DNA of 29,778 bases from Desulfurococcaceae archaeon (GTDB taxonomy: Archaea > Thermoproteota > Thermoprotei_A > Sulfolobales > Desulfurococcaceae). This document shows, piece after piece, positions 1 through 29,778 of the stretch; the first letter of the stretch is position 1; every line of letters starts with the position of its first letter. Where the stretch lies: the NCBI GenBank assembly GCA_038888155.1, contig JAWAJB010000008.1, positions 1 through 29,778 on the forward strand. Direction: 5' to 3'. The position numbers and the translations under genes were made by a program. The notes under the pieces were generated by a model. That model was not told the origin of the DNA and did no database searches. It saw nothing but the letters and a program-made list of their open reading frames with translations.

Positions 1-403
1 TGTAGGATATTACCAGGTCCTCTTTACCTGAAGGGCATGATGAAATATAAAACGGAAGGGGATACTCAACAGAGGTCACCTTATTTCTTCCAATATATAA
101 TGTAAATCCTTCAATTCGTAAAATATATTTTTTATTATCTATTTTTATAATTTTAAAAATAAAATTCTTGTTAAGCTCTAAACGTTGTTCTATTTCTATA
201 ACAGAAGTTGAAAATTGTCCAATATTGCACGCGCGTCTCACGGTTGAAAGTATCGCAGTAATAATCTGATTAGCCGTAGCATCAACAACCGAAAGAGTAG
301 CTATGTTTCGTTCCATCATAATGATGTGTATAGAATATGTAGTGATCATAGCTACTGCAAGTATTGTTACCAAAACTAGAAGCAATTGAGATGGTATCTC
401 CAT
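1..403 (-). CDS. Pilin-like protein, 3' end runs off the window (not in the ORF track)
   Basis: Hand-translated from ATG at 403: MEIPSQLLLVLVTILAVAMITTYSIHIIMMERNIATLSVVDATANQIITAILSTVRRAC..., open to base 1. N-terminal hydrophobic helix as in the neighbouring pilin-like genes. AAAAATTTATCA box about 30 nt upstream. Confidence 0.7.
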   Translation of the reverse strand, partial: MEIPSQLLLVLVTILAVAMITTYSIHIIMMERNIATLSVVDATANQIITAILSTVRRACNIGQFSTSVIEIEQRLELNKNFIFKIIKIDNKKYILRIEGFTLYIGRNKVTSVEYPLPFYISSCPSGKEDLVISY

Positions 404-652
404 GGATCTCGAGATATATCACCAACACGATGTGATAAATTTTTTGATACAATTGGTGCGTAGACAGTATGCTTAGACTCTAAGTCGGTTGATAGAGTAG
501 GGATCGAATATCAACTACTACAGGCTAGAGCATCTAAAAGTTTATGAATTTTTAATAATTTTTAAACGCATTACGGACCCAGGGGAGGTGCAGTGGCGTT
601 TTCCTAAATCTGCTATCGTATTGCAACATTTACGTTACTTTCATAAAGTTCA

Positions 653-1183
653 CTAACTACGAGTTGTAATAGCGGCTTCAATGGTACAAAATGCCTTACA
701 ATAGAGGGATATCACATGGGAACCAGGTGGAACAACTAATGGTACAAATGTTATATATTTACGTTCAGAAGTAATTGATACAAAGTACTTAAGAATAAGA
801 GTATTCTTCTCAATCTTAACTTCAATTTCAAGAAAGTCACATTTTGTTCTACTTTTTAGTACAGTTTCAATATACTCTTCACTCAACGATTTTAAGTCAA
901 TACCAATGACACTTACGTAATTTTCTTGTAAATGCATGTATGAACCTGGTGGCAAGAATACGAGCGCTCTAGCCCCACCGTAACCGCTGCAGCATGAGTT
1001 GATGATTGCATCATGAACAGAGATTATACTTTCAAGCGGAGCGCTGCCGGCTGAGTAATAATTTCTAATATATCTGTTTAGAATAGAAAACGATAAAAAC
1101 ATTATTAATATGAAAATAGAAATAAAAATTACTGTCGAAACCGTTATCGAACCTTTGCTTCCCTTTAGTTGCCTAGGACACAC
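653..1183 (-). CDS. Pilin-like protein with class III signal peptide
   Basis: KGSKG/SITVSTVIFISIFILIMFLSF gives a basic leader, a Gly cleavage site and a hydrophobic helix. Likely start is GTG at 1183, overlapping the upstream TAG, rather than 1228. Confidence 0.7.
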   Translation of the reverse strand: MCPRQLKGSKGSITVSTVIFISIFILIMFLSFSILNRYIRNYYSAGSAPLESIISVHDAIINSCCSGYGGARALVFLPPGSYMHLQENYVSVIGIDLKSLSEEYIETVLKSRTKCDFLEIEVKIEKNTLILKYFVSITSERKYITFVPLVVPPGSHVISLYCKAFCTIEAAITTRS

Positions 1184-1953
1184 TAGGGTGCGGTAACATC
1201 TCTTACAGCAACTTCTCCTCTCCACCATACCGATGCACCATCATCATCAATTACTCTCACCAGAAAAACCAATAATCCCGTATCATCCCTTCCGCTAACA
1301 AGGTATTTTGGCTCGATTCCAACGTCAATTATGTACTGGTTTTGAGCCATATTTTCAGGGAGCAAGTAAACATCACTTATTTTTTTGTATAAATTATTTT
1401 CTAAAAGGTACACTTGAACTTTCACATAATTAGATGAAAAGCCTTTTAAGCTAAAATTAATACTAAGAATTTTAAAAGTAGATGTTTCCTTTATTTCAAT
1501 TTTATTAACATAAATAAAAATATTGCGTTTAAAATTAACTTGAAGTTTATATTCATCTCTAGTAATCGAAGCGATAATATTATAGTAATTGTTATTATCT
1601 TCAAAGTGTATATTTTTTGTTAATGTTATCCTAATTTGATATAATTTCTCTAGATAAAGAATTGTATATTTGATACATTCGTCGAAATAAGTTTGAGCAT
1701 TTAGATTTACATCTTCCGAATTAGCCGACTTAATTAATTGTTGATTTATAAGAATATTATTCCATTTTTTATCAGTAGCATATGCAAAACATCCTTTAAT
1801 GGTTTCATTTAGTGATAAGATTGCAACCTCCAACGCTGTAGTTTGAAACATGCGAGGCGTTATGGTTAATGAAGTAAATGCGATTACGAAGGTGATAAAA
1901 ATCGCCAAGAGAGATACGATCAGGGTTTGAGCTCGTCGCATCACATTAGTCAC
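1183..1953 (-). CDS. Pilin-like protein with class III signal peptide
   Basis: MRRA/QTLIVSLLAIFITFVIAF fits a prepilin-type leader. Overlaps both neighbours in the pilus operon. Confidence 0.7.
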   Translation of the reverse strand: MTNVMRRAQTLIVSLLAIFITFVIAFTSLTITPRMFQTTALEVAILSLNETIKGCFAYATDKKWNNILINQQLIKSANSEDVNLNAQTYFDECIKYTILYLEKLYQIRITLTKNIHFEDNNNYYNIIASITRDEYKLQVNFKRNIFIYVNKIEIKETSTFKILSINFSLKGFSSNYVKVQVYLLENNLYKKISDVYLLPENMAQNQYIIDVGIEPKYLVSGRDDTGLLVFLVRVIDDDGASVWWRGEVAVRDVTAP

Positions 1954-2380
1954 CTGAAATTGAAATAACTACTATTCTCGGTTCAAAGTAGCCATTACAA
2001 CCACTAAGTACTGCGAAGCTTGATGCTGAACTATACGAGTTAAACCCGCCACTGGCAAATGCAAAAAGCTCTGTTAAATCGCTAGCACGTAGCACGGCTA
2101 CCTTATACCCACGCCCCGGTGGAGTAAAAGCCTCTACTGCTACCCTCAAAGTCTCTCCATCAACAGTGCCGCCCTGTGAATGGTAAACTGTCTTGCATAG
2201 AACACCGCGACTCAATAATGTTCGAAGAATTGTATTCGCTTCCTCCTCGAGAAGAGGACGAGTTAGTTGCGTAGGTAGGAGGAGTATAAGCCGTAGCACC
2301 AGAGTTAGCAAAAGCACTGCTGTAATACCAGCTAGAGCTGCTTCAAGCAGCCTGACTTGCCCGCCTCTCTTCACTCCCAT
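1946..2380 (-). CDS. Minor pilin-like protein
   Basis: MGVKRGG/QVRLLEAALAGITAVLLL: basic leader, GQ site, Glu near the start of the hydrophobic helix. Confidence 0.75.
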   Translation of the reverse strand: MGVKRGGQVRLLEAALAGITAVLLLTLVLRLILLLPTQLTRPLLEEEANTILRTLLSRGVLCKTVYHSQGGTVDGETLRVAVEAFTPPGRGYKVAVLRASDLTELFAFASGGFNSYSSASSFAVLSGCNGYFEPRIVVISISGD

Positions 2381-3249
2381 ACCACCACCTCGATAAGCAC
2401 TACTACGTCATTAACTTTAGCTAAAGCGGTAACGCGGTAAAAAAGAACGTTGTCAGGCAACTTTTCCCTAAATAATACTAATGGTTCGTACAGAAATGGA
2501 TAGATGAAACTTTTTTTGCCGCAAACAATGGCGTAGGGGGGCCTGAGCAAATTACTCTTGATGAGTAAGTCTAGTGAACTTCCAAGGTTTTCCGCTTGAA
2601 GGACTTGTGAATAAGGGGTTAGATAACATGAGCTATTGAACCTGATTTTTTTATCTTCTTCAAAAATTAGCGTCGATAGGCAGATCTCGCCTTTTTCAAA
2701 GTGTATGATGTAGCAGCATTTAGAATCGATAGATGTTTGAAGGGAATCCAGATTAGAGGTAATTTCGAAGCCTAGCGCGTAGATTGAGTCTGCTGTCGCA
2801 ATAATTATTCTATCGTTAGGTGAAGACGTGAGTAGACCTTTTGCCTTAACTAGCGTAGGTAAGTTCGCTGAGGAGAAATTGACTATATAGTAAGTAACCT
2901 CTGGTTGTAATTTGTATGCTCTTTCAGTGATTTTATACAGAACATTAGGGAAAGATATAGTGATTTTCGTCTGGATTACTGCAGTATTCCCTTCTAAAAC
3001 ATTTTTATGAACATATTCATGTAAATTATTTTCCAAGAATGTTTTCATAGATTGTCGATCGTTCAGAAGCGAGGGATTCATCTCTAGTAGTAGCGCTGCA
3101 AGCTGCGAAATGGTCTCGCCCTTCGTCCTTAATCGTTCTTGGCGAGCTTCAAGTACTCTCGCATGCAATGTGGTTCGTACTCCATGGATGAAGATGGCGA
3201 GCACTAGGATAAAGCTCGTCAGGGCAATAAGGGTTTCAACCGTAGACAT
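2371..3249 (-). CDS. Pilin-like protein without a basic leader
   Basis: MSTVETLIALTSFILVLAIF: Glu at position 5 then a hydrophobic helix. Directly downstream of the platform gene. Confidence 0.6.
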   Translation of the reverse strand: MSTVETLIALTSFILVLAIFIHGVRTTLHARVLEARQERLRTKGETISQLAALLLEMNPSLLNDRQSMKTFLENNLHEYVHKNVLEGNTAVIQTKITISFPNVLYKITERAYKLQPEVTYYIVNFSSANLPTLVKAKGLLTSSPNDRIIIATADSIYALGFEITSNLDSLQTSIDSKCCYIIHFEKGEICLSTLIFEEDKKIRFNSSCYLTPYSQVLQAENLGSSLDLLIKSNLLRPPYAIVCGKKSFIYPFLYEPLVLFREKLPDNVLFYRVTALAKVNDVVVLIEVVVWE

Positions 3250-3258
3250 GCAATCCCC

Positions 3259-4980
3259 CTAAAGCACGAGGAACAGTAGCAGGATAGCCGTCATTGACAA
3301 CAGCATATCTATAATCACATAGACGAAGCCTCCTGCCAGCGTTCCATCTGTCATTTTACCCGTCATCAATCCCATTAAAATCATTGTTACAACACTCCCT
3401 GTGATAACGGTATCAACAAGTTGGGGGAGCATTTTTGGCGTTATGAGCTGTACGCCCAAACTGCCCATGAGCGTTGGGAAAGATGATGCTGCGGCATAGA
3501 ACCCTTCTGCCATCATGGCGATAGGCTCTAGCACCTGTCTTACGAGCATAGAAGTTATGCCGATCACGAGTACCGCAGTGATTAATCCAAAAATCTTCAG
3601 CGGCATAACCGACGAGCGAGCTATTCTCAATGAGTCAATAATCTCCCTTGTAACTTCAGCCACTTCGTCAAACACCTCGGGCTTTGCTCCCATCAGATCG
3701 GCTTCAACCATAAGAGTCAAACTCATCCTGCAGTACCACGAAACCTCTCTCATAACTGATTGAACCGCCTCCTCGAAGGTTCTTCCTGCCTCTAAAGCGA
3801 GAGCAATCTTCTTTATAACCTTATCTAACGCTGAACCGTAACTCCTTGTGTTTGACAGCGTGATTATTGCTAGCGATGGGGTGCTGCCTTTCTTTACCTC
3901 CTCAGCTACGTCTCTAACAAAGCTGGGCAAGGCGTAATCGATTGCTGTAAGGCGTCTCTGATCGAAGTGGTAGCGAAAGGCAGCGGGAGCGCACGTTGCT
4001 ATCGCAGCTGCTGCGATAGCAACTCCGGTCCATGGAAGGCCGCTTATCACTTCAGGCCTAGCACTAATAAGACCAAAATACCACGGTGCATATACTGCTA
4101 CAAAAACAGCCGCACCTACAGGTAGGCTGTAGGCAATCAATCGGTAGTACTTATTGTACTTGACGGGTGTCTTAGGATACATCAAGTCGATTAAGTACAC
4201 AAGCGCTAGACCGATAAGCGGGTTTACGAAAAATGAGTAGAAAATAGATTGCAGAGCTAGCTCTTCTGAAGCGAAGAGCGCGAACATCGTGTAGAGCATC
4301 ATAGGTAGTACGCCGTAAGCTATCAGTATTACATCAGCTACAAAGCTCATCCTACTAGACAAGGTTTTGTAGTTCTCTCGAACAGCGTTAAAGATGCTTC
4401 TCATCTTTTCCCGCAATACAGCGTAAATGTCGCCTCCCCGCCTCTCGATGCTTGCGCTTGAGAGCAGTAGATCCGATATTAACTGCGAGGAGACGCGCCT
4501 GCCCTCAAACTCCATAGCCTCAAGCTCGTCAACAACAAAAAGAACCCTAATTCGCGATATACGCTCAGCGATTTTGGAGAACTCTGTGAAAAGCTCCTTA
4601 TACTTCATCCTCAACCTATCGATTGCGATGTGCGGCGCAACGCCGTTAGCAGCGTACGTCGTTAGCAAAGCCATCACGTAGAGAAGTTCTCTTTCTGCTC
4701 CTCGCATATGCTCTGCTGCTCTAAAGTATGGCTCAAACAGCAAAAACAAACCAATAATGAGAGGGGCAGGAATGAGGTACGCTAAGTACCGTAACTGCTC
4801 GAGTGGGATAATGGGCTCTAAGATACCGAGCGAGAAAACAGCAACGACAAGTGAGAGAGTAGCAGAGGCTGCAGCAAGCAGTAAAAAGTTATTTAACGCC
4901 TCTCTCACGAACTCCTTTGGTGTCTTTCTTATTCCAGAAAGATAAATGTATTTTTCTAGAAAATCTTCTAAGAATTTCAT
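3259..4980 (-). CDS. Type IV pilus/T2SS membrane platform protein (TadC/PilC/ArlJ-like, two T2SSF domains)
   Basis: Two T2SSF-like cytoplasmic domains (ERELLYVMALLTTYAANG; IDYALPSFVRDVAEEVKKG) separated by multiple TM helices. Overlaps the ATPase stop by 4 nt. Confidence 0.9.
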   Translation of the reverse strand: MKFLEDFLEKYIYLSGIRKTPKEFVREALNNFLLLAAASATLSLVVAVFSLGILEPIIPLEQLRYLAYLIPAPLIIGLFLLFEPYFRAAEHMRGAERELLYVMALLTTYAANGVAPHIAIDRLRMKYKELFTEFSKIAERISRIRVLFVVDELEAMEFEGRRVSSQLISDLLLSSASIERRGGDIYAVLREKMRSIFNAVRENYKTLSSRMSFVADVILIAYGVLPMMLYTMFALFASEELALQSIFYSFFVNPLIGLALVYLIDLMYPKTPVKYNKYYRLIAYSLPVGAAVFVAVYAPWYFGLISARPEVISGLPWTGVAIAAAAIATCAPAAFRYHFDQRRLTAIDYALPSFVRDVAEEVKKGSTPSLAIITLSNTRSYGSALDKVIKKIALALEAGRTFEEAVQSVMREVSWYCRMSLTLMVEADLMGAKPEVFDEVAEVTREIIDSLRIARSSVMPLKIFGLITAVLVIGITSMLVRQVLEPIAMMAEGFYAAASSFPTLMGSLGVQLITPKMLPQLVDTVITGSVVTMILMGLMTGKMTDGTLAGGFVYVIIDMLLSMTAILLLFLVL

Positions 4981-6725
4981 TTATTATCACCTCTAATTTT
5001 GAATAACTTGCGCGGTTTACGCTGCCTCTTCGCTTTAACGATCATGCCAGGTTGAGGAATACTTTGTTTTAAGTTTACAATTTTTATATCTTGTTTCATT
5101 TTTTTAATTTCTACAATTTTAATATATGGTTTTTCTTTGCGCTGGACGTCCATAGGTGTTTCCAGTTCTTTATAGAAGAATAATGGATCTCTATAGAATT
5201 TCTCGAATAAGTTTATTAAAATATTTAATTTGGTATAACTCTGATCATTTTTAGCTTTTTCTAAAAGCCATCTTAGAAACTCTATTCTTCTCTTATATTC
5301 GTTAATTAATTCGTTTTCATTATGTATTTTATCACTGATGTTAATTATCTTTGCGGCTGATCTGGTTTTCGCGAGCTCTTCGGGAGGCACGGATTCGTAA
5401 GTATCGTTAGAAGGATTATAGCGAAAAAGTACTCTGAATACTGGTTTTCCGTCCACTAGTTCGAAGTCCGCGACTTCTCTGATGCGCCTAACTCTCTTTC
5501 CATCTTTCGTATAGACAGCGATGTACACAAGGCCGTGCAAGCTGTTAAGCGACGCTATTTCGATGCCCAAGTCCTTTAACCTTACCAGGGCTGAAGTGAA
5601 ATCATCGGCATGAATCGTAGTGATGCCACCGTGGCCTGATGAGATCTGCTGGAACCAAACCTTTGCCTCTTCCCCTCGTATCTCGTTCACTATTAGGTAC
5701 TCTACCTGATATCTTAGCATCTCCTTAACGAGGGCGAAAAGGTCGATAGAGCCTTTACCGTCTATAGAGTACGACTCTCTCGTGAACATGCGCTGCCAAT
5801 TCTGCTTCTTGACGGGCAGATTAAACTCGGGAACATCCTCTACGGTTCCCACGCGCTTATCAGGAGGAATGAAGCCACAGAGAGAGTTTGCCAAACTTGT
5901 TTTTCCTGTGCCCATACCTCCGACAATCAGTATAGGGAGCTTATGCTCAACTAGCAGCCACAGCCAGGCCCCTATCTCCGGAGTAAGCGTCCCTGAGAGC
6001 ATGTGCCTCGTAATTGTCCAAGGCTCGCTCGGGAATTTCCTAATGACAAAGCTACTGTGCTCACTGATTTCACTCATAAATGTGCAAGCAAGCCTATGCC
6101 CCCCAGGCAGTCGTGCGTTATCGATCCTAGGATTAGCCTTACTAATGCTCTTCCCAGCTTTATTCGCGAGCTTCATAACTAGCTTATCCAGCTCCTCCTC
6201 TGTGAACACGAGATTCGTTTCTAAGCGCCCCAGCTCGCTATGCAAGACCGTAACTGGCCTGTAAGGCCCGGTGCACTCAATATTCTCGAGGCTTGGGTCT
6301 CGCATCAGCGGATCTAGGGCACCAAATCGGTCAAATGCGAGTTCTCTGATAATTAAGTACTGAAGCTCAGGGCGCCTCAACCCCCCATCCTCCAGGTACT
6401 TAATCAGGGCTTCCTCTGTGGGTACACCCTCTAGTACGTAAATTAACTCCATTGCACGCTTCTCTAATTCACGTAGCTCACCTTCGGTAACTGATGGATC
6501 ACATACAATATAGAGACGACGAGGAGAAGTTATCTCCTCTCCGATGATGATGTTGACAAATCTGTCGATGTTGTAACTACGAATAACCCGTATTTTTCGT
6601 ACATCCTCAAACTTCCATACCTTTATCTTCACTTCGGGAAAGGCGTCGGCGCCCTCGCGCCCTTTCACCCTCTCACGAGAGCTGCTCGAGAAAGGTTCTT
6701 TTAAGCCAAATAAACCCATACACAT
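4977..6725 (-). CDS. Type II/IV secretion ATPase (VirB11/PilB/ArlI family)
   Basis: Walker A GGMGTGKT, Asp box TVEDVPE, Walker B YLIVNEIRG, His box GHGGITTIHA, plus LDPLMRDPSLENI and FVIRKF motifs. Confidence 0.95.
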   Translation of the reverse strand: MCMGLFGLKEPFSSSSRERVKGREGADAFPEVKIKVWKFEDVRKIRVIRSYNIDRFVNIIIGEEITSPRRLYIVCDPSVTEGELRELEKRAMELIYVLEGVPTEEALIKYLEDGGLRRPELQYLIIRELAFDRFGALDPLMRDPSLENIECTGPYRPVTVLHSELGRLETNLVFTEEELDKLVMKLANKAGKSISKANPRIDNARLPGGHRLACTFMSEISEHSSFVIRKFPSEPWTITRHMLSGTLTPEIGAWLWLLVEHKLPILIVGGMGTGKTSLANSLCGFIPPDKRVGTVEDVPEFNLPVKKQNWQRMFTRESYSIDGKGSIDLFALVKEMLRYQVEYLIVNEIRGEEAKVWFQQISSGHGGITTIHADDFTSALVRLKDLGIEIASLNSLHGLVYIAVYTKDGKRVRRIREVADFELVDGKPVFRVLFRYNPSNDTYESVPPEELAKTRSAAKIINISDKIHNENELINEYKRRIEFLRWLLEKAKNDQSYTKLNILINLFEKFYRDPLFFYKELETPMDVQRKEKPYIKIVEIKKMKQDIKIVNLKQSIPQPGMIVKAKRQRKPRKLFKIRGDNK

Positions 6726-6743
6726 TTTGTAAAGAAGTAAGAT

Positions 6744-6832
6744 TAAAATTCTTTTTGCAGTACTTGCATCGAAGATTGTTCTATAGTGGCAGCAGTGACT
6801 GCAGAAGCGCGGAAACAGGCAAAAGTTTAAAA
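6744..6832. promoter_or_regulatory. Divergent BRE/TATA-like promoters for the ATPase operon (-) and the major pilin (+)
   Basis: Minus-strand AAAAGAATTTTAA at about 6744-6756 precedes the ATPase start. Plus-strand AAAAGTTTAAAA at 6821-6832 lies about 22 nt before GTG 6854. Confidence 0.55.
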
Positions 6833-6853
6833 GTAAAAAATGCTAGAATTAAC

Positions 6854-7273
6854 GTGCGCAGAAAAGGCATAAGTGGAGTGGTTGTGGCGGTTCTCTTGAC
6901 GATTGTTGGGATCGCCGCCGTTCTGATGTTCTGGGGCGTGATCAGCGGCCTCATCGGGGGAAGACGATTACAAGGAACCATAGACGCGGCTCAGATTATA
7001 GTCACAGAAACCGGGGCAAGGCTCGCCGTCACGGTCTCAAACACGGGATCCATAGATTTCCGCATATCATCCATCAAGTTGGATGAATCATCGGTCGATA
7101 CTTCGCAGTGCACTCCGAACCCGGCGAACCAGCTGGTATCTTCTGGCGGAGCCCTATCAATCGTGTGTAGAGTTACTGCAGAAGCTGGCAAAACGTATAT
7201 ACTCACGTTGGAAATCGAAGGTTCTGGGAGAAAAAGCGCATTAACCGAATCGGTCTACGCTAGAAGAGGTTAA
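6854..7273 (+). CDS. Probable major archaeal type IV pilin (139 aa)
   Basis: From GTG 6854: MRRKG/ISGVVVAVLLTIVGIAAVLMFW, a canonical class III signal peptide, followed by a small beta domain (LAVTVSNTGS). Has its own promoter-like box. Confidence 0.88.
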   Translation: MRRKGISGVVVAVLLTIVGIAAVLMFWGVISGLIGGRRLQGTIDAAQIIVTETGARLAVTVSNTGSIDFRISSIKLDESSVDTSQCTPNPANQLVSSGGALSIVCRVTAEAGKTYILTLEIEGSGRKSALTESVYARRG

Positions 7274-7372
7274 ATCAAATAAAGATCAGAAACATATACA
7301 AAATATTTTTGAACCCATATAAAACGGCTGTACAGTAAAACATATATACGACTCAATGAGACTTACTTCACT

Positions 7373-10321
7373 GTGGACCCAATTAAAGTAGCAGCTTTAA
7401 TCTTTTCTGTCCTTTTGATAACAACTAGCTTTGCCTCCATACCTTTACTCAAAGCGGAAACACCTTCAACTAACCAGCAAATCAGCACTAACATAAACCA
7501 GCAAACACTCGCATACTACGTCGTAGGAGTAACCTCCAACAGAATTCCCCTCAAACTTATCCCCTTACCTAGCGTAAGCATGAACCATGGTGTAAAAATC
7601 GGATCCAACGAAGCAGATATAATTGTTATGGCGATACCAGCTACGCAGAAAAGCAAGAACTTTGATTCGCTGAAATTTATAAGCGGACTCCTAACAAAAG
7701 TCGTAGCACGTCAGGAAAGCCTTAGTGGCCAGCTTATCGCCGAACTATACAACTCATTGTATAACCAAGTAATAGAGATGGGAGCGAAACAAGCATTCCT
7801 ACCATATGAAAATCTAACCTTTACATTCGTAGTAATTATTTGGATAAAAAGCAAGAGCCTCGGCGAATTCATCGCATCTATCGGAGCAGGTGCACTGAAA
7901 TCGGTATCAGACAGCCTGATACTCGTATCATTCTCCCTAACAGAGAACGCCCTTCAGGAAATAAGATCAGGCATAAGCGAAAAAATCAACGAAATAGCAA
8001 ATAAATTACTTGAACAAATAAATAATTATTTAACCAATATCGAGAATGAATTATTAAATTATTTAAATAATAAAATAGATAATTTAAATTGCATCGAGAC
8101 TTGTTCTAAAATAGAAGAGACCAATCAAACAGTGTGCACATACACTCTTCCCTCGATACAAATTCAGCCAATCATAACTGCAACTTTTAACAAAGGGAAA
8201 ATCAGTATAAAAATTAACGTAGTAGATAATATAAATAAAGTTTACGAAAGCAATGATATAGCTTTTGTAAGCAAAGATTTCTTTGTTATAAATGCTGAAA
8301 ATATAATTAATTCTCAATCTTATGATAAAGATCTCATTGATGATGGAGAAGTAAACTCTCTAATTCAAGTTCTTGGAGGGTATATCTATGATTCAATTTT
8401 AAGTTTTAAGACTGAAAAAACTATTTTACCTTTGAAAAGTTTCACAATAGATGCAGGAGGTAGTTTTGACAGTTGTGGAACAGCTAAGGAAAACATGAAG
8501 GCGATAGCGAAAGTAGTAGCTGGGAACGTAATTTCATATATTAACGAAAAAGTAGATGAGAGTATCAAATCTATTACTGATCAGTTAAACCAGTTTACAG
8601 TTAATGTTTTTAATGAACTATCAATAACTTTAAATAAAATTAGAGTTAATCTTCAATATGCTGCTAGTGAAGCTGTAAACTATGCGGCGGAGTTTCTTGA
8701 AACAACAGTATACACTGCAGTATCGCAGTTAGTTACTAAAACAAATCCTGCAGTTTTTGCTGTATATACTATCGCTGAGGGAATTTCTCAGGCTCTGCAA
8801 ACCTGTGTTGACAAAATTAGCGTAACCGTCGAACAGCTGCCAAGCGATGACATAGATCAGAGCATACTGGTAGTTCACGAAGAGCAAGTTAACAAACGTG
8901 TGGTGAGATTACCGGAGCCAAACGACAAGATAACAGCTGAACAAAGCGTGTCTCTCGGTGAAAAAATACTCTCAGCGGCAAAAGGCTTCGCTGCGGGCGT
9001 TCTAGGGGCAATATTTGGTCCAGCGGCTCGGAAGGCGATAAACGTCATACCCTCAGTCTTCGTGGTTAATATGCAGCTAAAGAGTGGTAATAAGTGGTTA
9101 ATAGCTCCCTCGTGGCCGGGTATATACGCCATTAACTTAGCAATTACCCCACATACTTATGCAGAATGGTTGAGTAAACTACCTAGCAGTTTAACGAGTA
9201 TATTCTTTAAGGATATTGATAAAAACAAAAATAGTTTAGTCGAAAAACTTATGCAAAAGTTTAAAGTGTCGATTGAGAACGTGAGATTGGACGACAAAGA
9301 GTTCGGTGCTAAAATGATTGTACCCTACCTTGTTTTACCGCCTTACTTTATCGTAGAGAGTGTTAGAATCGAAAATAGCATAGTTAGCATGAATTTCACA
9401 GCTATATATGATTTTTCAGCTCTAATTAGAGTTTCTATTCGAAATCAAATAAACGAACTTCGAAAGATCGTAAGTAAAGGTACAGAAGTTATTGATAAAT
9501 TGTATGGAATTGTGAAGAATACAATAAAAGATTTAGTTAATAGAATATTTGATATTGTATTGAATTATTTGAATTCTAAGCTAACAAGCGAATACATTAA
9601 AAAATTTATAAATGATCTATATAATTATTTAATTGAATACATCTTCAACACGTTTATAGATCCGATATTGGAACAATTATTCGAAAAATTTATCAAAAAA
9701 CAAGCTATCAAATTCGTTGAGTTTATAGATAAAATACTAACTATCGCCGAACAACAACTAGAGTATTTCGATAGATTCATAGCTTTAACGTTATCTGTGA
9801 TTAGAATCGACATCGTTAATTCCGATGTTAACGTTGCTCTAGCCGTGCCATCCTTAGGCTACGTTAGCAGCCGTTCTATTGATCAGTTCGGGAAAGTGAA
9901 AGTGCGGTTCTCTCAGAGTGCGCTCTATAGGTTTTTGGGTAATTGCATCGGCGCAATACCGCTCTACATGACCGCCGGACCAGATGGCAAGGTCAGCTAC
10001 TTCATAGCTCCTTGGGCCACTTACAGTCTCGAACCATTGGTCACTCCGCTAATTCCTGTAGTTCGCGTAATGAATGATAAGCTAAACCTTGTCTTCTTAA
10101 CGCCCTTCAATAACAGAATTGTAGATGTTCGATACACGTTCGTCGTCGATGGAGCATCAGTGCAAGAAGTCCCTATGAGTACTTTACGGAAAGCAGCAAT
10201 AATCGGAGTGAAGGTAAATAGCGTGAGGATCGATGATACGAGAGGTGTTGGCGCGGTCCTTCCATTGCCAGTAGAGTTTCCGGTCGCAGTAAATCCATCG
10301 GTCCTTGTTGGGGAGTCTTAG
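7373..10321 (+). CDS. Large secreted protein (982 aa) with long amphipathic helices, function unknown
   Basis: Sec-type signal MDPIKVAALIFSVLLITTSFA and no C-terminal anchor. AAAACATATATA box at 7337-7348. Confidence 0.8.
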   Translation: MDPIKVAALIFSVLLITTSFASIPLLKAETPSTNQQISTNINQQTLAYYVVGVTSNRIPLKLIPLPSVSMNHGVKIGSNEADIIVMAIPATQKSKNFDSLKFISGLLTKVVARQESLSGQLIAELYNSLYNQVIEMGAKQAFLPYENLTFTFVVIIWIKSKSLGEFIASIGAGALKSVSDSLILVSFSLTENALQEIRSGISEKINEIANKLLEQINNYLTNIENELLNYLNNKIDNLNCIETCSKIEETNQTVCTYTLPSIQIQPIITATFNKGKISIKINVVDNINKVYESNDIAFVSKDFFVINAENIINSQSYDKDLIDDGEVNSLIQVLGGYIYDSILSFKTEKTILPLKSFTIDAGGSFDSCGTAKENMKAIAKVVAGNVISYINEKVDESIKSITDQLNQFTVNVFNELSITLNKIRVNLQYAASEAVNYAAEFLETTVYTAVSQLVTKTNPAVFAVYTIAEGISQALQTCVDKISVTVEQLPSDDIDQSILVVHEEQVNKRVVRLPEPNDKITAEQSVSLGEKILSAAKGFAAGVLGAIFGPAARKAINVIPSVFVVNMQLKSGNKWLIAPSWPGIYAINLAITPHTYAEWLSKLPSSLTSIFFKDIDKNKNSLVEKLMQKFKVSIENVRLDDKEFGAKMIVPYLVLPPYFIVESVRIENSIVSMNFTAIYDFSALIRVSIRNQINELRKIVSKGTEVIDKLYGIVKNTIKDLVNRIFDIVLNYLNSKLTSEYIKKFINDLYNYLIEYIFNTFIDPILEQLFEKFIKKQAIKFVEFIDKILTIAEQQLEYFDRFIALTLSVIRIDIVNSDVNVALAVPSLGYVSSRSIDQFGKVKVRFSQSALYRFLGNCIGAIPLYMTAGPDGKVSYFIAPWATYSLEPLVTPLIPVVRVMNDKLNLVFLTPFNNRIVDVRYTFVVDGASVQEVPMSTLRKAAIIGVKVNSVRIDDTRGVGAVLPLPVEFPVAVNPSVLVGES

Positions 10322-11086
10322 TTATGTTCGTACAATAACTTTTTTCACCACGTACTGTATCAGTATGATTCCATTTTCTCCATGGTCTATAGTCAATTGA
10401 CGTCTCATAGGGATGCCCAGGAGTTCAACAATGCGCCCCTCTGATGTTAGTAGTTCAACGATGAGTTCTAGCTTCTGGCAGTACTTCAATTCCGTGTATA
10501 CACTGCTCAGGTTTAGGAAGACTTCTATGTTTTGGCCACCCGCGAAAGTATTCTCGCTGAGAAGCTTACCTCCGATCTCGATGGTGAGCGTTGGTATTTG
10601 AACCGAAATACGCTTGCACTTATAGAAGTAGAAGCTACACTCCTCTACCTGGATCGCAGGGCGCAGGAGAATTACTCCCTGATCCTTCTCTATGAAAACT
10701 AGCGTAGAAGGTGTAGCATTCGCGTAGGGTTCAGGGTCTCCGTAGATTAGCCCAGTTGCCCCAGAATCGTCGAGCTGTGCTATAGCAGCTGGGAGTGGAA
10801 CGTTGTAGTCGAAGCTCCACGAAGGTAGTGTTGCATCCTCTTCGTAAGTGAGTATCGTGATGCTGAGGATATAAGCGCTGGACTTGAACGCATACTTCGT
10901 TTGTAGTCGCATGCCTCCGGAGCCTCTGTCGAGAAGCGTCGCTAGTGAAAGTAAGTTTGCTTTTAATACTTCCGCGCTCGTAGCTCGTCTCGGAAATAGG
11001 AGGGGTCTCAGAACGGTGAAGGCCAATACCGTTGCAGCCATAGTTACTGAAAGCAGAAGCGCTGCTTCAACGGCTCTGCTGGGCAC
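10322..11086 (-). CDS. Pilin-like protein immediately downstream of E1
   Basis: MPSRAVEAALLLSVTMAATVLAFTVL N-terminal helix followed by a beta-rich body. 4-nt gap after the E1 stop. Confidence 0.6.
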   Translation of the reverse strand: MPSRAVEAALLLSVTMAATVLAFTVLRPLLFPRRATSAEVLKANLLSLATLLDRGSGGMRLQTKYAFKSSAYILSITILTYEEDATLPSWSFDYNVPLPAAIAQLDDSGATGLIYGDPEPYANATPSTLVFIEKDQGVILLRPAIQVEECSFYFYKCKRISVQIPTLTIEIGGKLLSENTFAGGQNIEVFLNLSSVYTELKYCQKLELIVELLTSEGRIVELLGIPMRRQLTIDHGENGIILIQYVVKKVIVRT

Positions 11087-11090
11087 AGGT

Positions 11091-11990
11091 TTAAGTGTTT
11101 TCAGGACTATAAAGGTTCTTCGCCTCTGATCGTCCGCTGGAGCATACTTCGCATTGGGAGTTTCTCTCTAGATCGTAAACTCCATAAAAGTTAAGGGCAG
11201 AATTTATGAATAGCCGCTTCCCGGCTAGAGGCAAACCTGTTTCTTTCGGCCATGTACCCGTTTCTTGGAAGTAGTCAAACCCTAGCAGCACCTTAACAAC
11301 TTCTTGAGCCATGACAGCGCCGAGGATGGAGGTTGTACTGGGTAATGCGGGGATCTTTGGCTCGGTGAATTCAAATGGGGTTCCCGAGCACGAAAGCCGG
11401 TGGAAAAGCGCTTTTAACTCGTTCTCAGCTAAGTTGCAGTACAGGCAAGCAGTGTAATCTGGAATCACTACCTGGACATAGCCAATGAAGCCACTCATAC
11501 CACCGTCAATGAGAGGTTTCTTATTGTGCACCGCAGCGCTGTTTAGTGTGAGTCGTGCGGCTAAGCTGTCCAGGCACGATACGTAGACCTGGGTGACTTT
11601 ATACAGCTCGTGATCGAAAGGTATACCGTGGATGTCGGCATTCACCGGGAAAATTCTTGTGTGTTGGTAGGGGGAGAGTTCTGCGGCTCTTAGCGCGAGG
11701 GCATCTACTTTAGCTCTTCGCTTGAGTGCATCATCCCTTCTGAAGAAGATACAACGGTTCAAATTAGAAATGACGACATAGTCGAAATCCACAACGTAGA
11801 TGTTCCCCACGCCAAAAAGGATGAGATTCTTTACGACCTCATTGCCCAGGGCTCCAGCGCCCACCACTAGTACGTGCGCCTGTTCTAATTTCTCCTGCTT
11901 CCAGCTAGGTATGAGCTTCTGGCGGCTAGCGACATCATCGTCGTACTTAGACACTCTCGATACTATTAGGCCAGTTTCCATGACTACCAC
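11091..11990 (-). CDS. Ubiquitin-activating enzyme E1 (ThiF/MoeB/UBA family)
   Basis: Nucleotide-binding VLVVGAGALG, VDFDYVVISNLNR, Zn-binding CLYC and CEVC, and a candidate catalytic Cys in RLSCSG downstream of the first CxxC. Confidence 0.93.
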   Translation of the reverse strand: MVVMETGLIVSRVSKYDDDVASRQKLIPSWKQEKLEQAHVLVVGAGALGNEVVKNLILFGVGNIYVVDFDYVVISNLNRCIFFRRDDALKRRAKVDALALRAAELSPYQHTRIFPVNADIHGIPFDHELYKVTQVYVSCLDSLAARLTLNSAAVHNKKPLIDGGMSGFIGYVQVVIPDYTACLYCNLAENELKALFHRLSCSGTPFEFTEPKIPALPSTTSILGAVMAQEVVKVLLGFDYFQETGTWPKETGLPLAGKRLFINSALNFYGVYDLERNSQCEVCSSGRSEAKNLYSPENT

Positions 11991-12220
11991 TTAAGAAGGT
12001 TTCTTATAGGGATTTTGCCACAGTATAGGCACATGACGTTGCCAATCAAGTTCGAAACGCACTTGGTATGGTATAAAGCGCCACAGTTAGGACAGATCAT
12101 GAGGCTATCGCTAAAGGATAGCTCGCCTCTACATATGAGACAAACTTTGGGTAAACGGAGAAGCTTTATCACCACCAGGTCATGAGATGACATGATGACC
12201 GATAAATTTTTCTGAACCAC
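11984..12220 (-). CDS. Small RING-variant zinc finger, putative E3 ligase
   Basis: C-x2-C-x12-C-x2-C-x4-H-x2-C-x9-C-x2-C (C4HC3). Overlaps the E1 start. True start may be ATG 12193. Confidence 0.8.
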   Translation of the reverse strand: MVQKNLSVIMSSHDLVVIKLLRLPKVCLICRGELSFSDSLMICPNCGALYHTKCVSNLIGNVMCLYCGKIPIRNLLKW

Positions 12221-12234
12221 CTCCTAAAAACTTT

Positions 12235-13221
12235 GTGTCGCTTCCCAGGATTATATCGATTCGAAGATATGGTGTTGCCCTATCGCCCACAATCATCAGA
12301 GTAAAAACTTATCCTGTCGCAACCGCCGAGCTCCTAACTAAAGAGCTAGCGATACAGTACATGAGAGCTCTTAGATTAACTAGAAGAAAAGTTAACCAAT
12401 TAATAATCGATTTCCTTGACGGAAAGGTATCAGACTATGAATTAAGAAAGGAGTATTTAAGACTGGCACAAGAAGCCAATGATATAGCACAAGCAGTCTT
12501 AGCGTTAATAAATTTTAGCTATTTGATAGAAGATATTGAGGATTCTATCAAACTTATAGAAAGAATAATAATATATTTGTGTAGGAATAAGAATGGATTA
12601 AATGATTTTAGCCGAATATTGCTTAGAAATATCATTAATAATAACTTAACAAAAATATATAATTACAAGAAAACTTTAAAACAAATTTATAAATCTGTGA
12701 AAGAGAAATTAGTAGAGCTTCAAATATTTATGAATATTTTTGGAAAACAGTTAAAAATTTCATTCGGGCCTGCTTATCTTCAGAGGTTGGATGAAATCGC
12801 AGCGTTATATGTGCAATACAGTTGGGCATTGAACGAGCTAAGAGCTATTCGATTATCGATGAACATAGGGTTAATTGATTTCCAGGACGAACTATTGAAG
12901 ATGATGAACGAGATAGCAATGCTAAGACAACTAAGGGCTCAGCTTCGCCTTGGTGAATTGAACAAAGATGAATACATTAGACAGGTAGAGAAGAGTCTTG
13001 AATCAATTCAAGAAATCGAATTAAGTATCACTGAGAAAATAGAAAAATTTAAAGTAATGAAAACAGATATATCAAGAAATGAAGATTATTTGCAGAAAAT
13101 TCTAGGAAGAAAAACTTTTCTAAAACTAAAAAGGATGATGGATATTTCTGAGTTATCGATACAAAAGATAAATAATATTCTTTCAAAAAGTAAAGTGATG
13201 GCTACTCTGGAAGAAGATTAG
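12235..13221 (+). CDS. All-helical coiled-coil protein with two Gly-turn hairpins
   Basis: 328 aa, no TM segment. Hairpin motifs DFLDGKVSDYELRKEYLRL and QLRLGELNKDEYIRQVE. Confidence 0.75.
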   Translation: MSLPRIISIRRYGVALSPTIIRVKTYPVATAELLTKELAIQYMRALRLTRRKVNQLIIDFLDGKVSDYELRKEYLRLAQEANDIAQAVLALINFSYLIEDIEDSIKLIERIIIYLCRNKNGLNDFSRILLRNIINNNLTKIYNYKKTLKQIYKSVKEKLVELQIFMNIFGKQLKISFGPAYLQRLDEIAALYVQYSWALNELRAIRLSMNIGLIDFQDELLKMMNEIAMLRQLRAQLRLGELNKDEYIRQVEKSLESIQEIELSITEKIEKFKVMKTDISRNEDYLQKILGRKTFLKLKRMMDISELSIQKINNILSKSKVMATLEED

Positions 13222-14191
13222 CTATCCTCTCGAGAATTTCTTCCTCTTTTCGGAAAAGATTGACAAATTTTGATAGTAAAACTTCAGCTTCTTTACTATA
13301 AATATCAGAATCTGTAAGAGAATTCAGAATTTTTTCAAAAAATACTCTTTTTGTTACTATATTGTTGATTAATGTTGCGCAATCTTTTTTAGATAAGTAA
13401 AAGATTTCAGCTTCTTCCTTTAAAGTTTCTATCATTTGTGATAACGCATTCAGCTGTTTCTCGAGTTGTTCCTTCAGGTTAGTGAGCTCTGGAGTTGCTC
13501 CTTCAATTAGTATCCTAAGGTTAATTTCTTCAAGACTTTGTTCCAAAAGTTCAATGCTCTTATAAATATTTTGAATTCCTTTTTTCATTACAATTTTTCT
13601 GCTTTTAGGTATTTGCATGAATATCGTAAGTAAAGATGAAACAATGCGAATTTCATCATCTGATAAATTTGTTTTGTCTTTTATATAAAATTTTAGTTTA
13701 TCAAGGTATAGAAAGAGTAAATCTATCTCTTGCAGTATAGTTTTGTCTATTTCTGCTGAGCTAATATAGAATGAAAAGACTTCAGAAATATTTTTAACTA
13801 AAGTACTCTTAATTTCAACGAGGGTGGTAATATCTGTGGATACCAACTGCTGTAGTTCAGGTGTATTTATATAGTTTAAAAGTAAAGATTTGAGTCTAGA
13901 AATTTCCTTTTTTACATCATCGGGCGATGTTTTTCTTAATCCCTCCATAACTTCAATATAGAGGGCTTCAGCGTTTAGGAGCTCCTCGAAAATGTTTCTG
14001 AAAATGCTTTCTGGTTCAATGAAAGATACTTGAATTAAGTTTTCTTGCTCAAGAGTTGTTAACGCTCTAAGAACATCAGATTTACTCAAGCCTGTCAACT
14101 TTGCTATGTCACTAATTTTCCCTCTATATGTTTTCTCTGATGAGCTTAGAACAATATACTTGAGCACTTTAACTGCAGTTTCATCAAGCAT
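13202..14191 (-). CDS. Winged-HTH domain fused to a long coiled-coil region
   Basis: N-terminal KISDIAKLTGLSKSDVLRALTTLEQENLIQV wHTH signature. Remainder is heptad-rich and helical. Confidence 0.8.
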   Translation of the reverse strand: MLDETAVKVLKYIVLSSSEKTYRGKISDIAKLTGLSKSDVLRALTTLEQENLIQVSFIEPESIFRNIFEELLNAEALYIEVMEGLRKTSPDDVKKEISRLKSLLLNYINTPELQQLVSTDITTLVEIKSTLVKNISEVFSFYISSAEIDKTILQEIDLLFLYLDKLKFYIKDKTNLSDDEIRIVSSLLTIFMQIPKSRKIVMKKGIQNIYKSIELLEQSLEEINLRILIEGATPELTNLKEQLEKQLNALSQMIETLKEEAEIFYLSKKDCATLINNIVTKRVFFEKILNSLTDSDIYSKEAEVLLSKFVNLFRKEEEILERIANLLPE

Positions 14192-14192
14192 T

Positions 14193-15611
14193 TTAATCCC
14201 CTCTCAACTTAAACAGCAAGAAAATTAAGAGAAGCACTTGTATCATGATTATTGCAAGTAGTATTACCAATGGCGTTAATTCAATCGTGCTCTTTACCTC
14301 GTAAATCGGAGGTGAAGGCATAATAATGGATATTGCTAAATCACCTAGCGGGGAAATATCCAATAAGAGGTTAAGTTCGCATGCGTTAATTGTGATGTTG
14401 ACCGGGATTCGTGGGAAATGTGTAATCACATATGTTATACCCTGCTTCTGAATGGGCACCACAGCTCCGTTGATATAAACTTTAGGGGGACAGTGCTCGT
14501 CTGTCCGCAAAATTATGTCAGAGAAATTAAGGCGAACAGTGTAATAATAATTCGAGTCAATTGTTATGTTTCTCTCCCATACCTTTAGTACAAGACCAGA
14601 AAAATTGTAAAAAATAGATATAGAATAATTTCCTTCAGTGAGACAAACTATCGGTTTAGATGATTTTACTTTAGATGAATTAACTATTAGAAATACATTT
14701 TCATCAGCGTTTTCTAAACTCATTCTTAACGTGTATATTCTGGGGCGACAGGTGTAAAAGATATTCTCTAACCTCTCATTACACGTCGCGTGTGGGCTAT
14801 CCTCTATGAAGTACTCGACCGTGCAGGATTCTCGCCTAGGTTGTATCCAGCGGTTTGGTGATATTAACGCAAGCTGGGGGGGTTTACTGCTTAACGTAAA
14901 GCTGCCGCATGTTAAGCGGACAGAAAGGTTGCATGAAGGGTCTACACCTAAGACGTGGGTTAAGTTAATCATTTGTGGCACCACAAGTAACGGTAATTCG
15001 AGAGGTTCTCCACCAGTAAGATCAGCTAGATTAGCGCTTGCTAGGAGAGATTCGCCGTAGTATACTTCCATGATCCATGGATAGGTGTGGTTTTCGTCGC
15101 TAGCCACCGGTAGATACAAGCCTGAGCCTCCTAAGACGAACCTGAGCGGATCGTCGCTATCACCTAGGTGAATCGTGATCGATAATGAGGCAAACAATGG
15201 GTCGTTAATCACCGAGGCTACTTTCGTGAGGTGTGGAGTAACCACGTACTCTGATGTTAAGTTGTAGAACTTAATATCCAAGTTGGATAGATTTTTTAGC
15301 TTTAAGTAAACTACAAAGAAATTTTCTTTTGTAGAATTAACCGTAAAACCTAAGCTCCAGTTGCGGTCATAGAAGTAATATTCTGCTGACAAGTTGGCGA
15401 GCATCGTTCCATTAAAAAAGTTCATGAAGTGGGAGGCGTTAAATACGATCCAACCTATTTTAAAGAAAAGATTATTTAGTACTTCAAGCGGGAGAGAATT
15501 GCCATCTATGTCGAGAAGCTGAACTGTAACATTGTTCTCCGGAATCGCATAGACGAGCGTAAGTAGAGACGAGAGCAGAGCCATCCCGATCGCGAGAAGG
15601 ATCCTACGCAT
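14193..15611 (-). CDS. Type I membrane-anchored surface glycoprotein
   Basis: Signal peptide, beta-rich ectodomain with about 17 N-x-S/T sequons and several Cys, C-terminal TM helix and a short KLRGD tail. Confidence 0.8.
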   Translation of the reverse strand: MRRILLAIGMALLSSLLTLVYAIPENNVTVQLLDIDGNSLPLEVLNNLFFKIGWIVFNASHFMNFFNGTMLANLSAEYYFYDRNWSLGFTVNSTKENFFVVYLKLKNLSNLDIKFYNLTSEYVVTPHLTKVASVINDPLFASLSITIHLGDSDDPLRFVLGGSGLYLPVASDENHTYPWIMEVYYGESLLASANLADLTGGEPLELPLLVVPQMINLTHVLGVDPSCNLSVRLTCGSFTLSSKPPQLALISPNRWIQPRRESCTVEYFIEDSPHATCNERLENIFYTCRPRIYTLRMSLENADENVFLIVNSSKVKSSKPIVCLTEGNYSISIFYNFSGLVLKVWERNITIDSNYYYTVRLNFSDIILRTDEHCPPKVYINGAVVPIQKQGITYVITHFPRIPVNITINACELNLLLDISPLGDLAISIIMPSPPIYEVKSTIELTPLVILLAIIMIQVLLLIFLLFKLRGD

Positions 15612-16054
15612 TACGCTTCCCCCTTCACAACGACGTACACCCGACGAATTAGCAAAATACTATCTAAAACAGGAGTTTGAAACGAAAATGAAATTTCTAT
15701 AAGGCGTTTTCCGTCACTAAAGCGTCCAATCTCCCTTACTATTACCCAGTTAGACCTGGATTCGTTAGTAAGGAGAGCGTAAACATTAGCTTGAGCACTA
15801 GTAAGCTGGCTCATTGCGAAAATGTTCAGAAAGATTATGAAGATAAGTGGAAGATAAAGAATGAGAGAGAGAAGGAAGAATTTGAAGTATCTTCTTTTCT
15901 CGAGTTCGAAGATTATGGGAAATACCGCTCGCCTACCGTCTCCTTGCCTGTAATCACCGATGATTAGATACCTTTTATCGAAATCTGGTGGAGGTTTTTC
16001 TCTTTTTTCTCGCTGCCGCACTCTATACCTTATCTCCCCTTCCGTGTTCTCCAT
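15611..16054 (-). CDS. Single-pass membrane protein, unknown function
   Basis: Likely start ATG 16054 (MENTEG) with GGTGA upstream. Central TM helix FFLLSLILYLPLIFIIFLNIFAM after a charged N-terminal region. Confidence 0.7.
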   Translation of the reverse strand: MENTEGEIRYRVRQREKREKPPPDFDKRYLIIGDYRQGDGRRAVFPIIFELEKRRYFKFFLLSLILYLPLIFIIFLNIFAMSQLTSAQANVYALLTNESRSNWVIVREIGRFSDGKRLIEISFSFQTPVLDSILLIRRVYVVVKGEA

Positions 16055-16058
16055 CTTC

Positions 16059-16526
16059 TCACCTTCCCCTTTTAATGACTTCTTTGAAGTGTACTCTTTC
16101 ATAGCTATTCCCTCTGATAGTGAAAATATCGTACTCCCCTGTTAATGGGTCCATTACCAACGCCACATGGTAAGATTGTGAAAAGCATCTTCGATGGGTC
16201 TCTAGGTCTACGCTGGAAAGGAAGCAGCCATATCCAGGGTGACTATGAGCCCATCCCACTACAAGCAATTTGCGTTTTTCAAGAATTCCTGAAATTTCCC
16301 CCAAGCTACCTTCAAGAGGCACAACAAACGTCTCACTTGCGTCAGCCTTCAGTGGGAGATAGTCGATCACTTCGACCCAATCCTTTCCCTTGTACACATA
16401 CCTGTCCCCCAAGAGAAAACCTATGGCCTCTTTCGGCAAAGTCCTAACAAAGTGCTTGAAGATTTTTTTCAGGACCTTGTAATGGATGTACACGTCGGCA
16501 ATTTCAATTTCTGTCTCATTTTTCAT
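16059..16526 (-). CDS. JAMM/MPN+ metalloprotease (Rpn11-like deubiquitinase)
   Basis: PKEAIGFLLG (catalytic Glu) and VVGWAHSHPGYGCFLSSVD (HxH-x7-S-x2-D), close to the eukaryotic Rpn11 motif VVGWYHSHPGFGCWLSxVD. Confidence 0.95.
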   Translation of the reverse strand: MKNETEIEIADVYIHYKVLKKIFKHFVRTLPKEAIGFLLGDRYVYKGKDWVEVIDYLPLKADASETFVVPLEGSLGEISGILEKRKLLVVGWAHSHPGYGCFLSSVDLETHRRCFSQSYHVALVMDPLTGEYDIFTIRGNSYERVHFKEVIKRGR

Positions 16527-17109
16527 CGTTTCTCCCCCCTCTTTTTCTTACAATTTTTGGAGGCGGATTTAGCCTGAAGTACTCAGCTGCTCGCATGCAA
16601 ATAGGTGGGTTGTGTATCGGGTCATCTACGTCCGGATTTTCTATCAGGAGCTTCACGCCCTCTACAACGTTTAGCAAGCTGAGCGTTGTGGTCCATTTTA
16701 CTAAGGCACGCCAGCAGATAACCCCAGTACCGCCGTAATCCTTCCCGGGAGCGATGTTCGGGTGAAATATCGGTGTAATCCACACTATTCTAATCGGAGC
16801 ACCCAATTTCCTCTCCGAGGGGAAGGGATAGTTGCGCAACACGTAGAGATCAAAAGTATGATGATTTAACGGAACTATTTTCTCGTTAGCATCTAAAACG
16901 TATCCTTGCGCTTCTACTTCGATTCTGTATTTCATGAATGCGGGTACTTTTTCTAAACCATAGACAGTTGGAACTTCTATCTCTTTAAATTCACGTTTTT
17001 TAGATATATCATAGAATTTTTGTTTTTCTAAAATCTTAGAAGTTGTTTTTTCGAGTTCCTTTTCTTCATTGTTAAGGCGATTTATAAGCGCTTCTAAAGT
17101 CAGCATCAC
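16516..17109 (-). CDS. Ubiquitin-conjugating enzyme E2 (UBC fold)
   Basis: NYPF...PIRIVWITPIFHPNI...GVICW...W...LLIENPDVDDP: HPN motif, catalytic Cys, downstream Trp and the NP-x-x-x-D-P motif. Start overlaps the Ubl stop. Confidence 0.93.
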   Translation of the reverse strand: MMLTLEALINRLNNEEKELEKTTSKILEKQKFYDISKKREFKEIEVPTVYGLEKVPAFMKYRIEVEAQGYVLDANEKIVPLNHHTFDLYVLRNYPFPSERKLGAPIRIVWITPIFHPNIAPGKDYGGTGVICWRALVKWTTTLSLLNVVEGVKLLIENPDVDDPIHNPPICMRAAEYFRLNPPPKIVRKRGGRNDEK

Positions 17110-17390
17110 TACCCGCCTACAGGTCGCGCGATGAGCTGAAGGCGGTCACCGTCCCTTATACCCAGCTCAGCTAACGTTTTTTCAAAGTGAGCTGTACCGA
17201 ACTCTTTTGCGCCTCCAGGGAAGACAAGCCTATACCCTAAATCAGGATTTTCCAAGTCTATCTTGAGCGCGTTGGCAACCGTTCTGAAAACATCTCCTAG
17301 TCGTGTAGCAGGAGAGACCTCAAGTTCTACCTCATCGCCGGTTAAAACGGAGATAATGGTAATCCGCCATGTCCCTCTTGCAGAGGCCAC
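17109..17390 (-). CDS. Ubiquitin-like protein (beta-grasp) with a free C-terminal GG
   Basis: VLTGDEVELEVSP, YRLVF and KTLAELGIRDGDRLQLIARPVGG-stop align by eye with ubiquitin TLTGKTITLEVEP, QRLIF and [23 protein letters not shown]. Confidence 0.92.
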   Translation of the reverse strand: MASARGTWRITIISVLTGDEVELEVSPATRLGDVFRTVANALKIDLENPDLGYRLVFPGGAKEFGTAHFEKTLAELGIRDGDRLQLIARPVGG

Positions 17391-17412
17391 GAGATCTCCA
17401 TAATTAAGACTA

Positions 17413-17428
17413 AGGATAAAAAGTTTTT
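17413..17428 (-). promoter_or_regulatory. BRE/TATA-like promoter of the Ubl-E2-JAMM operon
   Basis: Minus-strand AAAAACTTTTTATCC about 25 nt upstream of the Ubl start. Confidence 0.55.
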
Positions 17429-17441
17429 GCTGGAATTTGAG

Positions 17442-17798
17442 CTAAGAAACCGGAGTTGAGTCAGTGCACTGTGTATCACAACGCCGAAGGTTAAGAATCC
17501 GTTGGGCGGTCCTCAGCTTATCCCTGTATTGGAGGTGTAAACGAGCGTAAGTTAAGTAATCTATGTGGCCTTCCGCAAACAACTCGAATAACATATGGAG
17601 GCGGTTGCTGTAATTTTCGATCTCTCTTTCGACTAAATGGGCTAGATCACGTACAGCTACTATCTTCGGGCTGACTGTTGAAGTACTATAAACCTTACAT
17701 TTCCAGAATTCTTTCAAGCAAAGGCTAGAATCAGGCTTCTTTCGTGCCAACATGCATGATTTTTCCAAGAATTTTTTCCTAAAAAACGGGCATGTCAT
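17442..17798 (-). CDS. Small Cys4 metal-binding domain fused to a helical hairpin
   Basis: CPFF...C...C...CKVY at the N-terminus, then LFELFAEGHIDYLTYARLHLQY. GAAAACTTTATAG box about 23 nt upstream. Confidence 0.7.
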   Translation of the reverse strand: MTCPFFRKKFLEKSCMLARKKPDSSLCLKEFWKCKVYSTSTVSPKIVAVRDLAHLVEREIENYSNRLHMLFELFAEGHIDYLTYARLHLQYRDKLRTAQRILNLRRCDTQCTDSTPVS

Positions 17799-17846
17799 GA
17801 TAAACTTATATTTTTCACAACTATAAAGTTTTCGGCAATCGTGTGA

Positions 17847-20135
17847 TTATCCGCTGTACATTAGTTGAGTTGCCTCCGCTATTGTCTTAAGGGCGTTCTC
17901 TATATTATCTATCTCCTCTATTACGCGTCTAAGCTTGGTTTCGTATTCGTCTCTCAATCTTGAGTATGCTCTTGCGCTTGCCCTATCTTTATACTGTTCT
18001 AACTTGCTCAAATATTCATTGAGTTTTTTCCTCTCCTCCTCAAGCTTATTTTTTTCGCTATAAAGCTTAGTAGCGAGATTAGACATTTCATCGTATAGTC
18101 TGATCCTGAGAGCGTTCAGTTTTTTCAGCGCGCTTTCAGGATCTCCTTTAAGGTAAATGCTTCTGCATGCACTAATCTCTTCTCCGCTGCTTTCAAGAAA
18201 GTGCATCATTTCGCGGACACCAGTCACACTGTAAAGGGGTCTGAGTGCAGAGAGCATTCCGTCCACACTGCTGGATATCACCCTGCATAGGTTGACAAAC
18301 TCGCAGGCAGCTCGAACCACCTGTTCTGGAAGAATTCCCGAAAGTTTCTCTGTCAACTCGTCGCAGCTCGTTCCTGCCGAGATAGCTCTTTCTATGCCTC
18401 TCCATACGTTTGTCTTCATTCGGACGTAAAAGACTCCCGCAATGCCACCAAGGATTATGCTGCTAATAGTTGTCACAATGAGCAGCACGTTTGTAGCTGC
18501 TCTTACGTTCACCGTTACGGGATCAGTGACGCATTTATCGTAGGGTCCCGAAGGGGGGACCGCTACGCTGAACCTATGGCCTCCAGCCCCCCTCACGATT
18601 AGCCTTAGGGTGTCGGTGGGAGGTCTAAGGATCGTCTCTGAGCGACCATCGGGGAGAGTGTGACTGACGTTTAAGGATGGCAACATAGTTAGAACATCGT
18701 TTGTTACATCACTTCCATTTAGCGTATCCAGTATACGAAGCTCGAGCAATATTTCTCCCCCCTCCTCTACCTCCCTTTGAAGCGCCCTTAATTGGCAGCT
18801 GATGGGTCTAGCTTGCACGCAAAGCTGTCCGACGCGGACCTTTTTAGAAGGGTAGTATCCTTGAGGGGCGATTTCCACGTAGACATCGTAGCAACCGGGT
18901 ACGCGCAACTGAATCGAGACTAAGGTACGACGCTCAGTAGAATCAAAGCGTACACTATCGATCGCCCTGTCTCCATCGCCCACCACCACTACACCGCTTA
19001 GGCCACCACTTCGATCAACCTCTACAGAGACTTCAGCCCGCTCTAATGCATAAACCAACCCTGTCCGTAACGTAGCCACTAGATTAAAGTCACGAAAGCC
19101 TACCGTGAGAACTTCAAGGTCGCTCCCCCTCATGCATATCACGATTACAGCGGGAACATCTGTGTAACGGGTGGCTGGAATCAAGGCCAGTACACTGTCA
19201 GCGAACTCAAGGAGTGGTCCAAACCAGCTACCTTCGATTCTCTCGCGGAAGAATAGGCATCCGTCATCCGTCAGAGCAAAATACCCCTGGCTTGCTACTA
19301 TGAAAGCTAAACCAGCGCGTAGCGCACTCACACCCCCCCTCTCACTAATCATTGTGCCATCTCCTAGCACGAGGTGCTCCACGCCATCGACCTTTACAAC
19401 GCCTATTGGCCGTGAAGGTTTTATGTTGCCTAACGATTTGATAAATAAGGTTTCGGGGTTAAGCAGCAGAACACTCTTGTCCGCCAGGATCATGTAGATG
19501 ACTCGCTCGCCCTCCATTGAAAAAACAATGTCTGCGGTCAAGCTGTAACTCAAGCTAGTCCAGTTTTTCCCTGTAAAGACAGCTATCGTGAAACTGTCTA
19601 GATCTAACATAATGATGTGCTTCCACGTGTTAAGGGGTCTCGCGTTAAAAGTGAGGGCAATAGTTTTCCCTTCAAAGATGTCCAGCAGCATAGGTTTACC
19701 GCAGTCGATAAGGACGAACTTACTGTAGACCCTACGAATACTAAGACCTTGACAAGTGCACAAGGTTCTGGAGCCCCCGCGGAGGCTGTATAACTCCAGA
19801 GAATCCTCTCTCTGCAGCAGTAAATCCTCCTCAAGAACGTAGATAGCCTTTAGACCCCGAGGGTCTATTTTCCCAGTCCGCAACCCCTCTGATGTCACCA
19901 CGAGAACGGTTCCATCTCTGCTGACAGCAGCAAAGGATCTAGTGAAGATATTAAATTCGTGGAGAAAGACGTCTTTGAACCTGTAAACGCTAAGAGGCTC
20001 TACGCGCTGGCCCATCGCAACAGCAGAATGTAGAAGGCATGCTACGACTAAAACTAGAAGGTAAATTAATCCTATACGTTTGGAAGCCCTTTTCTCCGAA
20101 ACTGCTGGTATGAAGAAAAGCTTATTAGGAAGCAC
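17847..20135 (-). CDS. Receptor-like single-pass membrane protein (762 aa)
   Basis: Signal peptide, short beta-strand repeats (propeller-like), Ig-like segments, TM helix VLLIVTTISSIILGGIAGVFYV and a cytoplasmic helical/coiled-coil tail of about 190 aa. Confidence 0.78.
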   Translation of the reverse strand: MLPNKLFFIPAVSEKRASKRIGLIYLLVLVVACLLHSAVAMGQRVEPLSVYRFKDVFLHEFNIFTRSFAAVSRDGTVLVVTSEGLRTGKIDPRGLKAIYVLEEDLLLQREDSLELYSLRGGSRTLCTCQGLSIRRVYSKFVLIDCGKPMLLDIFEGKTIALTFNARPLNTWKHIIMLDLDSFTIAVFTGKNWTSLSYSLTADIVFSMEGERVIYMILADKSVLLLNPETLFIKSLGNIKPSRPIGVVKVDGVEHLVLGDGTMISERGGVSALRAGLAFIVASQGYFALTDDGCLFFRERIEGSWFGPLLEFADSVLALIPATRYTDVPAVIVICMRGSDLEVLTVGFRDFNLVATLRTGLVYALERAEVSVEVDRSGGLSGVVVVGDGDRAIDSVRFDSTERRTLVSIQLRVPGCYDVYVEIAPQGYYPSKKVRVGQLCVQARPISCQLRALQREVEEGGEILLELRILDTLNGSDVTNDVLTMLPSLNVSHTLPDGRSETILRPPTDTLRLIVRGAGGHRFSVAVPPSGPYDKCVTDPVTVNVRAATNVLLIVTTISSIILGGIAGVFYVRMKTNVWRGIERAISAGTSCDELTEKLSGILPEQVVRAACEFVNLCRVISSSVDGMLSALRPLYSVTGVREMMHFLESSGEEISACRSIYLKGDPESALKKLNALRIRLYDEMSNLATKLYSEKNKLEEERKKLNEYLSKLEQYKDRASARAYSRLRDEYETKLRRVIEEIDNIENALKTIAEATQLMYSG

Positions 20136-20152
20136 AGTTTCCCCCTTTTAGT

Positions 20153-20614
20153 GTGGAAAAGAATAAAGTAATGAACCTTACGCTCCTCGCACTGACCGCA
20201 ATCATCTTGGTTTTGCCTCTCGCAGCCTCTCAACACCAATTCCCTATGCGCATCGAGAATGCAGTAACTCGTGACGAGGAAGGTTATCCTAAAAGTACAT
20301 TCAAGAGGGGCGATCTCGTACTAGTTGAAGCGAGAGTTGTATGTCCATTCGAGTATTACGCTCCACCTGAGTATAAGTTCTTATACATTGTAAAATTTGT
20401 TGATAGTCGTGGTGTAACCTTCTACTATGGTGTAGTCTACGGTGCGCTTCAACCTGGGAAAAACGCTACTTACGTAGTGGGTGGCAAGATTCCCGAAAAC
20501 GCGCCTACGGGCACCTACAGGGCTTATATTTACGTATGGAGTAACTGGCCAGCCTACGAGACGCCCACAGCATATGCTGAGTATGTTAGCATTGATTTCA
20601 CAGTGACACCGTAG
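20153..20614 (+). CDS. Secreted single Ig-like (MG2/macroglobulin-like) domain protein
   Basis: Signal peptide, FKRGDLVLVEARV and IPENAPTGTYRAYIYVW. AAAAGCTTATTA box about 25 nt upstream. Confidence 0.75.
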   Translation: MEKNKVMNLTLLALTAIILVLPLAASQHQFPMRIENAVTRDEEGYPKSTFKRGDLVLVEARVVCPFEYYAPPEYKFLYIVKFVDSRGVTFYYGVVYGALQPGKNATYVVGGKIPENAPTGTYRAYIYVWSNWPAYETPTAYAEYVSIDFTVTP

Positions 20615-20631
20615 ACGCAGCCGCGTCTTAG

Positions 20632-23600
20632 GTGTTTTTGATGAAGGAAGGGGCGAGAAGAAGTTTATTGAAAAACTTAGTTGCAGCTGCTATATTTAGT
20701 ATCTTCGTCTTTTCGGGGCTTTTCTCCTGCTTGATTTACGCAGCGGATACGGTGCGGATCAGCATCATTTTGCCGCAGCCTGCTTACCCGTTAGGTTCGC
20801 GAGTGGTTGTTTACGCGAGGGTCACGATGGATGGTGCACCCTATCCCGGTGCCGTTGTTCTCTGGGAGTTGAAGGATCCGCAGGGTATAAGGAAGGATTT
20901 CGGTCAGGCTACAACGAATGCCACAGGCTACGCCACAATAGCCTTTGACACTTCGAAAGATTGGCTACCCGGACCTTACAATTTAACAGCGGCGGTTTCA
21001 GGTACGGAAGCTCGAAATACCACAACAGTCTATTTGAAGAGATCGTTAGCGAAGCTTACAGTTAATGTAGCGCCTTCCTCGACATGGAGAGGTAACAACA
21101 TAGTAATCTCAGGTTACGTGGTATTTGATCCCGCTCCGAGCGCTTACGCTGGTACTATAAAAGTTTACATTGATGATCAGCTAATCTGGAGTCTCTCCCT
21201 CTCCCCGGATGGCAGGTTTAGCTCCCCACCGTTTAATACCACATATTTGCGATCAGGTACGCGTACAGCAAGAGTAGAGCTCCTGGAAACGGTTGAGTAT
21301 TTCGGAGGCGTGAACTCTACAACTTTCCTAATCGATAGGGTGCTGGTAACGGATTTCTCGGTGCCAATACCCGGAAGAGTTAATGCAAATAGCACCCAAA
21401 CAATAAAGTTCAGGTTGCAATACGAAAGCGACAATTCGCCTTTTACAGACGCTGCTGGAAGCAAGGTATGGATCAACGGTACTCAAGCTAACTACTCTAA
21501 CGGTTGGTGGTACATCACTTATACAGCCAATCTCGGCAACTACACGTTCGTAATTACAGGCGTAGAAGACAACTTCAGGACAAAATCCGACCGCTTCTGG
21601 TCCCTGCTTGTTAAACCTCCGAGTGTAGTCTGGGACGCAATTATAATAGCGAACTGGACTATCCTGGACTCTGATAGAAGAGTCGACGTTAACTCTACTC
21701 AAAGCATATACATTTTCGCTCACTATTGGTACGATAATAAACCCCTGCGAGGGAGAATCGTACTTAACGGTACTTTCTCTGGGGAAGAGTGGGTTGCAAA
21801 CTGGGGTATAAAGATCGACGTGACGCATGCGTCAGTGGCTAAGGTTGCCTATTTACCGACCTATGTTAGAGATTACAACTTTAACCTTACAGCTTTCGTC
21901 ATACAGTACGTCCAAGCCCCTCAGCTGATATGGGATATGGTTATAGTTAAAGAGTCAAGAGTTTCCAGAAGCAGAGTAGACGTGGAATCCGAACAATGGG
22001 CCGAGTTTCTCCTAGTGCACGCTTACGATGGTGAGGGCGTTACCGGCGGAAGCGTGGTAACTTCGGAGGGGGCTGCAACGCACAGGGGTGGCGGGTGGTG
22101 GAGGGTAACAGTAACAAGCCCTGTGACCAGAAAGTTGGAAGTAAGAGTCACCTCCGTGGAGAGCCAGTATGGTATAACGGTTTTCAGGCATGAGGCACCT
22201 GCTGCTGCCATAATTTTCGATAGAGTGGTCTTTGAAGTCTCTGCTCCTGCGAGGCTCAACGTTGGTACAGCCGTAGGAAACAGGTTAAGGGTTACAGCTT
22301 ACTATCAGTACGATAGGACGGCTTTCGAGGGCTCCTACGAGGTTACACCCTCACCTGACACTGTCGTGACCACTGTGACAGCTGTGAGCTACACTGTTAC
22401 ATGGATGGCAGAAACAAAGTATGGATTAACTAAGTTTGTTAGCACGACAGCTGTGGTTCGGTACGACAGATTGATCATAGCGAGCTACAGTGTTGATAAT
22501 AACTTTATGATCCTCGAGTTCGTGGTTAGTTACGAGTCCGATAAGGCTCCAGCGGTAGCGGAAGCGAGGGTGCTTGCTGGTGAAAGAGTACTTGCCACTT
22601 TATCGACGACGCGCGAGGGCGTGGCTAGGTTCAATTACACACCGTTCCTCGAGGAGCTTAGCCGAGTTGCAAGCGTAATAATTGAACCAGTCCGGTCTTT
22701 AGAGTACGAGGTCACAGTAGGGGTTAGAGTTGAAGTTCCTGTTAAGCTGCTGAGGAGTATTCTTACGATAGACCCTAGGTGTCAAAACAACTTCATCATT
22801 AAACTAGAACCATTCTTTACAGATGGAAGACTGGCTAAGGTTTCAACTATGCTGGAAGTTGAAGCCCTTGAGAGGATAGTTAAGTGGCTAAGAACGGGAG
22901 AAACTTTAGAGACTGTGCTAAGGCCCGGTATCAATACTGTAACCCTACTGGAGCTCCGCGTTGAGGATACGGATGTGATAGTCCCCAACGCTAAGACATT
23001 CTTGGGTTTCCGAAGGGCTTACAACGTTGCACTCGAAATGAAACTTTCAATCCCGACTTTCCACTACACAGGGTATCCGGATGCGCTGCTTCCCGGCTCA
23101 ATCGATTTAGTAAACACCGGCAATGTAACGCTTTGCAGCATTCAGGTAGTAACAACCCTGGAGAGAATAGGTCTCATTAGAGAAGGTCGTATAATCATCG
23201 ATCTGCTGCCGGCTGGGGTTAAGATAAGTCGACCGCTCACCGAGTTTAGGATAAAGACAGCATACGATGTTGGAGTTTTCAACGTAACGGTCATTGCCTA
23301 CTATGAACCCGGACGAAATGTTCTGGCTATTGAAACAACCAAAGTTACTTTTGTTAAAGAATTGCCTGCTGATCTTGAAAAGTTGGTTAGAGAAAGAGAA
23401 AGGCTTCTAGAAGTAATGCCTTCCTGGGATAAGGAGTACTTTATAAAAGCGGTAGATGAACAAGTATTCCTATACAACGAAACAGGGAAGTACGATCCCT
23501 CGATTGTAGCTAACTTATTAGGTAGACTAAAGATCGCTGAGGAACTAATAAGCCTCCTCAATAAAATTTCGCAATGGTTGACCAGCCTTAATAGAACATA

Positions 23601-24210
23601 CGTAGAGTACAGGGAGTGCATGGGTCTCCATATGCTCAGCGATGAGCTAGATAAGGCTACGGATATTTGGAGACAGCTGCGCCACGAGGAGGCATACCAG
23701 CGAATGTCCCTGGTCTACGTGGCGGTTCAAATAATCTACGAAAGATCGCATGAGCTTGTTCGTGCGTGCTCACTTGCTGCGCCTCTGCCTATCGAGCATG
23801 GGAGATACCTTGCTAGCATAATAGCCGATGCTATTAGGCTGGCACTACAGAACCAGACGGATTTAGCGAACCAGCGGTTGAGCGAAGCTGGTCGAGTAGC
23901 AAGCCTAATGGCTGCAGCTTGGGATGCGCTTAGACTAGCTGAGGAAGCGATCAGAAGGGCTGAGGCTGAGGGCAGGACGTGGGGTCTTGACAAAGCTAGA
24001 AGTTTACTAGGTGAGGCTCGCTCCCTATTCGATCAGAGGTTGTACGAGGAAGCTGGCGGGAGAGCCCTAAAGGCTAAGGAAGCGGCTGATGCCGCTGTCA
24101 GTCCCCTCACGTTTGTACTACCTATAGTAGTGGTGGTCATCGTAATGGTGGTAGTCGGTTACTTGGTATACAGGGCAATACGAATTAGAAAAATCCTGAA
24201 AAGTAGTTAA
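20632..24210 (+). CDS. Large membrane-anchored surface protein with tandem Ig-like repeats (S-layer/adhesin-like)
   Basis: Signal peptide, MG2-like first domain, about 5 beta repeats, helical stalk, C-terminal TM helix and basic tail. Many sequons. Confidence 0.8.
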   Translation: MFLMKEGARRSLLKNLVAAAIFSIFVFSGLFSCLIYAADTVRISIILPQPAYPLGSRVVVYARVTMDGAPYPGAVVLWELKDPQGIRKDFGQATTNATGYATIAFDTSKDWLPGPYNLTAAVSGTEARNTTTVYLKRSLAKLTVNVAPSSTWRGNNIVISGYVVFDPAPSAYAGTIKVYIDDQLIWSLSLSPDGRFSSPPFNTTYLRSGTRTARVELLETVEYFGGVNSTTFLIDRVLVTDFSVPIPGRVNANSTQTIKFRLQYESDNSPFTDAAGSKVWINGTQANYSNGWWYITYTANLGNYTFVITGVEDNFRTKSDRFWSLLVKPPSVVWDAIIIANWTILDSDRRVDVNSTQSIYIFAHYWYDNKPLRGRIVLNGTFSGEEWVANWGIKIDVTHASVAKVAYLPTYVRDYNFNLTAFVIQYVQAPQLIWDMVIVKESRVSRSRVDVESEQWAEFLLVHAYDGEGVTGGSVVTSEGAATHRGGGWWRVTVTSPVTRKLEVRVTSVESQYGITVFRHEAPAAAIIFDRVVFEVSAPARLNVGTAVGNRLRVTAYYQYDRTAFEGSYEVTPSPDTVVTTVTAVSYTVTWMAETKYGLTKFVSTTAVVRYDRLIIASYSVDNNFMILEFVVSYESDKAPAVAEARVLAGERVLATLSTTREGVARFNYTPFLEELSRVASVIIEPVRSLEYEVTVGVRVEVPVKLLRSILTIDPRCQNNFIIKLEPFFTDGRLAKVSTMLEVEALERIVKWLRTGETLETVLRPGINTVTLLELRVEDTDVIVPNAKTFLGFRRAYNVALEMKLSIPTFHYTGYPDALLPGSIDLVNTGNVTLCSIQVVTTLERIGLIREGRIIIDLLPAGVKISRPLTEFRIKTAYDVGVFNVTVIAYYEPGRNVLAIETTKVTFVKELPADLEKLVRERERLLEVMPSWDKEYFIKAVDEQVFLYNETGKYDPSIVANLLGRLKIAEELISLLNKISQWLTSLNRTYVEYRECMGLHMLSDELDKATDIWRQLRHEEAYQRMSLVYVAVQIIYERSHELVRACSLAAPLPIEHGRYLASIIADAIRLALQNQTDLANQRLSEAGRVASLMAAAWDALRLAEEAIRRAEAEGRTWGLDKARSLLGEARSLFDQRLYEEAGGRALKAKEAADAAVSPLTFVLPIVVVVIVMVVVGYLVYRAIRIRKILKSS
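21331..22560 (+). repeat. About five degenerate protein-level repeats of 90-100 aa within the 1192-aa protein
   Basis: Repeat starts IDRVLV, WDAIII, WDMVIV, FDRVVF and YDRLII. Most are followed by R(V/L)(D/N)(V/A) and each by a Y/H-x-Y/S-D motif. Confidence 0.6.
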
Positions 24211-24215
24211 AAATA

Positions 24216-24226
24216 TTTCTTTTTTT
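24216..24226 (+). terminator. Oligo-T archaeal terminator candidate
   Basis: TTTCTTTTTTT just after the stop at 24210. Confidence 0.4.
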
Positions 24227-24282
24227 ATCCCTTTAGCGTCAAGATAGCAAACCTTATAAGTAAGGTATTACTCGCAGCATAC

Positions 24283-25503
24283 ATGCGCAGGGGCACTTCG
24301 AGTATCTTTATAGTTTTTCTCATCGTACTGAGTTTAAGCGTTCTGGCGGCTCCCTATACGGTTAGTGCCACTACAGATAAGCAAGAGTACAAGCCTGGCG
24401 ACAAAGTTACTGTGCGCGTCACTATTAAGCCGGCAGAGACTGTGGTTCTTCTCTGGGAAGTTAAAGATCCTGAGCAAAAGAGGAGAGATTTCGGTCAGGT
24501 TACTTGTCAAGGGGGAACATGTAGTTTTGATTTTGTGACGGGGAGTAATTGGCCCACAGGCACATACACCCTTATCATCGCGGTTTCCGGTACAAACGAT
24601 AAGGGTTACGTCACCTTCACGCTACGCGTACCGGAAGCTCAGCCTCCCGCACCACCCCCATCTGCCCCTCCGACCCCTCCTGCTATCGACTACGCGTTCC
24701 TCTCCCGCATCAGGATTGAGGCCACTAACAAGTCTCTATGTGAACTCAATGCTACTATCCGCATCCTTTCTCACGTCATGAACACGTTGAATTTAACATT
24801 GAATCCCGAGTATCTTGAGCAGCTCAATAGGATAGCCGAAACCCTGAAGAAGGCCATCGATAGTTATAGTAAGAAAAATTACGAAAATGCATATACATTA
24901 GCAAACTTAGCTTATCAGGAGATAACTAAACTCATAGAAGTTTTCGCAAATGACGCCATTCAAGTTTTCAGGAATGTATTGAGTTACTTTTTGGCCCGGA
25001 CACAGGATCCTACAACGGTTGAACTATTAAACTCCATAGGCACGGAATTGGCAAGTGCGTCACCAACTGACAAGGATATTCTTACTAAGCTCGCAGCGAC
25101 GGGGAGGGTTCTCGTCGTTATCGCTCGAACCCTTAAGGTTCCTGAACTGGAGAAGAGCTTATTGAGCTTGAGCCAGAAAGCAGAGGCCTTGGAGGGGCTC
25201 GTGAAGAGCTTGAATCAGTCGAATGTTGAACTTCAAGCAAGGTTACTCGTTCTACAGTCTGAGAAAAGTGAGTTGGCTGAGCAAGTCGAGAACCTAACAA
25301 GCCTTGTGAACGAGCTCAGAGGAGAGCTTAATCGTGTCAACCAATTAAACGCGGAATTAAGCAACGAAAACTTGCAACTCAAGGAACAATTGTCTCAAAG
25401 CGTAACTCGAAGCAGTGCAATTGCAGCCGCTTTAGCAGCCGCACTTATGGGGGCTGCGGTTGGAACCGCGCTAGGCAAATTTATAGGAAAAAAGCGGAAG
25501 TAG
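24283..25503 (+). CDS. Surface stalk protein: MG2-like domain, Pro-rich linker, coiled coil, C-terminal anchor (SlaB-like architecture)
   Basis: TTDKQEYKPGDKVTV domain, PEAQPPAPPPSAPPTPPA linker, long heptad repeat, TM helix and KKRK tail. AAACCTTATAAG box at 24249-24260. Confidence 0.8.
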   Translation: MRRGTSSIFIVFLIVLSLSVLAAPYTVSATTDKQEYKPGDKVTVRVTIKPAETVVLLWEVKDPEQKRRDFGQVTCQGGTCSFDFVTGSNWPTGTYTLIIAVSGTNDKGYVTFTLRVPEAQPPAPPPSAPPTPPAIDYAFLSRIRIEATNKSLCELNATIRILSHVMNTLNLTLNPEYLEQLNRIAETLKKAIDSYSKKNYENAYTLANLAYQEITKLIEVFANDAIQVFRNVLSYFLARTQDPTTVELLNSIGTELASASPTDKDILTKLAATGRVLVVIARTLKVPELEKSLLSLSQKAEALEGLVKSLNQSNVELQARLLVLQSEKSELAEQVENLTSLVNELRGELNRVNQLNAELSNENLQLKEQLSQSVTRSSAIAAALAAALMGAAVGTALGKFIGKKRK

Positions 25504-25530
25504 GGGAAAGGCAAATCTTAGGCGGTATAA

Positions 25531-25974
25531 ATGCAGAACCCCCTTAAGATGCTATCGACAGGGGCCCTCCTAACCATACTGATGATACTGCTGACCTACG
25601 CGGCATTAAACTATGGCGTCGTATTGAGTACCTACGCCAAGTACTGGAGTATTAGAAGCCCTGTTGGCCCTCTTGATGATAGACAGTATAAGCCTGCTAT
25701 TATCCTTTCAGTATCTGAAACACCAGAATGTATAAAGGTTAGGCTGATGAGAACGTATGCTAAACCGGGTTTTCTCAAACTTACCATTGTTGCTAGATTA
25801 TTCACGCGTGAAGGCGGAATAGCGATCTTGGCTGCAACGATTCAAGCGCCCGTAGGGACGCTTCAGGAGCTTATCTTCCAGGGGGGAATGCATGAGCCTC
25901 TCGAATGCGTTGAGATATCTGTCACTGTTGATAGCACCGAGGTGGATAAATGGAGCAGCTGCATTCGATCTTAA
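25531..25974 (+). CDS. Hypothetical protein with an N-terminal membrane anchor
   Basis: Hydrophobic N-terminus followed by a small beta domain. Co-oriented with neighbours. Confidence 0.6.
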   Translation: MQNPLKMLSTGALLTILMILLTYAALNYGVVLSTYAKYWSIRSPVGPLDDRQYKPAIILSVSETPECIKVRLMRTYAKPGFLKLTIVARLFTREGGIAILAATIQAPVGTLQELIFQGGMHEPLECVEISVTVDSTEVDKWSSCIRS

Positions 25975-27662
25975 GTGGTTTAGCATTAAAGCTGGGTCGC
26001 GTAGCGTTGGGTATCAGCGCGATCTTCGCGTGGACGTACGCTATCTCACTGGTGTTGCCGAGCTGCCCGACACAAGAGGGAGGGATAATCGCTCGCCTCG
26101 TTACGATCCCTCTCGGCAGCGCAGGGGTTATCGCATGGGGACTCCTCCTTACTGTTGCAGCTTGGAGAATTGAAAATTCGCGCATATGGTTTATTCTAGC
26201 TGCTGCGGCAGCCGTTTTTTCGTCGTTACTCATAGGGGAACCAACGTTGTTGGCAATACTTTCCGCGCTGCTCCTGGTGCTTTCTTACATAGAAAGCAGT
26301 AGAGCTTGCGCCGAGACTTTGGCGCTCGGCGTAATGGTCGTGGAGGCTTTGACGTTGATTTACCTACTAGTGAGAGCCTACGGAGTTAAGCTCCCTGTTC
26401 CTGCCGCTTTCCCTCTCCACTTATCTCTTTATTGTATTTTTACACCCTTAGCACCGCTCGTAGCGCTAGCTCCCTCCCTCTCCCCTCTCGTTTCCTTCAT
26501 GTACCGTAAACGCGTCGAGGTTGAAGGCGGCATCAAGGGGAAGTGGGCTCTAGCCTTCGGCTTGATAATATCCTGCCTTCTATGGATAGTGCTTTACGCA
26601 TCAGAAGTTAACAGGGCGGCTAAGCTAATCGGTGTAGACTCTAACACGAGGTACTATCCACACGCGCTTCAGCTACTCGCTGAAGGCTTCCCCAGCATAC
26701 TAAGGGTCGGCTACGATCGCCCCCTCTACTATTTTCTCCTATATTGGTTAGCGAGAAGTCTAGGTCCACACTATGCCGTGAGGATTCTGCCGCTAGCGGC
26801 TCTAGTTCTCTACACCGTTGCATCCTACCTTACTGCAAAGGAATTGATGGGGGAAAGAACAGCCGGTTTAGCGTCCTTAACTGCGCCTTTAACCTACACA
26901 GTGACAGCCGGCCTTTACGGTGGGTTATACGCCAACTGGACAGCCCTTTCAGCGGCGCTTCTAGCGGTAACATCGGCTGCGCGATGGTTAAAGCAGGGAA
27001 AGTGGGTGTGGCTAGTAACATACCTGGGCCTTCTAATAGTCACAGCAGTCACCCACGTCTACATGGGGGCGGTCTTTTTTACATCCACATTCGTTTCGAT
27101 GACTTTATGTTCGCTCCCCAAAGAATGCAGGAGAAGGGCTTTAGTCGCGTTAGTTGCTCAGCTCACTCTAGCCGCGCTAGGCTTCTACGCAGCCGATAGC
27201 TTCGCTCACGCTTTAAACTTCCGTCCCCCCTCGCACGTAGTTTCGTCTCTGATGCGTTCATGGCTTAATAGAGTGCAAAAGCTTCAGCTGTTTTCGCCCG
27301 CATGGTGGAGGGACTACGGATACGCGATCTATAACTACGCAGCAACAGCCGCGCTAGACCCAACGATCTGGATGTTCACATTCGCCGGAATTTTGGTTGT
27401 TGGGTCTCACAAGTTGAGCGGTTTCCTACTTATACCTTGGCTAATTATTGTCTATATTCTCTCCTTCACTGCTCCCTTTGAACTCATGTGGAGAGCTCTC
27501 TACAATTTTCCATTCTCGATCAGCGAAGCTATCGGAATAGCGACCCTCCTCACGATCATAAAATCGAAGGTTGGTAGAGAAACAACACTGCTATGGCTCA
27601 CGGCCATCCTTCTCTTCAAGTTAAATTACACGCTAGCTTTTGCTATCGGGTTAGCATCGTAA
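25950..27662 (+). CDS. Polytopic membrane protein, possible GT-C-fold glycosyltransferase
   Basis: More than 12 hydrophobic helices. External-loop-like GVDSNTRYY...DRPLYYFLLYWL and later THVY motifs resemble PMT/ArnT-type GT-C proteins. Confidence 0.6.
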   Translation: MEQLHSILSGLALKLGRVALGISAIFAWTYAISLVLPSCPTQEGGIIARLVTIPLGSAGVIAWGLLLTVAAWRIENSRIWFILAAAAAVFSSLLIGEPTLLAILSALLLVLSYIESSRACAETLALGVMVVEALTLIYLLVRAYGVKLPVPAAFPLHLSLYCIFTPLAPLVALAPSLSPLVSFMYRKRVEVEGGIKGKWALAFGLIISCLLWIVLYASEVNRAAKLIGVDSNTRYYPHALQLLAEGFPSILRVGYDRPLYYFLLYWLARSLGPHYAVRILPLAALVLYTVASYLTAKELMGERTAGLASLTAPLTYTVTAGLYGGLYANWTALSAALLAVTSAARWLKQGKWVWLVTYLGLLIVTAVTHVYMGAVFFTSTFVSMTLCSLPKECRRRALVALVAQLTLAALGFYAADSFAHALNFRPPSHVVSSLMRSWLNRVQKLQLFSPAWWRDYGYAIYNYAATAALDPTIWMFTFAGILVVGSHKLSGFLLIPWLIIVYILSFTAPFELMWRALYNFPFSISEAIGIATLLTIIKSKVGRETTLLWLTAILLFKLNYTLAFAIGLAS

Positions 27663-27886
27663 ACGTATGAATCGCTGAACAGAGCCCTCCCTCATGATTT
27701 TGCTTGTCGATAATCTTCCAAGGCTTTTCTCCGCTCTACACAGATATAAGTGGAAAGCAAATCTGTTGAAATAGAAGTTAATTACCTTTTTATTTATGTT
27801 TAGAATTCAACTAAAGAAGAAGTTTTTTTATAATCCTTAGCTGGTACCGATACACATGTGAGAGCCCTAAATATTTTAAAACTTTA

Positions 27887-28321
27887 ATGAGTGGAGGCTT
27901 TGTGCGAGCTGTACTACTCATGCTCTTTACGCTGTTATTGTCGGTCTGTCTTCAACCGACCCTCTGCGAGGACCGTTTTTTTGAGTGTGTGAAACTGCTG
28001 GAGAAACTAAGCGAAGAGGGGGTAGATGTTTCGATGCAGGTTCAGACCCTTAACGTCGCCCTAGAAATGTACAGGGCGAATAAATCGGTAGAGGCTGAAG
28101 CAATTATCGAGCGCCTCCTCCGTGAGCTTAGAGAAGCAGAGCAGCAGCTCCCCAGGTACCGCTTACAGAAGTGGTTGCAAGTTGGTGTGAGAGTAGTTGC
28201 ACTGCTTGCTATCCCTCCACTGTTTTACTACTTCTTCCCCCGTCTATACGCGCTGGCTTGGGCTTACTCCAGAAGGGGATGGGTTTTGAAAGAGGTGGTG
28301 AAGCGTGATACTAAACGATGA
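27887..28321 (+). CDS. Hypothetical membrane protein
   Basis: Signal-like N-terminus, helical middle and C-terminal TM helix. Overlaps the next gene. Confidence 0.7.
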   Translation: MSGGFVRAVLLMLFTLLLSVCLQPTLCEDRFFECVKLLEKLSEEGVDVSMQVQTLNVALEMYRANKSVEAEAIIERLLRELREAEQQLPRYRLQKWLQVGVRVVALLAIPPLFYYFFPRLYALAWAYSRRGWVLKEVVKRDTKR

Positions 28322-28790
28322 AGTTATGGCGGTCCTAACTGCGATCGTGACAGTAGCCTGCGTGCTAGCGGCGGCCCTGTCCATACCTAGGAGTGGGGAG
28401 CCGTTTCTCGCACTTGGATTGCTGGGTGAAAAAGGGAAGATAGGTGACTACCCCACAAGGGTTCTAACGGGCGAGCCGGTAAGGCTTAACATATTCGTAA
28501 TGAACCACCTCGGTCGAGCAGCCGCGCTGAAGGTAATCGCGAAGCTCGGCTCGCGCGGCAACATCCCCACCAACTCCACTCCCCTGAACGCTACACCCAT
28601 CTGGGAGTACACGATCGTCCTGAACCACGGCCAGAATGTGACGATACCAGTCCAGCTGACGATCGAGAGGGAGGGAGTTAACCTCGCACTGGTATTCGAG
28701 CTCTGGGCTCTCAACACGACTAGCGGAACATGGGTTTACACGGGCAGGTGGAACCACCTTTACATCAACGTGACGAAGGGGGTCCCTTAA
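28305..28790 (+). CDS. DUF1616-like protein (external Ig-like part)
   Basis: EPFLALGLLGEKGKIGDYP...IFVMNHLG...LVFELW...HLYINVT matches my recollection of the DUF1616 C-terminal region. Confidence 0.7.
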   Translation: MILNDEVMAVLTAIVTVACVLAAALSIPRSGEPFLALGLLGEKGKIGDYPTRVLTGEPVRLNIFVMNHLGRAAALKVIAKLGSRGNIPTNSTPLNATPIWEYTIVLNHGQNVTIPVQLTIEREGVNLALVFELWALNTTSGTWVYTGRWNHLYINVTKGVP

Positions 28791-29338
28791 TGAAACTCTG
28801 GGAGCTGGTTGTAAAGCGCGCAGAGGAAAAGGGCCTACTGGGAGCCTGCTTGGAGCTTTACAGGCAGTGGGTGGAGGGTGAGATAGAGGTTGAGGATCCT
28901 TCACCGCCCTCCTCCCTCTTTAGCTATTTCTTGAGACTCGACTACAGCCTTTGGCTCTGGCTCCTCCTCACCCTATCCGCCCTGACCATCGCTGTCGTAA
29001 CGGTTACGGAGGCCGGACTCGCAGTACTGCTACCCGCCCGCTACGTCCTGGGGACAATCGCCGTGCTATTCCTCCCGGGCTACGCGCTCGTCGAGGCGCT
29101 CTACCCCAGAGGCGACGAGCTCTCGCCGCTTGAGCGCTTAGCCCTCTCGATAGGCCTCTCCCTAGCGGTTGTACCCCTCGTTGGCTTAGTTCTCAACTAC
29201 ACGCCTTTCGGGATTCGCCTCTACCCTGTGCTCGCATCGCTTACGTTTCTAACAGATGCAATCGCTTTTATAGGGGCTTACCGGAAGTACCGTTACGTAA
29301 GCCTGCTTGCAAGGGGTGCGAGAGTTGGAGCGCGCTAG
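28790..29338 (+). CDS. DUF1616-like protein (membrane part)
   Basis: Start ATG 28790 in a TAATG overlap. LFLPGYALVEALYP...LERLALSIGLSLAVVPLVGLVLNYTPFGI. Confidence 0.8.
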   Translation: MKLWELVVKRAEEKGLLGACLELYRQWVEGEIEVEDPSPPSSLFSYFLRLDYSLWLWLLLTLSALTIAVVTVTEAGLAVLLPARYVLGTIAVLFLPGYALVEALYPRGDELSPLERLALSIGLSLAVVPLVGLVLNYTPFGIRLYPVLASLTFLTDAIAFIGAYRKYRYVSLLARGARVGAR

Positions 29339-29778
29339 CGAGATCATTGCCGCCACGCTGGCTGCCTGCGGGGCAGCCTTGGCTGCCTACTCGTACTGGG
29401 TGTTAGGGAGCGTACCACTCGTAGCGCTGGGCATCGGAGCACTGATTGTTGCCGCTTCGATAGCGGCGACCTACAAGGAGGCTCCGTACAGCGAAGCCGC
29501 GCGCGCCCTCCTTGAGGCCTACGCCGTGAACGTAGCGAGGGTGCTGGAGGAGTTCGGGGCGTCGCTCAAAGCCACGTACATCAAGGGCGGCTTGGTCCTC
29601 GTCCCCCTCACCAACCCCTCCCCAGACATCAACGGGGCCCGCTTAGAGCACCTCATCTCCGGATCTCGGGGCAGGTACGGGCTTGTGCTGAAAGCTCCGA
29701 GGCTGGAAGTGGAGCCGGGTGACCCTGAAGCAGCTTTAACTCGAGTTCTCGTGGACACTCTGGGCCTCTGCGACAACG
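29325..29778 (+). CDS. Hypothetical membrane protein, 3' end runs off the window (not in the ORF track)
   Basis: Hand-translated from TTG 29325: MERASEIIAATLAACGAALAAYSYWVLGSVPLVALGIGALIVAASIAA...NVARVLEEFG..., open to the window end, with two N-terminal TM helices. Confidence 0.75.
   Translation, partial: MERASEIIAATLAACGAALAAYSYWVLGSVPLVALGIGALIVAASIAATYKEAPYSEAARALLEAYAVNVARVLEEFGASLKATYIKGGLVLVPLTNPSPDINGARLEHLISGSRGRYGLVLKAPRLEVEPGDPEAALTRVLVDTLGLCDN

Follow-up and report, generated by a model that had tools for sequence, protein, structure and literature searches.

Eukaryote-type ubiquitylation genes interleaved with a type IV pilus-like locus in uncultured Thermoprotei

Complete archaeal ubiquitylation operons have been described in Caldiarchaeum subterraneum, where a Ubl, an E2-like and an E1-like protein and a small RING finger protein are encoded together with an adjacent Rpn11-like JAMM (Nunoura et al. 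2011, PMC3082918). The operon was later reconstituted (Hennell James et al. 2017, PMC5654768), and pili are absent from the main text of both papers (PMC3082918, PMC5654768). Crenarchaeal type IV pilus systems have been surveyed as well; according to that census, Desulfurococcales loci hold 3 to 4 untraceable extra components, proposed to be a minor pilin set, and its main text contains none of the words ubiquitin, ThiF or JAB (Makarova et al. 2016, PMC4858521). Our literature search found no paper on a ubiquitin system linked to a pilus locus. In bacteria, Ubl/E1/E2/JAB systems (Bil, CBASS Cap2/Cap3) serve in antiviral defence. The Ubl YukD (EsaB) is encoded in type VII secretion loci, and its conjugation is not known.

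The window, which is the whole stretch of 29,778 nucleotides of a Desulfurococcaceae archaeon analysed here, combines type IV pilus-like machinery with a complete eukaryote-type ubiquitin set, interleaved in tight mixed operons. All genes that the earlier note had named were found where it had placed them, among them the ATPase, the platform, six further pilin-like genes and a large secreted protein beside the RING-E1 run. The pilus side consists of a FlaI/UpsE-like ATPase, a TadC/UpsF-like platform, one clear archaeal pilin and the six further pilin-like genes:

2-403, minus strand: pilin-like ORF truncated at the window edge, with an N-terminal hydrophobic helix, GC3 0.26 and no Pfam/NCBIfam family
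653-1228, minus strand: pilin-like ORF with KGSITV... ahead of a hydrophobic stretch, no family match
1183-1953, minus strand: pilin-like ORF with a class III-like signal, RRA/QTLIV...
1946-2380, minus strand: pilin-like ORF, KRGGQVRLLEAALAG...
2371-3249, minus strand: pilin-like ORF with an N-terminal hydrophobic helix only
3259-4980, minus strand: polytopic platform protein of the TadC/FlaJ/UpsF family (Pfam T2SSF, 33.4 bits)
4977-6725, minus strand: FlaI/UpsE-type type IV filament assembly ATPase (Pfam T2SSE, 76.4 bits)
6755-7273, plus strand: archaeal type IV pilin, RRKG/ISGVVVAVLL..., matching the class III rule
10322-11086, minus strand: ORF10, beta-rich with an N-terminal anchor, from a small family specific to the lineage; only its architecture is pilin-like

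The platform scored 68.9, 64.2 and 28.1 bits against the UpsF, BasF and ArlJ equivalog models, all far under the cut-offs, and only 8 relatives outside its own cluster were found at E<=1e-5. The ATPase reached 228 bits against the FlaI model, for which the cut-off is 550. The product of 6755-7273 matched the UpsA model below cut-off (E 2.7e-6) and the solved archaeal pilins and flagellins 8fk7, 8fjs, 8tib and 6nav with E values from 0.0012 (8fk7) to 0.8. It is probably the major pilin, and its true start probably lies about 25 codons inside the listed ORF. Among the seven pilin-like candidates of the window, it alone showed sequence similarity to known pilins. A hydrophobic segment within the first 60 residues was present in all seven candidates, ORF10 included, and the class III signal rule, a FlaFind-like version of our own, fitted four of the seven.

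Like the crenarchaeal Ups pili, the Bas bindosome and the clade 4 loci of Makarova et al. 2016 (PMC4858521), the window has an ATPase and a TadC-like platform, and it likewise shares with crenarchaeal type IV pilus loci a PilA-type pilin and a set of poorly conserved minor pilin-like proteins. However, its pilus genes reach no Ups, Bas or archaellum equivalog cut-off, its ATPase carries a C-terminal tail rich in K/R, and the locus contains a full ubiquitin system. The latter comprises a Ubl ending in GG, E1, E2, a C4HC3 RING and a JAMM, all with intact catalytic motifs:

11091-11990, minus strand: E1, a ThiF-type adenylating enzyme (ThiF, 159.9 bits)
11984-12220, minus strand: small C4HC3 RING finger protein, candidate E3 (Prok-RING_1, 31.8 bits, cut-off 29.1)
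16059-16526, minus strand: JAMM/Rpn11-like isopeptidase (JAB, 53.9 bits; E...HSHx7Sx2D intact)
16516-17109, minus strand: E2 with a UBC fold (UQ_con, 29.4 bits), the HPN motif and the catalytic Cys
17109-17390, minus strand: Ubl, its C-terminus exactly ...RPVGG

The E1 scored 82.6 bits against the Ube1 subfamily and contains the GAGALGNE motif and the invariant Cys residues. The best solved relatives of the E2 are the eukaryotic UBE2T and UBE2N (E ~3e-4). In the PDB, the Ubl matched entries named 'Ubiquitin-like protein' (6fj7, 6fnn, 2mqj) at E 6e-5 to 1e-4, followed by ubiquitin at about 1e-3. The same five components make up the Caldiarchaeum operon, and the ligand spacing of the RING (C-x2-C-x12-C-x2-C-x4-H-x2-C-x9-C-x2-C) is nearly that of the srfp motif of Caldiarchaeum CSUB_C1477 (PMC3082918). 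In contrast to that operon, the ubiquitin genes of the window lie in two runs about 4 kb apart, between genes for pilin-like, membrane and wHTH proteins with which they are interleaved, and beside those for the ATPase and platform of the type IV pilus. The window's Ubl lacks a propeptide and terminates at GG, whereas the pro-ubiquitin of Caldiarchaeum has nine extra residues (PMC3082918, PMC5654768).

Like YukD/EsaB, the Ubl of the window is a beta-grasp protein from a locus whose export machine is embedded in the membrane and driven by an ATPase, and its match to the YukD model was near-threshold (26.2 bits, cut-off 27). The window encodes a type IV filament system, whereas YukD/EsaB belongs to a type VII secretion system. 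Since the Ubl of the window ends in GG and is accompanied by E1, E2, RING and JAMM, it is expected to be conjugated covalently.

Both ubiquitin runs are tightly packed. As the earlier note had described, the minus-strand run of RING, E1 and ORF10 has a 7-nt overlap between RING and E1 if E1 starts at GTG, followed by a 4-nt gap between E1 and ORF10. Since E1 has 296 aa in its database copy, its start may instead be the ATG 9 nt downstream, which leaves a 2-nt gap between RING and E1 in place of the overlap. The other run does continue from Ubl, E2 and JAMM into two membrane proteins and a wHTH-helical protein, with spacings of -1 (Ubl/E2), -11 (E2/JAMM), -44 (JAMM/163-aa protein), -1 (163-aa/472-aa protein) and +1 nt (472-aa/wHTH-helical protein); all pairs but the last overlap, by 1 to 44 nt. 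These and the remaining genes of the locus, which add membrane-anchored or secreted glycoprotein-like proteins to the surface machine, are:

7373-10321, plus strand: 982-aa secreted protein with a signal peptide, long coiled-coil stretches and low GC3
12235-13221, plus strand: 328-aa cytoplasmic protein, helical or coiled-coil, low GC3, no family
13202-14191, minus strand: wHTH (IclR/MarR-like) followed by ~270 aa of helices (HTH_IclR, 24.9 bits), last gene of the Ubl-E2-JAMM run
14193-15611, minus strand: type I membrane protein of 472 aa with numerous N-x-S/T sites between a signal peptide and a C-terminal TM
15611-16102, minus strand: 163-aa single-pass membrane protein, its cytoplasmic N-terminus rich in K/R/E
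17442-17798, minus strand: 118-aa protein upstream of Ubl, with a Cys-rich N-terminus and no family
17847-20135, minus strand: 762-aa membrane protein with a large extracellular part, one TM near residue 550 and a cytoplasmic coiled-coil tail

The 472-aa protein possibly contains PEGA/CarboxypepD_reg-like beta-sandwiches (Atlas lead, 0.88-0.91), and the 762-aa protein gave only sub-threshold coiled-coil matches in family searches. The GC3 of the locus is a mosaic: several pilin-like, coiled-coil and wHTH genes have values of 0.26-0.35, compared with 0.41-0.54 for the core genes.

The nearest named relatives of the module are MAGs labelled Thermofilum sp. and Desulfurococcaceae/Desulfurococcales. 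In one Desulfurococcales MAG locus (L001), the platform (minus strand), six pilin-like genes, E1, Ubl-GG, E2 and JAMM lie in this order on one strand, on which genes for a small TM protein and for an anchored coiled-coil protein of 950 aa come next; nearby on the opposite strand, RING is overlapped by a wHTH-helical gene by 4 nt. The parts are those of the window in a different gene order, and protein identities are 45% for E1, 39% for E2, 34% for Ubl, 32% for RING, 31% for JAMM and 26% for the platform. The L001 Ubl passes the Pfam ubiquitin cut-off. No ATPase was found within 10 kb of the L001 E1. Between the two loci, the wHTH-helical proteins have no detectable sequence similarity, and the pilin-like proteins none except one non-significant N-terminal match.

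Thirteen further contigs were found, by exact contig-size match, to carry an E1 homologue with an ATPase or platform homologue (sizes 8636, 11555, 12948, 16420, 18645, 20806, 20982, 21186, 22030, 24380, 32806, 35105 and 196412), where the number expected by chance is about 0.1 for contigs >8 kb and about 0.6 across all sizes. An ORF10 homologue (P0199) and an E1 (P0007) lie on contigs of identical size, 51788; for the long contigs (196412, 51788, 35105 and 32806) a shared contig does not prove adjacency. The accessions of the Thermofilum sp. E1 (MCC6064513.1) and platform (MCC6064508.1) are five apart, as are the two genes in the window. The link is kept across distant relatives, and no fewer than ten E1 clusters (at 90% identity) show it.

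The earlier note had proposed a survey of whether E1, E2 and Ubl homologues stay linked to pilus genes. They do in one Thermoprotei E1 clade, which includes the rearranged locus at 26-45% protein identity, but not outside it, where none of the 27 E2-bearing loci (Micrarchaeota, Thermoplasmata, Bathyarchaeia, bacteria) has pilus genes; the ubiquitin system therefore does not need a pilus. In the E1 tree, all linked E1s fall within this clade of 37 rows, itself supported at an SH-aLRT of only 86, where they make up 12 rows over four or more starred subclades and P0013, the other 25 being rows with no context information. None of the 70 rows outside the clade is linked, and 17 of these are readable loci with no pilus genes. 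Among 79 other loci outside the clade, pilus machinery within 10 kb was found in a single one (L012), where it is not adjacent.

The conserved interleaving supports a functional association of the ubiquitin and pilus genes. We consider it moderately probable that the locus is a conserved, lineage-specific module of uncultured Thermoprotei, in which a eukaryote-type ubiquitylation set is interleaved with, and functionally dedicated to, a type IV pilus-like machine. Its most likely function would be to ubiquitylate, in a reversible way, a cytoplasmic component of the surface machine or the regulator of that machine. ATP-dependent ubiquitin conjugation is possible only in the cytoplasm, and the Ubl targets would therefore be lysines on a cytoplasmic part of the apparatus, to which E1, E2 and RING would attach the Ubl and from which JAMM would take it off again. 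The candidates for modification are the ATPase (at its K/R-rich C-terminal tail), the platform (in its cytoplasmic domains), the 163-aa membrane protein (at its K-rich N-terminus), the 762-aa protein (in its cytoplasmic tail) and the wHTH-helical protein. The outcome may be a reversible switch that acts on the filament or secretion machine, in its assembly, activity or turnover, or on the expression of its genes. The roles that the earlier note had put forward, in assembly, turnover, cargo, budding or the defence of a virus receptor, are hypothetical. Since no proteasome, Cdc48 or ESCRT gene is present in the window, we weakly prefer a regulatory over a degradative tag. A complete eukaryote-like ubiquitin system together with a pilus-like machine in uncultured heat-loving archaea hints at possible targets of archaeal ubiquitin.

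Part of the linkage is explained by shared descent, since it occurs within a single E1 clade only. That the two gene sets are neighbours by descent only, a general-purpose ubiquitin system (e.g. for proteostasis) having landed in a variable cell-surface gene island of the clade ancestor and stayed there without acting on the pilus machine, is rather unlikely. The genes are interleaved beyond mere adjacency: a pilin-like gene follows 4 nt after E1, JAMM is continued by two membrane-protein genes, and the six pilin-like genes of L001 lead up to E1. The link also outlived both a rearrangement and divergence to 26-45% identity, and it recurs in the ten or more E1 clusters mentioned above. This reading would nevertheless fit the 27 loci with no pilus genes and the GC3 mosaic, which is typical of a plastic island, and the ubiquitylation targets named above are candidates only.

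It is unlikely that the cascade mainly controls expression, RING and E2 modifying the operon-encoded wHTH-helical protein(s), which would then switch transcription of the surface-structure genes. The wHTH-helical genes, at the end of the Ubl-E2-JAMM operon in the window and overlapping RING in L001, are placed in keeping with this reading, and ArnR-type regulators occur in crenarchaeal archaellum loci according to the census (Makarova et al. 2016, PMC4858521). An ArnR1-like archaellum regulator was also an Atlas match of the window protein (score 0.80, a lead only). However, the two wHTH proteins show no detectable similarity in sequence, the window gene may be a replaceable cassette since its GC3 of 0.26 looks foreign, and its AF2 single-sequence model, all-helical with a pLDDT of 47, was unusable.

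A conflict system, in which by analogy to the bacterial operons of Ubl, adenylating E1, E2 and JAB isopeptidase the cascade would defend against viruses using the filament as receptor or tag incoming viral proteins, has little support and is very improbable: PADLOC, which includes Bil and CBASS Cap2/Cap3 models, matched only the generic adenylation domain of E1 (E1-E2 defence models) and, through weak JAB models, the JAMM (BilC, E 8e-6), and low-GC3 variable cassettes suggest an arms race, but E2, Ubl, RING and the other 25 window proteins scanned had no PADLOC match, the E2 is a stand-alone, eukaryote-like UBC type and not a Cap2-type fusion, a RING E3 is present, the context is one of archaeal surface-structure genes, no telling PHROG match was obtained, a tblastn search of 50,697 phage or virus records found nothing for the E2, and these searches gave no sign of a virus, plasmid or known defence system in the window.

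ORF10 has 8 matches among 1.84 billion representatives. Its AF2 model (pLDDT 86.2) consists of an N-terminal helix and a beta-rich domain and matched no solved pilin or other structure in the PDB or BFVD at E<=0.001. The N-terminus of the protein (MPSRAVEA...) is conserved, and the 3' end of the gene abuts the convergent 982-aa ORF base to base.

The ubiquitin-like genes and the type IV pilus-like genes of the window are interleaved, as mapped from a six-frame ORF listing and from Pfam and NCBIfam scans of 30 ORFs. The features are as follows.

2-403, 653-1228, 1183-1953, 1946-2380 and 2371-3249, minus strand: five pilin-like ORFs forming the left-hand run (2-403 is cut by the window edge)
3259-4980, minus strand: TadC/UpsF-like platform protein (T2SSF, 33.4 bits)
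4977-6725, minus strand: FlaI/UpsE-like ATPase (T2SSE, 76.4 bits)
6755-7273, plus strand: pilin with the class III signal RRKG/ISGVVVAVLL, divergent from the ATPase
7373-10321, plus strand: secreted coiled-coil protein of 982 aa
10322-11086, 11091-11990 and 11984-12220, minus strand: ORF10 (predicted pilin-like), E1 and RING, one run
12235-13221, plus strand: helical ORF between the two ubiquitin runs
16059-16526, 16516-17109 and 17109-17390, minus strand: JAMM, E2 and Ubl, within the second run
13202-14191, minus strand: wHTH-helical protein, last gene of the second run

Read along the minus strand, the second run consists of a 762-aa membrane protein, a 118-aa protein, Ubl, E2, JAMM, two membrane proteins of 163 and 472 aa and the wHTH-helical protein. 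The RING-E1-ORF10 run converges on the 982-aa gene base to base, and the intergenic spacing inside both ubiquitin runs ranges from a 44-nt overlap to a 4-nt gap. For two genes the start codon is in doubt. In the database, E1 is 296 aa long, so that its true start may be an ATG lying 9 nt within the listed ORF (11981-11990), which would leave a 2-nt gap to RING instead of the 7-nt overlap. Met17 may likewise be the start of the 163-aa ORF (16054-16102), with a 4-nt gap to JAMM rather than the 44-nt overlap.

Judged by their conserved motifs, the ubiquitin components appear to be real and look active. Four of them were above the Pfam cut-offs: ThiF for E1 (159.9 bits), UQ_con for E2 (29.4 bits), Prok-RING_1 for RING (31.8 bits) and JAB for JAMM (53.9 bits). 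E1 has the nucleotide loop GAGALGNE and the invariant cysteines. E2 has the HPN motif and the catalytic Cys, and its closest solved relatives are the eukaryotic UBE2T and UBE2N. The JAMM metal site (E...HSHx7Sx2D) is intact, and the RING ligands follow C-x2-C-x12-C-x2-C-x4-H-x2-C-x9-C-x2-C, a spacing nearly that of the Caldiarchaeum small RING finger protein in the main text of PMC3082918. The Pfam match of Ubl (YukD) was slightly under the cut-off. Ubl is homologous to the Ubl of L001, a locus from a Desulfurococcales MAG, which is itself above the Pfam ubiquitin cut-off. Among solved structures, the window Ubl is closest to PDB chains labelled 'Ubiquitin-like protein' (E 6e-5), with ubiquitin next. 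This beta-grasp Ubl has the C-terminal di-glycine of a Caldiarchaeum-type system, a cascade shown to function in vitro (PMC5654768), and its ORF ends exactly in ...RPVGG and then the stop. Unlike that system, the genes do not form one compact operon. RING-E1 and Ubl-E2-JAMM are two runs with about 4 kb of other genes between them in the window, while E1-Ubl-E2-JAMM is contiguous in L001 with RING 5 kb off.

The ATPase and platform genes are encoded together with a 4-nt overlap, and both passed the Pfam cut-offs (T2SSE and T2SSF). All of the equivalog scores fell short: FlaI 228 vs 550, BasE 189 vs 1000, UpsF 68.9 vs 400, BasF 64.2 vs 1300, ArlJ 28.1 vs 400 and UpsA 27.6 vs 130. No FlaF/G/H/X-type archaellum accessory was matched in the Pfam and NCBIfam scans of the window. 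With matches at the Pfam level but not at the equivalog level, the machine is therefore a crenarchaeal type IV filament system in its own right, distinct from the Ups pilus, the Bas bindosome and the archaellum. The pilin at 6755-7273 has a class III signal peptide. It shows weak similarity to UpsA (E 2.7e-6) and, among solved archaeal pilins and flagellins, to 8fk7 (E 0.0012) and then 8tib, 8fjs and 6nav. The other six were called pilin-like from an N-terminal hydrophobic helix alone. Three of these six, and thus four of the seven candidates overall, fit a FlaFind-like class III rule in a version drawn up for this analysis. No prepilin peptidase (Peptidase_A24) encoded in the window was found by the Pfam scan, and such a missing gene is common for pilus loci of this kind. 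ORF10 belongs to a tiny family, with 8 matches in 1.84 billion representatives and a conserved N-terminus (MPSRAVEA...). Its AF2 model (pLDDT 86.2, pTM 0.76) has a helix at 4-30, a second helix at 38-54 and then a beta-rich domain, an architecture that is pilin-like as modeled. Foldseek returned 0 matches to this model at E<=0.001 in PDB (best TM 0.16) and BFVD.

A total of 2368 relatives of E1 were found at E<=1e-10, the closest of those with a taxon name being from Desulfurococcaceae and Desulfurococcales MAGs. A genome-contig scan with an alignment of 40 E1s and one peptide pattern gave at least 80 loci. Among the 80 loci listed, E2 was present in 27 by phmmer (24 after non-overlapping gene picking), a platform homologue was found only in L001 and an ATPase homologue only in L012. 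Profile HMMs built from the homologues had the same outcome, with the addition of TadC in L012 and a weak 27-bit match in another locus, L049. In L012, which is from Thermoplasmata, the ATPase and TadC lie 4.4 to 7 kb from E1 with unrelated housekeeping-type genes between, and no E2, Ubl or JAMM was found; this linkage was set aside as coincidence. L001 is the only fetched locus of the window's E1 clade, and the two were read directly. The genes of L001 are as follows.

4408-6222, minus strand: platform protein
6329-9886: six pilin-like genes, three of the six with RRG/I class III signals
9956-10810: E1
10861-11115: Ubl ending in GG
11157-11699: E2
11672-12163: JAMM, followed by a small TM protein and then a 950-aa anchored coiled-coil protein
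17326-17688, opposite strand to the E1-Ubl-E2-JAMM genes: RING, overlapping the wHTH-helical gene 16538-17329

Between L001 and the window, the identities are 45% for E1, 39% for E2, 34% for Ubl, 32% for RING, 31% for JAMM and 26% for the platform. There is no ATPase within 10 kb in L001, and BLASTP of the unassigned window proteins against the L001 ORFs gave nothing significant.

Beyond these two loci, gene contexts were inferred from shared contig sizes. As a proxy, the size of the longest contig carrying each matched protein was compared across five match sets (E1; platform, 9 proteins at E<=1e-5; ATPase, 68 at E<=1e-20; ORF10; and cluster members). Among the matches listed, 13 contig sizes recurred exactly between an E1 homologue and a homologue of the ATPase or the platform. 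Chance alone would yield about 0.1 for contigs >8 kb and about 0.6 when all sizes are counted; on long contigs, the same contig does not mean adjacency. The matching E1s fall into eight 90%-identity clusters (P0003, P0004, P0005, P0011, P0013, P0019, P0053 and P0064) that are 42-67% identical to the window E1. A further E1, P0007 (62% identical), and an ORF10 homologue have a contig size of 51788 nt in common and are both named Desulfurococcaceae archaeon, and an 11474-nt contig size is common to the ORF10 homologue P0201, a platform homologue and an ATPase homologue. The accession numbers of a Thermofilum sp. E1 (MCC6064513.1) and platform (MCC6064508.1) differ by five, and the corresponding window genes are five genes apart; the spacing agrees if accession order follows gene order in these records. 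Since most contigs are short and sizes were compared among the matches listed, the lack of a shared size is uninformative.

All linked E1s fell within one 37-row clade (SH-aLRT 86; 97 for the enclosing 62-row clade) in a quick IQ-TREE of 107 E1s, which comprised the window, P0002-P0089 and 18 locus E1s and left out P0090-P0120 and the other loci. The linked rows, 12 of the 37, are the window/P0002-P0011 group, P0019, P0053/P0064, L001/P0036 and P0013, and the remaining 25 carry no context information. Outside the clade, 0 of 70 rows were linked, and 17 of the 70 are readable loci without pilus genes, from Micrarchaeota, Thermoplasmata, Bathyarchaeia and one actinobacterium. Hence, the linkage of ubiquitin to pilus genes put forward in the earlier note held within this E1 clade and failed in the 17 readable loci outside it, so that prokaryotic ubiquitin operons in general do not share the pilus association. 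The relatives carry MAG-level labels (Thermofilum sp., Desulfurococcaceae, Thermoprotei). Within the clade, the association is an old one and was retained when the gene order changed. Mere co-inheritance in a plastic surface island, the main rival to a functional link, is rather unlikely beside this retention.

The composition of the locus is mosaic. GC3 is 0.26-0.35 in four of the pilin-like ORFs, in the gene for the 982-aa protein and in both helical ORFs (window 2-2380, 7373-10321 and 12235-14191), and 0.41-0.54 in the ATPase, platform, ORF8, ORF10, E1, RING, JAMM, E2 and Ubl. The low-GC3 genes are compositionally foreign to the core, which suggests exchanged or fast-evolving cassettes in a conserved frame. 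Such a mosaic is compatible with the replacement of cassettes at a locus for surface structures or recognition, and it does not decide between the functional readings. To the right, the plus strand of 20153-27662 encodes a series of proteins (153, 1192, 406, 147 and 570 aa) predicted to be secreted or anchored, with solely sub-threshold Ig-like or MG2 and coiled-coil matches. The surface-protein island therefore reaches past the right edge of the ubiquitin-pilus locus. Matches to WXG100, YwqH, Hrs_helical, syntaxin, EssB and DUF445 were below the cut-offs and were set aside as compositional (coiled coil). Four overlapping plus-strand ORFs follow at 27887-29777, where GC climbs from 0.50 to 0.63. 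ORF 28305-28790 matches positions 160-286 of the DUF1616 profile and the next ORF, 28730-29338, positions 4-119; together they resemble a neighbouring pair of DUF1616 membrane-protein genes, perhaps with a frameshift.

We favor functional coupling, in which the machine or its regulator would be tagged reversibly for regulation, and consider it somewhat probable. A tentative and more doubtful proposal is that, in this clade, the eukaryote-like E1-E2-RING-JAMM set serves solely to regulate a membrane-embedded type IV filament or secretion machine in a reversible way, by tagging the lysine-rich cytoplasmic tail of the ATPase or of an associated membrane protein. Ubl is predicted to be conjugated by E1, E2 and E3 and removed by JAMM. 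Conjugation requires ATP and is therefore cytoplasmic, so the tag must land on a cytoplasmic surface. Candidate acceptors would be the ATPase through its K/R-rich C-terminal tail, the platform through its cytoplasmic domains, the 163-aa membrane protein, whose gene directly follows JAMM, through its K-rich N-terminus, the 762-aa protein through its cytoplasmic coiled-coil tail, and the wHTH-helical protein. The ATPase tail (about 90 codons) is common to orthologues down to about 41% identity (P0131-P0151). Its last 90 residues contain 19-29 K+R in 21 of the 22 orthologues listed (10 in P0144), compared with 11-18 in eight more distant FlaI-like matches listed. Such a tail might accept ubiquitin or else bind membranes or nucleic acids.

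Control could instead pass through the wHTH protein, which we regard as improbable. The predicted complex of RING with the wHTH-helical protein had a median of 0.33, vs a mark of 0.34, without alignments, and was given no weight in either direction. The single-sequence AF2 model of the wHTH-helical protein (pLDDT 47.1) was too poor for a fold search. BLASTP detected no similarity between the wHTH proteins of the window and L001, nor between 12235-13221 and 13202-14191. An antiviral conflict is very improbable: PADLOC matched only the E1 adenylation region (best E 2.8e-16, partial) and, weakly, JAB/BilC (E 8e-6), with no match for E2, Ubl or RING, and the locus differs from the Bil (BilA/B/C/D) and Cap2 E1-E2 fusion models of bacterial Ubl defence operons. 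PADLOC, PHROGs and tblastn of E2 against phage records ruled out a known defence system or virus. A known plasmid was also ruled out, as the ATPase matches in plasmid records were all about 33% identity or less, and so was an integrated element, as the window contains no tRNA gene, no Rfam family and no integrase-like family among its Pfam matches.

No description of a ubiquitin-pilus link was found in the full-text literature on archaeal ubiquitin together with pili or pilin, a search that excluded supplements and most subscription journals. The words 'ubiquitin', 'ThiF' and 'JAB' are absent from the main text of the archaeal T4P census (PMC4858521), and 'pili' from the main texts of PMC5654768 and PMC3082918. 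The locus joins two known kinds, a ubiquitin system and a class of filament machine, in a conserved union for which this search found no earlier report. It adds an unrecognised accessory module to the crenarchaeal type IV pilus catalogue and places eukaryote-type ubiquitin systems in Thermoprotei labelled Thermofilum/Desulfurococcales, beyond Aigarchaeota and Asgard archaea. Because the ubiquitin genes are embedded in a conserved way among type IV pilus-like genes, the candidate substrates are few and specific, and they can be tested by recombinant reconstitution although the organisms are uncultured. The embedding also points to a phenotype, the formation of filaments or surface structures. 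If the proposal of a dedicated regulator is true, a cell-surface organelle or membrane protein complex would for the first time be under ubiquitin control in a prokaryote, and an archaeal ubiquitin system would have its first class of natural substrates. The arrangement would also be a possible forerunner of eukaryotic ubiquitin-dependent membrane-protein control.

Two other loci of the scan were noted as well. L026:8972-14132, from a Solirubrobacterales MAG, encodes a 205-aa unassigned ORF (8972-9589), a short ORF that is Ubl-like by eye, E1 (395 aa), E2, JAMM and then two proteins of about 325 aa. Both of the latter carry a RING-like motif, CxxC...H..C, at the N-terminal end and a single TM segment, so that the locus looks like a bacterial full cascade with putative membrane-anchored RING proteins. 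L031:1036-4811, from Bathyarchaeia, encodes a 530-aa JAMM with a TM segment, an 80-aa ORF that is Ubl-like by eye, E2 and an E1 of 417 aa with what looks like a second Ubl domain at its N-terminus.

Follow-up and report, generated by a model that had tools for sequence, protein, structure and literature searches.

Does a ubiquitin-type conjugation cascade encoded beside an archaeal type IV pilus locus act on the pilus, or do the two gene sets only share a neighborhood? We addressed this question in a stretch of 29,778 nt (the window) from Desulfurococcaceae archaeon GCA_038888155.1 (contig JAWAJB010000008.1, positions 1 to 29,778, forward strand). The source is a hot-spring archaeon. A sequence-only reading had joined ubiquitin and pilus genes into one run and proposed that ubiquitin-like tagging controls the pilus. 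Open reading frames and Pfam matches confirmed the genes that it had named, at their positions:

2 to 403, minus strand: minor pilin-like protein, truncated where the contig ends; N-terminal hydrophobic helix, weak hhalign match to the L103 counterpart (41.6%, E 3e-4)
653 to 1228, minus strand: minor pilin-like protein, 191 aa; one hydrophobic helix, weak match to the L103 counterpart (E 6e-4)
1183 to 1953, minus strand: minor pilin-like protein, 256 aa; carries a motif of class III type
1946 to 2380, minus strand: minor pilin, 144 aa; own profile, family also in ubiquitin-less pilus loci
2371 to 3249, minus strand: minor pilin-like protein, 292 aa; N-terminal hydrophobic helix only, no profile match
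3259 to 4980, minus strand: TadC/ArlJ-type platform protein, 573 aa; T2SSF E 5e-8, UpsF and BasF models below cut-offs
4977 to 6725, minus strand: pilus assembly ATPase, 582 aa; T2SSE E 2e-21; Walker A, Asp box and His box conserved
6854 to 7273, plus strand: major pilin (PilA type); class III motif; probable GTG start (6755 to 7273 in the list of open reading frames)
7373 to 10321, plus strand: large secreted protein, 982 aa, putatively adhesin-like; signal helix
10322 to 11086, minus strand: protein of the pilus locus, 254 aa; the N-terminal helix is pilin-like, the fold without a match (model pLDDT 85)
11091 to 11990, minus strand: E1 activating enzyme, 299 aa, Cys201, lacking any ubiquitin-like domain at its C-terminus; ThiF E 7e-47
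11984 to 12220, minus strand: small RING protein (C4HC3), 78 aa; Prok-RING_1 E 1e-7, above cut-off, ligand pattern complete
12235 to 13221, plus strand: coiled-coil protein of 328 aa with two helical-hairpin motifs and, at the N-terminus, a PRII motif; homologues in L092 to L099
13202 to 14191, minus strand: wHTH plus helical hairpins, 329 aa; model pLDDT 90.6; probable E3 scaffold
14193 to 15611, minus strand: surface glycoprotein of 472 aa, anchored in the membrane; has a signal, 17 sequons, and a C-terminal helix; position conserved in L092 to L099
15611 to 16102, minus strand: single-pass membrane protein, 163 aa, by sequence features and locus comparison
16059 to 16526, minus strand: JAMM isopeptidase, 155 aa; JAB E 2e-14, HxH intact
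16516 to 17109, minus strand: E2 conjugating enzyme, 197 aa; HPN, Cys132, C-terminal PKIV motif; UQ_con E 7e-7
17109 to 17390, minus strand: ubiquitin-like modifier (Ubl), 93 aa, GG end; YukD E 1.4e-5
17442 to 17798, minus strand: Cys-containing protein, 118 aa, with a hairpin motif and a PKIV motif; also found upstream of Ubl, as a conserved gene, in L090 to L099
17847 to 20135, minus strand: single-pass membrane protein, 762 aa; large outer part, cytoplasmic coiled coil; conserved in L090 and L092 to L094

The 7-nt overlap of the RING and E1 genes and the 4-nt gap between E1 and the 10322-11086 gene were both exact. The idea of a single joined operon did not survive: the locus comprises about five transcription units, and plus-strand genes intervene. 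Between the 10322-11086 gene and the ATPase gene lie 3,596 nt with two such genes (major pilin and 982-aa protein), and the plus-strand coiled-coil gene, unnamed in the earlier reading, separates RING from the wHTH gene. A scan of the window for sigma-70 promoters and terminators, a method unsuited to archaea, gave chance-level results. In RNA run X14, every one of 30 bins had contigs; this is not a demonstration of transcription.

A chance neighborhood or assembly artefact could in principle produce the pairing, and the window contig is probably mis-binned: its assembly measures 2.42 Mb against 0.9 to 1.5 Mb in 16 congeners, and E2 was found in none of the 16. However, a single, independent 22,276-base contig of run X6 spans positions 1 to 20000 unbroken (56 differences and 7 gaps), so the join is not an assembly chimera. 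Taken together with recurrence of the pairing in distant lineages with varied gene orders and its absence at 88 control loci, this result led us to discard chance or artefact as an extremely improbable explanation.

Judged by sequence, the Ubl, E1, E2, JAMM, and RING proteins all have intact catalytic motifs. The Ubl is a beta-grasp modifier of the ubiquitin family with a C-terminal GG: its family profile matches ubiquitin and 6fj7 (E about 1e-11; 1.6e-11 for 6fj7), the last glycine is invariant (40/40), the preceding glycine is present in at least 90%, and the GG is retained inside six Ubl-E2 fusions. Its best Pfam match, YukD, just missed the cut-off (26.2 bits against 27). E1 has the nucleotide-binding motif, zinc site, and catalytic cysteine, with Cys201 conserved across the 21 clade rows shown; in E2, H116, P117, N118, and C132 are invariant in 14 of 14. 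RING has eight zinc ligands and JAMM the HxH metal motif, and comparison of JAMM with the L090 protein gave 14 synonymous versus 5 replacement codons. On these motifs, the E1-E2-RING-JAMM cascade is predicted to be able to conjugate Ubl.

On the pilus side, a VirB11/FlaI-type ATPase adjoins the TadC/ArlJ platform, and the major pilin has a class III signal peptide, as expected of an archaeal type IV pilus. Seven genes had been read as pilin-like. Two of them (6854-7273 and 1183-1953) carry a FlaFind-type class III motif before the hydrophobic helix, and the other five were without a match. Solved archaeal pilins were matched by the major pilin only (8fk7, E 0.0011; 8tib, E 0.026; 8fjs, E 0.09). 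The profile of the 1946-2380 protein matches L011, L103, L195, and the ubiquitin-less L239 to L253, several of these rows having built the profile; homologues of the 982-aa secreted protein occur in pilus loci L099 and L104 and in the ubiquitin-less L240. The modeled 10322-11086 protein has a hydrophobic N-terminal helix, a second helix, and a beta-rich body, for which fold searches against solved structures returned no match and no solved pilin (best Z 3.2). In L103, its orthologue (hhalign 94%, E 1.4e-7) is surrounded by pilus genes; positional counterparts in G146/G145, g165, and f28 were not counted as orthologues, since profile comparisons were all under 3%. Pfam detected no prepilin peptidase among the window genes, and the 30 window proteins gave no family match to archaellum ArlB, ArlH, or ArlF/G; the contig ends inside the pilin run.

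Is the association conserved? Ubiquitin genes adjoin pilus motor or platform genes (ATPase or TadC) in 7 of 8 E2-clade genomes. None of 78 E2 loci farther from this clade showed such a link, and neither did any of 10 operons of the Caldiarchaeum type. The linked loci show at least five gene orders: E1 and ATPase are direct neighbors 49 nt apart in G026, E1, pilin, and Ubl are adjacent in G507 and G513, and pilin and Ubl are adjacent in L100 and L112. Four loci on metagenome contigs read to 10 kb (L099, L100, L107, and L112) were counted as "pilin seen" only. In 400 other genomes, the top three ATPase matches were three of the four other E2-clade genomes there. About four independent lineages carry the link. 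Had the homologues been unlinked in related genomes, the proposal would have lost its basis; they instead remain beside pilus genes across distant lineages and rearrangements. These data make functional coupling of cascade and pilus probable. The coupling is not obligate, as each module also occurs alone: four f28 genomes share this pilus layout but lack E2 and clade E1, and the cassette lacks pilus genes, in the DNA examined, in G529, L117, L118, L120, and L121.

The ATPase offers a possible point of contact. Its tail of 68 residues contains 15 lysines and two [PIV][RK][IVL][IVL] motifs, at 535 and 547. This motif, in a relaxed form widened after ATPase tails had been seen, was found in 7 of 7 complete ubiquitin-linked ATPases versus 2 of 42 complete unlinked ones; its strict form is the C-terminal end of 64 of 108 clade E2s. 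The motif was predicted beforehand and was then present in G145, whereas none of the 10 other complete ATPases in the five genomes of this test carried it; because G145 is a close relative of G146, this test is only half independent. A strict matrix derived solely from E2 tails gave high scores (15 to 16) just for the three g165 ATPases; for those of the window, L103, and G146 it largely failed, with 7.2 for the window against 7.3 for an unlinked ATPase. At the N-terminus, the motif did not discriminate (4/7 linked versus 11/44 unlinked). The tail-motif ATPases fall in two separate branches, and a single dedicated clade of ubiquitin-linked ATPases was rejected (AU p 1e-114 for monophyly, 27 rows). 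Complex prediction for Ubl with ATPase residues 524 to 566 gave a weak signal (0.41, best control 0.04), with run agreement at least 0% of contacts and partner pLDDT at least 49; in the benchmark, 116 of 157 solved pairs and 2 of 215 mismatched ones attained the mark, but only 18 of the 157, along with both mismatches, did so at 0.60 or below. That Ubl binds this tail is a tentative proposal, and we consider it somewhat doubtful. In sister ATPases without ubiquitin, an FHA domain occupies the tail in 3 of 3 scanned, and PP2C and kinase-FHA genes are adjacent.

The accessory proteins bear on a different explanation, a shared envelope island without direct contact, in which the cassette tags the membrane proteins that it encodes and sorts them or turns them over, with hairpin, wH, and PCI proteins forming an adaptor net like that of ESCRT-I/II. 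Pilus genes would then come along as part of a common cell-surface program. It would account for the cassettes without pilus genes (L117 to L121 and G529), in which nearly every protein carries the strict motif, and for a patchy E2 clade (4/351 in class), with G571 having the right-hand flank and no block. Hairpin, PCI, and PRC-RING proteins also recur (PCI E 4e-6 to 1e-3 in L103, L107, and L112; PRC E 1e-7 in L107). But the structural likeness to ESCRT is not distinctive. Residues 202 to 261 of the wHTH protein align with 2caz, 2f66, and 2p22 of the ESCRT-I core (Z 8.4 to 8.5, rmsd 2.0 to 2.9, 57 to 61 aligned) and with CdvA 9s9g (Z 8.2, rmsd 5.2, 112 aligned), in both cases tied with unrelated hairpins, and no ESCRT-III or Vps4 was noticed on reading the loci, without a profile. 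The island also leaves unexplained the ATPase tail motif, its swap for an FHA domain, and the interleaving of pilus and ubiquitin genes in several orders; we regard it as rather unlikely. The 329-aa wHTH-hairpin protein is the probable scaffold of an E3: a RING-like motif ends 6 of 73 family representatives and L198. A fold search of the whole protein gave no distinctive match, and an Atlas structure search gave wHTH-level matches under 0.9 only. The same search found no match for the 328-aa coiled-coil protein, whose relatives include one match to Pfam CdvA (E 8e-4) and another to SHOCT (E 0.006), both below cut-off. Pfam gave no family above cut-off for the 762-aa protein.

Patchy, island-like spread would also fit antiviral defense. 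Bacterial BilABCD/Bub antiphage cassettes comprise Ubl, E1, E2, and JAB, are patchy, and conjugate Ubl to virion proteins; here, the cascade could do likewise or switch off a pilus to which viruses bind as their receptor. Genes resembling transposases, spotted by eye close to L107 and L117, and a weak BilC/JAB match for JAMM (E 8e-6) point the same way. However, PADLOC matches were limited to the generic E1 (E1-E2 model) and JAB folds, with none for the other 10 of 12 proteins, no defense genes were seen in the window, and the cassette differs from BilABCD/Bub in having RING and fixed membrane partners, including a scaffold. No relative of E2 was found in viral contigs, and viral origin was rejected on this ground and on plasmid ATPase matches only 28 to 33% identical (rows shown). 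We found no evidence for the defense reading here, and it appears improbable.

Taking linkage and motor tail together, we favor, at a probability of roughly 0.55, a membrane-associated ubiquitin-type conjugation module that regulates a complex type IV pilus. The earlier claim of control by tagging is thereby retained in part, with conserved linkage and a tail motif that goes with it, and is stripped of the single operon; obligate coupling is not supported. By analogy with the Caldiarchaeum cascade, E1 (Cys201) would activate Ubl, E2 (Cys132) would carry it, RING would stimulate transfer to lysine, and JAMM would mature and remove Ubl. RING may act on a scaffold that the wHTH-hairpin protein forms with further hairpin proteins on the inner side of the membrane. 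The short beta-strand motif on E2, E1, adaptors, and ATPase tail, which can be likened to a SUMO-interacting motif, could be a common docking signal, most likely for Ubl; it would recruit the motor to tagged partners, or the motor itself would be tagged, switching pilus assembly or turnover. Mature pilins offer hardly any cytoplasmic portion that could be tagged, which counts against this model. The same role may be played by phosphorylation in the sister pilus clade, through a module of FHA tail, kinase, and PP2C. A more specific version, which we offer as speculative, holds that the motor gained a Ubl-interacting tail and that a membrane-bound, multisubunit RING ligase, built on wH domains and on hairpins resembling the steadiness box, responds to a contact signal by tagging the motor, the platform, or surface proteins; over evolution, this control would be interchangeable with FHA/phosphorylation control.

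The cascade itself has precedents. Like the Caldiarchaeum subterraneum Ub-E2-E1-srfp operon with Rpn11 (Cluster I in the available text of PMC5654768), it has a separate GG Ubl, E1, E2, small RING, and JAMM. Unlike the Cluster I/II type, its E1 has 299 aa, one ThiF domain, and no C-terminal ubiquitin-like domain, compared to 388 to 413 aa in ten control operons, and its E1 and E2 lie on other branches; G477, G507, and G513 carry genes of both types. Cluster III (PMC5654768, Supplementary Note 4) likewise has an E1 without this domain, apart from Clusters I and II, and by its published description our clade likely belongs there. Only the pilus coupling and accessory proteins are therefore new: the Cluster III text makes no link to pili, wHTH-hairpin, or membrane partners, "pili" and "pilus" are absent from the main text of that paper, and "pilin," "pilus," and "secretion" are absent from two of its supplement files. 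The pilus resembles Clade 4 systems of TACK archaea in the available text of PMC4858521, with ATPase, TadC, PilA-type major pilin, fast-evolving minor pilins, and a large adhesin-like protein; the main text does not use "ubiquitin," and ArnA/ArnB genes are described there as never in T4P loci. YukD/EsaB of type VII secretion is also a ubiquitin-fold protein encoded with a secretion ATPase, but YukD is reported, in the available text of PMC1779556, as not conjugated and without E1/E2/RING, whereas here a full cascade and GG are retained and the ATPase belongs to the VirB11/FlaI type. Asgard ubiquitin-ESCRT coupling with CdvA/steadiness-box proteins also groups ubiquitin genes with wH, helical-hairpin, and membrane partners (available text of PMC11188069, where "pili" does not occur); here, the partner machine is a pilus motor, and likeness of the hairpins to the steadiness box is a candidate one. 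A literature search of titles and abstract openings, with subscription journals mostly outside its coverage, returned no description of a ubiquitin-pilus link.

Natural substrates of archaeal ubiquitin cascades are stated to be unknown in the available text of PMC5654768. This locus offers candidates in the lysine-rich ATPase tail, TadC, and its membrane proteins, together with a motif that may serve for docking and a candidate scaffold for the E3, in small thermostable proteins tractable in vitro. If the pilus is indeed the target, pilus motors can swap phosphorylation for ubiquitin control, and archaeal membrane ubiquitin signaling would not be confined to the Asgard ESCRT link. The cascade would then have a natural substrate, and ubiquitin a route to governing membrane events that runs through neither ESCRT nor the proteasome.

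All genes and junctions named by the sequence-only reading were found as claimed in the window, which makes up the entire contig C8 of genome G000. That reading had the ubiquitin cascade physically joined to an archaeal type IV pilus locus; a single joined operon was not borne out, since the cluster uses both strands and comprises some five transcription units. The catalytic motifs of E1, E2, and RING and the GG end of the Ubl are intact. The HPN motif and Cys132 of E2 were unchanged in 14/14 aligned sequences, Cys201 of E1 was conserved in 21/21 clade rows shown, and eight of eight RING ligands were in place. The Ubl C terminus is GG, with its final Gly invariant in 40/40 sequences. Relative to near-identical strains (loci L090 and L091), differences in Ubl, E2, and JAMM were chiefly synonymous (3/0, 14/6, and 14/5 synonymous/replacement codons, respectively); replacements were commoner in the 163-aa membrane protein (10/20). 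Window 1-20000 was covered by one 22,276-base contig from an independent run. In sequencing run X14, the pilin region (window 6869-7314) gave the deepest RNA-library contig listed (52), a contig depth that cannot rank genes. Judged against part of PMC5654768, the cascade would work like the reconstituted Caldiarchaeum system; it falls outside Cluster I/II and fits Cluster III in the single feature compared, an E1 that has no ubiquitin-like domain at its C terminus. The pilus is of the TACK-type complex kind, as described in part of PMC4858521.

An E2 alignment search retrieved 80 genome loci and 67 metagenome loci, and no viral loci matched; antiviral defence as the role of the cascade appears improbable. 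A tree of E2 and JAMM (46 rows) defined an inner clade of 24 rows with support of 99. This clade occurred in 4/351 genomes of the class and, as strong matches, in 5/401 genomes of the phylum sample, giving eight genomes when both searches were combined. In seven of these eight, ubiquitin genes adjoin pilus motor or platform genes, extending to other genomes the linkage proposed for the window; many of the compared rows are close kin, and the independent lineages number about four or five.

Ubiquitin and pilus genes in the linked inner-clade genomes
G000 (the window's genome): ubiquitin genes adjoin pilus motor/platform genes
G146: TadC, six pilin-like genes, E1, Ubl, E2, JAMM, wHTH, RING, pilin, ATPase
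G145: E2 contig carries TadC and pilin-like genes
G026: wHTH-E1-ATPase on one strand, E1-to-ATPase gap of 49 nt
G477, G507, G513: ubiquitin genes adjoin pilus motor/platform genes

The eighth genome, G529, has no pilus motor or platform genes on its 12.5-kb contig. Across the 38 inner-clade loci tabulated, 9 showed a pilus-locus gene, as did 8 of the 14 that were at least 10 kb long. The six long loci without one were L092, L117, L118, L120, L121, and L198, of which L092 stops short of the place where L093 has its pilus-locus gene. As controls, pilus genes occurred in 0/78 E2 loci of more remote relationship, most of which came from Micrarchaeota and Thermoplasmatota and 40 of which had 8 kb or more on each side, and ATPase or TadC lay within 10 kb of 0/10 Caldiarchaeum-type operons, one of which had pilin-like genes nearby. 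When 400 other genomes were searched in reverse with the ATPase, the top three matches were G513, G507, and G477. A chance neighbourhood of unrelated genes is highly improbable. The coupling is real and conserved, and it is apparently an undescribed joining of two known machines, no description of the pairing having been found in the literature searched.

The ubiquitin and pilus modules are nevertheless separable. The next ATPase matches fell in family f28 (G526, G465, G444, and G367), whose pilus layout is the same as that of the window; these four genomes have no E2 of any kind and E1 only at MoeB level. A single clade of ubiquitin-linked ATPases was rejected (AU p 1e-114): one group of linked ATPases falls with f28 and the other with the ubiquitin-less families f25, f49, and f62. 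Linked rows are found in every one of the inner E2 clade's three subclades, with unlinked rows nested among them. The linkage is thus either old, with several losses on both sides, or formed at least twice. A shared envelope island, in which the modules lie together without direct contact, is a less probable account, though the strongest competitor.

The name of the host is itself inferential. The G000 bin measures 2.42 Mb with 6.4% contamination, against 0.9-1.5 Mb for its 16 congeners, all of which lack the E2. Its small contigs are mixed in composition, one flanking gene is present in four copies within the bin, and the NCBI name "Thermofilaceae archaeon" is attached to a protein that matches the 10322-11086 product at 95% identity. 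The right flank (20153-29778) is syntenic with G571, a genome of another family, at 43-78% identity, and the ubiquitin-pilus block was not found in the 20 kb upstream of that flank in G571. Therefore, mis-binning of the contig is likely, and the block is probably an accessory island. The bin resembles a core of 1.3 Mb with mixed contigs totalling about 1 Mb beside it, and mis-assignment may also affect other findings from G000. The flank itself encodes surface and membrane proteins in a row: an Ig-like protein of 1192 aa, an MG2-like one of 406 aa, a multi-pass one of 570 aa, and the products of two DUF1616 genes. Synteny with this row is seen in G571 and in L092-L094.

A short motif occurs in both modules. 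P[RK][IV][IVL] ends 64/108 distinct E2 clade tails versus 0/5 canonical tails; adaptors and membrane partners bear it too, with as many as six occurrences in one locus. In ATPase tails, taken as the region past the last conserved helix, the wider form [PIV][RK][IVL][IVL] (background, 0.0012 per residue) was present in 7/7 complete linked versus 2/42 unlinked proteins, a form picked only after the ATPase tails had been viewed; a matrix built from E2 tails alone sets apart only the three g165 ATPases. A motif forecast was recorded before all other ATPases of five genomes were collected: the motif is present in G145's clade ATPase, its G026 counterpart is truncated by the contig end, and 0/10 other complete ATPases of the five genomes carry it. 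Complex prediction for Ubl with ATPase 524-566 scored 0.41 (best control, 0.04); the mark for such predictions is reached by 116/157 solved and 2/215 mismatched pairs, scores at 0.60 or under include only 18/157 solved pairs but both mismatches, and here contact agreement between runs was at least 0% and partner pLDDT at least 49. This model hints that the Ubl might bind the ATPase tail.

Two sets of relatives carry the motif as well. Ubl-E1-E2-JAMM cassettes are numerous in Micrarchaeota and Thermoplasmatota (L013-L089); they share the E2 tail motif and have low-complexity partners with two copies, with no pilus genes. In a pilus-less cassette (L115-L121 and L198), the strict motif is found on almost all proteins; the extras of this cassette are a second, GG-less Ubl-like zinc-ribbon gene and PRC-barrel and zinc-ribbon membrane proteins.

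The wHTH protein goes with the cassette whether or not pilus genes are present. Among 73 representatives of its family, six end in a RING-like motif, likewise in L198; this fusion points to a role as E3 scaffold. The wHTH protein was modelled (pLDDT 90.6) as a wH domain and hairpins, and structural matches to the ESCRT-I core and CdvA tied with unrelated hairpins. Related loci also carry a PRC-barrel-RING fusion and membrane proteins that combine a PCI domain with a hairpin. PCI-like membrane proteins with a C-terminal hairpin lie near a JAMM gene at L100:808-3367 (four copies in this locus), L103:14206-14769, L107:10882-11442, and L112:354-905; PCI plus MPN is reminiscent of lid and COP9 complexes. 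In six loci (L102, L105, L111, L164, L165, and L192), one gene joins Ubl to E2 and retains GG at the junction, so the fusion may be a precursor that JAMM would cleave to free both parts. The 10322-11086 protein (minus strand, 254 aa, directly beside E1), previously called pilin-like, had no structural match in fold searches. Its orthologue in L103 is flanked by a minor pilin-like gene and a large secreted protein, and it therefore belongs to the pilus gene set.

At a probability of roughly 0.55, the most likely reading is that a membrane-tethered RING ligase and the Ubl switch the pilus motor through the shared docking motif. The ligase would act with its Ubl on the motor, and a shared beta-strand motif would link the Ubl system to it. 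The sequences themselves show the anatomy of the locus, the linkage, the motif association, the FHA exchange, and the RING fusion; we infer Ubl conjugation, a receptor for the motif, a substrate, and an effect on the pilus. Among the f28 sister ATPases, 3/3 scanned have FHA as their C-terminal domain (E 1e-11 to 3e-9), and PP2C and kinase-FHA genes adjoin these ATPases.

ATPase-FHA fusions in f28 loci
L239:6714-8993
L240:15077-19901
L242:1760-7642
L244:14911-17193

In these four loci, PP2C and Ser/Thr kinase-FHA genes lie beside TadC. At L248:5786-8176, TadC is 796 aa, and its extra N-terminal region resembles a vWA domain by eye. From its gene content, the f28 pilus is a candidate phosphorylation-controlled pilus, a type not mentioned in the part of PMC4858521 consulted. 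The ubiquitin-type switch would occupy the place held by phosphorylation in the sister clade.

What the first reader, a model, noticed from the sequence alone, without database searches (positions are those of the whole stretch)
11091..17390. Complete eukaryote-like Ub/E1/E2/RING-E3/JAMM set with catalytic motifs intact
Seen: all five components lie within 6.3 kb, with the E1 adenylation motif and a candidate catalytic Cys, the E2 HPN and Cys, an eight-ligand RING variant, the JAMM E/HxH/D residues and a Ubl ending in GG. Known: most archaea have only E2-independent SAMP/Urm1 plus UbaA conjugation. Inference: if this genome is a Thermoproteota lineage, as it appears, it extends the range of the three-enzyme cascade.
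Basis: partly seen in the sequence, partly recalled or inferred. Interest (0 to 1): 0.85.

Follow-up and report, generated by a model that had tools for sequence, protein, structure and literature searches.

The report
Archaeal ubiquitin cascade beside pilus genes
An archaeon of the Thermoproteota group carries an intact ubiquitin-like tag plus E1, E2, RING and JAMM genes of the kind already shown to work in Caldiarchaeum, but here the set is split in two, interleaved with membrane-protein genes and sits next to type IV pilus genes.

Summary
All five genes lie on the minus strand between 11091 and 17390, and every catalytic motif is intact and conserved in relatives. The closest characterised system is the Caldiarchaeum subterraneum Ubl/E1/E2/srfp/Rpn11 cascade. 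The Ubl's best PDB match is CsUb, the JAMM matches Rpn11 and CsRpn11, and the RING has the same C4HC3 ligand pattern as Cs srfp.

It is not one compact operon. Ubl-E2-JAMM is packed with two membrane-protein genes and an HTH gene. RING-E1 is packed with a pilin-like gene. A low-GC gene pair separates the two halves. The E1 is a minimal ThiF-sized enzyme without a UFD. The E2 belongs to a distinct long clade whose named members are all Thermoproteati.

Near-identical proteins carry the label Thermofilaceae, but also four other MAG labels, so only the Thermoproteati placement is firm.

The novelty is moderate. GenBank already names these E2s, whereas a 2023 preprint says crenarchaea lack such a system. 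The most interesting new point is a conserved linkage to FlaI/TadC-type pilus genes, seen directly in a Calditenuis genome.

The parts
17109..17390 (-). Ubiquitin-like modifier (93 aa), made in mature form ending Gly-Gly-stop. It has three lysines (K43, K62, K71).
   Evidence: ORF. The junction sequence GGC GGG TAG shows no C-terminal propeptide. Best PDB matches are CsUb 6FJ7/6FNN/2MQJ at 6e-5 to 1.4e-4, with their identity verified. Pfam YukD 1.4e-5. 46% identical to the Ubl half of the Calditenuis Ubl-E2 fusion. The beta-grasp fold itself was not modelled here.
16516..17109 (-). E2 ubiquitin-conjugating enzyme of the 'long' form (197 aa; probable ATG start at 17106). HPN at 116-118, catalytic Cys132.
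   Evidence: Pfam UQ_con 29.4 bits against a cut-off of 27. HPN and C132 are invariant in 17/17 sequences. Model pLDDT 90.8. All 18 Foldseek matches at E<=1e-3 are E2s. Compared with short archaeal E2s it has an insert of about 25 aa after helix 1 and a longer HPN-to-Cys loop. It falls in a 49-row clade with SH-aLRT 99.
16059..16526 (-). Rpn11-like JAMM/MPN+ metalloprotease (155 aa), with E33, H94-S-H96, S104 and D107.
   Evidence: Pfam JAB 1.9e-14. PDB matches: yeast Rpn11 8.5e-13 and CsRpn11 6FJV 7e-11. The motif is invariant in 6/6 sequences. It overlaps the E2 gene by 11 nt.
15611..16102 (-). tm163: single-pass membrane protein with a Lys/Arg/Glu-rich N-terminal part of about 75 aa. Its ORF overlaps the JAMM gene by 44 nt. 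Function unknown.
   Evidence: ORF. One hydrophobic segment at 76-94. No Pfam, NCBIfam, PADLOC or PHROG family. Copies at >=90% identity exist in other MAG records.
14193..15611 (-). tm472: predicted surface protein with a signal-like N-terminus and a C-terminal membrane anchor. Its start overlaps the tm163 stop.
   Evidence: TM segments at 4-22 and 439-457. No Pfam hit. Atlas leads only: an unnamed Thermoproteota cluster at 0.91, and PEGA/CarboxypepD_reg-type archaeal clusters at 0.88-0.89.
13202..14191 (-). HTH329: N-terminal winged-helix DNA-binding domain followed by a long helical or coiled-coil region. Probable regulator. Very low GC3 (0.26).
   Evidence: Pfam HTH_IclR 1.7e-5 (24.9 bits against a cut-off of 22), at residues 25-54. 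GC3. A protein of similar build (361 aa; HTH_Crp_2 1.1e-3, under its cut-off) lies beside the Ubl-E2 fusion in L002, but no sequence similarity was detected.
12235..13221 (+). cc328: helical protein with no recognised family. It is the only plus-strand gene inside the span. Low GC3 (0.31).
   Evidence: ORF. No family in Pfam, NCBIfam, PADLOC or PHROGs. GC3.
11984..12220 (-). Small RING finger protein (78 aa from the GTG start, or 69 aa from Met10). Candidate E3. Ligand pattern C-X2-C-X12-C-X2-C-X4-H-X2-C-X9-C-X2-C.
   Evidence: Pfam Prok-RING_1 31.8 bits against a cut-off of 29.1; zf-RING_2 6.5e-5. Ligands. The pattern is almost the same as that printed for C. subterraneum srfp, C-X2-C-X11-C-X2-C-X4-H-X2-C-X10-C-X2-C. 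PDB matches to RING-H2 proteins EL5 and RNF24, and to PHD fingers, are weak. The RING-E2 complex prediction gave weak support.
11091..11990 (-). Minimal E1 (299 aa; probable ATG start at 11981). It is a single adenylation domain with a Zn site (C182, C185, C280, C283) and candidate catalytic Cys201 on a flexible crossover loop. It has no UFD and no separate Cys domain.
   Evidence: Pfam ThiF 7.3e-47. By sequence it is closest to UBA6/UBA1 active adenylation domains (2e-28), ahead of MoeB at 8e-14. Invariant residues and C201 (>=90%) come from a 13-sequence alignment. Model pLDDT 83.4, low at 198-210. By fold it is closest to ThiF 1ZUD (TM 0.72/0.89), UBA5 and MoeB.
10322..11086 (-). o254: protein with a pilin-like N-terminal hydrophobic helix. 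It starts 4 nt after the E1 stop, so it is probably co-transcribed with RING-E1.
   Evidence: ORF and spacing. TM segment at 8-26. Atlas: unnamed archaeal (mostly Thermoproteota and Bathyarchaeota) clusters at 0.93-0.95, and structural likeness to DUF7289 clusters at TM 0.49-0.51.
17442..20135 (-). Two upstream genes on the same strand. o118 is Cys-rich at its N-terminus. o762 has an N-terminal TM, a large outer part, a second TM at 544-562 and a cytoplasmic coiled-coil tail. They may belong to the same transcription unit.
   Evidence: ORFs. TM segments. Only weak helical-hairpin hits (YwqH-like, WXG100), all under their cut-offs.
3259..7273 (.). Neighbouring type IV pilus-type genes: TadC/FlaJ-like platform (3259-4980, -), FlaI/PilB-like ATPase (4977-6725, -) and a pilin-like ORF (6755-7273, +). 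Downstream of the platform gene lie five small ORFs with N-terminal hydrophobic helices (2-3249, -).
   Evidence: Pfam T2SSF 4.9e-8 and T2SSE 2.2e-21. UpsA pilin hit at 2.7e-6, far under its cut-off. N-terminal TM segments. Homologues of both core genes (36% and 39% identity) lie beside the Ubl-E2-JAMM genes in L002.

Best explanation
This is a working ubiquitin-type protein-conjugation system of the archaeal 'eukaryote-like' kind.

Proposed mechanism:
1. The 93-aa Ubl is translated already ending in Gly-Gly.
2. A compact E1, presumed to be a homodimer, adenylates that C-terminus with ATP.
3. The E1 takes the Ubl as a thioester on Cys201 of its mobile crossover loop (inferred).
4. The E1 passes it to Cys132 of the E2 (inferred).
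5. The small C4HC3 RING protein binds the E2 and stimulates transfer to lysines of target proteins, as shown biochemically for the C. subterraneum homologues.
6. The Rpn11-like JAMM protease removes the tag. In relatives where Ubl and E2 are one polypeptide, it would also cut the two apart after Gly-Gly.

What is shown here: gene presence, intact and conserved catalytic residues, the folds of E1 and E2, and homology to the characterised system. Every chemical step is inferred.

The genes are organised as two transcription-unit-like blocks, each packed with membrane or pilin-like genes: Ubl-E2-JAMM-tm163-tm472-HTH, and RING-E1-o254. The whole lies in a type IV pilus-type locus. I therefore infer, with much lower confidence, that its targets or its regulation concern a cell-surface apparatus.
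For: - All five families are detected, with E2, RING, JAMM and E1 above Pfam cut-offs.
- Catalytic residues are invariant or nearly so: E2 HPN and C132 in 17/17; the E1 ATP loop, D68, D70, N76, K94, D141, R146, D162, C182, C185 and C280 in 13/13, and R79 and C201 in >=90%; the JAMM residues in 6/6.
- The E1 is closer in sequence to UBA6/UBA1 (2e-28) than to MoeB/ThiF (8e-14). It misses the NCBIfam cut-offs for ThiF (108 against 275 bits), MoeB (93 against 266) and the SAMP E1 UbaA (67 against 450).
- E2 model pLDDT 90.8, with only E2s among the 18 best fold matches.
- The Ubl's best PDB matches are CsUb. The JAMM matches Rpn11 and CsRpn11.
- The RING ligand spacing nearly equals that of Cs srfp. 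The cascade built from those C. subterraneum homologues was reconstituted in vitro (PMC5654768: abstract, passages and section 7 part 1 read; PMC6043591: passages).
- RING-E2 complex prediction: weak support, score 0.45 against a best control of 0.02. The mark was reached by 58 of 80 solved complexes and 2 of 110 mismatched pairs, but scores of 0.60 or under came from only 7 of those 80 and from both passing mismatches. The runs agree in >=95% of contacts, and the partner's pLDDT is 70-72. RING-E2 complexes are solved many times over, so the pass may reflect likeness to them.
- Gene packing: overlaps of 1, 11, 44 and 1 nt, then a 1-nt gap, along Ubl-E2-JAMM-tm163-tm472-HTH329. RING/E1 overlap by 7 nt, and o254 follows E1 by 4 nt.
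- Linkage to pilus genes: L002 (Ca. Calditenuis fumarioli, a 575-kb contig) has a Ubl-E2 fusion, a JAMM, and then T2SSE and T2SSF homologues within 2 kb. In addition, the E2 and T2SSE hit lists share six exact contig lengths besides the window's own (21186, 20806, 22030, 20982, 24380, 26172). I read these as the same contigs (inference).
Against: - No biochemical step was or could be tested here.
- The E1 is ThiF-sized. By fold it is nearest to ThiF, UBA5 and MoeB. It lacks the UFD that recruits E2 in canonical E1s and the extra domains drawn for the C. subterraneum E1 model. How it hands the Ubl to the E2 is therefore open.
- The RING pattern C4HC3 is also the PHD pattern. Its PDB matches are weak and mix PHD and RING-H2 proteins. 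The complex result is only 'weak support'.
- The Ubl reaches no Pfam cut-off, and its fold was not modelled.
- The E1's nearest relatives share no contig length with the E2 relatives. Neither L001 nor L002 has an E1 near its Ubl-E2-JAMM genes. So the presence of E1 and RING inside the island is shown only for the window and its near-identical copies.
- For the surface-apparatus reading: no homology was found between the window's membrane genes and those of L002 or L001. Direct synteny rests on one other genome. Neighbourhood alone is weak evidence for function.
Confidence: 0.72

Rival explanations
1. It is an antiviral defence island that works like the bacterial BilABCD/Bub systems. The Ubl would be conjugated to virion or virus-receptor proteins (archaeal viruses often use pili as receptors; recalled) rather than to host housekeeping targets.
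For: - The core gene order Ubl-E2-DUB...E1 equals the Bil order Ubl-E2-DUB-E1 (passages), unlike C. subterraneum's ubl-e2-e1-srfp.
- The JAMM's best PADLOC hit is BilC, 8.2e-6.
- Composition is patchy, with GC3 from 0.26 to 0.75 across the window.
- Near-identical copies occur in MAGs with six different labels, on contigs never longer than 36 kb.
- The system has a sporadic, island-like distribution.
Against: - The E2 and Ubl hit no PADLOC model. The E1 hits only generic Cap2 'E1-E2' models through its adenylation domain.
- The Bil E1 has IAD+AAD+CYS domains and Bil has no E3. Here the E1 is a single domain and a RING is present.
- No known defence gene was found in the 16 neighbours scanned.
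- No PHROG signal.
Confidence: 0.12
2. The five genes are a general proteostasis or regulation system, as proposed for Aigarchaeota, tagging proteins for the proteasome. In this reading the pilus and membrane genes are mere neighbours.
For: - This is the function proposed for the homologous Aigarchaeota systems (PMC6053391, passages).
- The JAMM is Rpn11-like.
- No sequence similarity links the window's membrane genes to those in L001 or L002.
- Thermoplasmata (L004) and Micrarchaeota (L005) relatives have compact operons without pilus genes nearby.
Against: - Tight overlaps tie JAMM to tm163 and tm472, and tie E1 to o254.
- The T2SSE/T2SSF linkage recurs in Calditenuis at only 39% E2 identity, and apparently on six other contigs.
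- In L001 the JAMM itself carries a C-terminal membrane anchor.
Confidence: 0.3
3. The E1 and Ubl act as a sulfur-carrier pair of the ThiF/ThiS or MoeB/MoaD type, and the E2, RING and JAMM genes are unrelated or degenerate.
For: - The E1 is ThiF-sized, has the MoeB-type double CxxC zinc site, and its best fold matches are ThiF and MoeB.
- Its top NCBIfam hits by E-value are ThiF and MoeB.
Against: - Those NCBIfam hits are far under their cut-offs (108 against 275 bits; 93 against 266).
- By sequence the E1 is nearer to UBA6/UBA1.
- The E2, RING and JAMM residues are intact and conserved.
- The Ubl is nearest to CsUb and ubiquitin, not to ThiS or MoaD.
- No thiamine or molybdopterin genes are in the window.
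Confidence: 0.03
4. The whole 30-kb piece is a mobile element (plasmid, integrated element or virus) that carries the Ub set and a pilus-like transfer or adhesion apparatus between Thermoproteati lineages.
For: - Copies of seven island proteins at >=90% identity occur in MAGs labelled Thermofilaceae, Thermofilum, Thermosphaera, Desulfurococcaceae, Nezhaarchaeales and Bathyarchaeia. The longest contig is 36272.
- The window has no tRNA, rRNA or housekeeping marker.
- Composition is strongly heterogeneous.
Against: - No integrase, replication or capsid gene was recognised.
- There are no terminal direct or inverted repeats.
- The E2 has no tblastn match in 50,697 phage/archaeal-virus records or 72,556 plasmid records.
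- More distant relatives of the same module sit on contigs of 575 kb (L002) and 196 kb.
- Mis-binning of an oddly composed region explains the labels equally well.
Confidence: 0.15

Closest known systems
Candidatus Caldiarchaeum subterraneum ubiquitylation operon (CsUb, E1-like, E2-like, srfp RING E3, CsRpn11): Nunoura 2011, Hennell James 2017, Fuchs 2018
   Same: - The same five protein families.
- The Ubl's best solved relative is CsUb.
- The JAMM matches CsRpn11 at 7e-11.
- The RING has the same C4HC3 pattern, with spacers differing by one residue each.
- The E1's named relatives include 'Ca. Caldarchaeum sp.' ThiF-family proteins of 298 aa at 42% identity.
- E2 HPN and Cys are present, as is the E1 GxGxxG/NR/D motif set described for the Cs enzymes.
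   Different: - Gene order and contiguity. Cs has rpn11 (reverse) | ubl-e2-e1-srfp, partly overlapping. Here it is ubl-e2-jamm-[3 genes] | [+ strand gene] | ring-e1-[pilin-like gene].
- CsUb is made as an 87-aa precursor cut after Gly78. Here the Ubl ends at GG-stop.
- The Cs E1 model is drawn with active and inactive Rossmann domains, a Cys domain and UBL domains. Here the E1 is a single 299-aa domain.
- The E2 belongs to a separate long clade with an insert of about 25 aa. No protein named C. subterraneum appeared among the 120 listed E2 hits, so its exact relation to the Cs E2 was not measured.
Bacterial BilABCD (types I and II) ubiquitin-like antiviral conjugation systems
   Same: - Ubl, E2, JAMM DUB and E1 in the order Ubl-E2-DUB-E1.
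- The E1 Zn site is built from two crossover-loop cysteines and two C-terminal cysteines (one search compared).
- The JAMM's best PADLOC hit is BilC.
   Different: - The Bil E1 has an inactive adenylation domain and a mobile CYS domain, and Bil has no E3.
- The window's E2 and Ubl match no Bil model in PADLOC.
- The window has a RING, and its components are closer to eukaryotic and Caldiarchaeum proteins.
Archaeal SAMP/Urm1-UbaA conjugation (E2-independent)
   Same: A beta-grasp modifier ending in GG, activated by a ThiF-sized E1 with a double CxxC site, and a JAMM protease for removal.
   Different: - An E2 and a RING are present here.
- The E1 scores 66.8 bits against a cut-off of 450 for the SAMP-activating E1 model. 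The JAMM scores 20.1 against 130 for the desampylase model.
Compact Ubl/E1/E2/JAMM(/RING) operons of Thermoplasmata, Micrarchaeota (DPANN), Asgard archaea and Planctomycetota
   Same: - The same families. L004 (Thermoplasmata) has E1-Ubl-E2-JAMM back to back. L005 (Micrarchaeota) has all five, including a RING-containing protein that matches the eight-ligand search pattern.
- E1 identity to the window is 35-38%.
   Different: - Their E2s are the short form (144-166 aa) and fall outside the window's clade.
- No pilus genes were found beside them in the fetched loci.

Membership tests
Archaeal eukaryote-like ubiquitylation system (C. subterraneum type) | Ubiquitin-like beta-grasp modifier with a C-terminal Gly-Gly | tested here: met
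   Ends ...VGG-stop. Best PDB matches are CsUb 6FJ7/6FNN/2MQJ, then ubiquitin. No Pfam cut-off was reached. The fold was not modelled, so fold membership rests on sequence only.
Archaeal eukaryote-like ubiquitylation system (C. subterraneum type) | E1-like adenylation domain with the ATP loop, adenylation residues and a catalytic Cys | tested here: met
   ThiF 7.3e-47. UBA6/UBA1 are the top PDB sequence matches. G44xG46xxG49, D68, N76, K94, D141 and R146 are invariant, and R79 and C201 are >=90% conserved, in 13 sequences. C201 lies on the low-confidence loop 198-210. That C201 is the catalytic residue is inferred.
Archaeal eukaryote-like ubiquitylation system (C. subterraneum type) | E2 with the UBC fold, the HPN motif and a catalytic Cys | tested here: met
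   UQ_con above cut-off. HPN and C132 invariant in 17/17. Model pLDDT 90.8, and all 18 Foldseek hits at E<=1e-3 are E2s, with TM by target 0.46-0.59.
Archaeal eukaryote-like ubiquitylation system (C. subterraneum type) | Small RING finger protein (srfp) with an eight-ligand cross-brace pattern, encoded with the E1 | tested here: met
   The pattern C-X2-C-X12-C-X2-C-X4-H-X2-C-X9-C-X2-C compares with Cs srfp C-X2-C-X11-C-X2-C-X4-H-X2-C-X10-C-X2-C. Prok-RING_1 is above its cut-off. The gene overlaps the E1 gene by 7 nt. E3 activity is not testable here.
Archaeal eukaryote-like ubiquitylation system (C. subterraneum type) | Rpn11-like JAMM protease with the E...HxH...S...D motif | tested here: met
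Archaeal eukaryote-like ubiquitylation system (C. subterraneum type) | Compact operon ubl-e2-e1-srfp with rpn11 juxtaposed on the other strand | tested here: not met
   The window order is ubl-e2-jamm-tm163-tm472-HTH329 / cc328(+) / ring-e1-o254. About 3.8 kb of other genes lies between JAMM and RING.
Archaeal eukaryote-like ubiquitylation system (C. subterraneum type) | E1 with extra domains (C-terminal UBL/UFD and a Cys domain) as modelled for the Cs E1 | tested here: not met
   The E1 is 299 aa. The model shows one Rossmann-type domain plus a short C-terminal sheet, and its best fold matches are ThiF, UBA5 and MoeB. Some relatives (P0240-P0242) have C-terminal extensions that the window lacks. 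The Cs domain description comes and from a review.
Archaeal eukaryote-like ubiquitylation system (C. subterraneum type) | ATP-dependent E1~Ubl and E2~Ubl thioesters, RING-stimulated transfer, JAMM cleavage | not testable with these tools
   This needs biochemistry. Only a RING-E2 interface prediction was run, and it gave weak support.
Bacterial BilABCD | E1 (BilD) with an inactive adenylation domain plus an active one plus a mobile CYS domain; no E3 | tested here: not met
   The window has a single-domain E1 and a RING.
Bacterial BilABCD | Proteins match the Bil profile models | tested here: not met
   PADLOC: the JAMM hits BilC at 8.2e-6; the E2 and Ubl have no hit; the 25 E1 hits shown are all Cap2-type 'E1-E2' models, and 2 further hits were not shown.
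SAMP/Urm1-UbaA (E2-independent) | No E2 or E3; E1 is a UbaA equivalog | tested here: not met
   An E2 and a RING are present. The SAMP E1 model scores 66.8 bits against a cut-off of 450.
ThiF/MoeB sulfur-carrier adenylyltransferases | Equivalog-level match to ThiF or MoeB; linked cofactor-biosynthesis genes | tested here: not met
   108 against 275 bits and 93 against 266 bits. No such genes were found in the window. The fold is shared.
Archaeal type IV pilus locus (the neighbourhood, not the Ub set) | FlaI/PilB-type ATPase and TadC/FlaJ-type platform protein | tested here: met
   T2SSE 2.2e-21 and T2SSF 4.9e-8, both above their cut-offs. JGI names relatives 'flagellar protein FlaI'.
Archaeal type IV pilus locus (the neighbourhood, not the Ub set) | Pilins with class III signal peptides; a prepilin peptidase | tested here: inconclusive
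   Seven small ORFs have one N-terminal hydrophobic helix. One has a UpsA hit at 27.6 bits against a cut-off of 130. o254 resembles DUF7289 clusters. No peptidase was found in the window. Signal-peptide cleavage sites were judged by eye only.

The most novel reading that the evidence does not exclude
A distinct Thermoproteati lineage of the ubiquitin cascade is a dedicated module of a type IV pilus-like cell-surface machine. Its marks are a long E2, a minimal E1, a Ubl often fused to the E2, and a JAMM that is sometimes membrane-anchored. It would tag or regulate membrane, pilin-like or assembly proteins at the cytoplasmic face of the membrane. The association would be old, shared by Thermofilaceae-type archaea and Caldarchaeales. 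That would give the first concrete physiological target class for an archaeal ubiquitin system, and a prokaryotic precedent for ubiquitin control of surface proteins.
Probability: 0.22. Interest if true: 0.8.

Novelty: new variant of a known kind. Interest (0 to 1): 0.55.

Why it matters
Archaeal E1/E2/RING ubiquitylation is the accepted model for the ancestor of the eukaryotic system. It has been worked out only with C. subterraneum proteins in vitro, and nobody knows what it modifies in cells.

This window matters in three ways:
1. It puts a complete, intact set in the Thermoprotei-type part of the TACK archaea, where a recent preprint says it is absent.
2. It shows a stripped-down version: a mature Ubl, an E1 without a UFD, and a long E2.
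3. It places the genes in operon-like packing with membrane and pilin-like genes, inside a pilus locus that recurs in a distant genome.

The third point gives a testable lead to the system's natural substrates.

If the lineage is close to cultivated Thermofilum or Desulfurococcales, genetics may be within reach. That has not been the case for Caldiarchaeum or for most Asgard archaea.

Tried and rejected
- Taxonomic markers: no tRNA, no Rfam family and no ribosomal or other housekeeping protein in the window. Taxonomy rests on the names that sources give to near-identical and related proteins.
- Viral or plasmid origin: PHROGs gave only two weak unknown-function hits among 20 proteins. tblastn of the E2 found nothing in the phage or plasmid collections. 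No terminal repeats.
- Defence system: the PADLOC scan of 16 proteins gave only generic E1 and JAB hits plus weak noise.
- Homology between the window's non-Ub neighbours and those of L001-L005: blastp at E<=0.05 found none beyond T2SSE and T2SSF, apart from one chance-level hit of cc328 in L004 (E 0.02). The 'same architecture' of HTH/coiled-coil and large anchored proteins in L002 is therefore only a resemblance.
- RING relatives in Planctomycetota loci: the tblastn hits did not contain a full eight-ligand pattern under my regular expression (0 of 4 Planctomycetota ORFs). One of the two L005 ORFs did.
- Literature: searches listed no paper describing an E1/E2/RING set in Thermofilaceae, Thermofilum or Desulfurococcales, or a link between archaeal type IV pili and ubiquitin genes. 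Only the listed top hits were inspected, and subscription-only papers are not covered.
- Five paper-tool calls failed on term format. Four were re-sent in corrected form. The look-up of PMC11188069 was not repeated, so that paper was seen only as a listing.
Supplementary Fig. 1 of PMC5654768 (the 'more comprehensive analysis' of archaeal clusters I-III) and the supplementary tables of the Hatano preprint may already list Thermoprotei-type operons.

Full report
**What is there.** Between 11091 and 17390 the minus strand carries, in the direction of transcription:
- a 93-aa ubiquitin-like protein (17390-17109)
- a 197-aa E2 (17109-16516)
- a 155-aa JAMM protease (16526-16059)
- a 163-aa single-pass membrane protein (16102-15611)
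- a 472-aa protein with a signal-like N-terminus and a C-terminal anchor (15611-14193)
- a 329-aa HTH protein (14191-13202)
- after a 328-aa gene on the plus strand (12235-13221), a 78-aa RING finger (12220-11984), a 299-aa E1 (11990-11091) and, 4 nt later, a 254-aa protein with a pilin-like N-terminus (11086-10322).

Pfam supports the five named families: ThiF 7.3e-47, Prok-RING_1 1.3e-7, JAB 1.9e-14 and UQ_con 6.9e-7, all above their cut-offs. The Ubl scores just under the YukD cut-off. The five genes, however, form two blocks separated by about 3.8 kb of other genes.

**Motifs and folds.**
- E2: HPN(116-118) and Cys132 are invariant in 17 of 17 relatives. An AlphaFold model built on 16 sequences has pLDDT 90.8. 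All 18 PDB fold matches at E<=1e-3 are E2 enzymes.
- E1: the GxGxxG loop, D68, D70, N76, K94, D141, R146, D162, C182, C185 and C280 are invariant, and R79 and C201 are >=90% conserved, in 13 sequences. In the model (pLDDT 83.4) the only weak internal stretch is 198-210, the loop that bears C201.
- E1 classification: by sequence it is nearest to the active adenylation domains of UBA6 and UBA1 (2e-28, against 8e-14 for MoeB). By fold and size it is a ThiF/UBA5/MoeB-type single domain, with no UFD.
- JAMM: E33, H94, S95, H96, S104 and D107 are invariant in 6 of 6. The best PDB matches are Rpn11 and the C. subterraneum Rpn11-like protein.
- Ubl: it ends GG-TAG, and its best solved relatives are the C. 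subterraneum ubiquitin entries.
- RING: the ligands read C-X2-C-X12-C-X2-C-X4-H-X2-C-X9-C-X2-C. This is almost identical to the pattern printed for the C. subterraneum small RING finger protein, which was shown to act as an E3 (PMC5654768; abstract and passages).
- RING-E2 complex prediction: weak support only. Score 0.45 against a best control of 0.02. The mark was reached by 58 of 80 solved complexes and 2 of 110 mismatches, but scores of 0.60 or under were seen for only 7 of those 80 and for both passing mismatches. The runs agree in >=95% of contacts, and the partner's pLDDT is 70-72. It may also reflect likeness to the many solved RING-E2 complexes.

**Relatives and lineage.**
- The E2 has close relatives in metagenomes (17 hits). 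Its own 90% cluster contains a GenBank protein named 'ubiquitin-conjugating enzyme E2 [Thermofilaceae archaeon]'. Clusters at 61-65% identity carry the labels Thermofilum sp., Desulfurococcaceae and Nezhaarchaeales.
- A profile search found 390 E2 relatives, of which 120 were listed.
- I built a tree of 98 rows: 93 of the 120 listed, the window, and four locus-encoded E2s. I left out 27 unnamed rows (P0200-P0233, apart from the seven named ones), and I cut the fusions to their E2 part. The window falls in a clade of 49 'long' E2s (SH-aLRT 99). Its named members are all Thermoproteati: Thermofilaceae, Thermofilum, Desulfurococcales, 'Thermoproteota archaeon' and Ca. Calditenuis. The Asgard (Sigyn- and Promethearchaeota), Thermoplasmata and DPANN E2s lie outside it.
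- The long form has an insert of about 25 residues after helix 1 and a longer HPN-to-Cys loop.
- Six of the 49 rows are Ubl-E2 fusions, so in those organisms a protease must cut after Gly-Gly. The adjacent JAMM is the obvious candidate (inference).
- The E1's nearest representatives are unnamed (51%), 'Thermoproteota archaeon' (45%) and 'Ca. Caldarchaeum sp.' (42%, 298 aa).
- Family-level assignment is uncertain. Copies at >=90% identity of seven island proteins occur in MAG records labelled Thermofilaceae, Thermofilum, Thermosphaera, Desulfurococcaceae, Nezhaarchaeales and Bathyarchaeia, on contigs of at most 36 kb.

**Context.** The window is dominated by membrane and surface proteins.
- It holds a type IV pilus-type ATPase and platform protein (4977-6725 and 3259-4980), with several small ORFs that have a single N-terminal hydrophobic helix.
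- In the Ca. Calditenuis fumarioli genome (L002, a 575-kb contig) a Ubl-E2 fusion and a JAMM lie within 2 kb of homologues of that same ATPase (39% identity) and platform protein (36%). An HTH/helical protein sits on the other side, and there is no E1 within 10 kb.
- The E2 and ATPase hit lists share six exact contig lengths besides the window's own source, spread over three different E2 clusters. I read these as co-location on the same contigs.
- In the Desulfurococcales locus L001 the JAMM protein itself has a C-terminal membrane anchor.
- In the window, overlaps of 1, 11, 44 and 1 nt, then a 1-nt gap, chain Ubl-E2-JAMM-tm163-tm472-HTH329. E1 is followed at 4 nt by o254, which resembles DUF7289-type archaeal proteins.
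- By contrast, the Thermoplasmata (L004) and Micrarchaeota (L005) relatives are compact operons with no pilus genes in the fetched flanks.

**Composition.** GC3 is 0.41-0.54 for the Ub genes but 0.31 and 0.26 for cc328 and HTH329. Similar low values occur at 2-1953 and 7373-10321, and values up to 0.75 at the right end. The pair between the two Ub blocks therefore looks compositionally foreign. There are no integrase, capsid or PHROG signals, no terminal repeats, and no phage or plasmid match for the E2.

**Interpretation.** The best-supported reading is a functional ubiquitin-type conjugation cascade homologous to the C. subterraneum system, in a stripped-down and rearranged form. All chemistry is inferred from homology. 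The lack of a UFD on the E1 leaves the E1-to-E2 hand-off mechanistically open. Four rivals remain:
- a Bil-like antiviral role
- a general proteostasis role with accidental neighbours
- a mobile element
- a sulfur-carrier pair.

The first three cannot be excluded. The fourth is unlikely given the NCBIfam scores far under their cut-offs, the intact E2, RING and JAMM, and the Ubl's affinity to CsUb.

**Novelty.**
- The kind of system has been known since 2011 and was reconstituted in 2017-2018. It is reported across Aigarchaeota and Asgard archaea, with sporadic bacterial operons.
- Grau-Bove 2015 saw only Ub-like labels in Crenarchaeota YNPFFA genomes.
- A 2023 preprint says crenarchaea lack the system, while showing a TACK E2 clade.
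- My searches listed no description of the set in Thermofilaceae- or Desulfurococcales-type archaea, nor of a pilus link. Supplementary figures that might list such operons could not be read.
- I therefore rate it a new variant of a known kind, of moderate interest. The conserved pilus and membrane context is the part most worth following.

Noticed in passing
window 10322-20135; protein clusters: Copies at >=90% identity of seven island proteins occur in GenBank MAGs labelled Thermofilaceae, Thermofilum sp., Thermosphaera sp., Desulfurococcaceae, Ca. Nezhaarchaeales and Ca. Bathyarchaeia. No contig holding them is longer than 36272 bases. This means either mis-binning of an oddly composed region or a shared mobile element.
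   Followed up: partly
window 12235-14191; also 2-1953 and 7373-10321: Patches of very low synonymous GC (GC3 0.26-0.35) sit in a window whose other genes have GC3 of 0.41-0.75. The cc328/HTH329 pair between the two halves of the Ub set is one such patch. In another MAG the assembly breaks exactly at HTH329/tm472 (partial proteins on contigs 16098 and 14481).
   Followed up: partly
L002 9755-10573; proteins P0011, P0013, P0015, P0134, P0138: In six relatives the Ubl and E2 are one polypeptide, with Gly-Gly at the junction. In the window the same junction reads GG-TAG-TG-ATG, i.e. a stop and a frame change. The fusions imply obligatory cleavage after GG.
   Followed up: partly
L001 2116-2883: The JAMM protease of a Desulfurococcales MAG is 255 aa, with a C-terminal hydrophobic anchor at residues 228-246. 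In the window the JAMM gene instead overlaps a separate single-pass membrane protein gene by 44 nt.
   Followed up: partly
window 11984-12220 and 17442-17798: In three MAG records the accession numbers of near-identical neighbours leave room for only one gene between cc328 and o254, and for three genes between tm163 and o762. The exact RING and E1 sequences as read here are not in the protein collection. This suggests that the small RING ORF, and either o118 or the Ubl, are not annotated in those records. This is inferred from numbering only.
   Followed up: no
window 20854-20912 and 24445-24503: A 59-nt stretch is 75% identical between the 1192-aa and the 406-aa anchored surface proteins. The 406-aa protein has a weak MG2-domain hit. 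They are probably paralogous N-terminal domains.
   Followed up: no
window 28305-29338: Two overlapping ORFs both match DUF1616, but different parts of it and in reverse order. The first matches profile positions 160-286 and the second matches 4-119. GC rises to 56-63% here.
   Followed up: no
L005 5170-9311; L004 8903-10983: A Micrarchaeota MAG has all five parts in 3 kb: E1, a 232-aa RING-containing protein that matches the eight-ligand search pattern, JAMM, Ubl and a short E2. A Thermoplasmata MAG has E1-Ubl-E2-JAMM back to back, with no RING detected.
   Followed up: partly
window 17442-17798: o118, directly upstream of the Ubl gene, has four cysteines in its first 34 residues (C3, C15, C27, C34) and a helical C-terminal half. 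It matches no family.
   Followed up: no
protein P0240: A 421-aa 'Thermoprotei archaeon' relative of the E1 carries an N-terminal extension of about 70 residues, which looks ubiquitin-like by eye in the alignment, and a C-terminal extension. Two other relatives (P0241, P0242) have long C-terminal extensions. The window's E1 has neither.
   Followed up: no
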